DNA of 64,000 bases from the NCBI GenBank assembly GCA_038231435.1, contig JBBRLJ010000024.1, positions 1-64,000 on the forward strand, read 5' to 3'. A program made the translations under genes and the position numbers. The notes beneath the pieces are model-generated. The model was not told the origin of the DNA. It searched no databases and saw only the letters and a program-made list of their open reading frames with translations. Below, piece by piece: positions 1 through 64,000 of this stretch; position 1 is the first letter of the stretch; each line of letters starts with the position of its first letter. Origin of the DNA: Planctomycetota bacterium (lineage in GTDB: Bacteria > Planctomycetota > UBA11346).

Positions 1-145
1 CCGCGATGGGGCGGGCGCCGAGTGGCGGTGGGCGGATACAATCGGCGTAGCCGATCCGCCCACGTTTTCGCCGGCTCCGGCGAAAACGAGCCACGACAAA
101 GCCCGTGGGGTAGGCCGCAGGCCGTAGGGGCGAAGCCCCTGTGAT
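1..145 (+). repeat. ~150-bp multi-hairpin REP/BIME-like repeat, copy A (may continue off the window)
   Basis: Near-perfect reverse complement of 641-784. Contains hairpins GTTTTCGCCGG-CT-CCGGCGAAAAC, GGCC-GCA-GGCC and AGGGGC-GAA-GCCCCT; the last two begin at a GTAG. Confidence 0.9.
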
Positions 146-147
146 GA

Positions 148-232
148 TAGCCGATCCGCCCACGTTTTCGCCGGCTCCGGCAAAAACGAGCCACGACAAA
201 GCCCGTGGGGGCCGGGGGCAAAGCCCCCGCAT
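148..232 (+). repeat. Partial second copy of the repeat plus terminal hairpin GGGGGC-AAA-GCCCCC
   Basis: 148-210 duplicates 48-110 almost exactly; lies just past the stop of the 234-506 gene. Confidence 0.85.
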
Positions 233-233
233 T

Positions 234-506
234 TCAGATAGGATCGGGAAAGCCCCAGCGCTCGACCCACTCCGGCTTGAAGTAGGGGATGCTGCCGGCG
301 GCGGCGATGGCGAAGCCGAGGACGATGTAGGCGAGGCCCGCGCCGAGGGTGCCGATCACCATCAGCACCATCAGGCCGACGTAGAAGAGGATGGCGCCGA
401 TGCCGAGTTCGAGGCCCATGATGGTGCGCAGCAAGTCGCGGTCGTAGATCACGCGATCGACCTTGTTCTTGAGCGTTTCGCGGGGGATGTCGCGGGCGAT
501 GTTCAT
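234..506 (-). CDS. Small membrane protein (90 aa, two predicted TM helices)
   Basis: ORF with GC-biased codons, two hydrophobic stretches and upstream GGAGAGG SD-like sequence. Confidence 0.75.
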   Translation of the reverse strand: MNIARDIPRETLKNKVDRVIYDRDLLRTIMGLELGIGAILFYVGLMVLMVIGTLGAGLAYIVLGFAIAAAGSIPYFKPEWVERWGFPDPI

Positions 507-640
507 GGACTACCTCTCCATTCGGACCATTCGGTCGTGTGACGGTCGATGACGCCAGGCGTCCTGGCCAACGGGCTGATTGTACCAAGCTTCGCGCCGC
601 ACGGCCCTGGGAAATGGGTCGAGGGCTGTACAGAATTGTT

Positions 641-784
641 ATCACAGGGGCTTCGCCCCTACGGCCTGCGGCCTACCCACGGGCTTTGTCGTGGCTCGTT
701 TTCGCCGGAACCGGCGAAAACGTGGGCGGATCGGCTGCGCCGATTGTATTCGTCCACCGCCCCTCGGCGCCCGCCCCATCGCGG
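641..784 (-). repeat. ~150-bp REP/BIME-like repeat, copy B (inverted relative to 1-145)
   Basis: Direct comparison with the reverse complement of 1-145. Confidence 0.9.
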
Positions 785-853
785 AGCGATGGGGCCCCCA
801 TCGATCACGCCACGTCTAAACCGCGGCGCTAGCCGCTCGAGCGCCGAGCTCTG

Positions 854-960
854 GTTTGCGTGAACAATGGGCGCAGCCCATCACGCAAACTTTTTGGCCG
901 CACCGGCCAAAAAGAGGAGCGACAAAGCTCGTGGGGGACCGGGGGCGGAGCCCCCGCATC
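854..960 (+). repeat. Diverged member of the same hairpin repeat family, downstream of ruvB
   Basis: TTTTTGGCCG-CAC-CGGCCAAAAA, then CGACAAAGCTCGTGGGGG and GGGGGC-GGA-GCCCCC, mirroring 163-232; extra stem GTTTGCGTGA...TCACGCAAAC. Confidence 0.75.
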
Positions 961-962
961 AA

Positions 963-1976
963 CTAAAACAGCTTTTGCTGCGCCACGTCGTCGGGATCGG
1001 GCGGCGTCAGGCCGAGGTGCCGGTAGCCGAGCACCGTGAGTTGGCGACCGGTCGGGGTCTTGACCAGGTAGCCGGTCTGGATCAGGAAAGGCTCGTAGAT
1101 GTCCTCGATGGTGGCCTCGTCCTCGCCCACCGTCACGGCCACGGTCTTGAGGCCGACCGGGCGGCGATTGCGCGCGAGGCAATCGAGGATGCGGCGGTCG
1201 AGCTCGGTCAGGCCGGCCTTGTCGATGCCGAGCATGGCCAAGCCTTCCTCGGCGACGGCTCGGCTGATGCGGTTGCCGTAGCGGACCTGGGCCAGATCGC
1301 GGATGCGGCGCAGGTGGTTGTTGGCGTAGCGGGCGGTACCGCGGCTGCGCGCGGCGATGGCGGTGAGCCCGTCGGCTTCGTGCTCGACGCCCAGCAGCTG
1401 CGCGGAGCGCACTAGGATGATGCCCAACTCCTGCTCGCTATACAGGTCGAGCCGTTCGCGGATGCCGAAGCGCGAGCGGAACGGCGCGGTCAATTGGCCT
1501 TCACGCGTGGTCGCTCCGACCAAGGTGAACGGCGGCAGGGTCAGGGTCAGCGCCTGGGTCGTTGCGCCCTCGCCGAGTTGAATGGTGATGCGGAAGTCTT
1601 CCATTGCCGAATAGAGGTATTCCTCGACCACGCGCTTGAGGCTGTGGATCTCGTCGATGAACAGCACCGCTCCTGGTTTGAGCGATGAGAGAATGCCGGC
1701 GAGGTCGCCGGGCTTCTCGATCATCGGCCCCGAGGTCTCGCGGATCTCGGCCTCCATCTCGGCGGCCATGATGTGCGCCAGGGTGGTCTTGCCGAGACCT
1801 GGAGGGCCCGAGAGCAACACGTGATCGAGCTGATCCTTGCGCTGCCGTGCGGCCGATATGGCGAGGCTGAGGTTGCGCGTGACGGCGGTCTGGCCGGCGA
1901 AGTCGGCGAGTCGGCGCGGTCGTAGGGCGCGATCGGACGCCTCATCCCTGGCTTCGAAGCTCGGCGGCTGCCCCAT
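963..1976 (-). CDS. ruvB: Holliday junction branch migration helicase RuvB
   Basis: LRPRRLADFAGQ, GPPGLGKTT Walker A, FIDEIH, FTLVGATTR, SRGTAR, YEPFLIQ; AGGAG SD before ATG at 1976. Confidence 0.97.
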   Translation of the reverse strand: MGQPPSFEARDEASDRALRPRRLADFAGQTAVTRNLSLAISAARQRKDQLDHVLLSGPPGLGKTTLAHIMAAEMEAEIRETSGPMIEKPGDLAGILSSLKPGAVLFIDEIHSLKRVVEEYLYSAMEDFRITIQLGEGATTQALTLTLPPFTLVGATTREGQLTAPFRSRFGIRERLDLYSEQELGIILVRSAQLLGVEHEADGLTAIAARSRGTARYANNHLRRIRDLAQVRYGNRISRAVAEEGLAMLGIDKAGLTELDRRILDCLARNRRPVGLKTVAVTVGEDEATIEDIYEPFLIQTGYLVKTPTGRQLTVLGYRHLGLTPPDPDDVAQQKLF

Positions 1977-2056
1977 GGCTCCTATGTCACCTGGCGCAGA
2001 CGTGGTGCAAGAGGCAGGAGGTCGCCAGCCTGATGACGGAGCCCGGCCGGAGAGCG

Positions 2057-2227
2057 TCACTGTCCGGCATTGTCGCTGCGTTCGCCGCCGCCGCTCGGCT
2101 CGGACAAGCCGGAGAGGAAGCGAGGGACCCAGGTCATCGCCAGCCACACCACGCCCATGGCGCAGACCGCCATCGCGACGCCGATGAGCGCCCGGCGTAT
2201 CTTCCTCCGCCGGCCACGCCTGGTCAT
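2057..2227 (-). CDS. Small single-pass membrane protein (56 aa)
   Basis: Basic N-terminus MTRRGRRRKIRR followed by a hydrophobic helix; upstream of ruvB on the same strand. Confidence 0.5.
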   Translation of the reverse strand: MTRRGRRRKIRRALIGVAMAVCAMGVVWLAMTWVPRFLSGLSEPSGGGERSDNAGQ

Positions 2228-2438
2228 CGTCCTGACACGGACGCGTTCGGCGGACTGATCGCTCACGTGCTGCGTCGATGGTTCCGTGGATGGCTGCGTC
2301 GCGGTCTGTCCCACAGCCTTGACCTTAAGCCCAGACGCTGGCGAGTCCAGGTTGGCCGGCCAGGATGTCGCAAGTCCAGGCCACGGTGCGGCTCCAGCCG
2401 GCATTGACACCGCTGCCCGACAGGAAACGTCCATCCCC

Positions 2439-3413
2439 ATGCCCGGAACCATGCGCCCATGGGTGTTGACCGGAGCCGTGGTGGCGTTCGGCCTGGGCTT
2501 GTACTGGTTCGACAACGTCTTCTGCGAGACCCTCGGCGATTCATCGCTCAGGCGCCTGCTCAACGGGCTCGAGATCCTGCTCATGGGTCCGGGAATGGGC
2601 CTCTTGACCTGGATGGTATTCCTGAATTTCCGCCTCAGGGAGGAGCACAACCGCCGCCGCGTGGAGCAGGAACGGGCGCGGAGATTCCAGGCCCTGGGCA
2701 AGCTCGCGGCGAGTGTCGCCCACGAAGTGCGGAATCCGCTGCACAACCTGCGCCTGATCGCCGAGGGACTGGGGGATGGCGCCGATCCCGCTTCGCGCCC
2801 ATTGCTCGAGCGCATGGAAGCGAACCTGGCGCGCATCGACCAGGCGGTGTCCCTGGCGTACGAGCTGTCGCGGCCGGTGCGCGCCGATGACGGCGGCACC
2901 GGCTCGGTGGATGTGGACGCGATGATGGCCTCGCTGGTTGACGAGCTGCGCTCGTACCGCGGTACCCGCAACGAGATCGTCCACGTCCGCTCCACCACTC
3001 CATTGCGCGCGCGCGGGCACGACGCTGGATTGCGCTTTGGCCTCGGGAACCTGCTGCGCAACGCCATCGAGGCGGCGGGCGAGGGCGAGATCGTCATCTC
3101 GTGCTCATCCAGCAGAGAGAACAAAGAGAGCAAAGACGGGAACCACGGTCGGGAAGGCGATGGCCGCTGCCAGATCACGATCGAGAATTCGGGCGTGCTG
3201 CCTCCGGAAGTCCTGGCCGGTTCGGGCGAATATCCCTCGATCAAGCCGGATGGCTTGGGCATCGGCATCGCCATCGCGCGTCAACTGATCGCCAACGCCG
3301 GCGGCAGCATCGCCTTCGAGAGCCTGGATGGGCGAGTCGTCACTCGCGTCCTGCTGCGCTGCGCCGATGCTGGGTCTCCGGCCGCGGCCGGCGGAGGCCC
3401 GGCCCATGACTAA
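2439..3413 (+). CDS. Membrane sensor histidine kinase
   Basis: Two TM segments, H-box LAASVAHEVRNPL, N-box NLLRNAIEA, G2 GLGIG. Confidence 0.92.
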   Translation: MPGTMRPWVLTGAVVAFGLGLYWFDNVFCETLGDSSLRRLLNGLEILLMGPGMGLLTWMVFLNFRLREEHNRRRVEQERARRFQALGKLAASVAHEVRNPLHNLRLIAEGLGDGADPASRPLLERMEANLARIDQAVSLAYELSRPVRADDGGTGSVDVDAMMASLVDELRSYRGTRNEIVHVRSTTPLRARGHDAGLRFGLGNLLRNAIEAAGEGEIVISCSSSRENKESKDGNHGREGDGRCQITIENSGVLPPEVLAGSGEYPSIKPDGLGIGIAIARQLIANAGGSIAFESLDGRVVTRVLLRCADAGSPAAAGGGPAHD

Positions 3414-4002
3414 GCCAGTGATCAGGATCCTGATCGTCGATGACGAAGCGGACGCCCGCGAACTGCTCGTCCATGGGCTCGCGCGCAAGGGCTACGCCGC
3501 GGAAGGGGCGTGCGATGGCGAGGAGGCCTGCGCGTTGCTCGACGGCACCTTCGACGCGGTCGTGACCGACCTGGTAATGCCCAGGCTCGATGGCCTGGGG
3601 CTGCTCAAGCGCATCCCCGAACTCAATCCGCGCGCCATCAAGATCGTCATCACCAGCTTCGCGGACAAGGAACGTGCGATCGCCGCGCTGAACCTCGGCG
3701 CGAACCAGTTGATCGAGAAGCCATTCACCACCCAGAAGCTGGTCGACATCCTCGAGCGCACGCTGGGCGAGCGCGCGCTCGACTCGCCCAGCGAGGCGCT
3801 ACGCCGCCGCCTCGACGCGCTGCCGGTCACGGTGCGCGAGCGCGAACTGGTGCTGCACCTGCTGAAGGGCTTCTCGAACAAGGAGATCGCCCGGCTGATG
3901 GACGTTCGCGAGCAATCGGTGAAGAACTACCTGCACCACATGTACGCGAAGATCGGCATCACCAGCCGCAGCGAGCTGTTCCACATGATGTTCCCGCTGT
4001 GA
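3406..4002 (+). CDS. Response regulator (REC + LuxR-type HTH)
   Basis: ILIVDDE, VVTDLVMP, KPF; C-terminal GFSNKEIARLM...SVKNYLHHMYAKIG; overlaps the kinase stop. Confidence 0.93.
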   Translation: MTKPVIRILIVDDEADARELLVHGLARKGYAAEGACDGEEACALLDGTFDAVVTDLVMPRLDGLGLLKRIPELNPRAIKIVITSFADKERAIAALNLGANQLIEKPFTTQKLVDILERTLGERALDSPSEALRRRLDALPVTVRERELVLHLLKGFSNKEIARLMDVREQSVKNYLHHMYAKIGITSRSELFHMMFPL

Positions 4003-4089
4003 GGATCCAGAGCACTCGTCCAACCAACCTTGACTTTGCCGGTGGCCAGCGATAAACGCGTCCCTCCCAAAGGGATCGGTTCCCTGCAT

Positions 4090-4164
4090 TCCTCGGTAGC
4101 TCAGTGGTAGAGCAGGTGACTGTTAATCACCTGGTCGTAGGTTCGAATCCTACCCGGGGAGCCA
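4090..4164 (+). tRNA. tRNA-Asn (GTT)
   Basis: Acceptor TCCTCGG/CCGGGGA, D-loop AGTGGTAG, anticodon stem GGTGA-CT-GTT-AA-TCACC, GGTTCGAATCC, encoded CCA. Confidence 0.97.
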
Positions 4165-4349
4165 TTTTTGCGGTGCGATCGGCGAATATTCGGCCATTCC
4201 GGCGCTCTGGAGCCGACTTGGCGCGGCCCCGTCGGCCACCACGATCAACGTCTTTCGGCCCTTCGATGCCTCCCAGGTGAAACGTACCGTGGAACCGGCA
4301 CCCCACTGGTCCGTCGATCCCTCGTAGACGGTCCTCGCTCGGGCGACGC

Positions 4350-5570
4350 ATGAGCGATCGCGCGCTCGTCTGCGCATCCGCTTCTGTGCGCGGGTGCGCG
4401 ATCGGCATCCTCGGCGTGGCGCTCGCGCTGCAGTTCGCGGCCCGCGGATGGGACCAATCGCTGGCGTTCCTGGTGGTCGGCGCCGGGCTCGCAGGCGGGG
4501 CCATGGCCTCGGGGCTCGCCGCCTTCGTGGCGGATCACGCCCGACGTGCCTGGCTCGGGATGCTTGGCGCGCTGTCGGCGGCGGGCGTGGCCACCCTGGC
4601 GATCTGTCCGGACGTCCACGTGGCGCTGGGTGCGGCCTTCATCGGCATGCTCAATGGCATGGGCAAGGACCGCAGCGCCCAGCAGGTGCTCGAGACCGCG
4701 ATCCTGCCCGCCACCGCGAGCCACGCCGAACGCACGCTGGTCATCGCCCGCTACACCATGCTCCAGGACATCTCCATCGCTCTCGGCTTCGCGGCGTGCG
4801 CGGTGCCGCAGCGCGTGCTCGACCTCCAGCAGGCGCATCCGGCGGCGTTGCTCGGCGTCGCGGCGGCGCTGCTCGCAATGAGCGCGATCCTGCCGGTGTT
4901 CATGTCGGCGGCGGTCGAGGTGCCGCGCACGCGGGTCGCGATGCGGCTCTCGCCCAAGAGCCGCGCGGTACTCTGGCGCCTGTGCGGCCTGTTCTCGCTC
5001 GACGCGCTCGGCGGCGGATTCCTCACCGGGGCGCTGTTGTCGTGGTTCTTCCTCGAGCAGTTCCATGTCTCCGCGGCGCTGGTCGCCGGGCTGTTTTTCC
5101 TCGCGCGCATCGCCAACGCCTTCTCGCACCTGGGAGCGGCGTGGCTCGCGGCGCGTATCGGCCTGGTGAACACCATGGTGTTCACACACATCCCGTCCTC
5201 GCTGCTGCTCGCCACCGTGGGCTTCACCGGATCGTTGGGCGTCGCCGCAGCGCTCTTCCTGGTGCGCGAGAGCCTGGTCGAGATGGACGTGCCGACGCGC
5301 CAGTCGTACGTGATGGCGGTGGTGCGTCCCGAGGAGCGCACCTTCGTCTCCGCCGTCACCAGCCTTGTGCGCCTCATCGCCTGGGCGCTGTCGGCCTCGA
5401 TCTCGGGCGTGGTCATCGCCCACTTCGGTCTCGCCGCCCCGCTGCTGGTCGCCGCGACGCTCAAGATCACCTACGACATCCTGCTCTACTGGAGCTTCCG
5501 CCACCTCAAGCCACCCGAGGAGGAAGCGTCCGTCGCGCGTGATCCGTCGTCCGTCATCGCGGAGTCGTGA
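4350..5570 (+). CDS. MFS transporter
   Basis: About 12 hydrophobic segments; motifs FSLDALGGGF and EMDVPTRQSYVM. Confidence 0.88.
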   Translation: MSDRALVCASASVRGCAIGILGVALALQFAARGWDQSLAFLVVGAGLAGGAMASGLAAFVADHARRAWLGMLGALSAAGVATLAICPDVHVALGAAFIGMLNGMGKDRSAQQVLETAILPATASHAERTLVIARYTMLQDISIALGFAACAVPQRVLDLQQAHPAALLGVAAALLAMSAILPVFMSAAVEVPRTRVAMRLSPKSRAVLWRLCGLFSLDALGGGFLTGALLSWFFLEQFHVSAALVAGLFFLARIANAFSHLGAAWLAARIGLVNTMVFTHIPSSLLLATVGFTGSLGVAAALFLVRESLVEMDVPTRQSYVMAVVRPEERTFVSAVTSLVRLIAWALSASISGVVIAHFGLAAPLLVAATLKITYDILLYWSFRHLKPPEEEASVARDPSSVIAES

Positions 5571-5629
5571 TCAGCGTGGCTTCCGCGGGTTTTCGACGAC
5601 GGACGACGGGACTACGGACGTTGTCCGAG

Positions 5630-5866
5630 TCACTTGTCCCACGGCTCCGGAGCGCACGCCCGGGGCGGATTCTGCCCATCCTTCACCGCGAAGCAGGTCG
5701 CCTTGGTCTCGAGCATCGCTTGGAGGTATGGACCGCATCCGCCGCAGCCCATGCCGCATCCGGTCTCCAAGCTGATCTGCGCGACTGTGGTCCAGCCGCG
5801 GCTCTTCGCCATCTCGAGCAGCTCGGCGAAGCTCAGTCGGTAGCAGACGCATCGAGTGACGGCCAT
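5630..5866 (-). CDS. BFD-like [2Fe-2S]-binding protein
   Basis: C-x-C near the N-terminus and GCGMGCGGC(GPY) motif; 78 aa. Confidence 0.82.
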   Translation of the reverse strand: MAVTRCVCYRLSFAELLEMAKSRGWTTVAQISLETGCGMGCGGCGPYLQAMLETKATCFAVKDGQNPPRACAPEPWDK

Positions 5867-5951
5867 CGCCTGACACCCTATCCAGCGCACACGCATTGCC
5901 AATATCGCAAGCGGTCGGCTAGACGACGCGGGTCGCCCACCGACTGCGGGG

Positions 5952-6848
5952 TTAGCCTCGACGGAAGACTTCCGAGGACAGGTAACGATCGCCGCGATCG
6001 CAGGCGATGAACACCACCACTCCACGTTCGAGCGTCGCCGCGACCTCGAGCGCCGCCCACGCCGCCCCACCGGAGCTGATACCGACGAACACCCCCGCCT
6101 CGCGAGCGAGGCGGCGCGTGGTGTCCTCGGCGTCCTTCTGCGAGATATCCATGATGCGGTCGACCCGGCTCGGCTCGTAGATGGTCGGCAGGTACTCCTT
6201 CGACCAGCGGCGGATGCCGGGGATCGAGCTGCCCTCGGTGGGCTGGCAGCCGACGATCTGCACCGCCGCGTTGCGCTCCTTGAGGTAGCGGCTGACGCCC
6301 ATGATGGTGCCGGTGGTGCCCATGGCCGAGACGAAATGGGTGACCGCGCCGGCGGTGTCGCGCCAGATCTCGGGGCCGCTGGTCTCGTAGTGCGCGAGCG
6401 GGTTGTCCGGATTCGCGAACTGGTTGAGCATCAGAAAGGCGTCCGGCCGGCCGGCGCTCGCGCGCACCTGCTCGGCGGCGTAGTCGCGCGCCGGCTCCAT
6501 GCCGCCGTCGATCAGGTGGACCTTGGCGCCGAACGCCTCCATGGTCTGGGTGCGCTCGACCGTCAGCGTGTCCGGCATCACCAGGTGCATCTCGACACCC
6601 ACGGCCTTGGCGATCATCGCCAGCGCGATGCCGGTGTTGCCGCTGGTGGCTTCGATCAGGCGCATCCCGGGTTTGAGCTCGCCGCGGCGCTGGGCGCCCA
6701 GGATCATGCCCTTGGCGGCGCGGTCCTTCACCGACGAGGCGGGGTTGTTGCCTTCGCATTTGGCCAGCACCTGTACGCCCGGCCGGCCACAGAGGGCGGA
6801 TATGTCGCATAGCGGCGTATTGCCGACCAGATCCAGGAGCGAGGGCAT
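5952..6848 (-). CDS. cysM: Cysteine synthase B (PLP-dependent)
   Basis: VGNTPL, EGNNPASSVKDR, EATSGNTG, MGTTGT, IPGIRRW, CDRGDRYLS; AGGAG SD. Confidence 0.95.
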   Translation of the reverse strand: MPSLLDLVGNTPLCDISALCGRPGVQVLAKCEGNNPASSVKDRAAKGMILGAQRRGELKPGMRLIEATSGNTGIALAMIAKAVGVEMHLVMPDTLTVERTQTMEAFGAKVHLIDGGMEPARDYAAEQVRASAGRPDAFLMLNQFANPDNPLAHYETSGPEIWRDTAGAVTHFVSAMGTTGTIMGVSRYLKERNAAVQIVGCQPTEGSSIPGIRRWSKEYLPTIYEPSRVDRIMDISQKDAEDTTRRLAREAGVFVGISSGGAAWAALEVAATLERGVVVFIACDRGDRYLSSEVFRRG

Positions 6849-6934
6849 CGGTTCTCCTGCGCTGAGTCTCGGCCACGGACCGATTGAGCAAGCCCATCCG
6901 ACGCCTCCCTCGGCAGCGGCACCGGTCCGCGGAG

Positions 6935-8143
6935 TCAGCCCGGGATGTCCGAGCCGCCCACCAGTGCGAGGGCCTCCCCCGCGAGGTAGAAGCTGCCGGT
7001 GATGCACAGGTCGATCCCCGGTGGGGCTGCCGCGATGGCTTGGTTGACGTCGTCGCGCCACGGCCAGGCAGAGGCCGAGTCCGGCCAATCGCCCGACCGT
7101 CGCGCGCGCGGCGAGCGGTAGCCACAGCGCGCCACTGACAACCCGCGCGGGATGGCGGCGATCACCTCGTCGACCTCCTTGTCGCGGGCCAGGCCGAGGA
7201 TCAGCCCCCAGCCCGGGCGCAGGGCGGTTTCCGCCACCGCCAGGGTGGCTGCCACGCTCGGGCCGTTGTGGGCGCCGTCGACGAGCAGGCGGCGTCCGCA
7301 CCACTCGATCAGCTGGCAGCGCGCGGCGAGCCTGGCACCGGCCATGCCGCGCCGCGCGGTCGCCCCGTCGAGTCTCGGCCGATACAGCCGCGCCGCCGCG
7401 AAGGCCGTGGCGGCGTTCGCCTGCTGGTGCTCGCCAGGGAGCGCCAGCGTGAAGCGCAAGCCGGGATCCGGCCGCACCCACTCCGGCTTCGCGCCGACGA
7501 GCGGCAGCTGCGATGCGATCGCCTGCTCGGCCTCGGCGGATTGCGGGGCGATCACCAGCGGTTTTCCCGATCGCGCGATCGCCAGCTTCTCACGGGCGAT
7601 GTGCGCGAGCGTCGGTCCGAGGACATCGCGGTGGTCGTGGGAGAGGTGGGTGACGACCGCGACCTCGCAGTCGAGCGCGTTGGCGCAGTCGAGCCGTCCG
7701 CCGAGACCGACTTCGCAGACGAATGCCGTTCCCGGCCGCCGCGCGGCGAGCAGGCAGGCCACGGCGAAGGTGCGCTCGAAGTAGGTCAGGGGATCGCCGC
7801 CGCGTTCGAGCGACGCCACCTGCTCGCAGCAGGCGGCGACCGCCTCGGCCGAGGCGACCGCTCCATCGATCCGCCAGCGTTCGAGCACGCTGGTGACGTG
7901 CGGACTGGTGAAAGCCACCGTGGGCGAGCCGCCCGCGATCAGCGCCATCTCCGCCAGCCTGGCGACACTGCCCTTGCCCTTGGTTCCGGCGATGGTGAGA
8001 GGGGGCGGCGGCGGCGGCAGACGCCTCAGGAACGCGGCGATGCGCTCGAGCTTGATTTCGCGGAAGGTGCCTGAGCGCTCGTGATTGACCGAGGTATCGA
8101 GCCAGCTCTGGATGGCGTGCGCATCGGCCGCGATGGTCGCCAT
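6935..8143 (-). CDS. folC: Folylpolyglutamate synthase/dihydrofolate synthase
   Basis: IAGTKGKGS, FTSPHV, TYFE, EVGLGGRLDCAN, DGAHN, TGSFYL. Confidence 0.93.
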   Translation of the reverse strand: MATIAADAHAIQSWLDTSVNHERSGTFREIKLERIAAFLRRLPPPPPPLTIAGTKGKGSVARLAEMALIAGGSPTVAFTSPHVTSVLERWRIDGAVASAEAVAACCEQVASLERGGDPLTYFERTFAVACLLAARRPGTAFVCEVGLGGRLDCANALDCEVAVVTHLSHDHRDVLGPTLAHIAREKLAIARSGKPLVIAPQSAEAEQAIASQLPLVGAKPEWVRPDPGLRFTLALPGEHQQANAATAFAAARLYRPRLDGATARRGMAGARLAARCQLIEWCGRRLLVDGAHNGPSVAATLAVAETALRPGWGLILGLARDKEVDEVIAAIPRGLSVARCGYRSPRARRSGDWPDSASAWPWRDDVNQAIAAAPPGIDLCITGSFYLAGEALALVGGSDIPG

Positions 8144-8246
8144 GCCGGGATCATGGCTGGCATGGCCGTCGGGACAACGGGCCGCAGGGTCTTGTCGTCC
8201 CCGGAGGGGTCCTTGGCAGCCTGTCGCCGCGCCTACACTGCAGGCG

Positions 8247-9368
8247 ATGGTTCGACCGACGTTGCAGCTGCGGATCAACAAGGGCGACACCATCGACGGC
8301 AAGTACATCGTGCTGAAGAAGCTCGGCGAGGGTGGCTGCGGCTCGGTATTCCGCTGCCGCCACGTGAAGCGCGCCGAGGTCGAGGTCGCGGTCAAGATCC
8401 TCGAGAACGCCGTCGACTTGCCGCGCTTCAAGCGCGAGCAGCGCGTGCTCGGCGGCGTGCGCTCGAACGTCAACGTCATCAAGCTCCTCGACCACGGCGA
8501 CCACGACCGCCATCCCTACCTGGTGCTCGAGTTCATGGAGGGCGGCAGCCTGCGCGACCTGCTGAACTCGCGCGGCAAGCTGAGCGTCGAGGAAGCGGCC
8601 TGGGTGCTCATCCAGGCGGTGCGCGGGCTGCGCGCCTCGCACACCGTGCACCGCGACCTCAAGCCCGAGAACCTGCTGGTCAACAAGGGCCAGAACGGCC
8701 GCAACGTCACCTGGGTGATCGGCGATTCGCGCAAGGGCGCGGCGGTCAAGGTCGCCGATTTTGGCTTGGCCAAGAACCGCGATCCCGGTCAGACCAACCT
8801 GACCAACACCGGTCAGATCATGGGCACGCCGCTGTACATGAGTCCGGAGCAGTGCCGCAACACCCGCGACGTCACGATCCACAGCGATATCTATTCGCTC
8901 GGCGTGATCCTCTACGAACTGGTGGTGGGCAAGCCGCCGTTCGATGCCGACAACGCCTACGACATCATGGCCATGCATTGCAACGAGGAGATGCCGTATC
9001 CGCCGCGCATGGATCCGCGCATCCGCAACATCATCGCGCGCTGCTGCGCGAAATCCGCCAAGGACCGCTACCGCTCGCTGATCGCGCTCGAGCGCGACCT
9101 GTCGAGCGTGGCCGGACTCGGCGAACCCGCGCCCGACACCTTCCGCATCGGCGCTTTCATGATGCTGTTCCTGACCTTCCTGGTGATCGCCGCGCTGGTC
9201 TGGCTGGTCCACGACGATCTGCTGCGCATGGGCAAGGATTGGTGGAATGGCACCGGCGGCGCCAAGCCGCGCGCGGTCCAGCCCGCCGCGCCGATCTCAG
9301 CTTCGCCGACGTCATCCGCGCCGGGATCGCCGGTCGCGCCAGCTCCGGCGCACGCGGCCCCGCGCTGA
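8247..9368 (+). CDS. Hanks-type Ser/Thr protein kinase with C-terminal TM helix
   Basis: LGEGGCGSV, VAVK, HRDLKPEN, DFG, GTPLYMSPEQ, SDIYSLG; hydrophobic helix near the C-terminus. Confidence 0.95.
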   Translation: MVRPTLQLRINKGDTIDGKYIVLKKLGEGGCGSVFRCRHVKRAEVEVAVKILENAVDLPRFKREQRVLGGVRSNVNVIKLLDHGDHDRHPYLVLEFMEGGSLRDLLNSRGKLSVEEAAWVLIQAVRGLRASHTVHRDLKPENLLVNKGQNGRNVTWVIGDSRKGAAVKVADFGLAKNRDPGQTNLTNTGQIMGTPLYMSPEQCRNTRDVTIHSDIYSLGVILYELVVGKPPFDADNAYDIMAMHCNEEMPYPPRMDPRIRNIIARCCAKSAKDRYRSLIALERDLSSVAGLGEPAPDTFRIGAFMMLFLTFLVIAALVWLVHDDLLRMGKDWWNGTGGAKPRAVQPAAPISASPTSSAPGSPVAPAPAHAAPR

Positions 9369-9373
9369 GCCGA

Positions 9374-10330
9374 TCAGCGTTGTGACTTGACCCGCGTCGA
9401 CAGGCGCATCGACGGTTTGACGGCGCGCTTGCGGATCAGCAGCTCGGGATCCTTGATGGTCACGACGGTATAGGGCTCGACCGAATGGGTCAGCCAGACG
9501 TTGCCGCCGATCACGCTGTGATGGCCGATCTTGGTGTCGCCGCCGAGGATGGTGGCGCCCGGGTACACGGTGACCTTGTCTTCGAGATCCGGATGGCGCT
9601 TGTTGGTGGCGCCACGCTTGAGATCGCCGTTCTCCTCCTTGGCGCCGGTCGGATTCCACGCGCCGAGCGTGACGCCATGGTAAAGGACGCAGCTCTTGCC
9701 GATGGTGCAGGTCTCGCCGATGACGACTCCGGTGCCGTGATCGATGAAGAACGATTCGCCGATGGTGGCGCCGGGGTGGATGTCGATCCCGGTCAGGCTG
9801 TGGACGACCTCGGTCATCATGCGCGGCAGGATCGGCACGCCGGCGCGATACAGGCGGTGCGCGAAGCGCTGCACCGCCAGCGCCTCGATCGAGGGATAGC
9901 TGAGCACGATGGTCTCACGATCGACGGCGGCGGGATCGTTCTTGAAGGCGGCCTCGACATCGGTGGCGACGAGCTCGCGCACCGCGACCAGGCCCTCGAG
10001 CTGGTCGACCACCAGGGCGCGGGTGGTCTCGGCGAGGTGCGCGGGGGTCGCCTTGCCCGTGGCGCGCGCGGCGTAACGCACCGCCCGCGCGGTCTGCTCG
10101 AGCAGCAGCGCCTGCAGCTCCATCAGCTGGCTCAGCGTGTGGGTATCGAGCTGCGCGGTAGAGATCGGCTCGGCGGTGAAGAATCCGGGGAACAGCAGCG
10201 AGAGGATCTTGGTGCAGGCCTTGCCGACGCTCTCGCGATCGGGCAGGGCGTCCTGGTCGCCGTTGATGCCGGGCCCACGCTCGTAGGTGCCCTTGAGCTT
10301 GGCGGTGAGGCGTTCGAGAGGATTGCTCAT
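9374..10330 (-). CDS. cysE: Serine O-acetyltransferase (CysE/EpsC type)
   Basis: DPAA, TGIDIHPGATIG, FFIDHGTGVVIGET, KRHP; hexapeptide repeats. Confidence 0.93.
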   Translation of the reverse strand: MSNPLERLTAKLKGTYERGPGINGDQDALPDRESVGKACTKILSLLFPGFFTAEPISTAQLDTHTLSQLMELQALLLEQTARAVRYAARATGKATPAHLAETTRALVVDQLEGLVAVRELVATDVEAAFKNDPAAVDRETIVLSYPSIEALAVQRFAHRLYRAGVPILPRMMTEVVHSLTGIDIHPGATIGESFFIDHGTGVVIGETCTIGKSCVLYHGVTLGAWNPTGAKEENGDLKRGATNKRHPDLEDKVTVYPGATILGGDTKIGHHSVIGGNVWLTHSVEPYTVVTIKDPELLIRKRAVKPSMRLSTRVKSQR

Positions 10331-11334
10331 GGCGAGGCGACCTCGGCGGGAGCCGTGATGGACGAAGCGGAGGATGCCGTGGAAGAGGGCTTGGCGGTAT
10401 CGCCACTGGCGGGTTCGGCGCCTGAGTCGTGACTGGCAGGCGCGGGCTCTTCTGGAGTCGACTTCGTCTCCGCTTTGAAGTCCGTGCCTGGCTTGCTGTC
10501 TGGTTTCAGCTCGGTCTTGGATCCGCGCGGGAGCGAATTCGCATCGGACGTGTCGCCTGATTTCCCAACAGGCTTGCCGTCCGGCGTGGCCGCCTCGACG
10601 GGTTTCGGCAAGGCCTCGTCCTCGGTCGGCAGGGAGCGCAAGGGTTCTTCCGAGGCGTGTTGGACAGTGGCGGCATTGGCTGTCGCCGCGGCGAGGCGCT
10701 TCTCGTACAATGGCATGACCTCGCGCGCTCCGGCCTCGCGCGATTCGCGCGCCAGGCGCGCCGCGGTGGTGAAGGATTCCTTCGCGCCGGAGAAGTCCTT
10801 GTCGGCGAACTGGACGCAGCCGATGGTGTCGAAGATCGCCGGGTCACCCGCTTCAATGGCGGCGCGGCGCAGGCGGGTCACCAATGATTTAGCCAAGGTC
10901 TTTTCCTGCTCGCTCGGCACCGCGGTGCCGGTCGCCAGGATGTACGCGACGTCATTGTCGATCAGCGTGTCGATGTGCTCCTCGCCGGTGCCGACGTTGA
11001 CGAAGGCACGGAAGCGATGGCGGTAGCGGTAAGCGGCGGCCGCGGCGTCGGCGTACGAGGGGTAGTCCCTCGGCCTGATCAGCGCATGCAAGAGCAGGGC
11101 GAGGCGTTGACGCGCAATCGGATCGGCGCGGTTGATCCAGGTCGTCAGCTCGCTGACGTCGCCCTTATCGGCCTGCTCGATGGCGCGGCCCAGCACGGCG
11201 TCGTGCTGGATCATCACCATCAGGTCGTGCGACGGATCCTTCGGGTCCAACGCCAGGCGCACCGGATCCCGCAGGTAGCTCATCCCGAGCGCCATGAGCA
11301 GGAAGGTTACGAGCAGGATGAGGCTGTAGCGCAT
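10327..11334 (-). CDS. Membrane-anchored hypothetical protein with TPR-like helices and low-complexity tail
   Basis: N-terminal hydrophobic anchor, NDVAYILA...DTIGCVQF TPR-like pattern; ATGA overlap with cysE. Confidence 0.7.
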   Translation of the reverse strand: MRYSLILLVTFLLMALGMSYLRDPVRLALDPKDPSHDLMVMIQHDAVLGRAIEQADKGDVSELTTWINRADPIARQRLALLLHALIRPRDYPSYADAAAAAYRYRHRFRAFVNVGTGEEHIDTLIDNDVAYILATGTAVPSEQEKTLAKSLVTRLRRAAIEAGDPAIFDTIGCVQFADKDFSGAKESFTTAARLARESREAGAREVMPLYEKRLAAATANAATVQHASEEPLRSLPTEDEALPKPVEAATPDGKPVGKSGDTSDANSLPRGSKTELKPDSKPGTDFKAETKSTPEEPAPASHDSGAEPASGDTAKPSSTASSASSITAPAEVASP

Positions 11335-11424
11335 CGGTCGGCTATCGGTCGGCTGTTAGGTGGGGTATCGGTGGGCTATCGGTGGATCGGTGAAAGGCTT
11401 TTTGAGGTGCCGCGACGGTGGCGA

Positions 11425-12750
11425 TCAGGCATCCGCGATCGGCACGCCAGAGAGCGTCATGCTGCCCAGGATCGCGGCCAAGGCCAGGACGATGAGGATC
11501 AGCATGAACCCGATCACCCCGACCACGCGGTGGTGGCGTTCCGCCAGCCAGGGATCCTGGGCCACGCGATCGAGGAAGGCGACGCGTTCGGCGATGGTGT
11601 AGTGCCGCCAGCTCGGGGCATCCTCCGACTGGCCGGACAGATGCGCGACCGAGCGCAGGGCGGTCTGCATCGAGCTGTCGTCGCCGCAGAGCTCGGCCCC
11701 GGCGAGATCCGCCTGGCGCTCGCAGGCACGGCTCAGGTAGCCGAAGATCAGCCGCCATTTCACCGCCAGCAACAGGATGGTGGCGATGCCCTTCTGGACC
11801 GAGGGCGACACGGCGTGCATGCCCGGAAGATGACCGATCAGCGCGGTGGCCGGGCCGGCGAGCAGGAACGAGGTCAGCAGGGTTGCGATCGCGAACACCA
11901 GGTAGATCAGCAGATGGCGATGGCGCGCGTGGCCGAGCTCATGGCCGAGCACCGCCACCACCTGCGCGCGCGGGAAGTCCTTGAGCAGGTCGTCCGTGAA
12001 TAGCACGTAGCGGATGCGCGACAGCACGCCGATGACGGCGGCGTTGTAGACGCGTCCACCATCGGTCGGCCAGACGCGGATGCCGGCGACGCCCACGCCC
12101 ATGCGCTCACAGCATTGGGCGAGCAGATCGCGCATCTCGCCGGGGCCGATCGGCTGCGCGCGCCACAGGCGCACCAGCAGCGACGGCAGCAGCACCAGCA
12201 CGCTCAGGCTCAGCGCCAGCGAACCGATGATCATCGTCACCTGGAGCCCGACGTGGTCGATGAACCACGGCTGCAGTCCCGAACGCAAGGTCAGGTAGTT
12301 GCAGGCATCGAAGAGCGGCAGCACCACCACCATCGGCATCATGCCGAATCGCAGCTGATGCATGACCATGCCGTGGCGCGACCAGGGCGATGTCCCCAGC
12401 GAGCGCACGCTGATCGCCATGCACCACCAGTGGGCGATGAGCATCACCAGCCACGGCAGCAGCGCGGGCGTGTAGAAGATCTCGACGCGTCTGGTCCAGC
12501 CGAGACCGTAGCAGATGAAGGACAGCCAGCCGAGCATCAGCACGTGCGCGGCCATATCCCAGCGTTCGAGCCAGCGGCGATCACGCACGCGCGACAGCAG
12601 GCGCGCCACGCCTTCGCAGACCGCCATCCACACCGGCAGCGAGATTCCGAAGACCAGCGCCCATGAGCGCCACGGCAATGGAGCCTGGTTCACCGAGAGC
12701 GAGGTCTCGATGATCGCGAGGGCGAAGAGGAGCGGCAGCAGGCCGGACAT
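11425..12750 (-). CDS. M48 family (Ste24/HtpX-like) membrane zinc metalloprotease
   Basis: HELGH zinc motif, ERQAD, multiple TM helices. Confidence 0.92.
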   Translation of the reverse strand: MSGLLPLLFALAIIETSLSVNQAPLPWRSWALVFGISLPVWMAVCEGVARLLSRVRDRRWLERWDMAAHVLMLGWLSFICYGLGWTRRVEIFYTPALLPWLVMLIAHWWCMAISVRSLGTSPWSRHGMVMHQLRFGMMPMVVVLPLFDACNYLTLRSGLQPWFIDHVGLQVTMIIGSLALSLSVLVLLPSLLVRLWRAQPIGPGEMRDLLAQCCERMGVGVAGIRVWPTDGGRVYNAAVIGVLSRIRYVLFTDDLLKDFPRAQVVAVLGHELGHARHRHLLIYLVFAIATLLTSFLLAGPATALIGHLPGMHAVSPSVQKGIATILLLAVKWRLIFGYLSRACERQADLAGAELCGDDSSMQTALRSVAHLSGQSEDAPSWRHYTIAERVAFLDRVAQDPWLAERHHRVVGVIGFMLILIVLALAAILGSMTLSGVPIADA

Positions 12751-12970
12751 GCCTCGCCACCGTACCCGCGGGCGGGAAAACGGCGAGGGCTGTCGGTGGC
12801 CGACGCGCCGCTAGACCGGCACAATGCCGTCGTCGCCCGTTGCGGTCCGCTGGTCGCGGTCCTCATAAAGGATGCCGTCCTGGAAGACGGATGCCGGATA
12901 GGAGCGGGGGCGTGAGGAACGGAGCGCCACCGGGCCTTGTGCTGCGTCTCGCGCGGGGACATGCTCGGAT

Positions 12971-13597
12971 ATGCAGTCGCGCATCTCTACTACCGCCGCC
13001 GCGGCCCCCGCCGTCGATACCCCTGCCCATGGCGTACTGCGCGCCCTGGCGGCGCGCTCCGCGGCCACGGGACTCGAGGCGCGGGTTCCCGCCGCCGCGG
13101 CCGATGGACTGCGCGCGTGGCTCGCCGCCGAACTCGAGGGCGCCGGCGAGGCCCGTGGTCTGTCCGTTGAGGGTCTAGCCGTAGGTGCCGTCGGCAAGGA
13201 GGCCGGTGAGTGGCTCGATGCGCTCGGCTGGGTCGGCGTGCCGCTCGCGCGCTCCGGCGCGTTGACGTGGGGACGCGATCTGCGCCACGAGGCTGGTGCC
13301 GAGCGGCCGAGCGAGTCGGCGCCGACCGGCGCGGATCGCGTCCTGCTGCTGCCCGGGCCAGCTCGCCTGCGCGCGCTCGGCAGCCTCGAGCTGAAACCCG
13401 TGCGGGCATTCATCGCCGCGCGACTCGGCTGCCGGTTGCAGACCGCATCAGGCGTGCAGGTATTCCTGTGGGATGACCGCGCCCTGCTGGTGTCGTGCGC
13501 CGAGGTCCCGGTCGCTGGGTTCTTCCACGGCCCCGTAGCCGGCCAGCGCGCGACCATCGCCATCGATCCCGGTGGTTTCCAGGCGCTGCGCTGGTGA
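12971..13597 (+). CDS. Hypothetical protein
   Basis: Long ORF whose stop overlaps (GTGA) the next gene's start; no recognised motif. Confidence 0.55.
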   Translation: MQSRISTTAAAAPAVDTPAHGVLRALAARSAATGLEARVPAAAADGLRAWLAAELEGAGEARGLSVEGLAVGAVGKEAGEWLDALGWVGVPLARSGALTWGRDLRHEAGAERPSESAPTGADRVLLLPGPARLRALGSLELKPVRAFIAARLGCRLQTASGVQVFLWDDRALLVSCAEVPVAGFFHGPVAGQRATIAIDPGGFQALRW

Positions 13598-14286
13598 GCG
13601 CGTCGGTGCCCACGCCCCCGCCGGGCTCGTCACCGGGCTCACCATCGGCTTCATCACCGGGGTCGGCGCCAGCGCGCAAGGCCGCACTGCGCGCGCGCTA
13701 CCGACGGCTCCGCCGCGAGCTCGATCCCACGCTCGTCGCGACCGAGACCACGCGCGTCGTCGCGGCCTGCCTCGCCGTGCTGGGCCGCCGCCAGGGCGTG
13801 GTGCTCGCGAGCTACCTCGCGCTGGGCAACGAACTCGATGTGGACGCGCTGCACCGCGCCTGGTGGACGGGCGGCGGACAGGTGCTGGTGCCAAGCGTCG
13901 CCTCCACCGTTTCATCGCATTCCATCTCCACCTCCACCTCACCGTCAGCCGCCACGCTCACCTGGCACGATCTCACCGGCGACACCGTGTTGCGCCCGGG
14001 CGCCTTCGGCATCCGCGAGCCCGATCGCGCGTCCGCCCCGCCGGTGCCGTTGCCTGCCACCGCTGCGGTGATCGTACCCGGGGTGGCCTTCGCCGCCGAC
14101 GGCCGCCGTCTCGGCCAGGGCGCCGGCTATTACGATCGCGCGCTCGCCGCGCACCGCGGCCCGACCATCGGCGTCGGCTTTGCCTGCCAACGCTGCGAGG
14201 ACATCCCCATGGAGAGCCACGATCGGGTCCTCGACGCCGTCATCCTCGGCGGCGAGATCCTGCGCGCCCCGGGTGCGCGGCCCTGA
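13594..14286 (+). CDS. ygfA: 5-formyltetrahydrofolate cyclo-ligase
   Basis: RKAALR, FGIREP, IVPGVAF...GRRLGQGAGYYDR, HD motif. Confidence 0.92.
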   Translation: MSASVPTPPPGSSPGSPSASSPGSAPARKAALRARYRRLRRELDPTLVATETTRVVAACLAVLGRRQGVVLASYLALGNELDVDALHRAWWTGGGQVLVPSVASTVSSHSISTSTSPSAATLTWHDLTGDTVLRPGAFGIREPDRASAPPVPLPATAAVIVPGVAFAADGRRLGQGAGYYDRALAAHRGPTIGVGFACQRCEDIPMESHDRVLDAVILGGEILRAPGARP

Positions 14287-14315
14287 CCCGGCGTCGACCA
14301 CGCCGCCATCCAGGC

Positions 14316-14343
14316 TTGACCCCCGTGCCGCCCGATCTAGCTT
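14316..14343 (+). promoter_or_regulatory. Sigma70-like promoter of tRNA-Ser
   Basis: TTGACC-N16-TAGCTT about 25 nt upstream of the tRNA. Confidence 0.5.
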
Positions 14344-14367
14344 CGCCGCCCTAACTACGCTCGATCT

Positions 14368-14459
14368 GGAGACTTGGGAGAGCGGCTTAATCCAGGACAT
14401 TGCTAATGTCCCGAGGGAGTAAAATCCCTCCTCCGGTTCGAATCCGGAAGTCTCCGCCA
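14368..14459 (+). tRNA. tRNA-Ser (GCT)
   Basis: Acceptor GGAGACT/AGTCTCC, anticodon stem GGACA-TT-GCT-AA-TGTCC, long variable arm GAGGGA...TCCCTC, GGTTCGAATCC, G73-CCA. Confidence 0.95.
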
Positions 14460-14521
14460 TTTATAGAGTTACGCTCGATTAATAGACGCTGGCCACAGGC
14501 CGGCGAGCCCGCCTCGCCGAT

Positions 14522-15241
14522 TCAGAACGCGTAGCCCACCACCACCGCCGCGTGCACGCCGTGGCTGTCGAGCGTCAGTCGCGAGTTCTGACCGTTGCCG
14601 TAGTCGATGTCGATCTTGGACTGGCGAGCGAGGTAGCCGATCTCGGCGCCGAGCAGCAGGTGGTGCGCTACCCGCGTGTTCACGCCCAGGCGCACGCCTT
14701 CCTCGATGAGGTCGCCGCTGCCCTCGCCGCGCACCGCGCCGCCGCTGGTGTCGGGGCTCACCCACGACGCGCGCGCGATGCCCAGGCCGAACAGCGGGGC
14801 GATCTCGAGCAGGGTCTCGTGGGCCAGTGGCAGCGCATAGCCGACGCTGAAGAACGCTCCCGCGGTATCGAAGCCGAGGTTGCGGTAGGCTGGATCCGCT
14901 GGCGTCTGGTCGGGCTCGATGCGCATCGATGTCCATGCGCCGCCGAGGCTCCAGATCACGCCACCACGGGCGCCGAGCATGCCGCCGACGAACTCGAAGC
15001 GGCCGTCCTTGAGGCGTCGACGGGTGAGCGCGGTGGTGTAATCGCCGTCGGGCAGCGCCGAGCTGCCGTCGCTGCTGAAGTCATCGCGTACCTCGCGGGG
15101 CGCGGCGTCGGCGCCCAGGACCAGGCGCAGTTCAGCGAGCGGACGGTCGTCGGCTGCGCGCGCCGTCGCGAGGGGAAGCGCGACAGGTAGCGCGATGAGT
15201 AGCAGCGCGGCGACGGTGGCGGCAGCCAGGAATCGACGCAT
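14522..15241 (-). CDS. Outer-membrane beta-barrel protein
   Basis: Signal peptide, alternating amphipathic strands, C-terminal beta-signal VVVGYAF. Confidence 0.75.
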   Translation of the reverse strand: MRRFLAAATVAALLLIALPVALPLATARAADDRPLAELRLVLGADAAPREVRDDFSSDGSSALPDGDYTTALTRRRLKDGRFEFVGGMLGARGGVIWSLGGAWTSMRIEPDQTPADPAYRNLGFDTAGAFFSVGYALPLAHETLLEIAPLFGLGIARASWVSPDTSGGAVRGEGSGDLIEEGVRLGVNTRVAHHLLLGAEIGYLARQSKIDIDYGNGQNSRLTLDSHGVHAAVVVGYAF

Positions 15242-15404
15242 GCCGTACGATCGGCGGGCGTCCTTCACAGACCAAGCGCTGTTCCGGGAAACCATCTACG
15301 AACGTCGGGAAACGACATCGCCTCCCGTGGTGGCCGCGGGAGGCGATGTCGACGAGCGTTTGGAGGTCGCGATGAGCGACCCCCAAACCTCTGCGCGTTC
15401 GAGG

Positions 15405-16169
15405 CTACTTGGTCGCGGGCTTGGCGATCGGCGCCGAGGTCGGCAGCGCTTTGACGATGTCGGTGGCGGCGGTGTTGGTGGCCGGGTGTCCCCAGCCGCT
15501 CGGGCTCTTGCCGTCGACGATGTCGATCACCATGTTGTCGTCGCTGGTCGGGCTCACGCCTGCGGGGACGTGGTCGAGCCCGAGCGCGTGGCGCAGGCGC
15601 CAGGCGATGATGTGGTCGGCGACCGAACTGTCGCCGCTGAGTCCCAGTCCGCCGAGCAGCACGCCGTCGGCCGAGTACAGCGCCAAGCCGCCGCCGAAGA
15701 CGTTCACGCCGCCGATACGCTTGCCGACCATCGGATCCTTGTCGGTGCCGACGTCATCCTGCTTGCCGCCGTAGGCCGCCTGGGTGTCGACCGGATTGCT
15801 TTCCTGCAGGCCGAACAGGCTGCCGCCGGGCTGCACGGCGGTATAGAGCTGGGCGGTAGAGAGCGCCAGCTTGGGCAGGCTGAAGGCGTTGGCGGTATTG
15901 GCCTTCTGCGCCGAGATCACGCGGCTGCCCGGCCACTGGTCGCCGCGGCTCTCGCCCGAGAAGGCGATGACGCGCACGATGCCGTCGCGGTCGACGAGCG
16001 TCGCCCACATGTGCAGGCCGAAGCCGCCGTTCTGCTGCTTCTGCACTTCGCGCAGCGCCTTCTACACGGTGTCGTGATCGGGGAGGGTGGTGCTCGCGGC
16101 CCGGGCCGACGGCGAAATGAGGGCGGCGATGGCGAGAAGCGCGATCACGAGGACGAGGCGGATGGACAT
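15405..16169 (-). pseudogene. Secreted GlcG/HbpS-family heme-binding protein interrupted by one in-frame TAG (16062-16064)
   Basis: Signal peptide ORF MSIRLVLVIALL...DHDTV* continues in frame as KALREVQKQQNGGFGLHMWATLVDRDG...SAQKANTANAFS...FGGGLAL. Confidence 0.75.
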
Positions 16170-16423
16170 GCGGTGCTCCAGGAGAGGGGTGTGGACAAGG
16201 GTCGGGGCGGAGGATGAAACGCTCGCCGTGGTTGCAAAGCGATTTCGCGGCAGGTTGCGTCGCCGCGACGTGCCCGCCGGTAGGCTCGATGCGCGAGCGG
16301 CTCGGAGGTTGCAGGGATAATGGCGGATAGCGGCTAACGAAGAGGAACAGCGGATAGCGGATGGGGGACGGTTTCCGCCCGCCTCCGCCTTGCATAGCAC
16401 GGGGGCCGCCGTATCCCACGCAG

Positions 16424-16849
16424 ATGCGCGTGGTGTCGTCCCTCCTAGCGGCCCTGGTCCTGCTCGTCGCCTGCGCGGGTTGCGGCGGTGGCACCAAGGA
16501 TCCGTCGCTCGACCTGACGTTCTTCCTGCAGCCGGTGTCGTCGCCGGCGCTGCCGCTCGATGGCCAGCCCTACACCGTGTCGTGGACGATGTTCAACGCC
16601 GACGAGGTGAGCGAGACCGCGGTGAACATCCCGTGGCGGGTCAGCCGCGACGGCATCGACAACTTCGCCAGCGGCACGATCGGCTCGCTGCACAGCCGCG
16701 ACCGCGTAGACCTGTCGTTCACCGACAGCCAGGCCGGCGGCACCACGCACGTGTACGTGATCACCATCGACCCCGACAACACCATTCCCGAGCTCACCAA
16801 GCACAACAACAGCCGGGTGGTGACGGTGGTGGTCGCCGGCATCATCTGA
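16424..16849 (+). CDS. Lipoprotein with CARDB/Ig-like domain
   Basis: Lipobox-like LVACAGC; IDPDNTIPELTKHNN typical of CARDB ends. Confidence 0.7.
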   Translation: MRVVSSLLAALVLLVACAGCGGGTKDPSLDLTFFLQPVSSPALPLDGQPYTVSWTMFNADEVSETAVNIPWRVSRDGIDNFASGTIGSLHSRDRVDLSFTDSQAGGTTHVYVITIDPDNTIPELTKHNNSRVVTVVVAGII

Positions 16850-16992
16850 TCCCCGGAATGGCAGTCTAAGTCCCTTAAATTCAAGTCCTTGAGTAGTTTT
16901 GGAACGGACGAAAGGGGCGCGACCTTGAGAGGGTGGCGGACCATCACGGCCGCTTCAACCCGAGGGTTCGCCCCTCATTCTAGGAGTCTCAC

Positions 16993-17304
16993 ATGCGTAT
17001 CGCCCTCATCCTGGCCCTCACCCTCGCCGGCAGCTCGCTCTTCGCCGAAGCCGCCGCTCCGGGCGCCGCCAAGGAAGCCTCGGCCAAGCCCGCCGTCAAC
17101 ACCAACTGCGTCGCCTGCGGCAAGCCCGTCGATGCGAAGCTCGCGCCGATCGCCGGCAAGACCAAGGAAGGCAAGGAAGTCATGATGGGTTGCTGCAGCG
17201 AAGGCTGCGCCACCGAAGTGAAGAAGAATGCCGACCAGTACGCCGACGCCGCCGTCGCGAACAAGGCCTGGAAGAAGGACGAAGCCGCCAAGGCCGGCAA
17301 GTAA
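16993..17304 (+). CDS. Secreted YHS/TRASH-like metal-binding small protein
   Basis: AGGAG SD, signal peptide, NTNCVACGKPVD...GCCSEGC. Confidence 0.8.
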   Translation: MRIALILALTLAGSSLFAEAAAPGAAKEASAKPAVNTNCVACGKPVDAKLAPIAGKTKEGKEVMMGCCSEGCATEVKKNADQYADAAVANKAWKKDEAAKAGK

Positions 17305-17340
17305 GCCGCTGCCGATCGTTCACGATCGGTTCGGATTCCG

Positions 17341-17375
17341 AGACCTCCCCGGCTGTGCCGGGGAGGTCTTTTTTA
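17341..17375 (+). terminator. Rho-independent terminator
   Basis: AGACCTCCCCGGC-TGT-GCCGGGGAGGTCT followed by a T run. Confidence 0.85.
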
Positions 17376-17485
17376 TGGCTCGAGTCGCATCCGAGCGCTG
17401 GATTTCGCGGCGCACTCACGGCGGCGCGATTTCAAACGAGCCGAGGAGCCACGGCGCGATAGGTTTCCGCCCTGGAAGGAAGCCC

Positions 17486-18877
17486 ATGGAAGGACCCGTT
17501 CCCGACGCCGTGCCCGCCGATAGTCCGTCCACGGGGCCAGGCGTAGGATTTCCAGCCGCGGCGCCAGCGGCGTCGCCGGTTCCGGGCGGCAGAGGCAAGC
17601 GCGCCTTGCTGATCATCGGCGGCATCGTCGTGGTGATCGCCGTCATCGCGGCGGTCACCATGGCCAAGGGCCGTGGCCACGTCGGCACCGACGACGCCTT
17701 CATCGAAGGCCGTGTGGTGGCGCTCAGCGCGCAGGTCTCTGGCCAGGTGGCGTCGGTCGCGGTCGGTGACAACCAGCGCGTCGAGGCCGGCGCGGTGCTG
17801 GTCGAGATCGATCCGCAGCCGTTCGCGGCGAGGCTAGCCGAAGCCGAGGCCCAGTTGGCCTCGGCCGAGGCCAACGCCAAGGCGGCGAGGCTGAATGCCG
17901 AGCTCGGACGCGTCACCGTGGTCGCCGAGGCGAAGGAAGCCGCTGCCGCGGTGGATGCAGCCAAGGCCGGAGTGGACAACGCCATCGCCGGCCTGGCGGT
18001 GGCGCGCGGCCGCGGCGATCAGGCGGCGGCGCAGCTCACCGGCGTCAAGGCGCGGCAGGAGCTCGCGCGCGCGCAAGCCGCCGCCGCCGAGGCCGAGGCC
18101 AAGCAGGCGGGGCTCGACGTCGAACGCATCCGCGGCCTGGTCCCGCAGGGAGCGGCGGCGGCGTCGACGCTCGAGCATGCCGGCACCGCCGAGCGCTCGG
18201 CCGGCGCCCAGTACCAGGCGGCGCTGCAGCAGGCCGCGGTCGCGGACGCGGCGATCACCGACGCGCAGGCGGCGGTGAAAGCCGCGGGCGACGACGCTCT
18301 GCGCGCCGAAGCCCAGGTGTCGCAGGCGAAGGCGGCGGTAGCCCAGGCCGAGGCGCGCGCCCTCGCGCTCGCCGATACCGTGCGACGCGCTGGGGTGATC
18401 GCCGCGCAGGCCGAACTCGCCGACGCCGAGGCCGACCGCGCGCGTGCGGCGGTGGCGCAGGCGCGGCTGCAGCGCTCGTACACCACCCTGGTCGCCCCGG
18501 TCGCGGGCTGGGTCACGCGCAAGGCTGTCGAGTCCGGCGCGTACGTGCAGCCCGGGCAGACCCTCCTGGCGGTGGTGCCCGACGAGGTCTGGGTGATCGC
18601 GAACTTCAAGGAGACCCAGCTGCGTCGCATGCACCCAGGCCAGAGCGTGCGCATCTCGATCGACGCCTACAAGGATGTCGAGCTCCATGGCAAGATCGAC
18701 AGCATCCAGGCGGGCACCGGCTCGCGCTTCTCGCTGCTGCCTCCCGAGAATGCCACCGGCAACTACGTGAAGATCCTGCAGCGCGTCCCGGTGAAGATCG
18801 TCTTCGATCCCAAGCCCGACCCTGCGCTGCGGCTGGTGCCGGGGATGTCGGTGACGCCCGACGTGACGGTGGAATGA
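17486..18877 (+). CDS. emrA: HlyD/EmrA-family efflux membrane fusion protein
   Basis: TDDAFIEG, ANFKETQL, TGSRFSLLPPENATGNYVK..QRVPVKI; long coiled coil. Confidence 0.9.
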   Translation: MEGPVPDAVPADSPSTGPGVGFPAAAPAASPVPGGRGKRALLIIGGIVVVIAVIAAVTMAKGRGHVGTDDAFIEGRVVALSAQVSGQVASVAVGDNQRVEAGAVLVEIDPQPFAARLAEAEAQLASAEANAKAARLNAELGRVTVVAEAKEAAAAVDAAKAGVDNAIAGLAVARGRGDQAAAQLTGVKARQELARAQAAAAEAEAKQAGLDVERIRGLVPQGAAAASTLEHAGTAERSAGAQYQAALQQAAVADAAITDAQAAVKAAGDDALRAEAQVSQAKAAVAQAEARALALADTVRRAGVIAAQAELADAEADRARAAVAQARLQRSYTTLVAPVAGWVTRKAVESGAYVQPGQTLLAVVPDEVWVIANFKETQLRRMHPGQSVRISIDAYKDVELHGKIDSIQAGTGSRFSLLPPENATGNYVKILQRVPVKIVFDPKPDPALRLVPGMSVTPDVTVE

Positions 18878-20511
18878 TCGCTTCCGGGGCGCAGGCGCCG
18901 CCGGCGCGCGCGCGCAATCCTTGGCTGGTGACGATCGCCGTGACGCTCGCCACCTTCATGGAGGTGCTCGACATCTCGGTCGCCAACGTCGCGCTGCCGC
19001 ACATCGCCGGCAACCTCTCGGCGAGCGTCGAGGACGCGACCTGGATCCTCACCTCGTACCTGGTCTCGAACGCCATCGTGCTGCCGCTGAGCGGCTGGGC
19101 GTCGAGCGTGCTCGGCCGCAAGCGCTTCTACCTCGGCTGCGTGGTGGTGTTCAGCGTCAGCTCGCTGTTGTGCGGCCTGGCGCCCAGCCTCGAGACGCTG
19201 ATCGTCTTCCGCATCCTGCAGGGGCTCGGCGGAGGCGGCCTGCAGCCGACGGCGCAGGCGGTGCTGATCGACGCCTTCCCGCCCGAGCGGCGCGGCCTGG
19301 GCATGGCCGCGTACGGCATCACGGTCATCGTCGCGCCGATCATCGGTCCGTTCCTGGGCGGCTGGATCACCGACCACTTCAGCTGGCGCTGGATATTCCT
19401 GATCAATGTGCCGGTCGGGGTGCTGGCGTTCTCGCTGGCCTCGGCGCTGGTGAGCGATCCACCCTGGATGAAGCGCAAGCCGCTGCGCGAGAACCACGTC
19501 GACGCCATCGGCCTGACCCTGCTGGTGATCGGGATCGGCGCGCTGCAGCTGATGCTCGATACCGGCCAGCGGAACGACTGGTTCTCGTCCACGCGTATCA
19601 TCGCCTGCGCCGTCATCGCCGGGCTGTGCCTGCCGGGGCTCGTCGCCTGGTGCCTGCGGCGGAAGGATCCGATCGTCGACTTCCGCCTGCTCGGCTATGG
19701 CGGATTCGCTTCGGCCACCGTGGCCATGTTCACGCTCGGCTTCGTGCTTTTCGGCAGCACGTTGCTGATGCCGCTGTTCCTGCAGACCATGCTCGGCTAC
19801 AGCGCCACCGATAGCGGGATGGCGATGTCCCCCGGCGGCATGGTGACGATGGTCACCATGCCGGTGGTCGGGATCCTGCTCTCGAAGGTGCGCGTCGACC
19901 CGCGGCTGCTGGTCGTGCTCGGGCTGGCGCTCGGCACGGTCAGCCTCTACCTGATGACGCGCTGGAGCCCCGAGGTCGATTTCCGCACCGCGGTGGACGC
20001 GCGCATGGTGCTCGGCGCCGGGCTCGCCTTCCTGTTCATCCCGATCAACACCGCGGCGTATTCGTTCATCCCGAAGGAGCGTTCGAATTACGCGAGCGGC
20101 CTGCTGAACCTCGCGCGCAATCTCGGCGGCAGCTGCGGCATCGCCTTCGTGACCACCCTGCTTGAGCGGCATTCGCAGACGCACCAGCAGGTGCTGGTCG
20201 CGCACCTGACGCCGTACGACCAGGCGTTCCGGGAGCAGCTCGCGGGGATGACCCGCCTGCTGCACGCCCAGGGCGCATCGCTGGTCGACGCAGGTTCGCA
20301 GGCCTATGCCGTGATGTATGGACAGCTGCTGCGCCAGGCGCGATTCCTCGCCTTTGTGGATACCTTCTGGACGCTGACGCTGATCTTCGGCGCGGTCATT
20401 CCGCTGGTCTACTTCATGAAGGCCAGGGCCGCCACGACGCCGGCGCCGGTGCCGCCAGCGTCCCCCGTGCCTGCCACGGAGCCTCCCCCGGCTTCTGCCC
20501 CGGAGCATTGA
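18874..20511 (+). CDS. emrB: DHA2-family MFS efflux permease (EmrB-like)
   Basis: ATFMEVLDISVANVALPHI, WILTSYLVSNAI, WRWIFLINVP; ATGA overlap with emrA. Confidence 0.92.
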   Translation: MIASGAQAPPARARNPWLVTIAVTLATFMEVLDISVANVALPHIAGNLSASVEDATWILTSYLVSNAIVLPLSGWASSVLGRKRFYLGCVVVFSVSSLLCGLAPSLETLIVFRILQGLGGGGLQPTAQAVLIDAFPPERRGLGMAAYGITVIVAPIIGPFLGGWITDHFSWRWIFLINVPVGVLAFSLASALVSDPPWMKRKPLRENHVDAIGLTLLVIGIGALQLMLDTGQRNDWFSSTRIIACAVIAGLCLPGLVAWCLRRKDPIVDFRLLGYGGFASATVAMFTLGFVLFGSTLLMPLFLQTMLGYSATDSGMAMSPGGMVTMVTMPVVGILLSKVRVDPRLLVVLGLALGTVSLYLMTRWSPEVDFRTAVDARMVLGAGLAFLFIPINTAAYSFIPKERSNYASGLLNLARNLGGSCGIAFVTTLLERHSQTHQQVLVAHLTPYDQAFREQLAGMTRLLHAQGASLVDAGSQAYAVMYGQLLRQARFLAFVDTFWTLTLIFGAVIPLVYFMKARAATTPAPVPPASPVPATEPPPASAPEH

Positions 20512-20523
20512 CGGAGGTCCCTC

Positions 20524-22575
20524 TCAGGGCTCGATCACGAACCAGTGCGAGCGGTCCCGCGCCGAGAGGGTGATGGTGAACGTCCCGCCCGAGCCGGCCA
20601 GCGCGCGCACGTCGCGGGTATTCCCCTCGCCATCGAGCGTCGAGATGCGCAGCGAGGGGGCGTCGTTGGCGAAGGTCACCGAGCCCAGCACCGGTTCGCT
20701 GCGCCATGGCCGCTTCCCGCCATCGGCCTCGACGCGCGCGCAGACGCTCACCAAAAGGCGGCGCGAGCGCGCGACCGGCGTCTCATCCAGGCTCTGCAGG
20801 CAGACCACGGCACAGCGTGTGGCGATGGCGAAGGTGGCGGTTCCAACCGCGAGTTGACGCCCGCCGATGAGCCCCTGGGCCGCGACCGTGCGCGGCGCGT
20901 CGATCGTCTGCCAGGCGGCGAGCCAATCGCGGTGGATCTCGCCGGTGTCGCTGGCGAGCTCGGTCGCGCCGGTCTCGGCATGCGAGGCGTCTTCCGTGCC
21001 GGTTCCTTCGATCGGTTCCTGCAGGCCGGAAACCTCGGGCAGGTGCTCGAGGGCCACCACCACGCGATGGCGTTCGATTCCGGACCGTAGCGCGGGCAGC
21101 TCCTCGGCACCGGTCCTCGCGGCGTGGATGCGCTCGGCCGCGAGCACGATGCCCACCGTCCGCTTCGCCACGCGCAGGTCGCCGCGCCTGAACATCAGCG
21201 CCGCCGCCGGAGCCAGCGCCAGAGCGGCGGGATCGCTCGCGCTCTCGCGCGCGTCAGTCGCGTCTAGCGCGTCCAGCACGTCAGTCGCGTGAGAGGGCGT
21301 CGCATCGAATGAGGCGCGCGCATAGTCCTCGACGATGGCCGCGTCCCAGTCCTGGAGCCGCGCCATCGCCGCCACCTGTAGCATCGCGATCGCTCTGCCC
21401 TCGGCGCGCGGCGCCTGGCTCCAGGCGAGCGTGAACGGCTTGCCCACCACCCGCGCGAGCGCGGCGCGGGCCAGGAAGCCGGCTCCGTGCGCGGGATCGA
21501 TGGCCAGCGGATCGTCGTCGGCCTTGCCCCCGGTGGCGAGGAAATCGGCGTCCGCCATCGCCGGGAGATCCCACGCGGCCGCGCACCCGGTGGTGCCGGC
21601 TACCGGGATGCGGCAGCCGGCATCACGCATATCGGCGTGCATATCGGCGAAGAACGCGCTCTCGCGCGAGTTCAGGTAGAGCTTCGCCGGTCCGGGTTCG
21701 GAGGTGCGCGCGGCGGTGTCGGCGTCGAACGGCCGGTCGGCGCTGAAATGCTGCACGTCGTCGAGGAACAGCTGGCGGTGGTACGGATTACCGCGATCCG
21801 CGAGCATGAGATCGCCGTAGTGGCTGGTGAGGTCGTTGTCGTCGCTGATGACGGCGAGCGCGATGCCCGGCTCGTCGCGATAAGCGCGGCCGAGGTAGGG
21901 ATTCTCGTGGCTCCAGAACGCGCGCTGCCAGGCCTTCATCAAGTCCTGGATGCGCCGGTTGAAGTAGCAGTAGCCCTTGCCTTGGCCATCGCGGTGCCGC
22001 GACACGTCGTTCATCTCGGCGAACCCGGGGACATCGTCGCCGGCGCGGAAGGAGCGGTCATCATGCAGGTCGTACTGGACGTAGAGCCCGGCTTTGATGC
22101 ATGACGCGATGAAGTAGTCCAGCGCATCCAACGCCTCGTCATTGGTCTGCTGGGTATCCGGACTGCCGTCGAGATAGAGGTTCGGATGCACCCGGCTCGC
22201 GTCCTGGTGGCGGATGCGCACCAGGTTGAAGCCGAGCTTGGCCAAGCGCTCCGCCTGTTTCGCCATGCGCTCGCGGTCACGCCCGAAGAGCGCATCACCC
22301 GCCACTGTGGCGCCCCAGAAGCGCGCCGGCGTGCCGTCGGCGAAGACGAAATGCCCGGCGTAGGTGCCCAGGAAGCCGTGGTCTCCGGGTTTCGCCGGAT
22401 CCAGGAAGCGCAGATCGACAGGGCTCTCGCGCCGATCGATGTCGCCGCTGAACCACGTGGAGCGATCCGCCTCGACCGACGCGGAACTGCTGGCGGTGAT
22501 GGCGGGTTCGGATGCCATCGAGAACGTCGCCATGGCGAACAGTCCCACGGATCTGGACCATGCCGTCCGTGCCAT
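20524..22575 (-). CDS. Secreted GH-A clan (GH5-like) glycoside hydrolase homologue, probably catalytically degenerate
   Basis: RFWG, LAKLGFNLVRI, ENPYLGRAYRDEP, QDWDA, AAALMFRRGD, SDTGEI. Confidence 0.75.
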   Translation of the reverse strand: MARTAWSRSVGLFAMATFSMASEPAITASSSASVEADRSTWFSGDIDRRESPVDLRFLDPAKPGDHGFLGTYAGHFVFADGTPARFWGATVAGDALFGRDRERMAKQAERLAKLGFNLVRIRHQDASRVHPNLYLDGSPDTQQTNDEALDALDYFIASCIKAGLYVQYDLHDDRSFRAGDDVPGFAEMNDVSRHRDGQGKGYCYFNRRIQDLMKAWQRAFWSHENPYLGRAYRDEPGIALAVISDDNDLTSHYGDLMLADRGNPYHRQLFLDDVQHFSADRPFDADTAARTSEPGPAKLYLNSRESAFFADMHADMRDAGCRIPVAGTTGCAAAWDLPAMADADFLATGGKADDDPLAIDPAHGAGFLARAALARVVGKPFTLAWSQAPRAEGRAIAMLQVAAMARLQDWDAAIVEDYARASFDATPSHATDVLDALDATDARESASDPAALALAPAAALMFRRGDLRVAKRTVGIVLAAERIHAARTGAEELPALRSGIERHRVVVALEHLPEVSGLQEPIEGTGTEDASHAETGATELASDTGEIHRDWLAAWQTIDAPRTVAAQGLIGGRQLAVGTATFAIATRCAVVCLQSLDETPVARSRRLLVSVCARVEADGGKRPWRSEPVLGSVTFANDAPSLRISTLDGEGNTRDVRALAGSGGTFTITLSARDRSHWFVIEP

Positions 22576-22775
22576 GGAGGAAATCCATGCGGTCCAGGGA
22601 GTCGAGGCGGTCCGTGACGAGCGCAGCGCAGCGCCATGGGACGGAGTGCGGGGCATGGCAGCGGCGTTTGTAGGCGGCGGGCGCACAGGACCTACCGCGA
22701 ACTCGCGGCGGTTGCGCGGGCCGGACCGCGCTCACGATGCCGCCAACAGCCGCCCCGCGCGGCCGAGGAGCACCC

Positions 22776-22973
22776 ATGGCCAGGATCGTCACGTCCGAGC
22801 ACCAGGAACCGCTGGAGATCACCATCGGCGGCGAGAGCAAATGGATCTGCATGTGCGGTCTGTCGAAGGACAAGCCGTTCTGCGACGGCTCGCACAGCCA
22901 GTGCGCCGGCGAGGTCGCGGGCAAGCTCTACCGCTACGAGAACGGCAAGCGCATCGAAGTGCCCAAGCCCTGA
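22776..22973 (+). CDS. CDGSH iron-sulfur domain protein
   Basis: WICMCGLSKDKPFCDGSH consensus; GAGGAG SD. Confidence 0.93.
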   Translation: MARIVTSEHQEPLEITIGGESKWICMCGLSKDKPFCDGSHSQCAGEVAGKLYRYENGKRIEVPKP

Positions 22974-23083
22974 GCGCTGTCCCGGTGGGGATGCCGGGTG
23001 AGCGCGGGGATAGGCACGGGCGCGCCTCGAGCGCTGGCGCCGCGTGGTGCGCATCGTACCGTCCGCGGCTCCTGGGGACCCCG

Positions 23084-24283
23084 ATGATGCGTTCACCGTC
23101 GCTGCTTGCCGTGTCCTTGCTGGCGTTGTCGGCTCCAGAGCTGATGGCCGCCAGCTCGGTCATGGTCGCCGACGACTCGATGCGCTTGTCGGTGAGCGCC
23201 GAGCTCGCCACGCGCGCCGAGCGCGCAACCGCGCGGGATGCCGGCGGCAACGATTTCGACGCCACGCTCGATCGCCCCGGACGCAGCGACGCGCTCGACT
23301 TCAGCGTGCGGCGCGCGCGGCTGTCGGTGATCGGCTCGTTCCAGGGCGCGTACCTGTTCGGCCTGGGTTTCCGCAGCGACGCCGCCGATGTCGCCGGCTA
23401 CCAGAACGGCCGCGTCACCGATCTCTACAAGGCCTGGGCCGAGCGTTCATTCTCGAACGGCGACCACGTGCACGTCATCCATGCCGGGCTCGACTACGCC
23501 TTCTTCAACCGCGCCTACACCGCCACTCCGTACTACCTCTTCCCCCAGGCGCGAGCCACCGCGGGCATGCTCGGCGTGCGCGGCGTGGGGGTGCGCTACC
23601 AGTTCTCGGGTTCGCAGTTCGACCTCGGCTTCGACGTCATGAACAGTCTCGACCCGGCTAAGCCGGCCGCCAACGCCGGCCGCTCGGAAGGTCTGTTCTA
23701 CTCGGCGCGCCTTGAGCTGTCGGTGATCGATGCGCGCAAGCCCGCCTACCGCGAGAGCTATGCGGGCGACAGGGGCGAAGGCCTGCTGTTCGCGGCCGAG
23801 ATCGGCTTCGACAACGACGACTACGCGGTTGCGGGCATGAAGACCAACACCCTGTGTTATGGCGTCGAGTTGCTGGGGCACGCGGACGGGTTCAGTGGCC
23901 TCGCGGAACTGCGCCTGCTCGCCAGCCGCGGCACCTCGCTGACGGCGGCGCCCGACACCGACCTGCACCAGCGCGTGTTCCTGGTACAGGCTGGCTATGC
24001 CGTCGCGCTCGACCAGGGCATGGCCATCGAACCCGCGGCGCGCGTCTCGTTCATCGATTTCGACCGCGCCAACGCTGGCGAGCGGGTCGCCTACGACGGC
24101 GGACCGCACAACGCCGGGCTCGATGCCGAATGGGGCGACTCCGGCCGCCAGGTCGACCTCGGACTGAACCTCTATCTCAACCGCCACGGGAACAAACTGC
24201 AGCTCTCGTTGAGCCATTGGCAGGCGGAAGCAGGGGATGGGAAGGCGGATATTGTTCGCTTGCAGCAGCAGCTGTTTTTCTAG
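23084..24283 (+). CDS. Porin-like outer-membrane beta-barrel (OprO/P-like)
   Basis: Signal peptide, FSVRRARL, LGLNLYLNRHGNKLQL, C-terminal Phe. Confidence 0.78.
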   Translation: MMRSPSLLAVSLLALSAPELMAASSVMVADDSMRLSVSAELATRAERATARDAGGNDFDATLDRPGRSDALDFSVRRARLSVIGSFQGAYLFGLGFRSDAADVAGYQNGRVTDLYKAWAERSFSNGDHVHVIHAGLDYAFFNRAYTATPYYLFPQARATAGMLGVRGVGVRYQFSGSQFDLGFDVMNSLDPAKPAANAGRSEGLFYSARLELSVIDARKPAYRESYAGDRGEGLLFAAEIGFDNDDYAVAGMKTNTLCYGVELLGHADGFSGLAELRLLASRGTSLTAAPDTDLHQRVFLVQAGYAVALDQGMAIEPAARVSFIDFDRANAGERVAYDGGPHNAGLDAEWGDSGRQVDLGLNLYLNRHGNKLQLSLSHWQAEAGDGKADIVRLQQQLFF

Positions 24284-24295
24284 GGGCTTTATCAT

Positions 24296-24635
24296 TCAGG
24301 GGCTCCGCCCCTACGGCCTTCGGCCTACCCCTCGGGCTTTGTCGTGGCTCGTTTTCGCCGGGTGCCGGCGAAAACGTGGGCGGATCGGCTACTCCGATTA
24401 TATCCGCCCACCGCCACTCGGCGCCCGGTCGCTGCGCTCCGGTTGGATCAGGGGCTTTGCCCCTACGGCCGTCGGGCTACCCCACGGGCTTTGTCGTGGC
24501 TCGTTTTCGCCGGGTGCTGGCGAAAACGTGGGCGGATCGGCTGCGCCCATTGTATCCGCCGACCGTCACTTGGCGCCTGGTCGCTGCGCTCCGGTTGGAT
24601 CAGGGACTTCGCTCCTACGGCCTTCGGCCTACCCC
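24296..24635 (-). repeat. Tandem array (two units plus a partial third, 152-bp period) of the REP/BIME-like hairpin repeat
   Basis: Units start at 24296, 24448 and 24600; same core GGGCTTTGTCGTGGCTCGTTTTCGCCGG...CGAAAACGTGGGCGGATCGGCT as 641-784. Confidence 0.92.
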
Positions 24636-24677
24636 GCGCAACTTGCATGTCGGGGGAAAGTGAGGATTGTCCGGGAC

Positions 24678-25565
24678 ATGCATAACGGTTTGACGCGTCG
24701 CGGACTGCTCATCGGTGGGGCGGTGCTGTTCGTCACGGGATGCACGCGGCAGGCGGGGTCGGCGGCAAACAAGCATTCGCAGCAGCAGTCGGTTCCGCCG
24801 TGGGATCTAGGCGGGCGGCCATCGAGCCCGTCGGCCGCCGCGGGTGGAACGTGGTACCAGGTCACGGCGGGCGACACGTTGTCGTCGATCGCGCGGCGCA
24901 GCGGTCTCGAGGTCGATGCGATCCTACAGGCGAACGATCTGGCGACGTCGCAGCTGGTGCCGGGAACGCAGCTATGGCTGCCTGGCGTGGTCGCGCTCGG
25001 CGAGGATCCGTTGTCGCGTCCGGGCGGGCCGCAAGAAGCCGAGCCCGAAGAGCCGTATGGCGAGACTCCCGTGCGTGGCAGCTACAAACTGGTGCGCCGG
25101 TCGGAATGGACATCGGTGCAGGTGAAGGGCAACAACAACGCGATGGACGGCGTGCAGCGCATCACCGTCCATCATACCGGCGAGCACGCCGGACTCGAAG
25201 GCGTGCCCGAGGTCGAAGTGCTGCAGCGCATCGAACACTACCACCAGCACGAGCGCGGCTGGGCGGCGATCGGCTATCACTATGTGGTCGGCAAGACTGG
25301 CAAGGTCTACGAGGGCCGCCCGGCGCGCTACCAGGGCGCGCACGTCTCGGGCGCCAACGAGCACAACCTCGGCATCTCGGTGGTCGGCGACTTCAACGCG
25401 CGGCTGCCCAACTCGCTACAGCTCGCCGCGCTCGACAGCTTCCTCACCGACAGCCGCCTGCGTTTCAAGGTCGGCAAGGCGCGGATCTACGGCCATCGCG
25501 AGCTCGGCAAGAGCGAGTGCCCGGGTAACGCGCTGTTTGCCTGGGTCCGGCAATACCGCGCCTGA
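24678..25565 (+). CDS. Tat-exported lipoprotein: LysM + N-acetylmuramoyl-L-alanine amidase (Amidase_2/PGRP)
   Basis: LTRRGLL twin-arginine, FVTGC lipobox, YQVTAGDTLSSIA LysM, HHT...IGYHY...GAH...GHR...CPG. Confidence 0.9.
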   Translation: MHNGLTRRGLLIGGAVLFVTGCTRQAGSAANKHSQQQSVPPWDLGGRPSSPSAAAGGTWYQVTAGDTLSSIARRSGLEVDAILQANDLATSQLVPGTQLWLPGVVALGEDPLSRPGGPQEAEPEEPYGETPVRGSYKLVRRSEWTSVQVKGNNNAMDGVQRITVHHTGEHAGLEGVPEVEVLQRIEHYHQHERGWAAIGYHYVVGKTGKVYEGRPARYQGAHVSGANEHNLGISVVGDFNARLPNSLQLAALDSFLTDSRLRFKVGKARIYGHRELGKSECPGNALFAWVRQYRA

Positions 25566-25568
25566 ATC

Positions 25569-25598
25569 TCTGATCTTGGCTGAATCAGCCAGGATCAG
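25569..25598. terminator. Hairpin between convergent genes (possible bidirectional terminator)
   Basis: CTGATCTTGGCTG-AAT-CAGCCAGGATCAG; no long T tract. Confidence 0.5.
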
Positions 25599-25613
25599 AC
25601 TCATCAGACAACA

Positions 25614-26642
25614 TCATGGAGAGGGTGCGGCCGGCGGGGCCGGTGGAGCCGCGACCGGCGGTAGGCCGGGCGGTAGATAGAGCTCCGGCCGCGGTGGCCG
25701 GGTCAGCGCCCAGACCATCCATGCGAATCCGATCAGGAACACCGGGATGGTGTAGGCCTGTCCCTTGCTCATGAAACCGAGGATGGCGTCGTGGCCGGGC
25801 GAACCCGGCTGGCCGCGGTCGGGTTCGCGGAAGCATTCATCGGCGAAGCGTCCGATCGCGTAGCAGCACAGCACGGTTCCACAGGTCAGGCCGGGTCGGC
25901 GGTGGCGGGCGTGCAGCGGCAGCGCGATCGCCAGCAGCACGAAGCCCTCGAGGAATGCGGCGTAGAGCTGGCTCGGATGGCGCGGCACGTCGTAGACCCC
26001 GACGCGCGTCGCGCCCGGGAATACCACCGCCCACGGCACGTGGCTGGGTCGGCCCCACAGTTCGCCGTTGATGAAGTTCGCGATGCGGCCAAACGCGATG
26101 CCCATCGGCGCCGTCGCCGCGACGATGTCGGCGAGCACTCCGAAGCTCAGGCGGTTGCGGCGCGCGTACAGCCAGCAGCCGAGCACCATGCCGATGATGC
26201 CGCCGTGGCTGGCCATGCCGCCATTCCACACCTGGAAGAGATAGGGAAACTCGAAGCGCGATCTGATCTCGTGTCCGGCGAGCGGATCCTCGTGGCCGGT
26301 GAGGAAGCGATCGTCGGTGCCGTCGAAGCGGCCCATGCGCCCGAAGGGATTGTCCATCAGCAGATCGGGGGCGTAGAACAGGCAGTATCCGAGCCGCCCG
26401 CCGATGATCATGCCGAGCCCGCCGAAAAGCACGAAATCCTGGATCTGCTGCGCGCGCAGCGGGGCCCGCCCGACGCGGCTCCAACGCCAGAGCATCCAGA
26501 ATCCCCACGCGATCCCTGCAAGATAGGCGAGGCCATACCAGCGGATGCCGAAGCCCTGGCTGAATTGGATGGCGAACGGGCTGAGGTGGTGCACCCAGAA
26601 ATGCTGGTCGCCGGGTTGGACGAACACCGAGGGATCCGCCAT
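25614..26642 (-). CDS. lgt: Prolipoprotein diacylglyceryl transferase
   Basis: IRWYGLAY, GGRLGY, GGMASHGG, GRIANFINGELWGR, RHPSQLY, FREPD. Confidence 0.96.
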   Translation of the reverse strand: MADPSVFVQPGDQHFWVHHLSPFAIQFSQGFGIRWYGLAYLAGIAWGFWMLWRWSRVGRAPLRAQQIQDFVLFGGLGMIIGGRLGYCLFYAPDLLMDNPFGRMGRFDGTDDRFLTGHEDPLAGHEIRSRFEFPYLFQVWNGGMASHGGIIGMVLGCWLYARRNRLSFGVLADIVAATAPMGIAFGRIANFINGELWGRPSHVPWAVVFPGATRVGVYDVPRHPSQLYAAFLEGFVLLAIALPLHARHRRPGLTCGTVLCCYAIGRFADECFREPDRGQPGSPGHDAILGFMSKGQAYTIPVFLIGFAWMVWALTRPPRPELYLPPGLPPVAAPPAPPAAPSP

Positions 26643-26890
26643 GGTCGATGCACTCCTGCCCGGATGTTCCGCTCGATGCTGGCGGCCGTGTCCGGTCGGC
26701 GGTTATGGCCCAGCGCCAGCTGAAGGAAAGCGTTGCCCCCGGGATCCACGGTTCGACGAGGTTCGCGCATGGACAGCGGCGCGTCGCGCTTAGAGTGCCG
26801 CCCTCCCGCGCCAGTGTTCTCTCCTTGCCGCGGGTACGGCCACCGCCACCGATCGGATTCCCCATGCCCAGCCCAATTCGCGCCATTGCC

Positions 26891-27991
26891 ATGTTCACGG
26901 CTTCCCGATTAGCGCTCGCGTGCGCCTTGGTCCTCTTGGTGTGCTCGTCAGGTTCCGCGGCCACCATCGATGAATTCCCGGTGGTGGGGATCCTGCCGGA
27001 TGGAGTGACTTCGGGTCCGGATGGAGCGTTGTGGTTCGTGGAGAGCGGCCGCTACGCGCGCATGACCACCACCGGCACGCTCGTCGAATTCGCCTTCCCC
27101 GTCGGCACGCCGCGCTTGGTGAATGTCGCAACCGGAGCCGATGGCCGGCTGTGGAGCTGCGAGCGCTCGACCGGCAAGCTCGCCGCCATCACCGTTGGCG
27201 GCACCATCACCGAATACCCGGTGACCACCGTCGGAGCCGTGCCGTACGGCATCTGCAGCGTCACCGCTGGCGACCTGTGGTTTTGCGAGCAGGGGGCCGA
27301 CGCCATCGGTTCCAGCACCACCGCGGGCGTGATCACCGAGTATCCGATCGCGACCGGCGCGCAGCCGCGCTACATCTGCGTGGGTTCCGACGGCGCCCTG
27401 TGGTTCACCATGACCGGCCTGAACAAGATCGGGCAGATCACCACCGCAGGCGCCGCCACCAGCTTTCCGGCCGGCGCCCTGTCGCAGCCGATCGGCATCT
27501 GCGCCGGGCCTGATACGGCGCTATGGTTCACCGAGCCGGGGAGCAACCAGATCGGCCGCATGACCACCGCTGGAGCGCTCACCGAGTACCCGCTCCCCAC
27601 CGCCGGAGCCACGCCGTACGGCATCTGCGTCGGACCCGATGGAGCCATGTGGTTCTGCGAGAACGGCGCCAACCAGATCGGGCGTATCACCACCGCCGGT
27701 GTGATCACCGAAGTCGCGCTGCCCACCGCCAGCGCCGCGCCCACCGACGTGGTTGCGGGCCCGGATGGCAATCTGTGGATCACCGAGGAGGCGGCCGGCA
27801 AGCTCGCCCGGCTCAACCCGACCACCGTCGCGGTCACCACCACCACGGGCACGACGACCGCGACCGGCGGCACCACCGGCCCGGTGGTCTATCCCGCTAG
27901 CGGCAGCGGCCGTGGTTGCGGCCTGGGCTCGGGAGCGCTCGCCATCCTGGCCATGGTCCTGATGCTCGGCCGGTTGCGCGCGCGCCGCTGA
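26891..27991 (+). CDS. Secreted Vgb-like beta-propeller with Thr-rich linker and C-terminal membrane anchor
   Basis: Repeats of P.GI..GPDG.LWF.E...N.IGR.T..G..TEYP; C-terminal GCGLGSG-TM-RLRARR. Confidence 0.85.
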   Translation: MFTASRLALACALVLLVCSSGSAATIDEFPVVGILPDGVTSGPDGALWFVESGRYARMTTTGTLVEFAFPVGTPRLVNVATGADGRLWSCERSTGKLAAITVGGTITEYPVTTVGAVPYGICSVTAGDLWFCEQGADAIGSSTTAGVITEYPIATGAQPRYICVGSDGALWFTMTGLNKIGQITTAGAATSFPAGALSQPIGICAGPDTALWFTEPGSNQIGRMTTAGALTEYPLPTAGATPYGICVGPDGAMWFCENGANQIGRITTAGVITEVALPTASAAPTDVVAGPDGNLWITEEAAGKLARLNPTTVAVTTTTGTTTATGGTTGPVVYPASGSGRGCGLGSGALAILAMVLMLGRLRARR

Positions 27992-28070
27992 CCGGCCTGT
28001 ACGAGGGCGCATGTCATGGTTCCGCACAGCCGGTTCTGACCGTCGTCCGCTCCCGTGAGGGCCATCGCCG

Positions 28071-28529
28071 TCAGCTGGTGAGCGCCTGTCCGCTCTCGAG
28101 CTCCCACAGGCCGAGGCCGTGCAGGGTGAACATGACGTTGTCGCCGAGCCCGGCCTCGAGCGCCTTGAGCTCGTCAGAGCGCACCAGCACGAACTGCAGG
28201 TCGGCGGCATCGACGTAGATCAGGCCGGCCTCGTCGAGCCGGGTGATCAGGCCGCGCACCTGGTAGTCGCCCTGGGGCTCGAGCGGGGTCAGCATCGGCA
28301 CCATGGTGCCGCGGTGCTTCCAGATGCGCAGATCGCTGATCGCGGCCTGGCTGATCTCGACCTGCAGGTCGGCGCCGACCTTCCATCCGAAGCGCCGGCG
28401 CGAGGCCGGCACCAGCACCGCGGTGCCGTCGCCCAGCGCGCAGCCGAAACGCACCACGTAGCCCTTGGTGTCTCCACCGGGAACCGTGACCTCGTCGAGC
28501 GAGGGGATGTCCTTGATGACGATCTTCAC
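28071..28529 (-). CDS. Hypothetical protein (possibly duplicated OB-fold-like)
   Basis: GC-biased codon ORF starting GTG AAG ATC; beta-rich pattern. Confidence 0.65.
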   Translation of the reverse strand: MKIVIKDIPSLDEVTVPGGDTKGYVVRFGCALGDGTAVLVPASRRRFGWKVGADLQVEISQAAISDLRIWKHRGTMVPMLTPLEPQGDYQVRGLITRLDEAGLIYVDAADLQFVLVRSDELKALEAGLGDNVMFTLHGLGLWELESGQALTS

Positions 28530-28549
28530 TCGTGTTTTCGCCGGCTCAC
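28526..28549 (-). other. Bridging mini-ORF (7 aa, VSRRKHE)
   Basis: GTG overlaps the hydrolase TGA; its TGA overlaps the GTG of the 28071-28529 gene. Confidence 0.45.
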
Positions 28550-29358
28550 GGCTGGGAACTCTCGGCGGCGCCGCGATGCCCGGGATCGCAGAACGAGGCC
28601 TCGGCCTCAGGCGCGCGCGCATGCTCCTGGATGAAGGGCACGATGCGCTCGAGCGCGGCCTTGCCGCCGCGATCCATGGGGTTCTCGACGAACTGGTGGC
28701 CCAGGCCGCTGAGCACGGCGAGCGCGCTCTCCTCACCGCCCTCGACCACCTTGAGGTGGAAGCGGTGCGCGAGCTTGGCCGGCACCTCGGCATCGGCGTC
28801 GCCGTGCAGCAGCAGCAGCGGCGGGAAGGCCTCGGGGCGGATGTGTAGCGGGCTCAGCGCATGGCGCTGGGTACCTGCGAACTGGTCGATGGCCTTGGCC
28901 AGGGTCCCCGCCATGCCGTCGCCGTGATCGAGCGAGGGGGTGACGCCGCAGGCGATGGCGCCGCGCACGCGCAGCTTTGGATCCTCGCCGAGCTGGGCCG
29001 CGAGCGTCAGCGCGAGCAGGCTGCCCGAGCCGCTGCCGAGCAGGATCAGCGAGCGTCCGTCCATGCCGTTGACCGCGGAATCGTCGAGGATCTTCACGAT
29101 CGCGCCGCGGATCTCGTCGATCAGGTCCTGTCCGGCGCGAGCGCCATCCGCGAAGGAGCGGAAATCGATCGTCGCGGAGGCGATGCGGCTCTCGGCCAGT
29201 GCGAGGCAGAGCAGGCGCAGGTCCTCGTTACGGCCCTGGCTCCACCAACCGCCGTGCAGGCAGATGGTGAGCGCGGATTCCTCGGACCCTTCTGGGATGA
29301 AGAGATCGTAGTGGTTACGGGCGTGGGGCCCGTACGGAACCTTGAGGGCGCAGTACAT
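28546..29358 (-). CDS. Alpha/beta hydrolase (HSL/BD-FAE-like) with atypical nucleophile elbow
   Basis: YG...DLF.P, LHGGWW, PPLLLLHGDADAEV, GLGH. Confidence 0.85.
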   Translation of the reverse strand: MYCALKVPYGPHARNHYDLFIPEGSEESALTICLHGGWWSQGRNEDLRLLCLALAESRIASATIDFRSFADGARAGQDLIDEIRGAIVKILDDSAVNGMDGRSLILLGSGSGSLLALTLAAQLGEDPKLRVRGAIACGVTPSLDHGDGMAGTLAKAIDQFAGTQRHALSPLHIRPEAFPPLLLLHGDADAEVPAKLAHRFHLKVVEGGEESALAVLSGLGHQFVENPMDRGGKAALERIVPFIQEHARAPEAEASFCDPGHRGAAESSQP

Positions 29359-29411
29359 GTGGCCGGCACTATAGGGGTTGGGGTGACGGGGCCAGGGGGT
29401 CCCAGCCCCAC

Positions 29412-31169
29412 CTACATACGCTCGGGAGCCTTCAGTCCGAGCAGGCGTAACCCCTCACCGAGCGCGCCGCGCGCGGCGCGGACCAGGGCCAGGCGGGCCG
29501 ATGCGGTCGCGGCGTCGGGGCAGAGCACCCGCAGGTCCGGGTCGTGGTTGCCGGCGGTCAGCCAGCCGGCGATCGCCGAGGCCAGCGCCAGTAGCGCCTG
29601 CGCCAACGCGCTCGGCTCGTCGCTCTCGGCCACGCGCTCGAGCGCCGCGCGCAGGCGCGCGATCGCCAGCAGCACCGACTTCTCGGCCTCGAGCGTCAGC
29701 CGGCGCGGATCCGCCGTGACGGGGGCCGGGTGCAGATCGGGGAACTTGCGCTCGATCGAGCACAGCCGCGCGTGCGCGAACTGCAGGTACGGGCCGGTCT
29801 CGCCGTCGAATCGCAGCGCTTCCTCGAACTTGAACTTCACATCGTTCATGCGCGAGTTCTTCAGGTCGTTGAAGACCACGGCGCCGACGCCCACGGCGTG
29901 GGCGATCGCCTCGCGCTCCTCGCCGACGATCTCGGGATTCTTCTCGGCCACGATCGCGCGCGCGCGGTCGATGCCCTCCTGGAGCACGTCCATGAGCATC
30001 ATCGGCACGCCCTTGCGGGTCGCGGTCTTCTCCCAGGCCGAGGTCTCCTCGTTCCACATCAGCACCAGGCCATGCGCGACATGGCGCAGGCGGTCGGCGT
30101 ACGGCCGGCCGAGCAGCTTCGCGACCGCGAACCACTCCTTGAAGTGCAGGTTCTGGCCGACGTCGACCTCGTAGATCGAGCGGTCGAAGCGGTAGCGCGC
30201 GAATCGATCGTCGCAGGCCGCGAGATCGCGGGTCGCGTACAGGCTGCCGCCGTCCGAGCGCAGGATCAGGCAGGGCTTCTTCATGCCCACCGAGGTCAAG
30301 TCGACGACCTGGGCGCCCTGGTCCTCCTTCAAGAGGCCCTTCTCACGCAGCTCGGCCACGATTGGCCCCATGGCGTTGCGGTAGTGCGCTTCACCGTTCC
30401 AGTCGTCGAAGCGCACGCCCAGGATGGCGTAGATCTGCTGGCAGGCGGCTACGCTGACATCCCGGATGGTCTGCCACAGCGCCAGCGCCTCGGCATCGCC
30501 GTCCTCGCACTTGCGCGACCACAGCCGCGCCTCCTGCTCGACCGTCGGATCCTCCTTCTCGAGGCGCGAGATGCGCACGTAGAGCTGGTTGAGGAAGCCG
30601 ACCTTGTCGGGCGAGGCCTCGAGCGCGGCCATGGTCAGACCCTCGCGCTTCCAGCCGGCGATCAGGCGCCCGAAGGCGGTGCCCCAGTCGCCGAGGAAGT
30701 TGATGCGCACCACTGTCCAGCCCGCCGCCTCGTAGATGCCGGCGAGGGCGTTGCCGATCATGGTCGAGCGGATGTGGTGGAAGGCCATGTGCTTCGCGAT
30801 GTTCGGCGACGAGAAGTCGATGCACGCGGTGCGCCCGGCGCCGACCTGCGACCGCAGCGCCTGTCGTGGGTCCGCCAGCTCCGGCAGTAACGTGGCCGCG
30901 ACCGCAGCAGCCGAGAAGGTGATGTTGAGGAACGGGCCCGAGGCGGCCACGGTCACGCCGAGATCCGCCGCAGCGATGACGCCGGCGAGCTCCGCCGCCA
31001 TCGCCGGCGGGGCCATGCCCTTGGCCTTGGCCAGCTGGAAGCAGGGCAGCGCGATGTCTGCCGGGACGCCCTTGGCCGGCGGAGCGTAGAGCCCGGCGAC
31101 CTTTTCGATCGGCAGGCCGACATGCGCGGCGACGCGCGCGCTGATGGGCGTGGTGAGGATGTCCAGCAT
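29412..31169 (-). CDS. argS: Arginine--tRNA ligase
   Basis: IDFSSPNIAK, NFLGDWGTAFG, SDGGSLYATRDLA, GETGPYLQFAHARLCSI, GLRLLG.KAPERM. Confidence 0.97.
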   Translation of the reverse strand: MLDILTTPISARVAAHVGLPIEKVAGLYAPPAKGVPADIALPCFQLAKAKGMAPPAMAAELAGVIAAADLGVTVAASGPFLNITFSAAAVAATLLPELADPRQALRSQVGAGRTACIDFSSPNIAKHMAFHHIRSTMIGNALAGIYEAAGWTVVRINFLGDWGTAFGRLIAGWKREGLTMAALEASPDKVGFLNQLYVRISRLEKEDPTVEQEARLWSRKCEDGDAEALALWQTIRDVSVAACQQIYAILGVRFDDWNGEAHYRNAMGPIVAELREKGLLKEDQGAQVVDLTSVGMKKPCLILRSDGGSLYATRDLAACDDRFARYRFDRSIYEVDVGQNLHFKEWFAVAKLLGRPYADRLRHVAHGLVLMWNEETSAWEKTATRKGVPMMLMDVLQEGIDRARAIVAEKNPEIVGEEREAIAHAVGVGAVVFNDLKNSRMNDVKFKFEEALRFDGETGPYLQFAHARLCSIERKFPDLHPAPVTADPRRLTLEAEKSVLLAIARLRAALERVAESDEPSALAQALLALASAIAGWLTAGNHDPDLRVLCPDAATASARLALVRAARGALGEGLRLLGLKAPERM

Positions 31170-31295
31170 GTGCTCTCGAGTAGGGCTCGCGGGCGACAGC
31201 GCTCGCGGGGCGACAGCTTGCCGCGCGATCGACGTCCGCAAGGACGCACGCCCCACGCGGATTGCGGTGGCGAGCCGCGCGCCTATTTTCCGCCC

Positions 31296-32825
31296 ATGAC
31301 CGCATCGCGTGTATCGAGGATGGCGCTAGTGACGGCCATGCCGGTGGCGTTGGCGTGGCTGACGGCCTGCGCTGGCGACCAGCCGAGGCCGGAGGCCTCG
31401 CCCACGCTCACGCCAGCGTCCACGCCCACCCCCAGCGTCCGCGACCTGTTCAACCAGCGATCCCAAGGGCTGGTGGTGCTTGCGCTCACGGACGACTCGG
31501 ACGGCGCTTTTCTGCCGCGCCTCGAGGCCATGCGCGAGCTCCGCCGCGCGCGGTTCAGTGGATGCGCATCCGCCCTGGTCGTGCGCGCCGAACGCAGTCG
31601 GACCGATATCGAGCAGGCCGAGGCGCTCGACACCCTATTCGCCTGCTATCCGCGCGAGGCCTCGGCCGCGGTGGCGCGTCTCGCCGAGGCGTTCGCAGGC
31701 GAGACCGCCGAGGAACGGCGCCTGGCCGACGTCATCCTCACGCACCGCGACGCCGAGCACTACGGCGTCGCCCTGCGCCTGCTCAGGGTCGCGAACGGGC
31801 CTGAGCCGCTGTTCCACGTGCGCCACGAGATCGTCGCCTGCGGCGAGCCGATGCTCGACCAGCTGCGGCCGCTGATCGCCGACGGCCCGCTCGGCGCGCT
31901 GGCGCGCATGCTCGCCGCCGCGATCAGTGGCGGTGGCGACCTCGACGGTGACCTGTCGGCACTGCGCGCCGCGGGCTTTCCGCACGAGGCGCTGCGGGCA
32001 TTCGTCGAGCTCCACCACCAGGCTGCGATCCCGGGGCTGCGCGCGGCGCTCGATGCCGATGGCCCCGATCGCGCCGAAGCGGTGCTCGCCCTGGGCGAAC
32101 TCGGAGACGGGACCTCGTCGGACGCCATCCGCGCCTGCCTGCGCGCGGCCGAGGATGTCGGCACCCGCTGCGCGTGCCTGCTGGCGCTCGGCCAGCTGGG
32201 AATCGCCGAGGCCGCGCCCGACCTGATCGCTGCGTGCGACGACGCCACCGAGATTCCGGGCGCCACCTACAAGGCCGGCCGCACCGTGTATGGCGGCCCG
32301 ACCCGGCCGGTGGCGCAGGCCGCGGTCGCCGGTCTGGCGAAGATGCCCGGCGAAGCCGCGTACGAGGCGTTGACCTCGGCGCTGCGCCGCTCGGACCGTC
32401 CGCTGCTCGTCGAGGCCGCCGCCGCCGCGCTATCGATGCGCGGCGACGCGCGCGCGGTGCCCGAGCTCGAGCGCGCCCAGGAAGCGCTTGCGCGCGAGGG
32501 CCATGCGGCGGAATTCACCGTGGCCGACGCGATCGCCGCGCTCTCCGGCCATCGCCGCGAGCGCGGCGGCGTGCTGGTCTACGTGGTCTCGTACCGCGAC
32601 GGCGGCAAGCCCTTCACCATCATCGTCGACCAGCCGCTGCTGCCGGTCGACGGCCCCGGCCAGGTGCTGCTCGGGGCGATGGAGCCGTGCTCGGTCAGCC
32701 AGGAATCCTTCACGCTCACCGAGGACGAGATCGCCGCCGCCATCAACATGCGCAACCACCGCACCCTCGACCGGCTCGGGTTCGGCGGGCAGCACGTGGA
32801 CGACGTGGATCTGTTGGCGCGCTGA
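31296..32825 (+). CDS. HEAT-repeat lipoprotein
   Basis: WLTAC lipobox; repeats like RAEAVLALGELGD, RCACLLALGQLG, AAAAALSMRGD.RAVP.L. Confidence 0.75.
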   Translation: MTASRVSRMALVTAMPVALAWLTACAGDQPRPEASPTLTPASTPTPSVRDLFNQRSQGLVVLALTDDSDGAFLPRLEAMRELRRARFSGCASALVVRAERSRTDIEQAEALDTLFACYPREASAAVARLAEAFAGETAEERRLADVILTHRDAEHYGVALRLLRVANGPEPLFHVRHEIVACGEPMLDQLRPLIADGPLGALARMLAAAISGGGDLDGDLSALRAAGFPHEALRAFVELHHQAAIPGLRAALDADGPDRAEAVLALGELGDGTSSDAIRACLRAAEDVGTRCACLLALGQLGIAEAAPDLIAACDDATEIPGATYKAGRTVYGGPTRPVAQAAVAGLAKMPGEAAYEALTSALRRSDRPLLVEAAAAALSMRGDARAVPELERAQEALAREGHAAEFTVADAIAALSGHRRERGGVLVYVVSYRDGGKPFTIIVDQPLLPVDGPGQVLLGAMEPCSVSQESFTLTEDEIAAAINMRNHRTLDRLGFGGQHVDDVDLLAR

Positions 32826-33054
32826 ACACGGCATTCGAGGTCGATGTCGGCGTTGGCTCACCCTAGCTGTGGAAGCCCACAGCGTCGGGATCGCCGCCTT
32901 GGCCTCGGCCTCGACTGCCGTGTTCAGCGTGAATGCGATCAATGCGTGATGAGGCTAAGCCAACCTGTTCCCTGTTTTGTGGGGGCCAGGCCGGCGGCCG
33001 TTCCAGGGGAGCGCAGCCCCAGAGGTGCCGCGCTCCGCGGCACCGGACCGCATG

Positions 33055-34815
33055 TCATCCCTGACCGAGGCGTGTGCGTATCTGCGCGGGAATGTCAGTG
33101 GCCGGCAGGCGGACCTGGATGGTGGTGTCGCGGTCGCGCAGCGTGACGGTGTCGTCTACGAGCGACTGGCTATCGACGGTAACGCACCAGGGCGTACCGA
33201 TCTCGTCGTGCTTGGCGTAACGCTTGCCGATCGCGTGCTTCTCATCGTACTTCGAACGAAGGCCTGCTTTGAGCAGGGCTGCGATGATCTCGCGCGCCAC
33301 TTCAGGCATGCCGTCCTTCTTCACCAGCGGCAGCACCGCGCAGGTGATCGGCGCGAGGCGCGGGTGCAGGCGCAGCACGGTACGCGTCACCGGCTTGTTC
33401 TCGGCGTCGACGCGCTCCTCTTCATGGTAGGCGTCGAGCAGGAAGGCCAGCACCGCGCGCGTCGCGCCCGCGGCGGGCTCGATCACGTACGGCTTGTAGG
33501 CCCAGGGCTTCTTGCCGGTCACGGGATCGGCTTTCTCCTGATCGACGTAGCGCAGCTTTTGACCACTGTGGGTCTCGTGTTGGGTGAGGTCGTGGTCGGT
33601 GCGCGAGGCGATGCCCTCGAGCTCGCCCCAGCCCCAGGGGTAGTTGTATTCGACGTCGTAGCAGTCGTCGGCGTAGAAGGCCATCTCGTCGGCCGCGTGC
33701 TGGCGAAAGCGGAAGTGGGATGGGTAGTTCGCGAAGCGCTGCCACCAGTCCATGCGCGCCTGCTTCCAGTACGTCATCCACTCCTTCTGCGTCCCGGGCT
33801 CGCAGAAGAACTCCATCTCCATCTGCTCGAACTCGCAGGAGCGGAAGATGAAGTGCTCGACCGTTACCTCGTTGCGGAAGCTCTTGCCCATCTGCGCGAT
33901 GCCGAAGGGCGGTTTGAGCGACTGCGAGTCCATGACGTTCTTGAACTGCACGAACATCGCCTGGGCGGTCTCGGGGCGCAGGTAGGCCATGCTCGGGCCG
34001 GTGACCAGCTCAATCGCGCCGCGCAGGATCTTGGCGCGGTCGTTGGCGGCGAGCGCCTTGGCGATCGCGCCTTCGTCGGCGTCTTTGCCGAAGCGCGCTT
34101 TAACGGCCGCGACCAGGTCCGGTGCTGTGGTCAGGTCGGCCATCAGCTGGGCCACGTCCTGCATCGGATCCACGGCGCCAAGGGCGACGCGGAACATCAG
34201 GTTGAACTGGCGCTCGTCGCTCAGGAACGGCGAGCCGAACGATGGCGACACGTAGCCGCGCCACGGGAAGGTCTTCGCCGCGGCGGTGGCGCCTTTGGGG
34301 AAGAAACCGATCGTCACCGCATCGATGGCGCGCATGCCGCGCAGCACGTTGCCGTCGCGCTCGAGCGCGACCGCGAAGCGCTTCTCGATCAGCTCGGCCC
34401 AGGTCTTGGCCACGCCCTTGTCGGGGCAGGTGATGGGCAGCTCGTCGCCCGGCGCCGGACGGGGAGCCTTGTCGGCGCGGAAGCGCTCCTGCGAGACCAG
34501 GTCGTCGACCAGCGGATCGCTGAAGCCGGCGGCGTGGCCGGAGGCGCGCCAGACTTCCGGTCGCATGATGATCGAGGCATCGATGCCGACCACGTTCTCG
34601 CGCGTGGTCACCATGTCGCGCCACCACTCGGACATGATGTTGCGCTTGAGCTCGGCGCCGAGCGGACCGTAGTCGTACGCGCTCTTGAGTCCGCCGTAGA
34701 TCTCGGAGCTCTGGAACACGAAGCCGCGGTTCTTGCACAGCGCCACCAGCTTCTTCATCACATCGTCGGGCCGCTTGCCCTGGAAGGCGGCGGCTGCGGG
34801 GGCTGGATCGCTCAT
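33055..34815 (-). CDS. glyQS: Glycine--tRNA ligase (alpha2, eukaryote/archaea type)
   Basis: RGFVFQSSEIYGG, YDYGPLG, YLRPETAQ, GKSFRNE, EFEQMEME, GELEGIA, PYVIEP. Confidence 0.96.
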   Translation of the reverse strand: MSDPAPAAAAFQGKRPDDVMKKLVALCKNRGFVFQSSEIYGGLKSAYDYGPLGAELKRNIMSEWWRDMVTTRENVVGIDASIIMRPEVWRASGHAAGFSDPLVDDLVSQERFRADKAPRPAPGDELPITCPDKGVAKTWAELIEKRFAVALERDGNVLRGMRAIDAVTIGFFPKGATAAAKTFPWRGYVSPSFGSPFLSDERQFNLMFRVALGAVDPMQDVAQLMADLTTAPDLVAAVKARFGKDADEGAIAKALAANDRAKILRGAIELVTGPSMAYLRPETAQAMFVQFKNVMDSQSLKPPFGIAQMGKSFRNEVTVEHFIFRSCEFEQMEMEFFCEPGTQKEWMTYWKQARMDWWQRFANYPSHFRFRQHAADEMAFYADDCYDVEYNYPWGWGELEGIASRTDHDLTQHETHSGQKLRYVDQEKADPVTGKKPWAYKPYVIEPAAGATRAVLAFLLDAYHEEERVDAENKPVTRTVLRLHPRLAPITCAVLPLVKKDGMPEVAREIIAALLKAGLRSKYDEKHAIGKRYAKHDEIGTPWCVTVDSQSLVDDTVTLRDRDTTIQVRLPATDIPAQIRTRLGQG

Positions 34816-35017
34816 GGGGACCTCGGAATGGGGAGACACAGGGTAAATCGCGCGGGTGGGGGGCAAGGGTTTGTGGTTGGTGGTGGATGGTCGGCGTGGG
34901 ATCGGATGGTGGACGACGGCGACGGCGATGGCGAATGGAGACGGGTTGATGGTCGGGAGCTGACGTGGCGCGGCGGGAGCGCCTACCGCGCGATGCGCGG
35001 CGGGCTATGCTCGCGGA

Positions 35018-35746
35018 ATGCTGTTGGCCTTCGAAACCGTGGCGCGGACGGCATCGGCGTGCGTGTGCGCCGATGACGGGACCGTCACGCAATACCGGGA
35101 TCTCGCCGGCGGCGAGGCAGAGATCGGCCTGGTGCGCATGCTCCAAGAGCTCATCGAGACGCACGGCAGGCCCAGCGCCGTGGCGGTGGCCGCTGGCCCC
35201 GGCAGCTTCACCGGCCTGCGCATCGGAGTGACTGCCGCGCGCACGCTGGGCTGGATCGACGCCGTGCCCGTGCACCCCGTCGACAGCCTGCGCGCGCGCG
35301 CCTTGCAGCAGGGCGATGGCTTGTGGTGGGTGCTGATGCCGCTCAAGCGCGACACCTTCTTCCATGGCCTCTTCGAGGTCGTGGGCGGCCGCATCGAGGC
35401 GCTGGTCGAGACCGTTGCGGTGGATGACGCGGCCGAGCCCGCGCCGCATCCCCGCTTGCGCGAGGCCACCGCCATCGGTGCGCTGGTGGGCGCGCGTCCG
35501 CGGACCATCGCACGCTGGTGCCCACAGGCCGTGCTCGGTTCGCCAGCCGGGCTGGACGCGCGCGGCGTCGCGCTCGCCGCCCGCCTGGTGCCCGCGGTGC
35601 CCTGGAATCTGGTCCTGCCCGACTACCATCAGGACGCCGCCCCGGTGCTGCAGCGCGCCCGCGCGCTGCTCTCCACTGGGATCCCGGCCACCGCGATCCC
35701 GGCATCGCCGACCACGGACCACGGACCACGGACCACGGACACCTGA
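35018..35746 (+). CDS. tsaB: tRNA threonylcarbamoyladenosine biosynthesis protein TsaB
   Basis: LAFET, GPGSFTGLRIG, P.Y near the C-terminus. Confidence 0.92.
   Translation: MLLAFETVARTASACVCADDGTVTQYRDLAGGEAEIGLVRMLQELIETHGRPSAVAVAAGPGSFTGLRIGVTAARTLGWIDAVPVHPVDSLRARALQQGDGLWWVLMPLKRDTFFHGLFEVVGGRIEALVETVAVDDAAEPAPHPRLREATAIGALVGARPRTIARWCPQAVLGSPAGLDARGVALAARLVPAVPWNLVLPDYHQDAAPVLQRARALLSTGIPATAIPASPTTDHGPRTTDT
35710..35740 (+). repeat. Heptamer tandem repeat (GACCACG)x4.4 in the 3' end of tsaB
   Basis: gaccacg gaccacg gaccacg gaccacg gac. Confidence 0.9.
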
Positions 35747-36844
35747 ATGGCCTGGCGCAACCGCGTCGAAGTCAGCTACGGGACCCTCAGGGCCAACATC
35801 GCGGCGATCATCGCCGCGGCGGGGGGGCGGCGCGTGATCGCGGTGGTGAAGGCCGACGCCTACGGCCTGGGGCTCGAGCGCTGTGCGCGCATCTACCTCG
35901 AATCCGGCGTCTCCGCTCTGGCGGTTGCGGCATTGAGCGAGGCCGATCGCGTGCGCGCCGCGGTGCCGGATGCGCGCGTGATCCTGCTCGGTTCGCCCTT
36001 GCCGGAAGAGCGGCCGGCGGTGGTCGCGAGCGGCTACGACGTGTGTTGCTCGACGCTCGACGAGGTCCACGAGTTCGCGAACCTGGCCAGTCCGCGCGCC
36101 CCGCACCCGGTGCACATCATGGTCGACACCGGCATGGGCCGCTTCGGATCCGTGCCCGAGGACGCCGAGCGCTTGGTGCGGGTGGTGCTGCAGGCGCCGA
36201 GCCTACGACTCGCGGGGATCGCCACCCACTACCCGATGGCGCACCACGAGCTCTTCTCGCTCAGCCAAGAGGACGCCTTCGCGGCGATGATCGCGCGCCT
36301 GCCCAAGCTGCCCGCCGACTGCTGGGTGCATTATGCGAACTCCGAAGGCCTGCTGCTACGCCCGCCGGGCGAGACCAACGCGGTACGCGTCGGCATCCTC
36401 ATCAGCGGGGTGCTGCCAGACGGATGCCCGGATCCGGGCATCGCGCCGGCGGTGCGGTGGGTCTCGAGCCTGAGTCTCACCAAGCGGCTGCCGAAGGGCC
36501 ACGGCATCAGCTACGACCACCACCGGCTGCTCGCGCGCGACAGCCTGGTCGGGATCGTGCCGGTGGGTTATGCCGACGGATATCCGATCGCGCTCTCCAA
36601 CAAGGGCAGCATCCTGGTGCAGGGCCGGCGCTGCCCGATCCTCGGCCGGGTGACCATGGATTACCTGATCGTCGACCTCACCGATCTGCCGCATCCGCCC
36701 ACTCCAGGCGAGCCGGTGGTGTTGTTCGGCGGCCAGGGGGCCGAGACCATCACCGTGTCCGAGCTCGCCCGCCTCGCCGGCACCATCCCCTACGACATTC
36801 TGTGCGGGCTGCGTGGACGCTGCGAGGTGGTTGGCGTGCCGTGA
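35747..36844 (+). CDS. alr: Alanine racemase
   Basis: AVVKADAYG (PLP Lys), VDTGMGRFG, ANS, PVGYADG, GRVTMD, GTIPYDIL. Confidence 0.96.
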   Translation: MAWRNRVEVSYGTLRANIAAIIAAAGGRRVIAVVKADAYGLGLERCARIYLESGVSALAVAALSEADRVRAAVPDARVILLGSPLPEERPAVVASGYDVCCSTLDEVHEFANLASPRAPHPVHIMVDTGMGRFGSVPEDAERLVRVVLQAPSLRLAGIATHYPMAHHELFSLSQEDAFAAMIARLPKLPADCWVHYANSEGLLLRPPGETNAVRVGILISGVLPDGCPDPGIAPAVRWVSSLSLTKRLPKGHGISYDHHRLLARDSLVGIVPVGYADGYPIALSNKGSILVQGRRCPILGRVTMDYLIVDLTDLPHPPTPGEPVVLFGGQGAETITVSELARLAGTIPYDILCGLRGRCEVVGVP

Positions 36845-36995
36845 TACCGGGCTGGGTGACGGTTGTCCCCGACCTCGCGACGATGCCCGTGACGGCCCGA
36901 TCCTGACCTTCCTAGGTACGTGTGGCACCAGGAGCTACGTTTAGGAGCGGGCTAGGCTGGCCGTGCCCGCCGATGCCGTTACAAAGTGACACTGC

Positions 36996-39578
36996 ATGCC
37001 AGGCCCCATGGAGAGTTCGATCCTCAGCGTCTCGCTGGTGGACCTGCCCGGCCTGATCCAGTCCATCGCCTCGCGACGTCGCTCGGGAGTGCTGACGGTA
37101 CGCCACAAGGACAACAGCCAGGAGCGCCGCGTGCGCTTCGGCGGAGGCATGATCAACGCCGTGACCGGTGGTGATCCCGACGCCTTCGGCAAGGCGCTGG
37201 TATGGGCGGGGGTCCTGACCTTGCCGCAGTATCATGCGTCGCTCTTGCGCGTCGGTGACCACTGCCCGCCGGAGAAGCTGCTCAAGGCGCTGGTGAACGC
37301 GAAGGTGATCACTCCCGATGGCGTGCTCGATGCGCTCGATTGCTACATCGAGGAGGAGTTCACCACCATCCTCGGCTGGCAGCAGCCGGAGCTGTCGTTC
37401 AACGAGGTCATCATCGCCGACGAGTGGGGCGTCGCCCAGGCCAAGACCGGCTTGGCGGTGAATCCCGGATCGATGCTGCTCGAATCGCTACGCCGGCAGG
37501 ACGAGCTCGGCACCATCGCCGAGCTGATCCCCGACCAGTGGGACGCGCTCTTCCGCGTGCCGTCGGTTGCCTCGCCCGACGATCTGCACGCCGACGCCAA
37601 GCATATCCTGAGCGATTGGACGGATGGGACGGCGGTCAACGCCATCCTCGATCATCCGACACTTCCGCCATTCCGTTCGAAGCTCGCGCTCGGCATCCTC
37701 TTCCGCCACGGCCTGCTGCGCGTGGCGAACGTCAATGAGCTGGTGGTCGAGGCCGACGCCGCGTACGCGAACGGCTACCATCAGAACGCCTACGGCCTCT
37801 ATCGCCGCACCCTCGGCTACGGGATGGACAACGCCCGCATCCACATGCATCTCGCCGAACTCGCCGAGCGCTTCGGCGATAATGCGGCCGCGGCGACGTC
37901 GTTCATGGCCGCGGCGCAGCAGATGTCCGATCCAAACGCCACGGTGGTGGCGCTGCGCAACGCACTGCGCCTGGGCGCGGATAAAGAGGCGGTGCTGACG
38001 CAGATGGTGGCGCTGAACCTGCAGCTCGGCAGCGACGCCGATTCGGTCGCGAGCATGCTCATGCTCGCCGAGTTCTACGGCGAGAAGGGCAGCTACCAGC
38101 AGGCCATCCAATCGGTGCGCGAAGCCCAGGGAATCGGCGCCGATCGCGGTACCACTGCCCTGATGATCGCGCGCTTCTCGCGCTCCGACGGCGACACCGA
38201 GCAGGCGGCGCTCCAGCTCGAGCTGGCCGCGCGCGCCTTCCACGAGAACGACCGCACTGATCAGGCGATCAACGCCTGGCGCGAGCTGCTGAAGCTGCTG
38301 CCTGGACGCTGCGAATACGCCAAGGAATGCGCCGAGCTGCTGGTATGGACTAGTCAGAAGGCCGAGGCGATCGCGGTATTGCGCGCTGCCATAGCGTCGC
38401 AGAAGGAGGCCGGAGAGGACATCCTGCTGCAGATCTACGAGTTGCTCAGCCAGCTCGATCCGGCCGATGTCGATGCCCATGACTGGCTTGCCTCGGCCTA
38501 TGAGCGCCGGCGCGACCGCGACGGCGCCACCAAGCAGCTGCGGCTGTCGGCGCAGGCGCAGGAGAAGGCCAAGGATTTCGCAGAGCTGGCGCAGACCCTC
38601 GAGCGCATCGTCGAGCTCGGTGGCGAGAAGATCGAGAACTACGGCTGGCTGGCGCGCACCCGCGTCAAGCTGCGTCAGGAGTCGCTCGCCAGCGACGCCT
38701 ACTGCAACGCCATCGACGCCGCCCTGGCGCTCGGCTTGCTCAAGGAAGCGCGTCCGATCATCGAGACCGCGCTCGAGAGCCTGCCGGCGAGCATGGGCTT
38801 GCGCGTGCGACTGGCGCAGGTCGCGAATCGCGAGGGCGACCGCACCACCGCCATCAAGCAGTTCCTCGCCGCCGCGGAGCTCGCGCGCGGCGCCGGTGCC
38901 CTGGAAGTGGCTCGCGACATGCTCGTGCAGGCCTGCCGCCTGCGGCCAGACGATCTGTCTTCTCGCGTGCGCCTCGCCGAAGTCGCCGAGGAGCTCAAGG
39001 ACCAGAACCTCGACGCCATCCTCTCAGAGGTGGTGAATGTCGCCGTGCGCTCGACCAACCACGGCATCGCCCTCGAGCACGCCCGCAAGCGCATCGTCGC
39101 CACCGCGGGTACCGCGTACGAGCCGCGCCTCGAGCTGCTCGAGCTGCTGCGCCTGTGCGGCGACACCACCGGCCAGCTGGCCACCGGCAAGCAGCTGCTG
39201 ATGGAGCTGCTTGAGCAGGGGGAATTCGAGAAGGCGGTCGAGGTGCTCAGCCGCCTGGTCGCCAGCCATCCCAAGAACTCGGAGCTGGTCCTCCAGCTCG
39301 CCGAGGTCTACGCCGCGCTCGGCGACGAACGACAGGCCTTCCGTTTCTACAAGCACGTCATCCCGCTGCTGCAGCTCGACGACAAGGCGGTCGAAGCGCG
39401 CGCGGCGCTTGACCTGCTCGAGGGCATGTGCGACGAACACGAGCTGCCGGGCATCGCTCAGGCGCGTGATCGTCTGGACAAGGGCCAGGTCATCGACTGG
39501 GACAAGATCCGCCGCGACCTCGAGCTCGGTCAGCGGCGCAAAGCCGTGGGCCGGGTGGTACAGCCGGGGTTGGATTAG
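36996..39578 (+). CDS. Large TPR protein with N-terminal DUF4388-like domain
   Basis: SLVDLPGLIQSIA...SGVLTV, LLESLRRQDE; long helical repeats. Confidence 0.8.
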   Translation: MPGPMESSILSVSLVDLPGLIQSIASRRRSGVLTVRHKDNSQERRVRFGGGMINAVTGGDPDAFGKALVWAGVLTLPQYHASLLRVGDHCPPEKLLKALVNAKVITPDGVLDALDCYIEEEFTTILGWQQPELSFNEVIIADEWGVAQAKTGLAVNPGSMLLESLRRQDELGTIAELIPDQWDALFRVPSVASPDDLHADAKHILSDWTDGTAVNAILDHPTLPPFRSKLALGILFRHGLLRVANVNELVVEADAAYANGYHQNAYGLYRRTLGYGMDNARIHMHLAELAERFGDNAAAATSFMAAAQQMSDPNATVVALRNALRLGADKEAVLTQMVALNLQLGSDADSVASMLMLAEFYGEKGSYQQAIQSVREAQGIGADRGTTALMIARFSRSDGDTEQAALQLELAARAFHENDRTDQAINAWRELLKLLPGRCEYAKECAELLVWTSQKAEAIAVLRAAIASQKEAGEDILLQIYELLSQLDPADVDAHDWLASAYERRRDRDGATKQLRLSAQAQEKAKDFAELAQTLERIVELGGEKIENYGWLARTRVKLRQESLASDAYCNAIDAALALGLLKEARPIIETALESLPASMGLRVRLAQVANREGDRTTAIKQFLAAAELARGAGALEVARDMLVQACRLRPDDLSSRVRLAEVAEELKDQNLDAILSEVVNVAVRSTNHGIALEHARKRIVATAGTAYEPRLELLELLRLCGDTTGQLATGKQLLMELLEQGEFEKAVEVLSRLVASHPKNSELVLQLAEVYAALGDERQAFRFYKHVIPLLQLDDKAVEARAALDLLEGMCDEHELPGIAQARDRLDKGQVIDWDKIRRDLELGQRRKAVGRVVQPGLD

Positions 39579-39642
39579 GGAGTGTGTGGGGTGTGGTTGG
39601 GATGTGGACGTTCACCACGTGCTGTCCACCAAGCACCATACA

Positions 39643-40875
<1,233 letters not shown>

Positions 40876-41008
40876 GTTCCGATGCTACGGACGCGGCCAC
40901 CAAAACGAGCGCGATTGCCCTATCGAACCAGTCACTAGCGGGCGATGCTTGATCACGATCCCTCTTCGCCGGGCATCGACCACGGACCACCGACTACGGA
41001 CGTTTCCC

Positions 41009-42256
41009 TCACCCCGCCAGCGAGCCGAGCACCTCGCGCCCGGCGAGTTCGCGCATGCCTGGTTGGCGCAGCAGCCCGCTGACCTCGGCGGCGAAGCCGC
41101 CGGTGAGCAGGGTGCGCGCCTGTTCGGCGCCGATGCCGCGCGCGCGCAGGTAGAACAGTTCGTCGGCGTCGAGCTGACCGACGGTGGCGCCGTGGCTCGC
41201 CTTGACGTCATCGGCGAGGATGTCGAGCTGCGGCCGGGTGTCGACGCGCGCCTTCGCCGAGAGCAGCAGGTTGTTGTTCCGCTGCGCGGCCGAGGCCAGA
41301 TCCGCGCCGTGGTCGATCGCGACCAGGCCATCGAAGCTCGCGATCGCCGAGCCGTCGACGATGTTCTTGAACAGCTGCGTGCTGGTGTTCTGGCCGGAGC
41401 GATGCGCGAGGCGCACCACGTCGTGGGCCTGGCGCTGGCCATCGAGGACGCTCAGCGAGCGCAGCTCGAGAGCGCAGCCGACGCCGCCGAGTTCGGCGCG
41501 CACCCGCGTGCGTGCCAGCTCGGCGCCGGCGCGCGCGCTTGTCCAAGATACCTGGGCATCGCGCGCGAGATCGAGCCGGTTCGCCGGGAACAGCTGCGCG
41601 GCAGCGGCCGCGGGTCCGTACTGCAGCTCGTCAACGCGTAGCGACGAACCCTGTCCGGCCTCGACCTCGATGCCCAGGCACGAGCGCGAGCGGCCGAGCG
41701 CGACCTGCGACACCGCCAGATCCAGCGCGGCGCCGGGTGAGAGCTCGATGACGATCCGGCCCGCGCTGGCGCCGCCGGTGGCGAACGACAGCACGTGCAC
41801 CGGCGCGGTAGCGAGCCCGCGCACGCGCAGTCGGGCGCCGCCGACGCAATCGGCGAACGACCAGCAGATGGCGAGGTCGTCGGTCGCGTCCAGCTCGGCG
41901 CGCCAGCGCGCCACCAGGAGCCGGCCATCGCTCTCGGACAGCTGGAGGAGGTCGTCGACGGCGATCTGCGCCGGGATCGAGGCGAGGTTCGAGAGATCGG
42001 CGCGGTAAGCGCCGTCGACGAACACGATACAGGCGGGCAGACCGCGCACGCGGTGCGTATCTATCTCGCTCACGGTCACGGCACGCCGTGAGGTGGCGAT
42101 CGGCTGCTTGAGCGGCGCCAGCTGCACATAGCGCCAATCCTCGAGCGCGGTGGTCGGCGGCCCGAGCACCGCGGCGCGCGCCGTGGCCGCGGCGCGCAGC
42201 TCGGCGAAGGCGGTGCCCCAGGCAGCTGGAGCGCTGGGCCCTCCTTGGCTGGACAT
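41009..42256 (-). CDS. sufD: Fe-S cluster assembly protein SufD
   Basis: EDWRY, NNNLLLS..ARVDTRPQLDILADDVKASHGATVGQLD, FYLRARGI. Confidence 0.93.
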   Translation of the reverse strand: MSSQGGPSAPAAWGTAFAELRAAATARAAVLGPPTTALEDWRYVQLAPLKQPIATSRRAVTVSEIDTHRVRGLPACIVFVDGAYRADLSNLASIPAQIAVDDLLQLSESDGRLLVARWRAELDATDDLAICWSFADCVGGARLRVRGLATAPVHVLSFATGGASAGRIVIELSPGAALDLAVSQVALGRSRSCLGIEVEAGQGSSLRVDELQYGPAAAAAQLFPANRLDLARDAQVSWTSARAGAELARTRVRAELGGVGCALELRSLSVLDGQRQAHDVVRLAHRSGQNTSTQLFKNIVDGSAIASFDGLVAIDHGADLASAAQRNNNLLLSAKARVDTRPQLDILADDVKASHGATVGQLDADELFYLRARGIGAEQARTLLTGGFAAEVSGLLRQPGMRELAGREVLGSLAG

Positions 42257-42339
42257 CAGGCGTCCGCTCCGCGGCCACTCATGGCGCGTTGCGCGGAGAG
42301 GGCGCGATGCTCGGGGATGACGCGACGCTCGGCGGACAT
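42256..42339 (-). other. Bridging mini-ORF (27 aa) between sufC and sufD
   Basis: ATG 1 nt after the sufC TGA; ends TGATG on the sufD start. Confidence 0.5.
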
Positions 42340-42340
42340 C

Positions 42341-43084
42341 TCAGGTGCGATCCAGCCAGTCGTAGCCCTTGGCCTCGAGTTCGATCGCGAGCTCCTTACC
42401 GCCACTCGTGACGATGGTTCCGCCAGCGAGCACGTGCACGCGGTCCGGAACCACCAGCTCGAGCAGGCGCTGGTAATGCGTGATCAGCACGATGCCGCGA
42501 TCGGAACGGCGGTAGGCCTCGATGCCGCGCGCGACCACGCGCAGCGCGTCGATGTCGAGCCCGCTGTCGGTCTCGTCCAGGATCGCGAGCGTCGGCTCGA
42601 GCACCACCATCTGCAGGATCTCATTGCGCTTCTTCTGCCCGCCCGAGAAGCCTGCGTTCAGTTGGCGGTCACGCAGCACCTCGTCGAGCTCGACATCTTC
42701 CATGCGCTTGTGCAGGATCGGCGCGAAGGCCTTGGCATCGAGCTCGGGTTGGCCGGTGGCCTTGCGCTTGGCGTTCAGGGCCATGCGCAGGAAGTCGGCG
42801 TTGTTCACGCCCGGGACCTCGACCGGATACTGGAAGCCGATGAAGATCCCCGAAGTGGCGCGGACCTCGGGCGCGACGCCGGCGAGATCCCTGCCCTGGA
42901 AGGTGATCGAGCCCGAGGTGACCTCGTACGCCGGATGCCCGGCGATGACCTTGCTCAGCGTGCTCTTGCCGGAACCGTTCGGGCCCATGATCGCATGCAC
43001 CTCGCCGGCCTTCACGGTCAACGACAGCTCCTTGAGGATCGGCTGGCCGTTCACACCGGCGCACAGCCTGTCGATCACCAGCAT
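42341..43084 (-). CDS. sufC: Fe-S cluster assembly ATPase SufC
   Basis: GPNGSGKST, FQYPVEVPGV, FSGGQKKRNEILQ, LDETDSGLDIDAL, ITHYQRLL. Confidence 0.97.
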   Translation of the reverse strand: MLVIDRLCAGVNGQPILKELSLTVKAGEVHAIMGPNGSGKSTLSKVIAGHPAYEVTSGSITFQGRDLAGVAPEVRATSGIFIGFQYPVEVPGVNNADFLRMALNAKRKATGQPELDAKAFAPILHKRMEDVELDEVLRDRQLNAGFSGGQKKRNEILQMVVLEPTLAILDETDSGLDIDALRVVARGIEAYRRSDRGIVLITHYQRLLELVVPDRVHVLAGGTIVTSGGKELAIELEAKGYDWLDRT

Positions 43085-43114
43085 GAAAGTTCCCCGGATG
43101 CGGAGTCGCCGCGG

Positions 43115-44578
43115 TCAGCCAACCGAATTCTCCAGCTTGAGGGTCAGCAGCTTCTGCGCCTCGGCGGCGAACTCCAGGGGCAGCACCGCGAGCACGTCCT
43201 TGCAGAAGCCCGAGACGATCGCGCCGACCGCCTCCTCGTGCCCGATGCCGCGCGAACGGAAATAGAAGAGCTGATCCTCGCTGATCTTCGAGGTGGTGGC
43301 CTCGTGCTCGATCTGGGCGCCGGGGTTGTTGACGTCGATGTAGGGATAGGTGTGGGCGGTGCAGTCCTTACCGACCAGCATGCTGTCGCACTGGGTGAAG
43401 TTGCGCGCGCCCTCGGCCTTTGGATGCACCTTCACCAGGCCACGGTAGACGTTCGAGGAATGGTCGGCGGCGATGCCCTTCGAGATGATCGTCGAGCGGG
43501 TGTTCTTGCCGAGATGGATCATTTTGGTGCCGGTGTCGGCTTGCATGCGGCCGTTGGTCAGCGCCACCGAGTAGAACTCGCCCACCGAATCGTCGCCCTG
43601 CAGGATGCAGCTCGGATACTTCCAGGTGATGGCCGAGCCGGTCTCGACCTGGGTCCAGCTGATCTTGGATCGCTTGCCGCGGCAGGCGCCGCGCTTGGTG
43701 ACGAAGTTGTAGACCCCGCCCTCGCCGGTGAGCGGGTCGCCCGCGTACCAGTTCTGCACGGTGGAATACTTGATCTCGGCGTCGTCGAGCGTGACCAGCT
43801 CGACCACCGCCGCGTGCAGCTGGTGCTTCGAGGACTTGGGCGCGGTGCAGCCCTCGAGGTAGCTGACATGGGCGCCGACGTCGGCGATGATCAAGGTGCG
43901 CTCGAACTGGCCGGCGTCGAGGTTGTTGATGCGGAAGTAGGTCGACAGCTCGAGCGGGCAGCGCGTGAACGGAGGGATGTAGACGAACGAGCCGTCGGAG
44001 AACACCGCGCTGTTGAGCGCGGCGAAGTAGTTGTCGGCCGACGGCACCACGGATCCCAGCCAGCGCTCGACCAGCCGCGGGAACTGGTGCACCGCCTCGT
44101 TGAAGCTGCAGAAGATCACCCCGGCATCGAACAGCTTGGCCTGGTGGGTGGTGGCGATGGACATGGAATCGAAGACCGCATCGACCGCGACGCCGCTCAG
44201 GCGTTTCTGCTCGTCGAGCGGGATGCCGAGCTTGGCGAAGGTGGCGATGATCTCGGGGTCCACCTCGTCGAGCGAGTTGTAGGTTGGTTTATCCGGCTTC
44301 TCGTTCTTGGCCTTGGGCGCCGAGAAGTACTGGATCGACTGGTAGTCGATCGGCGGGTAGTCGATGTGCGCCCAGTCGGGCTCCTCCATCTTGGAGAACA
44401 CCTCGAAGGCCTTCAGCCGGAACTTGAGCAGGAATTCGGGTTCGTGGCGCGCCGCCGAGATCGCCCGCACCACCTCGGCGTTCAGGCCGCGCCCGAACGC
44501 CACCGCCTCGACGGCGGTGGAGAAGCCGTACTTGTAGGCTTGGTCGTCGGCCGAGAAGCCCGCTGGTTCGTCGCTCAT
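43115..44578 (-). CDS. sufB: Fe-S cluster assembly protein SufB
   Basis: [48 protein letters not shown]. Confidence 0.97.
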
Positions 44579-45363
44579 GGCGCATCCTTCGGCGGCTTCA
44601 ACGTGGCATCCACGGTCAGGAGCGGGTGGATCCCGCCGCGCAGGGCATCCTCGAGGAACCGGGCCAACGTCGGCACCTGGTCCGCCGCCACCGCGCTGAA
44701 CTCGATCACCACCCGGAAATCGTCGTGGAGACCGGTGATGGAATAGCTCGGAACCCCGGGCGGGGGCGATCCTCCGGCGGAGGCGGTCATTCCGGGCATG
44801 CGCTGGCGGAGGGTGGGCTCCGCCAGCGCATCCACTCTAGCGATCTTCTTCAGCAAGGAGAGCGGCAACCAGGCTTCATCCACCGCCGTCCAATCCTGCT
44901 TGCGCTTGCGCTGGTAGACCGGCGTTTCCGCGGGTTTGGTCAGGAGCGTGACCCGTGGTAACTCCGCCTCAGCGAGTATCTGGACCTCGCCGATGAATTC
45001 GGCTGCCGCCAGCGCGTCCTCGGCCAAGGCCGGGGTGGCCGGATCGTCGCGCAGTAGCGCCTCGATCTGCTCCACAGTCAGTCGGCAGGCATCGGATACG
45101 GTGCGTCCGCGCACCGATTCGGTGAAGACGTCGGCAAGGGCGTGGCTGGCGAGCGAGCCGAAGGCCAGGAAGCGCGAATCCTCGATGACCCGGGTGGCCA
45201 GGTCGACCAGCCAGTAGATCCGGCACTGGCCAGCGCCATCGGCCACCGACAGCAGCCCGAGCTGCCGGCGGGCGGCGTCGATGGGCATGAAGGAGCCGCG
45301 CGTCCGCGGTTTGCGCAGGCGGGCCTCGGCTTTCGCCGACATTCCGATGACGCCGCTGGCCAT
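44575..45363 (-). CDS. NifU/IscU-like scaffold homologue (degenerate)
   Basis: RIYWLVD...[10 protein letters not shown]...GRTV..A; C-terminal NifU-C-like W..LS..KKIA; ATGA overlap with sufB. Confidence 0.7.
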
Positions 45364-45524
45364 GCTGGCACCGTAGACCGGCGATAGGGGGCTGCAATCG
45401 GCGCTGCCTTCAGCACCGACGTCGGCACACGGCGTGGCAGCTGCCCGGCGGCGAACTTGTGGGCGCGCCGCCGTCGTCCAGGATCCCATTGGCACTGCGA
45501 GGCACTGCGAGGCATGAGGACGGC

Positions 45525-46532
45525 ATGAAGAACCTGGTCACCGGCGCCGCTGGCTTCATCGGCTTCCACGTCTGCCAGCGCCTGCTCGCCCGCGGCGACG
45601 AGGTGGTAGGCATCGACAACGTAAACGCCTATTACGATCCGGGGCTGAAGCAGGCCCGTCTGGCCCAGCTCGATGGCAAGCCCGGCTTCCGCTTCCAGCG
45701 CCTGGACCTCGCCGATCGCGAAGGCATGGACGCGCTGTTCAAGAACGGGGACTTCAAGCGCGTGGTGCATCTCGGGGCCCAGGCCGGCGTGCGCTACAGC
45801 ATCGAGAATCCCCGCGCCTACGTCGACAGCAACCTGGTCGGATTCGTCAACGTGCTCGAGCCGTGCCGCCACCACCGCATCGAGCATCTGGTCTACGCGA
45901 GCTCGAGCTCGGTGTATGGGCTCAACAGCGCGATGCCGTTCAGCGTCGAGCACAACGTCGATCACCCCGTCAGCCTGTACGCGGCGACCAAGAAGGCCAA
46001 CGAGCTGATGGCCCACACCTACAGCCATCTCTACCGGCTACCCACCACCGGCCTGCGTTTCTTCACGGTCTACGGCCCGTGGGGGCGTCCGGACATGGCC
46101 TATTGGTCGTTCACCGAGGCGATCCTCGCTGGCAAGCCCATCGACGTCTTCAACCACGGCAAGATGCGCCGCGATTTCACCTACATCGACGACATCGTCG
46201 AGGGCGTGGTGCGGGTGCTCGATCGCGTGCCGGTGCCCGATCCGGCCTGGAACGCCGCCGCGCCTTCTGCGGCGTCGAGCCCGGCCCCGTACCGGGTCTA
46301 CAACATCGGCAACAACCAGCCGATCGAGCTCAACCGCTTCATCGCCGCCATCGAGAAGGCCGTCGGGAAGCAAGCCGAGCAGCGCTTCCTGCCCATGCAG
46401 CCAGGCGACGTGGTGGCCACCGCCGCCGACGTCAGCGACCTCGCAGAGGCGGTAGGGTTCTCGCCCGACACGCCGATCGAGACCGGGATCGAGCGCTTCG
46501 TGGCCTGGTACCGCTCCTACCGCGCTTCCTGA
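45525..46532 (+). CDS. NAD-dependent epimerase (UDP-glucuronate 4-epimerase type)
   Basis: VTGAAGFIG, AQAGVRYS.ENP, YASSSSVYG, YAATKKANE, FFTVYGPWGRPDMA. Confidence 0.95.
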   Translation: MKNLVTGAAGFIGFHVCQRLLARGDEVVGIDNVNAYYDPGLKQARLAQLDGKPGFRFQRLDLADREGMDALFKNGDFKRVVHLGAQAGVRYSIENPRAYVDSNLVGFVNVLEPCRHHRIEHLVYASSSSVYGLNSAMPFSVEHNVDHPVSLYAATKKANELMAHTYSHLYRLPTTGLRFFTVYGPWGRPDMAYWSFTEAILAGKPIDVFNHGKMRRDFTYIDDIVEGVVRVLDRVPVPDPAWNAAAPSAASSPAPYRVYNIGNNQPIELNRFIAAIEKAVGKQAEQRFLPMQPGDVVATAADVSDLAEAVGFSPDTPIETGIERFVAWYRSYRAS

Positions 46533-46809
46533 AGAGACTCCCGCGCGATCCGCACGACGCCTAGGCATCTGCGAGGGTCTCGCGAAGGCCCCGGTGCGAT
46601 TGCCGCAGGCTCCATGAGATACGGGACTTGCGTCTAAAATGACAGGTCCAGACTAGATCCGTTTACCCGCACTCCTCCGGTTCACGGATGATTCGGCGTA
46701 TCCCGCCCAGGCACCGTCCCAGGTGTCGCGCGCGGAGCGTGCCCCTACCCTATGTGCGAATGGCACAGGACCCATCCAGCATGACCCCCAGCAACGAGCG
46801 ATCGATCAG

Positions 46810-48096
46810 ATGAGCCTGTGCCTCACCCAGCGCATCGAGGAGATCACGTGCCGCGTGACCGGTCGCGCCCAGTCGTTGTTCCAGGCCGACTGCGACGCGC
46901 GCGCCGACCAGATCCGCGAGGCCATCCGCGGGCGGCGCATCCTGGTCGCCGGCGGCGCCGGTTCGATCGGCTCGGCGACCATCATCGAGCTGTTGCGCCA
47001 CCGCCCGGCGGCACTGGCGGTCCTCGATCCGAGCGAGAACAACCTCGCCGAACTGGTGCGCACCATCCGCGCGGGCGATGGTTTCTCGGGCGAGCTCTCG
47101 ATCGAACCGCTGCCGTATGGCAGCGCGATCGCGCGCGCGTATCTGGCGTCGCAAAAGCCCTTCGATCTGGTTCTCTCGTTCGCCGCTCTCAAGCACGTGC
47201 GCTCGGAACGCGATTCGTTCTCGAGCCTGCGCATGCTCGAGGTGAATCTCCTCGAGGCCGATCACTTCCTCGCGTCATTGCGTCTGCATGGTCATGGCAA
47301 GCACGGGGTGTTCTTCGTTTCGACCGACAAGGCGGCGAATCCAGTGAGCTTGATGGGCGCATCGAAGCGCGCGATGGAGCTGCTGCTCCATGCTCACAGC
47401 CAGTCCGGTGCTCCAACCAGCCTGATCCCTGGAGATCGACCGCTGCCACCCATGGCGGAATTGAAGAAGATCACGTCCACGCGTTTCGCGAATGTCGCTT
47501 TCAGTGATGGAAGTCTGCCGTGGGGATTCCTGCAACGGCTCGAGAAGTCCCAGCCCTTGGCGGCACCGAAGGACATCCGACGCTACTTGGTGTCGCCACG
47601 CGAATCCGGTCAGCTGTGTATGCTCGCCGCGCTGTGTTGCGCCCATCAATGCCTGATGATTCCGGATCTCGACCCCGCTCGCGATCTGGTGTCATTCATC
47701 GACATCGCTGCCGAGACGCTGCGCGCCCACGGCTTGGAGCCTGCATGGTACGATGATGAGGCGTCGGCGCGCGCGCATCTCGCGACCGACCGCGCGGCCA
47801 AGCGCTATCCGGTGCTGCGCACCATATCCGATACCAGCGGCGAGAAGGAGATCGAGGAGTTCGTAGGATCCGGTGAGCAAGCGATCGATATCGGTCTGAA
47901 GTCGGTGAGGTCGGTCGCGATACGAGGAGTTGGTCACTCTCGTGTATCGGCGCTGCTCATGTCTCTCGATATGTCTGCTGATTACGAAAAGAAGCATTCG
48001 TCCGAGAACAAGCGCGACTTCGTGAAGGAACTCGAATATTTTCTTCCAGGCTTCGCCCACCGCGAGACCGGCCGCTCGCTCGATGGGAAGATGTGA
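46810..48096 (+). CDS. NDP-GlcNAc 4,6-dehydratase (LegB/PglF-like, soluble)
   Basis: GGAGSIG, AALKHVRSERD, STDKAANP..LMGASKR, RFANVAFSDGSL. Confidence 0.88.
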   Translation: MSLCLTQRIEEITCRVTGRAQSLFQADCDARADQIREAIRGRRILVAGGAGSIGSATIIELLRHRPAALAVLDPSENNLAELVRTIRAGDGFSGELSIEPLPYGSAIARAYLASQKPFDLVLSFAALKHVRSERDSFSSLRMLEVNLLEADHFLASLRLHGHGKHGVFFVSTDKAANPVSLMGASKRAMELLLHAHSQSGAPTSLIPGDRPLPPMAELKKITSTRFANVAFSDGSLPWGFLQRLEKSQPLAAPKDIRRYLVSPRESGQLCMLAALCCAHQCLMIPDLDPARDLVSFIDIAAETLRAHGLEPAWYDDEASARAHLATDRAAKRYPVLRTISDTSGEKEIEEFVGSGEQAIDIGLKSVRSVAIRGVGHSRVSALLMSLDMSADYEKKHSSENKRDFVKELEYFLPGFAHRETGRSLDGKM

Positions 48097-49310
48097 TGGG
48101 CGCCACCATCCCGCTCTGCGAACCCTGTCTCGACGGCAATGCCGAACGCTACCTGCAGGAGTGCCTGAAGAGCACCTTCGTCAGCTCGGTCGGCCCGTTC
48201 GTCGAGCGCTTCGAGCGCGAATTCGCCGCCTATGTCGGATCTCCGCACGCGGTGGCCTGCGCTAGCGGAACCGCCGCGATCCATCTCGCGCTGCGCGCGC
48301 TGGGCGTCGGACGCGGCGACCTGGTGCTGTGCGCCGACTTCACGTTCATCGCCACCGCCAACCCCGTCGTCTACCAGGGCGCCATCCCGTGCTTCATCGA
48401 CAGCGAACCGGCGAGCTGGAACATGGATCCGCGCCTGCTCGCGAATGCCCTCGACGAGCTCGCCGCCGAGAAGCGCCTGCCCAAGGCGGTGATCGCCGTG
48501 CACATCCTCGGCCAGCCCGCCGACCTGGGGCCGATCCTCGATGCCTGCGCTCGCCACCGCGTGCCGCTGATCGAGGACGCAGCCGAGGCGCTCGGCGCAT
48601 CCTACGGCGCGGGATACCCGCATCCCGCCTGCCGCGGCCGCCAGGTGGGCTCCATCGGGCATGTCGGCTGCTACAGCTTCAATGGCAACAAGATCATCAC
48701 CACCGGCGGCGGTGGCATGATCACCACCGCGGATGGCGACCTGGCCAAACGCATCAAGCACCTGTCGACCCAGGCCAAGCAGCCGGGGCTGGCGTTCGTA
48801 CACGATCATGTCGGCTACAACTACCGCATGCCCAACCTCAATGCCGCATTGGGCGTGGCGCAGCTCGAGCGCATGCCGGCGTTCCTGGCGCGCAAACGCG
48901 CGATCGCCGAGCGCTACCGCAGCGCCTGCTCCGAGCTCGGTTTCGCCTTCCAGCCCGCGCTCGTCGACGTCCAGCCGAGCTGGTGGCTGCCGTCGCTGAC
49001 GGTCGGATCGATCCGCGACAAGCTGCTCGAGCGCTTGACCGTGGCAGGCATCGGTGCGCGTCCGCTGTGGCTGCCGGTATCCGAGCAGCCGTGCTACGCA
49101 TCGTTGCCGTCGTCAGCGTCCTCGACGTCGGCTCCGGACGCCGTCGGCCCGGGGAGGCGCATCTGGAGCTCGGGACTCGCGAAGCGGCTGGCACGCGAAG
49201 GACTCAGCCTGCCGTGCTCGGTCGGACTCGACGAGGCCACGCAAGAGCGCGTGATCGCTGAACTCGCCAATGCCGCCAGGGCCGTCGCAACCGCGAGCGC
49301 CACCCGATGA
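48096..49310 (+). CDS. legC: LegC-family (DegT/DnrJ) sugar aminotransferase
   Basis: FVSSVGPFV, SGTAAIH, FTFIATANP, EDAAEALG, SFNGNKIITTGGGG, GYNYRMPNLNAA. Confidence 0.92.
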   Translation: MGATIPLCEPCLDGNAERYLQECLKSTFVSSVGPFVERFEREFAAYVGSPHAVACASGTAAIHLALRALGVGRGDLVLCADFTFIATANPVVYQGAIPCFIDSEPASWNMDPRLLANALDELAAEKRLPKAVIAVHILGQPADLGPILDACARHRVPLIEDAAEALGASYGAGYPHPACRGRQVGSIGHVGCYSFNGNKIITTGGGGMITTADGDLAKRIKHLSTQAKQPGLAFVHDHVGYNYRMPNLNAALGVAQLERMPAFLARKRAIAERYRSACSELGFAFQPALVDVQPSWWLPSLTVGSIRDKLLERLTVAGIGARPLWLPVSEQPCYASLPSSASSTSAPDAVGPGRRIWSSGLAKRLAREGLSLPCSVGLDEATQERVIAELANAARAVATASATR

Positions 49311-49363
49311 CCCAAGACACGAACGATGTTCGCCGGCAGTGGACGGATCGGAGCTCCGAATGA
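49307..49363 (+). other. Bridging mini-ORF (18 aa, MTQDTNDVRRQWTDRSSE)
   Basis: ATGA overlap with the legC stop and with the neuC start. Confidence 0.55.
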
Positions 49364-50541
49364 TGCAGCTCGCGGTATTCACCAGCGGTCGGCAGGACGT
49401 CGGCATCATCGCGCCGGTCCTGCGCGAGCTCGCCGCGACGGCCGGGGTGCGCACCGAGCTGATCTCGGGCGGCCTGCATATCGGCCGCGGCAAGGCCGGC
49501 CGCGGCGCGCCCAAGGATATCGAGGGCTACCGCGTCGCCGCGTCGATTCCGGCTTTTCCCGACGGCGATTCCGATCTCGCGGTCGCGCGCGCGGCGGGCG
49601 AGACGACCCTGCAGATGGCAGAGACGCTGGTCACGCTCGGCTCGCAGGCGCTGCTGCTCGCAGGCGACCGCTCAGAGACCCTGGCGGCCGCACTCGCCGC
49701 CACCTGCCTGCGCCTGCCGATCGTGCATCTGCATGGCGGCGAGGAATCCGCGGGCGCCATCGACAACGCCTGCCGCCACGCCCTCACCAAGCTCGCACAT
49801 CTGCACTGCGTCGCCCACGCGGATTTCCGCGCGCGCCTGATCGCCATGGGTGAACGCGAGGACCGCGTGCACGTCACCGGCGCGCCCGCCCTCGACCAGG
49901 CCTGGTCCACGCCGCTGGATAACGCCGAGGAGCTCGCGCGCTCCCTCGGCCGTCAGGCGCTGGGGCATCCCCTGATCGTGATGACCCACCATCCGACCAC
50001 CATCGGCGGGCTCTCGCCCACCATCGAAATCGCGGCGGTCATCGATGGCGTGCGCGCGGCGGTGCGCGATCGCCCGGATGCGCTGGTGGTCATGACCAAG
50101 GCCAACCACGACGCCGGCGGCGGCGCCATCAACCACCTGCTCGCGGCGCAGGCTTCGGTGGACAGCCGCTTCATGCTCGTGGATGCGCTCGGCACCCGAC
50201 GCTACTACAGCCTGCTGGCGCTCGCCGATGCGATGGTCGGCAACAGCTCGAGCGGGATCCTCGAGGCGCCGACATTCTCGCTGCCAGTGGTGAACGTCGG
50301 CGAGCGCCAGCGCGGGCGGCTGCGCATAGGCGCGGTCGCCGACGCGCCGACGCAAGGGCCGGCGATCGGCGCCGCGCTGTCCCGCCTGCTCGCCTCGCCG
50401 CGCGCAGCGGGTGTCCCGGTGGCCACCGCGTACGGCGATGGCCACGCGGCTGCGCGCGTACGTGCGGCGATCGAGGCCTTCGCCGCCGAGCCTGCGGAAG
50501 CGCGTCTCGACAAGACCCCGCGCAAGAAGGGCGCCGCATGA
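49360..50541 (+). CDS. neuC: Hydrolysing NDP-sugar 2-epimerase (NeuC/LegG), copy 1
   Basis: GDRSE, HLHGGE..GAID...RHALTKLAHLH, GNSSSGILEAP, N.GERQ.GR, YGDG. Confidence 0.9.
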   Translation: MMQLAVFTSGRQDVGIIAPVLRELAATAGVRTELISGGLHIGRGKAGRGAPKDIEGYRVAASIPAFPDGDSDLAVARAAGETTLQMAETLVTLGSQALLLAGDRSETLAAALAATCLRLPIVHLHGGEESAGAIDNACRHALTKLAHLHCVAHADFRARLIAMGEREDRVHVTGAPALDQAWSTPLDNAEELARSLGRQALGHPLIVMTHHPTTIGGLSPTIEIAAVIDGVRAAVRDRPDALVVMTKANHDAGGGAINHLLAAQASVDSRFMLVDALGTRRYYSLLALADAMVGNSSSGILEAPTFSLPVVNVGERQRGRLRIGAVADAPTQGPAIGAALSRLLASPRAAGVPVATAYGDGHAAARVRAAIEAFAAEPAEARLDKTPRKKGAA

Positions 50542-51617
50542 CCAGGAATCTGCCGGAGCCGACGCTCGCCTCGTTGGTGGTGCGCCCCGAGGACAGCATC
50601 ATCGAAGTGATGCGGGCAATCGACCGCAACGGCTTCGAGGTCGCGCTGGTGTGCGATACCGGGCGTCGGCTGCTCGCGGTGGTCACCGATGGCGACATCC
50701 GCCGCGCGCTCATCCGCGGCGACGCCCTGACCCGCGCCATCGAAGGCGTCGGAAAGACGGCATTCACCTCGCTGCCCCCGGGTTCCACCCGTGCCGAGGC
50801 CCTGCAGCTGATGCTCACCCTCGGGATCAAGTCGGTTCCGGTGATCGACGCGGACAAGCGGCTGGTCGACCTGCATACGGTGCAGTTGGCGCTGAACGCG
50901 GCGGCATGCGCATCGTGGGCCGTGGTCATGGCCGGCGGAAAAGGCGAGCGCCTGGGCGAGCTGACCACCGGCATGCCCAAACCCATGCTGCCGATCGGCG
51001 ACCGCCCGATCCTCGAGCACATCGTCCAGCACCTGGTCAGCCACGGCATCCGCAGGATCTTCCTCTCGGTCAATTACCTCGGCTCGATGATCGAGGATCA
51101 TTTCGGGGACGGCAGCCGCTTCCACTGCCGCATCGACTACCTGCGCGAGCGCGAACCGCTCGGCACCGGCGGCGCCCTGGGCCTGCTTCCAGAACGGCCG
51201 ACGGCGCCGGTGCTGGTGATGAACGGAGATCTGCTCACCCGCATCAACGTTGGCAAGCTGCTCGACTTCCATCGCGACGCCAAGGCGGCGGCGACGCTCG
51301 CGCTGCGCGACCACGTGGTGAAGGTCCCGTTCGGCGTTGCCGAGATCAGCGGCGATCGCATCACCCGGCTGGTGGAGAAGCCCGAGGTCTCGTACCTGAT
51401 CAATGCCGGCATCTACGTGCTCGAGCCGCAGCTGCTGGCGCTGATCCCGGCGGGCGTGAACTATCCGATCACCCGCCTGGTGGAGCAGTGCCTGGGCGAC
51501 GGGAACACAGTGGCCGCGTATCCCATGCAAGAGGTGTGGGCGGACATCGGCGTGCCCGAGGAATACGATTCGGGCACCGCCAAGCGCCGTCCAGCGGGCC
51601 GCGGCTCGGCCACGTGA
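50538..51617 (+). CDS. CBS-domain sugar-phosphate nucleotidyltransferase (PtmE-like)
   Basis: VVTDGDIRR CBS pair; MAGGKGERL, PKPML, VMNGD, EKP, WADIG. Confidence 0.92.
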   Translation: MTRNLPEPTLASLVVRPEDSIIEVMRAIDRNGFEVALVCDTGRRLLAVVTDGDIRRALIRGDALTRAIEGVGKTAFTSLPPGSTRAEALQLMLTLGIKSVPVIDADKRLVDLHTVQLALNAAACASWAVVMAGGKGERLGELTTGMPKPMLPIGDRPILEHIVQHLVSHGIRRIFLSVNYLGSMIEDHFGDGSRFHCRIDYLREREPLGTGGALGLLPERPTAPVLVMNGDLLTRINVGKLLDFHRDAKAAATLALRDHVVKVPFGVAEISGDRITRLVEKPEVSYLINAGIYVLEPQLLALIPAGVNYPITRLVEQCLGDGNTVAAYPMQEVWADIGVPEEYDSGTAKRRPAGRGSAT

Positions 51618-51679
51618 GATATGCGCGTGGGCGCGGGGTTGCGCGCCAGCCGAGCGGCAGGTCCAGGTCGCCGACGTGA
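51614..51679 (+). other. Bridging mini-ORF (21 aa)
   Basis: GTGA overlaps at both ends (nucleotidyltransferase stop; flippase start). Confidence 0.5.
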
Positions 51680-53205
51680 GCATCCGCCGCTTCGCCACCG
51701 CTAGCGCGTGGATCTCTGGCGGACTGCTCGCTGGGCGTCTCGCGGGCTTCGTGCGCGAGTCGACCGTCGCGGCGACCTTCGGTGCCGGTGAACGCGCGGA
51801 CGCGGCGGTGCTGGTGCTGACCGTGCCCGACCTGCTGGTGAACATCCTCGCGGGTGGCGCACTGTCGGTGGCGCTGGTGCCGGAGTTCACCCGTCGCGCG
51901 CACGCTGATGGGCGCCGGCTGTTCCTGCGCGCGAGCGCGATCGTGGCGCTGGCCTTCGCGGCAGTCGCCATGGTCCTGGCGGTGGTTCCAGGCGTGCTGG
52001 TGTCCGCCCTTGCACCCGGGCTTCCCTCCGCCGCCATCGTCGACATCTCGGCACCGATGCGCTGGGTGTTGTGGTCGATCCCGCTGACCGCGCTCGCGGG
52101 CGTCAGCACCGCCTATCTGCAGGCCCGAGGACGCTTCGCGGTCGCGGCGCTCGGGACCCTGATCTTCAATACGGTGGTGATCGTCGGGCTGTTCGCGCTG
52201 GTGCGCCAGCGCGGTTCGCTCGACCTGCTGGCCCTCGCGATCATCGCCGCGTCGCTGGCGCGCTGGCTCAGCCAGCTCGCCGCCCTGCCCGGGCCGGACC
52301 TGTCGCGATCCGCGACTGGCGAGGTCCGGCCAGCGACGGACCTCGCCGCATCGCTCATGGCGCGCTACGGCCAGGCGCTGCTCGCAGGTGGATTCCTGCT
52401 GCTGCTGCCGGTGGTGGTGCGCGCGATCGCCTCGTGCGGAGACGCGGGCGGGATCGCCCGGATCAACTACGCGACCAAGCTGGTGGAACTGCCACTCGGC
52501 GCCTGCGTCACGGTGCTGTCGGTGGCGCTCTTCCCGAGGCTGTCCGAGCATTTCGGCGCGGATGCGCGCTCTCCCGCCGCCGCCACGCTGCTGCGCGAGG
52601 GGGTGCTCGCGGTTCTGGCATTGGCGCTGGCGGCGACGGTGGCCACCACCTGGTTCAGCGCCGAACTCGCGCGACTCGCCTTCGGCTGGGGCGGCATGGG
52701 CGACGACGCGATCGCGGCGGTGGGCGCGCTGGCGGCGATCGGGTTCCTGTCGCTGCCTGCGCAGGGCGTGTCGAGCCTGGTGGTGGCCGCCTTCAACGCC
52801 AAGCGCGACGTGGCGACGCCGATGTGGATCAACCTCCTGGCCTTGCCCGCGCTCGCTGGGGTGGGCTGGATCGCCTCCGGACGCTGGGGCCTGGTGGGAT
52901 TGATGGCGGCGCTCACTGGCACCTATTGGCTGGTCGCCATCACCCAGGTGGCGGCGCTGCAGATCCGTCACGGCATCGCGCTCGCGCCGACCCTGTGCGG
53001 GTTGCCCGCGGCCCGCTTGCTGGTCGCCTGCGTGCTCGGCTTCGCTCCGGTTGCGGCGTTGTGCCTGGTCTGGCATCCAGGCCGATTCGCCGCCACGGCT
53101 CTCGCTGGCGTGGGCTTCCTACTCGCCAACGGGGCGTGCGTGCTGGCCACCCCGCACTGGCGATCGCGCGCCCTGCATCCACGCCTGGCCAAGCCCTCGC
53201 CATGA
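51676..53205 (+). CDS. MurJ/MviN-like (MOP) flippase
   Basis: GRLAGFVRE..VAATFG...AD, ALVPEF, YATKLVELPLG, LFPRLS; about 13 TM segments. Confidence 0.88.
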   Translation: MSIRRFATASAWISGGLLAGRLAGFVRESTVAATFGAGERADAAVLVLTVPDLLVNILAGGALSVALVPEFTRRAHADGRRLFLRASAIVALAFAAVAMVLAVVPGVLVSALAPGLPSAAIVDISAPMRWVLWSIPLTALAGVSTAYLQARGRFAVAALGTLIFNTVVIVGLFALVRQRGSLDLLALAIIAASLARWLSQLAALPGPDLSRSATGEVRPATDLAASLMARYGQALLAGGFLLLLPVVVRAIASCGDAGGIARINYATKLVELPLGACVTVLSVALFPRLSEHFGADARSPAAATLLREGVLAVLALALAATVATTWFSAELARLAFGWGGMGDDAIAAVGALAAIGFLSLPAQGVSSLVVAAFNAKRDVATPMWINLLALPALAGVGWIASGRWGLVGLMAALTGTYWLVAITQVAALQIRHGIALAPTLCGLPAARLLVACVLGFAPVAALCLVWHPGRFAATALAGVGFLLANGACVLATPHWRSRALHPRLAKPSP

Positions 53206-53216
53206 GCCTCCTGTGA
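53202..53216 (+). other. Bridging mini-ORF (4 aa, MSLL)
   Basis: ATGA with the flippase stop; GTGA with the next start. Confidence 0.45.
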
Positions 53217-54094
53217 TCCGCCTGATCCTGATCACCAATAGTCCAGCGCTCGCGGCGCACGGCGCCGCCTGCGGCGTCGGCCGGGTCATGGTCGATCTCG
53301 AGATCCTGGGCAAGCACGAGCGCCAGGGCCACCTCGATACGCTGATCAGCGCCCACGCGATGTCCGACGTGCGGCCGGTGCGCGAAGCGGTGGCCGCCGC
53401 CAGAGCTGGGGCAGGGGCCGCCGAAGTGATGGTGCGCCTCAATCCGCTCCACGCCGGCAGCGGTGGCGAGATCGACGGCGCGATCGCGTCCGGCGCCGAG
53501 CTGCTGATGCTGCCGATGTGGCGCACCGCGTCAGAGGTGCGCGCGTTCTGCTCGCTGGTGCGCTCTCGCGCGCGCGTGGTGCCGCTCGTCGAGACCCCGG
53601 AGGCGATGCGCTGCGTGGGCGAGGCGGCGCGCGTGGAGGGGGTCTCCGAGCTCTACATCGGCTTGAACGACCTCCATCTCGGCCTCGGCATGACCTTCAT
53701 GTTCGAGCCGCTCGCCTCGGGACTGGTCGACGGCATGGCGCGCGATATCCGCGAGGCGGGCAAGCCCTTCGGTTTCGGCGGCATCGCCCGCGTTGGGCAG
53801 GGGACGCTGCCGGCGGAACGCATCCTCGGCGAGCACGTGCGGCTCGGGTCCTCGGCGGTGATCCTGTCGCGGGCGTTCCACGGTCAGGCTAAAGGCCTCG
53901 ATGGCCTGCCAGCTGGCCTCGACCTGGCGAGCGAGATCGCGGCGCTGCGCGCGGCCGAAACCAGGCTGCGGCAGCGCGATGCCGCGGCTGTCGAGGCCGA
54001 TCGCCTGGCGGTGGGCGCCGGCGTCGCGGAGATCGTCTTCGCCATCCGCGCCCGTCCGGCCAAGGATCCGCAGCGCGCGGGTGGCCGGCCGTGA
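53213..54094 (+). CDS. HpcH/HpaI aldolase/citrate lyase family protein
   Basis: VDLE..GK.ERQ, VRLNP, PLVET, YIGLNDLH, FGFGGIAR, ILSRAF. Confidence 0.85.
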   Translation: MIRLILITNSPALAAHGAACGVGRVMVDLEILGKHERQGHLDTLISAHAMSDVRPVREAVAAARAGAGAAEVMVRLNPLHAGSGGEIDGAIASGAELLMLPMWRTASEVRAFCSLVRSRARVVPLVETPEAMRCVGEAARVEGVSELYIGLNDLHLGLGMTFMFEPLASGLVDGMARDIREAGKPFGFGGIARVGQGTLPAERILGEHVRLGSSAVILSRAFHGQAKGLDGLPAGLDLASEIAALRAAETRLRQRDAAAVEADRLAVGAGVAEIVFAIRARPAKDPQRAGGRP

Positions 54095-54648
54095 AACGCG
54101 TGTTCGACGTGGTAGTCGCGCTGATCGCGCTGATCGCGCTGTCACCGCTCCTGATCCTCACCGCGCTGGTGGTGGTGTCGACCTCCCGTGGCGGGGTGTT
54201 CTTCCGCCAGGACCGCGTCGGCCGGGGCGGCGCCACCTTCCGCATCTTCAAATTCCGCAGCATGGTCGCCGGCGCAGACCGCGTCGGCCCCTATTCGACG
54301 GCTCCCGGTGACGCGCGCATCACCCGCGTCGGCCACGTGTTGCGGCGCACCAGCATCGATGAATTGCCGCAGCTCCTGAACGTGATCATGGGCCACATGA
54401 GCCTGGTCGGGCCGCGCCCCGATGTGCCCGCGCAGCGCGAGCTGTACAGCGAGGACGAATGGCGCTCCCGCCACGCCGTCAGGCCGGGCATCACCGGGCT
54501 GGCCCAGGCCACGCTGCGCTCGGCCGCGACCATGGAGCAGCGCAAGGCGCTCGATCTCGACTACGCGTCGCGGCCATCGCTGTGGTTCGATCTGCGCATC
54601 ATGGCCATGACCATCAAGCAGGTGCTGTTCAAGGGCGGCAACCACTAG
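54091..54648 (+). CDS. Initiating phosphoglycosyl (sugar) transferase
   Basis: [52 protein letters not shown]. Confidence 0.94.
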
Positions 54649-54716
54649 TGCGCAACTTCCGCGGAACGGACGTTTCCCGGATTGAACCCGTCACTCCGGC
54701 CGTGTCTGGCGCATGA
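54648..54716 (+). other. Bridging mini-ORF (22 aa)
   Basis: TAGTG overlap upstream, ATGA overlap downstream. Confidence 0.5.
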
Positions 54717-55891
54717 AGAGCATCCTCGCTATCGCCTACGGTGGCGGACACATCGCCTGCCTGCTGCCGGTCGTCGAGCGCCTGCGCGCGCGCGGAGACC
54801 GCGTCGAGCTGCTCGCCCTGACCACCGCGGCCTCGGTCTGCGCCGCGCGCGGCATCGCGCATCGCCGGTTCGCCGACTTCGCCGAGATCCAGGATGCGCG
54901 CTCGCGCGTGCACGGAGAACGCCTCGCCGGCGATCAGCCCGCCAACGCGGCGGTGCCGCGCGCTGAGACCGTCGCCTACCTCGGCGCGAACTACCGTGAC
55001 CTCGAGGACGCGATCGGGGCGGACGCCGCGGCCACGCGCTTCGCTGGCGAGGGCCGTCAGTGCTTCCTGCCGGTCGCCTCACTCACCGCGATCCTGCGTT
55101 CGCTGCGCCCCGACGTGGTGCTCGCCACCTCCGCTCCACGCGCCGAGCGCGCTGCGGTGATCGCTGCGCGTTCGCTCGGCATCCCCACCGTGGTGGTGGT
55201 CGATCTGTTCGGGATGTGGGAGGACTGGCTGGTGGACGCGGCGTACGGCGACGCGGTCTGCGTACTCTCAACCTCGGTGAAGGAGCGGCTGGTGGCCGCG
55301 GGACGGCCCGCCATGCACATCACCGTCACCGGCAACCCCGCATTCGACCGGCTCGGCGATCCCACGCTGCGACTGCGCGGCCTCGAGCTGCGCGCGGCGC
55401 GTGGTTGGAGCGATCACCGCGTCGTGACCTGGGCGAGCCAGCCGGAACCCGATGACCCGCGGCTGCCGCGCCGCATCGAGGAGCAGCTGATCGCGGCGCT
55501 GCCGTCGCATCCGGACTGGCAGCTGGTGCTGCGCCCGCATCCGAGCGACAGCCATGCTCCGCCCGCCGCCGCCGACCGTCTGGCGATCAGCACCCGCGAA
55601 GACGATCTGCATACCCTGCTCGCTGCGAGCGACGCGGTGGTGACCATGACCTCGACCGTGGGCCTGGAGGCGGTCATCGCCGGCAAGCCGCTGGTCACTT
55701 GGGACCGCAGCCAGAATACCCGCTACTGTCCTTACAGCGAGATGGGCCTGTCGCGCGGAGTCACCGAGCTGTCGGCCCTGCCTTCCGCAATCGCCGAGGC
55801 GCTGGCTGGCGGAATCCCCAAGCCGTCGCTGCCGCCGGTCGGCGGCTCCGGCGAACGTGTCGTCGCCGTGATCGACCGGGTGGCACCATGA
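54713..55891 (+). CDS. GT-B glycosyltransferase (candidate nonulosonate transferase)
   Basis: GGGH start, VTGNPAFD, LRPHP, MTSTVGLEA. Confidence 0.75.
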   Translation: MKSILAIAYGGGHIACLLPVVERLRARGDRVELLALTTAASVCAARGIAHRRFADFAEIQDARSRVHGERLAGDQPANAAVPRAETVAYLGANYRDLEDAIGADAAATRFAGEGRQCFLPVASLTAILRSLRPDVVLATSAPRAERAAVIAARSLGIPTVVVVDLFGMWEDWLVDAAYGDAVCVLSTSVKERLVAAGRPAMHITVTGNPAFDRLGDPTLRLRGLELRAARGWSDHRVVTWASQPEPDDPRLPRRIEEQLIAALPSHPDWQLVLRPHPSDSHAPPAAADRLAISTREDDLHTLLAASDAVVTMTSTVGLEAVIAGKPLVTWDRSQNTRYCPYSEMGLSRGVTELSALPSAIAEALAGGIPKPSLPPVGGSGERVVAVIDRVAP

Positions 55892-56019
55892 CCATCCACC
55901 CTGACCACCCACGCTCGCGGCCTCGGTCTTGCGCCACCATATCCCATGACCCAACGTCTCCATCCATGACCAATCGCCGACCGACCGTGCGCACCTGCTC
56001 CGACGCGGATCATCCATGA
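55888..56019 (+). other. Bridging mini-ORF (43 aa)
   Basis: ATGA overlaps at both ends (glycosyltransferase stop; neuB start). Confidence 0.55.
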
Positions 56020-57071
56020 GCGGAATCCCCGAACTCGACATCGGCATCCGGCGCATTGGACCGGGACACCCGTGCTTCATCATCGCCGAGGCCGGCGTCA
56101 ATCACGATGGCGATTACGATCAGGCGCGCCGGCTGATCGACGCCGCCGCCACTGCCGGCGCCGATGCGGTCAAGTTCCAGACCTGGCGCACCGAGCTGAT
56201 CTGCAAGCCCGGTGCCGCCACCGCCGCGTACCAGCAGGAGGCCACCGGCGCCGCCGACCAGTTCGCCATGCTCAAGGCTCTGGAGCCGCCCCAGGCCTGG
56301 CATGCGCCGCTGCGCGATCACGCGCGTGCGCGCGGCATCCTCTTCCTATCAACGCCTGACGAGATCGTCAGCGCGCGCTTCCTGCACGCGCTCGGGCTGC
56401 CGCTCCTGAAGATCGGTTCGGCTGAGCTCGACAACCTGCCGTTCCTGCACGCTGTCGGCGGTCTGTGCACGCCGATCCTGCTGTCCACCGGCATGGGCGA
56501 CCTGGCCGAGGTCGCCGCCGCGCTCGACGCCCTGCGCGCCGGCGGCTGCCCAGGCATCGGCCTGTTCCACTGCGTGAGCGACTATCCAGCGCCATTGGCG
56601 CAGATGAACGTGCGCGCGATCGAGACCCTGCGCCGCGCCTTCGGCGTGCCGGTGGGGCTCAGCGACCACTATCCAGGCGTGGAAGCGGCGCTGGCGGCGG
56701 TCGGCGTCGGCATGGACATCTGGGAGAAGCACTTCACCACCGATCGCGCGCGCAGCGGCCCGGACCATCGCATGAGTCTCGAGCCCGCCGAGCTGAAGGC
56801 GCAGATCCTGGCGGTGCGCGCGGCAGAGACCGCGTTGGGCGACGGCCGCAAGGTACCTCAGGCGTCCGAGCTCGCCACCCGCGCGGTGGTGCGCAAGCGC
56901 CTGTGCGCGGCGCGCGCCCTGCCCGCCGGACACGTGCTGGCTGCCGACGATCTCACCGGGCTGCGCGCCGAGCGCGGCCTGCCCATCTCGGCATGGAGCG
57001 CGGTGATCGGCCGCCGCCTGGCGCGCGCGGTCGGACATCTCGACGCGCTGGTCGACGAGGATCTCGGCTGA
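56016..57071 (+). CDS. neuB: Nonulosonic acid synthase (NeuB/LegI)
   Basis: IIAEAGVNHDG, DAVKFQT, KIGS, LSTGM, HCVSDYP, GLSDH, EKHFT, GPDH; C-terminal SAF domain. Confidence 0.95.
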   Translation: MSGIPELDIGIRRIGPGHPCFIIAEAGVNHDGDYDQARRLIDAAATAGADAVKFQTWRTELICKPGAATAAYQQEATGAADQFAMLKALEPPQAWHAPLRDHARARGILFLSTPDEIVSARFLHALGLPLLKIGSAELDNLPFLHAVGGLCTPILLSTGMGDLAEVAAALDALRAGGCPGIGLFHCVSDYPAPLAQMNVRAIETLRRAFGVPVGLSDHYPGVEAALAAVGVGMDIWEKHFTTDRARSGPDHRMSLEPAELKAQILAVRAAETALGDGRKVPQASELATRAVVRKRLCAARALPAGHVLAADDLTGLRAERGLPISAWSAVIGRRLARAVGHLDALVDEDLG

Positions 57072-58183
57072 TGAAAGCCGAGCCGCTGCGCCTGTGCGTG
57101 GTCTCGACCAGCCGCAGTGATCTGGGCCTGCTACTGCCGGTGGTGCGGGCGGCCAGCGCTGATCCGCGCTTCACGGCGCGCTTGGTGGTCACCGGCACGC
57201 ATCTCGCCGAGGGCACTCCCGACCCGGCCGAGCTTGCCGGCGTGGCCTCCACCCGGCTACCGCGGCCCGCGGATTCGCTCGGCCTCGTGCATCAGCAGGC
57301 GTTGCTGACATCGCTCGTGGACACCAAGACCGAGGCCGTGCTGCTGCTGGGCGATCGGTTGGAGCTGCTCGAGGCGTTGCTGCCGCTGGTGCGCGCCCGC
57401 GTCGCCATCGCGCACTGCTCGGGCGGAGAGACCACCGCGGGCGCCTGGGACGACCTGGTGCGCGACGCGGTCACCCGCCTCGCGCACCTGCACTATCCCG
57501 CGCACGAGCATGCGGGTGCATCGCTGCGCGCGCGTGGCGAGCAGGCGTGGCGGATCGCGGTGGTCGGAGAGCCGGGCCTGGACGCGATCCGCACCGAGCC
57601 ACGGATGTCCCCCGAGGCCCTGGCTGGGATCTGCGGCCGCGTCCCAACCCGCGACGATCTGCTGGTGGCGGTGCATCCGGTGACCGGGGTTCCGGGCGAG
57701 CTCGAGACCATCCTCGAGGCGGTATCCGGATTAGCGGAGACGTGGCCAGGCGCACTGTTCCTGTCGTCTCCGAACGGCGATCCGGGCAGTGACGACATCC
57801 GCGCCGCGTGGACGGCGCTCGCTCGCGCGCATTCGCGCGTGGTTGTGCTGGGCAACCACGGCGCCGCGTTCTTCCGTTCGCTGACCGCCGCCTGCGCGGT
57901 GGTGGTGGGCAACAGCAGCAGCGGTCTGGTCGAAGCGCCATCCTTGGGTACGCCTACCGTGGACGTCGGTTCGCGGCAGGGAGGGCGCCTGCGTGGTCCG
58001 AGCGTGGTGGACTGTCCGGCCGCGAGCGCCGTGGCGTTGTTGGCTGCCACGCGCACGGCGATCGCCAAGCGTACGCTCGCCAGCATGGACACGAATCCGT
58101 ATGGCGACGGCCGGGCGGTTCCCCGTTTGCTGGACCACCTCTGGGCCACCGCGCGACGTGCCGACGTGTTGATCAAGCCATGA
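57071..58183 (+). CDS. neuC: Hydrolysing NDP-sugar 2-epimerase (NeuC-like), copy 2
   Basis: SRSDLG, TGTHL, LGDRLE, GGE.T.GAWDD..R.AVTRLAHLH, GNSSSGLVEAP, NPYGDG. Confidence 0.87.
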   Translation: MKAEPLRLCVVSTSRSDLGLLLPVVRAASADPRFTARLVVTGTHLAEGTPDPAELAGVASTRLPRPADSLGLVHQQALLTSLVDTKTEAVLLLGDRLELLEALLPLVRARVAIAHCSGGETTAGAWDDLVRDAVTRLAHLHYPAHEHAGASLRARGEQAWRIAVVGEPGLDAIRTEPRMSPEALAGICGRVPTRDDLLVAVHPVTGVPGELETILEAVSGLAETWPGALFLSSPNGDPGSDDIRAAWTALARAHSRVVVLGNHGAAFFRSLTAACAVVVGNSSSGLVEAPSLGTPTVDVGSRQGGRLRGPSVVDCPAASAVALLAATRTAIAKRTLASMDTNPYGDGRAVPRLLDHLWATARRADVLIKP

Positions 58184-59283
58184 ACGATCTGATCGGCGGT
58201 AATCCCCCGGTGGCCGAGGCCTGGTTCGAGCCCGCGTCAGGAGAAGGCGCGGTGACCTGGCTTGCCAGCGGACGCGATGGCTATCTGCTCGCGGTGCTCG
58301 CCTCGGGCATCCGAGATTGGCTGGTGCCAGACCCGATCTGTCCGGTGGTCATCGAGGTGCTGCGCGCGGCGGGCTGCGCCGTGCGCGCCTACCGGCATGG
58401 CGGATTGGCGGATCACAACCGCAATGGCGCGGCCGTGGCGCTGGCCTGGGATGTCGCCGCCAGACCGCACGAGGCGGACATCGCCGCTGCGTCCGCCGCC
58501 GCGCTGGTGCTCGAGGATCGCTGCCTGTGGGCGGGCTTGCCTGCCGATCTGACAGCCGAGCCAGCGCACGAGCCAGCGGCAGGTGGTGGTCGGCGATGGG
58601 TCGTGGGCTCCGCGCGCAAATGGCTCGGCACCGCCGAGGGCGGCTGGCTGGTGTCGCCACGTTCCCTTGGGCTGCCGCTCGATCCGCCGGACCGGCGCCA
58701 TGCCGCGCTGCAGCTGGCCGCGGCGGCGGTGCGCGCCGCCAGGCGCGGTGGTGCCACTGCGTCCGATGCCACCGCTGCTGTGGCTGCTGGGTCCGACTCG
58801 AGTCCCGACCTCGAACGCGCGTCCCTCGCGCTGGTGCCGCTCGCCGAGGACGCGGTCGGAACTCCGCAGCGCCCGCGCGCGATGTCCCGGCTCGGCCGCG
58901 CGCTGCTCGGCCACGGCGCCGCCGAGGTCCGCGCCGAACGCGCCGCCACCACCGCCGCGCTCGCGGCTCGCCTCGGCGCGACCTGGACACCCGGGCCTGG
59001 CGCCAGCGCCCTGCGCCTCGCCTTCCCCACCGTCGAGTCGCGCGATGCCTGCAGGCAGGCGCTGAAGACCTCCGGCGTGCTCGCGCCGATCCATTGGCCG
59101 GGTGCGGCGTGGTCGGGCGAGGCCTCGGCGCGCGCGGCGATGATGCGAACGCTGACTCTGCCGGTTGCGGTGGGTGATGCCGGTCGCGCGGCCTACGTGA
59201 AGCTGATGGCGACCGTGCTCGATGGTTTTCCTGGCGTCCAGCCGGTCGAACGGCCGGCGGAGCCACCGCTCGGTCGCGCATGA
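58180..59283 (+). CDS. Divergent DegT-like PLP-fold protein
   Basis: SGRDG, VP..ICP.V, LED, GSARKWLG..EGG, PIHWP, TLP; ATGA overlaps on both sides. Confidence 0.65.
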   Translation: MNDLIGGNPPVAEAWFEPASGEGAVTWLASGRDGYLLAVLASGIRDWLVPDPICPVVIEVLRAAGCAVRAYRHGGLADHNRNGAAVALAWDVAARPHEADIAAASAAALVLEDRCLWAGLPADLTAEPAHEPAAGGGRRWVVGSARKWLGTAEGGWLVSPRSLGLPLDPPDRRHAALQLAAAAVRAARRGGATASDATAAVAAGSDSSPDLERASLALVPLAEDAVGTPQRPRAMSRLGRALLGHGAAEVRAERAATTAALAARLGATWTPGPGASALRLAFPTVESRDACRQALKTSGVLAPIHWPGAAWSGEASARAAMMRTLTLPVAVGDAGRAAYVKLMATVLDGFPGVQPVERPAEPPLGRA

Positions 59284-60299
59284 GCACGGTGACGGTGATC
59301 CCATCGCGCGACGCGCAGGCGTGGCGCGCGGCACTGGGCGTCTTCCCGGACGCCGACGTCTACCACGATCCGTGTTTCGCTGGCGCGGCCGCGCCAGCAG
59401 ACCTGTGGACGGTCGGCGACGGAGCCGATGCGCTGGCGGTGATCCTCGCGCGTCAAGCGTTGCCGGAATGGCTGGACGAGGCCGGCGGCGATGCCGAGAC
59501 CCCCAACGGATACGCGGCGCCGTTGGCCATCGGCGCGGGCGAGCGGCTCTGGCCGGCGCTGGCGGCGGCGCTGGCCCAGGCCGGCGTGGTGAACGCCTTC
59601 CTTCGCCTGCATCCGTTCCTGCCGCATCGCGTGGATCCGGCCTGGTACCTGGGCGCGCCGCATCCGACGGCGTGGATCCCGCTCGAAGCGGGCCTATCCG
59701 GAGCGTTCGCTGGCGGCCGCTGCTCGACGCATCGCTCGCAGGTGTCGCGCGCGGAACGCCTCGGACATGCGGTGCGCCTGACGCTCGCGCCAACCGCGGC
59801 CCGGCTGGACGGCTTCCGCTCCCTGTACGATCTGACCATGCAACGCCTGGGTGCCTCGACCGGTTATCGTTTCGAGGATGGATATTTCCATGCCCTCGTC
59901 GGCCTCGGCGATCGGCTCGCGCTCGTTGAGGTGACGGATGCGGCGGGCGTCCTGGTGAATGCGGCGCTGTTCATGCGCGGAGCGGCCTGGTGCCACTACC
60001 ATCTCAGCGCGCGCGGCGAACAGGCGCACAACAGCTCGGGCCATCTCCTGTTCACCGCCGCGGCCGCGTGGGCGGCCGAGCACGGTTGCCGGGGCATCCA
60101 TCTCGGCGGCGGCACCAGCGCCGAGCCGACGGATCCGCTGCTCGTCTACAAGCGGCGCATCGGCCGCGGCGATGCGGAATTCCGCACCGCCGGCGTCGTC
60201 GTGGACGCCGAGCGCCATCAGCGCCTTCGGGCAGAATGGTCGCAGCGCAGCCGTCGGCCGGGACGCTGGTTCCAGGCCTACCGCGAACCGCTGGCATGA
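59280..60299 (+). CDS. GNAT/FemAB-like acyltransferase
   Basis: D.ETPNGY, FLRLHPF, F..LY..TM.R, YHLS, HLGGG, YK. Confidence 0.8.
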   Translation: MSTVTVIPSRDAQAWRAALGVFPDADVYHDPCFAGAAAPADLWTVGDGADALAVILARQALPEWLDEAGGDAETPNGYAAPLAIGAGERLWPALAAALAQAGVVNAFLRLHPFLPHRVDPAWYLGAPHPTAWIPLEAGLSGAFAGGRCSTHRSQVSRAERLGHAVRLTLAPTAARLDGFRSLYDLTMQRLGASTGYRFEDGYFHALVGLGDRLALVEVTDAAGVLVNAALFMRGAAWCHYHLSARGEQAHNSSGHLLFTAAAAWAAEHGCRGIHLGGGTSAEPTDPLLVYKRRIGRGDAEFRTAGVVVDAERHQRLRAEWSQRSRRPGRWFQAYREPLA

Positions 60300-60445
60300 T
60301 TCGGGCCGGCATGACGGGAAATGCGCGTTCCGCCATCGTGCCCGGGTCGCAGCATGCGCTCGACCGCGGCGGACACGTCCGCGGCAGCGAGGTGGCGGTG
60401 ATGCATCGGCGTTCGATACCTGCGGCCTGGATGGTCACGCCATGA
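60296..60445 (+). other. Bridging mini-ORF (49 aa)
   Basis: ATGA overlaps at both ends (GNAT stop; oxidoreductase start). Confidence 0.55.
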
Positions 60446-61350
60446 GATGCCTGGTCGTGGGCTTCGGATCCATCGGCCGCCGCCATGCTCGCCTCATCCG
60501 GGATGCTGGCCACGAGGTCGAGATCGTGTCGCGCCAGAGCGACAGCGGATTCCGCCGGCACATCGGCATCGCCGAGGCGTTGACGACGCGCTTCGACTAC
60601 GTGGTCATCGCCAATGCGACCGTGGACCACGCTCCCGCGCTCGATGCGGTGGCGGCGAGCGGACACGCCGGCGTGGTGCTGGTCGAGAAGCCGATCTTCG
60701 CCCAGCCGCGCGCGCTCCCCATCCATCGCTTCGCCGCGCTGTGGGTCGGCTACAACCTGCGATTCCATCCCTGCGTGCAGTCGGTCCGCCGCGAGCTCGC
60801 CGGCCGCCGCGCCCATTCGGCGAGCGCGTACGTCGGGCAGTGGTTGCCGTCGTGGCGGCCCGACACCGATTACCGCGTGTCGTATTCGGCCGATGCGGCG
60901 CAGGGGGGCGGAGTGGCGCGTGACCTGAGCCACGAGATCGATCTGGCCGGTTGGCTGTTCGGGCCCTGGCGCAGGCTCGCAGCGCTCGGAGGGCGGTTCT
61001 CGGCGCTCGAGATCCGCAGCGACGATACGCTCTCGATGCTCGCCGAATGCCAGCGCTGCCCTGCGGTGCAGATCCATCTGGATTACCTCGATCGTCGCGG
61101 CCGGCGGCACTTGACCGTCAACCACGACGGCGGCACCATCCACGCCGATCTCGTCGCCGGCACGGTGGACGGAGCTCGCAAGGAGCGCCACGCCGTGCAT
61201 CGCGACGACACCTACAAGGCGATGCACCGTGCGGTCCTCGAGGGCGTTGGCGCCTCGTCGCTGTGTTCGGCCGACGAGGCGATGGCGACCCTGCGCGTGG
61301 TGATGGCTGCTGAAACATCCGTGAACGAAAGGACCTGGCGATGGCTGTGA
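60442..61350 (+). CDS. Gfo/Idh/MocA oxidoreductase (PtmF-like)
   Basis: VVGFGSIGRRH, LVEKP, GYNLRFHP, YRVSYSA...GGGV.RDLSHEID. Confidence 0.9.
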   Translation: MRCLVVGFGSIGRRHARLIRDAGHEVEIVSRQSDSGFRRHIGIAEALTTRFDYVVIANATVDHAPALDAVAASGHAGVVLVEKPIFAQPRALPIHRFAALWVGYNLRFHPCVQSVRRELAGRRAHSASAYVGQWLPSWRPDTDYRVSYSADAAQGGGVARDLSHEIDLAGWLFGPWRRLAALGGRFSALEIRSDDTLSMLAECQRCPAVQIHLDYLDRRGRRHLTVNHDGGTIHADLVAGTVDGARKERHAVHRDDTYKAMHRAVLEGVGASSLCSADEAMATLRVVMAAETSVNERTWRWL

Positions 61351-62045
61351 GCCGAATCTGCACGATCTGCGCGCGTGGCGGCTCGAAGGGGCTGAAGAAC
61401 AAGAACGTCATGCCCTTGAAGGGCAGGCCCCTGATCGCCCACTCGGTCATCCAGGCGCTGGCCACCAAGCTCTTCGACGTCATCGCCGTCAGCAGCGATT
61501 CGCCCGAGATCCTCGCGGCCGCCCAGGCCGCCGGGGCCCAGCTGCTGATCAAGCGCCCCGACGAGATGGCCACCGACACCGCGGCGAAGGTCCCGGCCAT
61601 CAAGCACTGCCTGCTCGAGAGCGAACGTCTGACCAAGCGCACCTTCGACGTGCTGGTCGATCTCGACGCGACCTCGCCGCTGCGCACGCCCCAGGATGTC
61701 ATCGACGTGGTCGAGATGCTCGAGGCGGGCGACGCGTCGAACGTCATCACCGCCTGTCCGGCCCGGCGCTCACCGTACTTCAATCTCGTCGAGGTCGGCG
61801 CCGACAACGTGGTCAGGTTGTCCAAGCCGCCCGCGTCGGCGATCGTGCGCCGCCAGGATTCGCCCGATTGCTACGACATGAACGCCTCGATCTACGCGTG
61901 GTGGCGCCAGATCCTGATCGACGAGCCCCGTGTGTTCCTCGACAAGACCAGGCTGCACGTCATGCCCCGCGAGCGCTCGATCGACATCGACGACGACGTG
62001 GATTTCCTGGTGGTCGAGACGCTCATGACCAAGGCGATGGCATGA
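61341..62045 (+). CDS. neuA: Acylneuraminate (nonulosonate) cytidylyltransferase (NeuA/LegF/PtmB)
   Basis: CARGGSKG..NKN, VSSDS, TSPLR, SPYFN, RRQD, SIDIDD. Confidence 0.94.
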   Translation: MAVSRICTICARGGSKGLKNKNVMPLKGRPLIAHSVIQALATKLFDVIAVSSDSPEILAAAQAAGAQLLIKRPDEMATDTAAKVPAIKHCLLESERLTKRTFDVLVDLDATSPLRTPQDVIDVVEMLEAGDASNVITACPARRSPYFNLVEVGADNVVRLSKPPASAIVRRQDSPDCYDMNASIYAWWRQILIDEPRVFLDKTRLHVMPRERSIDIDDDVDFLVVETLMTKAMA

Positions 62046-62863
62046 CCTCGTACCGCGCGCTGTTCGATCTCTCGGGCAAGGTTGCCATCGTCACCGGCGG
62101 CGCCGGCATCCTGGGTACCCGTTTCTGCACCGGTCTCGCCGAATTCGGCGCCGACGTGGTGGTGGCGGACATCGACGCGGGCAAGGGCGCCGAGCTGGCC
62201 GCGCGGCTCGCCAGCGCGCACCAGGTGCGCGCGGCGTTCGTCCCGTGCGACGTGGCGGACCCGGCCTCGGTGAGCGAGATGGTGAAGCGCGTGGTCACCG
62301 ATTTCGGCGGCATCCACGTCCTGCACAACAACGCTGGCGGCAAGTCGAAGGATCTCGAGAAGTACTTCGCGCCGATCGAGTCCTACTCGCTCGAGCAGTG
62401 GCGCGAGAGCATGGCGGTGAATCTCGACGGCATGTTCCTGGTCGCGAAGGAAGTCGGCGGTCAGATGATCCGGCAGGGCGGCGGCGGCTCGATCGTGCAG
62501 ACCGCGTCGATCTACGGCGTGGTCGCGCCAGACCAGCGCATCTATGAGGGCTCGAGCTACCTCGGACGCGCCATCAACACGCCAGCGGTCTATTCCACCT
62601 CGAAGGCCGGCGTCGTGGGTCTGACCCGCCACCTGGCGACGGCCTGGGCCCACCACCGCATCCGCGTCAACACGCTTACCCCGGGTGGCGTCCAGAGCGG
62701 CCAGAACGAGGAGTTCAAGCGCCGCTACTCGGCGCGCATCCCGCTCGGGCGCATGGCCGAGGGAGAGGAGATGGTCGGCGCGCTGGTATACCTGGCGAGC
62801 GACGCCTCGAGCTATGTCACCGGCCACAACCTGATGGTCGATGGAGGGCTGAGCGCGTGGTGA
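62042..62863 (+). CDS. SDR oxidoreductase (PtmA-like)
   Basis: TGGAGILG, NNAG, SIYG...PD..IY, YSTSKAG, RVN...PGG. Confidence 0.92.
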   Translation: MTSYRALFDLSGKVAIVTGGAGILGTRFCTGLAEFGADVVVADIDAGKGAELAARLASAHQVRAAFVPCDVADPASVSEMVKRVVTDFGGIHVLHNNAGGKSKDLEKYFAPIESYSLEQWRESMAVNLDGMFLVAKEVGGQMIRQGGGGSIVQTASIYGVVAPDQRIYEGSSYLGRAINTPAVYSTSKAGVVGLTRHLATAWAHHRIRVNTLTPGGVQSGQNEEFKRRYSARIPLGRMAEGEEMVGALVYLASDASSYVTGHNLMVDGGLSAW

Positions 62864-62925
62864 AGCGCGGCGAAGCGTCTCCAGCCGGCCACCAGTGCCT
62901 TCGGACTCCGTCCACGAACGCATGA
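62860..62925 (+). other. Bridging mini-ORF (21 aa)
   Basis: GTGA with the SDR stop; ATGA with the next start. Confidence 0.5.
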
Positions 62926-64000
62926 CCGCCAGCGGTCCCATCATTCCAGCGAATCCCTCGGCGCCGCGGCGCTCCTGGTTCGACCGCCGCCAGATCGTCC
63001 AGGCCGCCTGGATGCTGATGGATGCGCTGATGATGGTCGCGGCTATGGCCACCACCTCGGCGCTGATGGGCCGCGAGCCGCCGTCGGAGTACCTGTCGAT
63101 CCTCGCGCTGATCATCGCGGCGCGCGCACTGGCGTTCTATTGGCTGGGCCTCTACCACTCGGTGCTGCGCTACTCCGGCATCCATACCGTGCTGGTGACC
63201 GTCGCCGGCATCGGCATCGGCTCGGCGGTCGGCATCACGGTGTCGATCTTCAGCGACATCCACACACCGGTGGTCGCCCAGCTCGGCCGCGTGTTCATGG
63301 TCATGGAGGGCCTGCTCAGCCTGGTGGCGTGCGGTGGCTCGCGTCTGTTGGTGCGCATGGTGTTCGAACGCCAGGGCGGCGGCGATGCCCAGCGCGTGCT
63401 GATCTATGGCGCCGGCTCCTTCGGCGAGCTGGTGCTGCGCGACCTGCGCCGCCTCGGCGGCTATACGCCGATCGGCTTCCTCGACGACGACGCGAAGAAG
63501 CGCGGTACCCTCATCCATGGCCGGCGCGTTTTCGGAGGCCTGGCCGAACTCAACGCCATCGTCGAGCGCCGCCACCCGGACCTGGTGATCATCGCCATCA
63601 GCGACCTACAGCCGGCGACCGCGCGCACGCTCTTTCAGGCGTGCATGGCGCGCAAGGTGCGCGTGCTGGTGATGGGCGGCGTGGGTTCCGCGCTCGGCAC
63701 CCAGGGCGGCATCAACCTGCGCGAGTTGGCCCTCGAGGACCTGCTCAGCCGTCCGTCGCGATCGCTCGACGCCTCGCCGGTGATGCGCATGCTGAAGGGC
63801 CGGTCGGTGCTGGTCACCGGCGCGGGCGGCTCCATCGGCTCGGAGCTGTGCCGGCAGATCGCCGGGATGGAAGTCTCGAAGCTGGTCATCGTCGACCATG
63901 GCGAGCTCAACCTCTACACCATCGACAGCGCGTTGCGCGACCGCTTCCCGAACCTGACGGTGGTGCCGGTGCTGTGCAACCTCCAGCACCGCCCGACCCT
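62922..64000 (+). CDS. Membrane nucleoside-diphosphate sugar dehydratase (CapD/PglF/WbpM type), truncated by the window end
   Basis: Manual translation: N-terminal TMs, RVLIYGAG, GFLDDD, EDLLSR, VLVTGAGGSIGSELCRQI. Confidence 0.92.
   Translation, partial: MTASGPIIPANPSAPRRSWFDRRQIVQAAWMLMDALMMVAAMATTSALMGREPPSEYLSILALIIAARALAFYWLGLYHSVLRYSGIHTVLVTVAGIGIGSAVGITVSIFSDIHTPVVAQLGRVFMVMEGLLSLVACGGSRLLVRMVFERQGGGDAQRVLIYGAGSFGELVLRDLRRLGGYTPIGFLDDDAKKRGTLIHGRRVFGGLAELNAIVERRHPDLVIIAISDLQPATARTLFQACMARKVRVLVMGGVGSALGTQGGINLRELALEDLLSRPSRSLDASPVMRMLKGRSVLVTGAGGSIGSELCRQIAGMEVSKLVIVDHGELNLYTIDSALRDRFPNLTVVPVLCNLQHRPT

Follow-up and report, generated by a model that had tools for sequence, protein, structure and literature searches.

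Translational coupling of neighbouring genes reportedly proceeds via termination–reinitiation at −4/−1 overlaps, as described by Huber et al. in 2019. In reporters, gaps of ~20 nt leave almost no coupling (PMC10666635, Huber et al. 2023). That account concerns real gene pairs; the locus described herein displays the same NTGA/TGATG geometry at every putative hand-over, but a disposable ORF gives two successive junctions, and the chain runs through entire operons. Mycobacterial MIRUs, as described in a review (PMC12548453), likewise harbour an ORF of their own that is coupled at −4 to the gene that follows; they are, however, a multi-copy repeat family, whereas the seven fillers considered here are single-copy and mutually unrelated, and the evidence is instead a phase signature over many unrelated fillers. 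Short ORFs of integron attI1 (ORF-11) and attC sites are stated in a review (PMC8876359) to boost downstream translation by termination–reinitiation, with the peptide being of little importance. The attC site is an imperfect palindrome, whilst the present gaps contain no cassette repeat or hairpin and lie within a glycan operon of chromosomal type. Ribosome-delivering uORFs (uPPE2, PMC11260477; bicistronic designs, PMC12548453) hand ribosomes on through an AUGA overlap, as proposed here, although these possess their own ribosome-binding site in the leader, whereas the bridges would be fed by the stop of the upstream gene. The literature searched (subscription papers being outside its scope) yielded no account of doubly coupled intergenic ORFs at the scale of a genome.

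The operon and its bridging ORFs

The window, i.e. the whole 64,000 nt stretch analysed, contains a glycan operon of the nonulosonic-acid type with 16 genes and 15 junctions, which is listed below together with its leader. All features are on the plus strand.

46752..46784, +, possible leader uORF, 10 aa, ending in ATGA on the uORF at 46781–46813
46781..46813, +, possible second leader uORF, 10 aa (17 aa from 46760), ending in ATGA on the g1 start
46810..48096, +, g1, Polysacc_synt_2 dehydratase-like; TGATG overlap with g2
48096..49310, +, g2, DegT/LegC-like aminotransferase (TIGR04181 398 bits, under the cut-off of 420)
49307..49363, +, bridge 1, 18 aa, ATGA...ATGA (TGATG too)
49360..50541, +, g3, NeuC hydrolysing UDP-GlcNAc 2-epimerase (TIGR03568 above cut-off)
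50538..51617, +, g4, CBS plus nucleotidyltransferase (profile match)
51614..51679, +, bridge 2, 21 aa, GTGA...GTGA
51676..53205, +, g5, MurJ-family flippase (MurJ profile match)
53202..53216, +, bridge 3, 4 aa, ATGA...GTGA
53213..54094, +, g6, HpcH/HpaI aldolase-family protein (profile match, homologue alignment)
54091..54648, +, g7, bacterial sugar transferase (profile match)
54648..54716, +, bridge 4, 22 aa, TAGTG...ATGA
54713..55891, +, g8, glycosyltransferase-like (profile match)
55888..56019, +, bridge 5, 43 aa, ATGA...ATGA
56016..57071, +, g9, NeuB-family nonulosonate synthase (PF03102)
57071..58183, +, g10, second NeuC-like epimerase (profile match)
58180..59283, +, g11, no family match in the profile search
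59280..60299, +, g12, GNAT, Acetyltransf_6 (profile match)
60296..60445, +, bridge 6, 49 aa, ATGA...ATGA
60442..61350, +, g13, Gfo/Idh/MocA oxidoreductase (profile match)
61341..62045, +, g14, CMP-sugar cytidylyltransferase (PF02348); alternative in-frame GTG at 61347 giving a GTGA overlap
62042..62863, +, g15, SDR oxidoreductase (profile match)
62860..62925, +, bridge 7, 21 aa, GTGA...ATGA
62922..64000, running on to contig position 64826, +, g16, membrane-anchored Polysacc_synt_2 dehydratase-like (profile match)

Inspection of the sequence confirms the inventory given in a preliminary description of this DNA: all seven bridging ORFs are present, in frame and stop-free, so that 7/7 gaps are bridged, and all eight direct junctions are visible. 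Each bridge overlaps the stop of the gene before it and the start of the gene after it, and in 7/7 cases its downstream end is an NTGA on the start of the next gene (−4 coupling). The 10 nt overlap described at 61341 does exist, but can also be read as a GTGA overlap via the in-frame GTG at 61347, and hence all 15 gene junctions are readable as −4/−1 overlaps, either directly or via a bridge. Taken together, genes and bridges form a chain of 23 ORFs with a −4 or −1 stop/start overlap at 22/22 junctions (using GTG 61347 once), the final stop of which, at contig position 64826, is that of the last gene and lies just beyond the window. The two-uORF leader relay (46752..46813) is a possible extension of this chain and may have arisen by chance; such a two-step arrangement occurs at 23/1258 divergent gene heads. 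Bridge 5 has two extra internal copies of ccATGAcc, with ATG at 55946 and 55966. At the bridge 3 junction, two kin genomes display a different 4 aa mini-ORF that stops 1 nt short of the start.

The operon has the core of a nonulosonic acid cluster (NeuB synthase, NeuC epimerase and CMP-sugar synthetase), and shares with nonulosonic (legionaminic/neuraminic) acid and glycan clusters its NeuB, two NeuC, cytidylyltransferase, LegC-like aminotransferase, dehydratase-like genes, flippase and transferases, although gene order differs among kin. With regard to a legionaminic pathway, the LegC, NeuB and PseF models all score under their cut-offs. SD-like motifs occur at just 3/16 operon starts; a short-motif search did not find the 3′ end of the host 16S rRNA. 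A sigma-70 scan of the operon returned no promoter-like site, and the plus strand holds one terminator-like site, within g7, which is fewer than the shuffle mean.

The two GTG starts selected in the preliminary description, 51676 and 53213, are both upheld: the former is the first start following an in-frame stop, with the MurJ profile aligned from residue 10, and the latter has an offset of 0 in 99/119 homologues aligned. A gene caller blind to overlaps picked the bridged start at 6/7 downstream genes; at the remaining one (60442) its choice was 60457, yet the Pfam Rossmann match starts at residue 1 of 60442.

A genome-wide phase signature

Bridging was assessed across the genome in a strict set of 555 gene pairs that have unambiguous starts (no alternative start) and gaps of 10–150 nt, within which phase 1 (gap = 1 mod 3) is the bridging phase and phase 0 the uncoupled one. 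Strict pairs with both motifs are distributed over phases 0/1/2 as 13/62/5 (Fisher, phase 1 versus 0 against other pairs, p=8 × 10−8), or as 13/59/5 once the window operon is removed. Moreover, 61/62 phase 1 both-motif pairs have stop-free gaps, compared with 243/390 controls (p=1 × 10−10). The genome-wide count against controls, as proposed in the preliminary description, thus yields 61 strict bridges where 8.6 are expected, such that ~9 of the 61 are expected to be chance. A signal independent of start calls is that an A precedes TGA in 18.8 % of phase 1 gaps but at 7.4 % of convergent ends. The mini-ORF stop falls exactly at −4 in 46/186 ATG and 53/277 GTG cases. A leaderless −10 box accompanies 1/48 bridged starts versus 72/510 others (p=0.013); SD motifs are not clearly rarer at such starts (16/62 versus 207/579), and folding of the start region is no different there (p=0.33). 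A deletion-shift null was abandoned, because mis-called starts inflate one shift, and the strict phase test was used in its place.

Out-group controls contain few bridges, with 2/94 strict pairs in four high-GC genomes and 4/180 in 57 low-GC glycan loci; G032 and G020 have 0/27 and 0/6 bridged pairs. Lineage specificity is suggested by these comparisons (p=0.016, with small out-group controls).

For the operon itself, the figure of 1 in 2,200 offered earlier for frame agreement rests on the wrong null. The probability that 7/7 gaps are bridged is ~2 × 10−13 under independence with measured motif and stop frequencies, 2 × 10−7 at the genome's own strict rate (61/555), and ~0.02 when the rate is a process-aware one, taken from junctions that have expanded in the family (17/29). 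Bridging of all operon gaps is not due to chance. Within its own genome the operon is an outlier, with a run of 15 coupled junctions against a second-longest run of six. Bridging is therefore a genome-wide and family-wide pattern, of which the operon is the extreme case, rather than a peculiarity of the operon.

Orthologous junctions and the nature of the fillers

Six orthologous junctions that are often direct overlaps in family members were compared over 129 rows, with the source genome (G000) left out; these junctions were selected for being bridged in that genome, and the kin genomes are non-independent. The rows comprise 83 direct, 17 near, 17 bridged and 12 unlinked cases. Only one of the 12 unlinked rows retains both motifs, and 17/18 motif-keeping expansions are bridged (binomial 7 × 10−5 if rows were independent, which kin are not), which bears out the check on orthologous gaps that had been suggested. 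Fillers at the expanded family junctions range from 4 to 229 nt and are unrelated in sequence. That full range is seen at the response-regulator/surE-like junction alone, where 10/10 motif-keeping expansions from seven genera are bridged, and where close sister genomes differ (direct versus bridged, or 34 versus 58 nt). One counterexample at a coupled junction is L267. Many family junctions are thus direct ATGA/TGATG overlaps, and in expanded junctions that keep both end motifs the filler is nearly always 1 mod 3 and stop-free, with its sequence unconstrained.

Junctions that are mostly unlinked in the family, a class separated from the mostly direct ones post hoc, behave differently. The pilC-gpmI-like junction is bridged in 1/11 cases (the source genome alone), and the pdhB-pdhC-like junction in 4/27, with five both-motif rows lacking a bridge; bridging here looks near random.

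Only two of the seven window junctions are visible in other genomes. Kin glycan operons have bridges of their own, unrelated in sequence, and at non-window junctions sisters differ in the presence or absence of a filler (G046 versus G022, G000 versus G002) without a shared element. A metagenome scan gave 14 loci, none being a close syntenic operon; the operon was not found in the two same-genus genomes searched, both incomplete, and searching the class for the aldolase gene yielded only five kin loci.

As to filler origin, recent tandem duplication was rejected as a general source: 0/93 genome bridges have at least 6 extra matching flank bases, and upstream flank identity is 0.302 versus a null of 0.303 (n=93). 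A repeat-element origin for fillers of the source genome was similarly rejected, with repeats in 23/76 versus 91/389 and no enrichment. The six longer window fillers have genome matches of only 17–21 nt, which is chance level. Some family fillers outside the window are strong hairpin repeats (z −6.5, −6.7 and −9.7), whilst the six longer window gaps are not unusually structured (folding z −1.6 to +1.3, mononucleotide shuffles). Among the matches listed from four DNA runs, which came from the same strain or were short divergent fragments, there were no usable indel variants in the bridges.

Proposed frame-only linkers and rival explanations

The reading we prefer, at a probability of roughly 0.7, is that the mini-ORFs are frame-only linkers that preserve translational coupling over expanded gene junctions. 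Extra DNA (a hairpin-type short-repeat insert, a small tandem expansion or a frameshifted N-terminal extension) would enter at, or just past, an ATGA, leaving one at either end of the filler. A ribosome terminating on the upstream gene would re-initiate at the first ATGA, translate the filler, terminate at the second and re-initiate on the downstream gene. Fillers of a third phase, or containing a stop, would uncouple that gene and be purged by purifying selection, except where the downstream gene acquires its own initiation signals. The operon is probably under an unusually strong coupling constraint, given its SD-like motif at few starts and lack of promoter-like sites, and such a constraint could explain why every gap ended up bridged. 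We infer that ribosomes are handed over along the entire operon. The earlier proposal that selection acts on reading-frame continuity, and not on the peptides, is supported by the genome-wide phase and stop-freeness tests and by those of orthologous gaps.

Stop-free fillers would be predicted equally if the translated gap were merely shielded from Rho or nucleases, or hairpins over the next start were melted, with the downstream gene initiating de novo. The genome encodes Rho (above cut-off) and two NusG-family genes, and strong hairpins do exist among some family fillers. Shielding does not, however, need a stop exactly on the next start codon, which is where it is observed, and the six longer window gaps are without unusual structure; that mini-ORF stops fall precisely at −4 speaks for re-initiation rather than for simple protection from Rho. 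In a mycobacterial uORF–gene AUGA pair, shifting the stop downstream lowered expression, which points to re-initiation over Rho (PMC11260477), and we consider shielding improbable. A neutral origin, in which insertion or duplication at an ATGA overlap leaves the motif at both ends, stops are rare at high GC and one-third of fillers bridge accidentally, accounts for the presence of both motifs, and agrees with 62 % of control gaps being stop-free and with the chance-like bridges at mostly unlinked junctions. Yet it predicts equal phases 0 and 1 (13 versus 62 seen), ~62 % stop-free gaps (61/62 seen) and bridging of at most about half of motif-keeping expansions (17/18 seen), and it needs a fixed class of insert length, whereas lengths span 4–229 nt in unrelated sequences. 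It may hold for single bridges, but for the bridge class it is largely refuted and has a small likelihood overall.

Annotation artefact, with true starts elsewhere or gaps that are frameshifted N-termini, draws on the alternative in-frame starts at g3, g13 and g16, and on one non-strict bridge elsewhere in the genome (secG-pdhA-like) whose start is probably wrong. It is very unlikely, as the strict set has no alternative starts and profile and homologue alignments back those of the window. Contigs from two further runs differ from the window at 0–1 positions and are gapless over bridges 2 and 4–7, which renders assembly error unlikely at those bridges. Equally remote is the prospect that the bridges encode genuine small proteins, or are what selection has retained of deleted genes. 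The bridge frame scores a little closer to genes than the remaining stop-free frames do (−0.41 versus −0.61, p=4 × 10−4), 2/48 genome bridges have a gene-like score, and G008 has a 157 nt bridge at the position of g11. Nevertheless, scores of the six longer window bridges lie between −0.81 and +0.01, with gene segments at +0.50; tblastn of these six found no match, either across 4.2 Mb of loci or in the rest of the genome, and orthologous bridges have no common sequence. The peptides are, as first described, unrelated and random-looking, being unconserved and not gene-like.

Implications

The frame-only linker reading would provide evidence of a population-genetic type that, in nature, stop/start coupling is important enough for junk DNA to be held in frame. 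Short overlaps are evolutionarily labile and their functional links weak according to a recent survey (10.64898/2026.09.10.750558), in which bridged junctions would count as 'overlap lost', though coupling may persist. The phase test is applicable to any genome set, and would mark operon junctions dependent on re-initiation. Bridges would also account for one type of small, unconserved ORF that would be called a microprotein in ribosome profiling, and seven of them in one operon, of 4–49 codons, form a ready series in which re-initiation could be measured downstream of very short ORFs.

A more far-reaching version, which is tentative and on balance doubtful, is that re-initiation accounts for nearly all translation of the 18 kb operon (one chain of 23–25 coupled ORFs, launched by the two leader uORFs at 46752–46813), and that this deep-branching class uses intra-operon intergenic DNA as 'coding for frame only'. 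If true, there would be a genome-wide class of ORFs selected for length modulo 3 and the absence of stops, the sequence of which turns over freely, and hairpin-type repeats could colonise operon junctions.

The chain of open reading frames in the glycan operon

The operon has the gene content of a nonulosonic-acid-type glycan cluster, and its gene starts within the window are backed by profile matches. All eight junctions first described as direct overlaps do overlap, with the 10-nt example having an alternative in-frame GTGA at 61347. The mini-ORFs claimed for the seven remaining gaps are likewise present, and stop-free on translation (18, 21, 4, 22, 43, 49 and 21 aa). When these seven intervals are translated, the bridges start on the upstream stop as ATGA (four), GTGA (two) or TAGTG (one), and all seven close on the next start with ATGA or GTGA. 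The GTG start at 53213, a choice the preliminary description had flagged, shows zero offset in 99 of 119 homologues, which supports it. The resulting chain of 16 genes and seven bridges terminates at the final gene's stop (contig position 64826). With 15 consecutive coupled junctions against six in the next-best run, the operon stands out in its own genome (G000; 67 % GC), whose class comprises, in the set searched, a single family of 48 genomes. Further features of the operon and its surroundings are as follows.

46752-46813, + strand: two chained 10-codon uORFs with ATGA overlaps, running up to the first gene; this two-step arrangement occurs at 23/1258 divergent gene heads of G000
55888-56019, + strand: bridge 5, with four ccATGA copies, which may be remnants of the junction having been duplicated repeatedly in the past
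58180-59283, + strand: g11, without Pfam or NCBIfam match; at the equivalent position genome G008 has a 157-nt bridge between NeuC-like and GNAT genes
G000:C24:64934-68544: genes past the operon end, low on the genome codon model and without overlap coupling, which suggests a separately acquired glycan module

Bridged gaps across the genome

Genes were called with a codon-pair caller blind to overlaps (3,956 genes, 86 % coding), giving 2,505 co-directional neighbours, 347 of which have a -4/-1 overlap. A one-step bridge requires a gap of 1 mod 3; at 2 mod 3 the downstream gene is extended in frame, and at 0 mod 3 there is no coupling. Of 1,160 pairs separated by 10-150 nt, the strict set keeps the 555 in which the downstream start is not movable back towards the upstream stop. 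Strict pairs with a stop/start overlap motif at both ends fall into phases 0/1/2 as 13/62/5; because the filter depletes phase 2, the fair contrast is 13 versus 62 (p=8e-8 against other pairs). Sixty-one of these 62 phase-1 gaps are stop-free, compared with 243/390 control gaps (p=1e-10). The genome-wide count against controls that had been proposed reveals an excess, with 61 bridges observed and 8.6 expected under independence; 58 are left without the operon. Unfiltered counts by phase are 20/98/40, with 86 bridged, and the phase signal weakens beyond 150 nt (5/6/3). A check independent of start calls is in agreement: the base before TGA is A in 18.8 % of phase-1 gaps versus 7.4 % of convergent gene ends.

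For gaps of 10-250 nt, the strict bridged fraction is 63/690 in G000, 4/44 in a small sample of random regions from other family genomes, and 2/94 and 0/27 in small controls of four high-GC outsiders and a single low-GC genome from within the phylum, respectively. A further small control, 57 low-GC glycan loci, yields 4/180 for gaps of 10-150 nt. The window bridges differ from MIRU in not forming a repeat family, and no genome-wide account of doubly coupled intergenic ORFs was found in the non-subscription literature. Nothing decisive on known kinds came from PMC8708949 or PMC4255298.

A -10-like box lies directly upstream of the start in 1/48 bridged versus 72/510 unbridged gaps, and on this basis bridged genes look operon-internal. 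SD-like motifs accompany 3/16 operon starts and 1/7 bridged operon starts; across G000 the difference is weak (16/62 bridged versus 207/579 unbridged). A TANNNT box peaking 12-13 nt upstream of many G000 starts (96/1258 heads, 55/510 unbridged gaps, 0/347 direct overlaps) suggests leaderless mRNAs beside SD use. There are also two NusG-family genes (G000:C17:34941-35255 and G000:C57:23411-23659), one of which may serve long operons as a specialised antiterminator.

Orthologous junctions in the family

Ten junctions bridged in G000 and one neighbouring unbridged junction were compared in family genomes (up to 30 loci each), with rows lacking either gene excluded from counts. Gene names are those we presume from recognising the sequences. 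At the first six junctions, rows without expansion are most often direct overlaps, and row counts include G000.

Junction states in the family, given as direct/near/bridged/unlinked
cdaA-cdaR: 25/0/4/0 (29/30 loci kept, among the matches listed)
lpxD-lpxC: 23/1/4/1 (29/30 loci kept, among the matches listed)
response regulator-surE: 5/1/10/4 (20/29 loci kept)
surE-ABC: 10/8/2/2 (22/29 loci kept)
ribH-nusB: 18/6/2/4 (30/30 loci kept, among the matches listed)
moxR-DUF58: 2/1/1/1 (5/7 loci kept)
pdhB-pdhC: 1/2/4/20 (27 rows)
pilC-gpmI: bridged in G000 only (11 rows)
gpmI-bioD: 3/4/1/4 (12 rows)
secG-pdhA: 3/1/1/4 (9 rows)
pdhA-pdhB: 8/12/1/7 (28 rows)

Leaving out G000, 17/29 expanded junctions of the six-junction group are bridged, among the matches listed. 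One or other motif is lost in 11 of its 12 unlinked rows, again among the matches listed, with locus L267 a true counterexample; the 'near' row L263 is ambiguous. The ten bridged response regulator-surE gaps (121, 76, 190, 37, 163, 52, 229, 34, 58 and 4 nt) are spread over seven genera; all are open and all are 1 mod 3, as anticipated by the suggestion that orthologous gaps should differ in multiples of 3 nt. Their fillers reach at most 14 points of local alignment to one another, three being strong hairpins, and close sister genomes differ as direct versus bridged, or by 24 nt in gap.

The mostly unlinked or mixed junctions show a pattern unlike that of the six-junction group. For pdhB-pdhC, three bridges come from one genus (124, 124 and 226 nt) and five both-motif rows are unbridged, whilst the secG-pdhA bridge of G000 is probably due to a wrong start call. 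This contrast fits a model in which bridges are retained where coupling is ancestral, although the binomial value of 7e-5 for the six-junction group is overstated, as the junctions were grouped post hoc and related genomes are not independent samples.

Kin genomes have shuffled gene orders, and so just two of the operon's seven bridged pairs are adjacent elsewhere. In 6/6 distant loci, g2 and g3 overlap directly or are at most 8 nt apart. One kin genome has a direct g5-g6 overlap, and at this junction two others carry a 4-codon mini-ORF unlike that of the window, which stops 1 nt short of the start. A bridge links g1 to g2 in G020 and G006, but the two genes overlap directly in G000, G004 and G021. 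Kin glycan operons have bridges of their own (three in G006, two in G020, and one each in G004 and G008). At the 17/29 rate for expanded coupled junctions, seven bridged of seven has a probability of ~0.02. The operon is hence best regarded as the extreme end of a process acting throughout the family.

Two further differences concern the genes themselves. The closest NeuB relatives (68-81 % identity; L021:20467-L022:2206, L023:12068-13786, L025:5271-7019) have an extra N-terminal domain of ~230 aa, absent from the window NeuB. In G008, the g1 homologue lies within an 811-aa ORF (L025:2839-5274), apparently continuing into the aminotransferase, as either a fusion or a frameshift.

Nature of the fillers and proposed mechanism

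On the codon model, scores of the six longer window bridges run from -0.81 to +0.01 versus +0.50 for gene segments; these bridges have no protein match in G000 or in 4.2 Mb of loci, and are not hairpins by folding analysis. Neither flank duplication nor repeat enrichment was found in G000 bridges genome-wide, so fillers in this genome show no signature of their origin. Among kin, some fillers consist of short repeats in inverted arrays, or of small tandem expansions, with ATGA at both bounds. Family intergenic DNA frequently carries inverted 7-nt tandem-repeat arrays or longer palindromes, which fold into strong hairpins (z as low as -9.7), as in L267, L270 and L272 (surE-like junction), L027:4638-4808, L027:6714-6881 and the L030 bridges; these are possibly a family of mobile or self-expanding repeats.

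Overlaps of -4/-1 couple translation, and a spacing of ~20 nt almost abolishes this, according to one study (PMC10666635). We propose that DNA is inserted into an overlap junction, whereupon a filler would keep ribosomes flowing to the downstream gene only if it can be read through from one ATGA to the next; all other fillers would be purged, or would gain new initiation signals. Avoidance of next-start occlusion was rejected as an explanation, because an early stop would suffice for this and early stops are precisely what is missing. Cover against Rho is a possible reason for bridges, with Rho present in G000, but would have no need of a mini-ORF stop landing exactly on the next start.

Geometry, phase bias, stop avoidance and sequence turnover are shown for the bridges, and the last three back the earlier proposal of selection on reading-frame continuity. 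From the sequence comparisons, then, bridges appear to be a real feature under selection, and we infer that each of the 22 junctions is a candidate hand-over for ribosomes passing along the operon. Bridges would belong to known translational coupling, and the comparative support for them is unusually clean.
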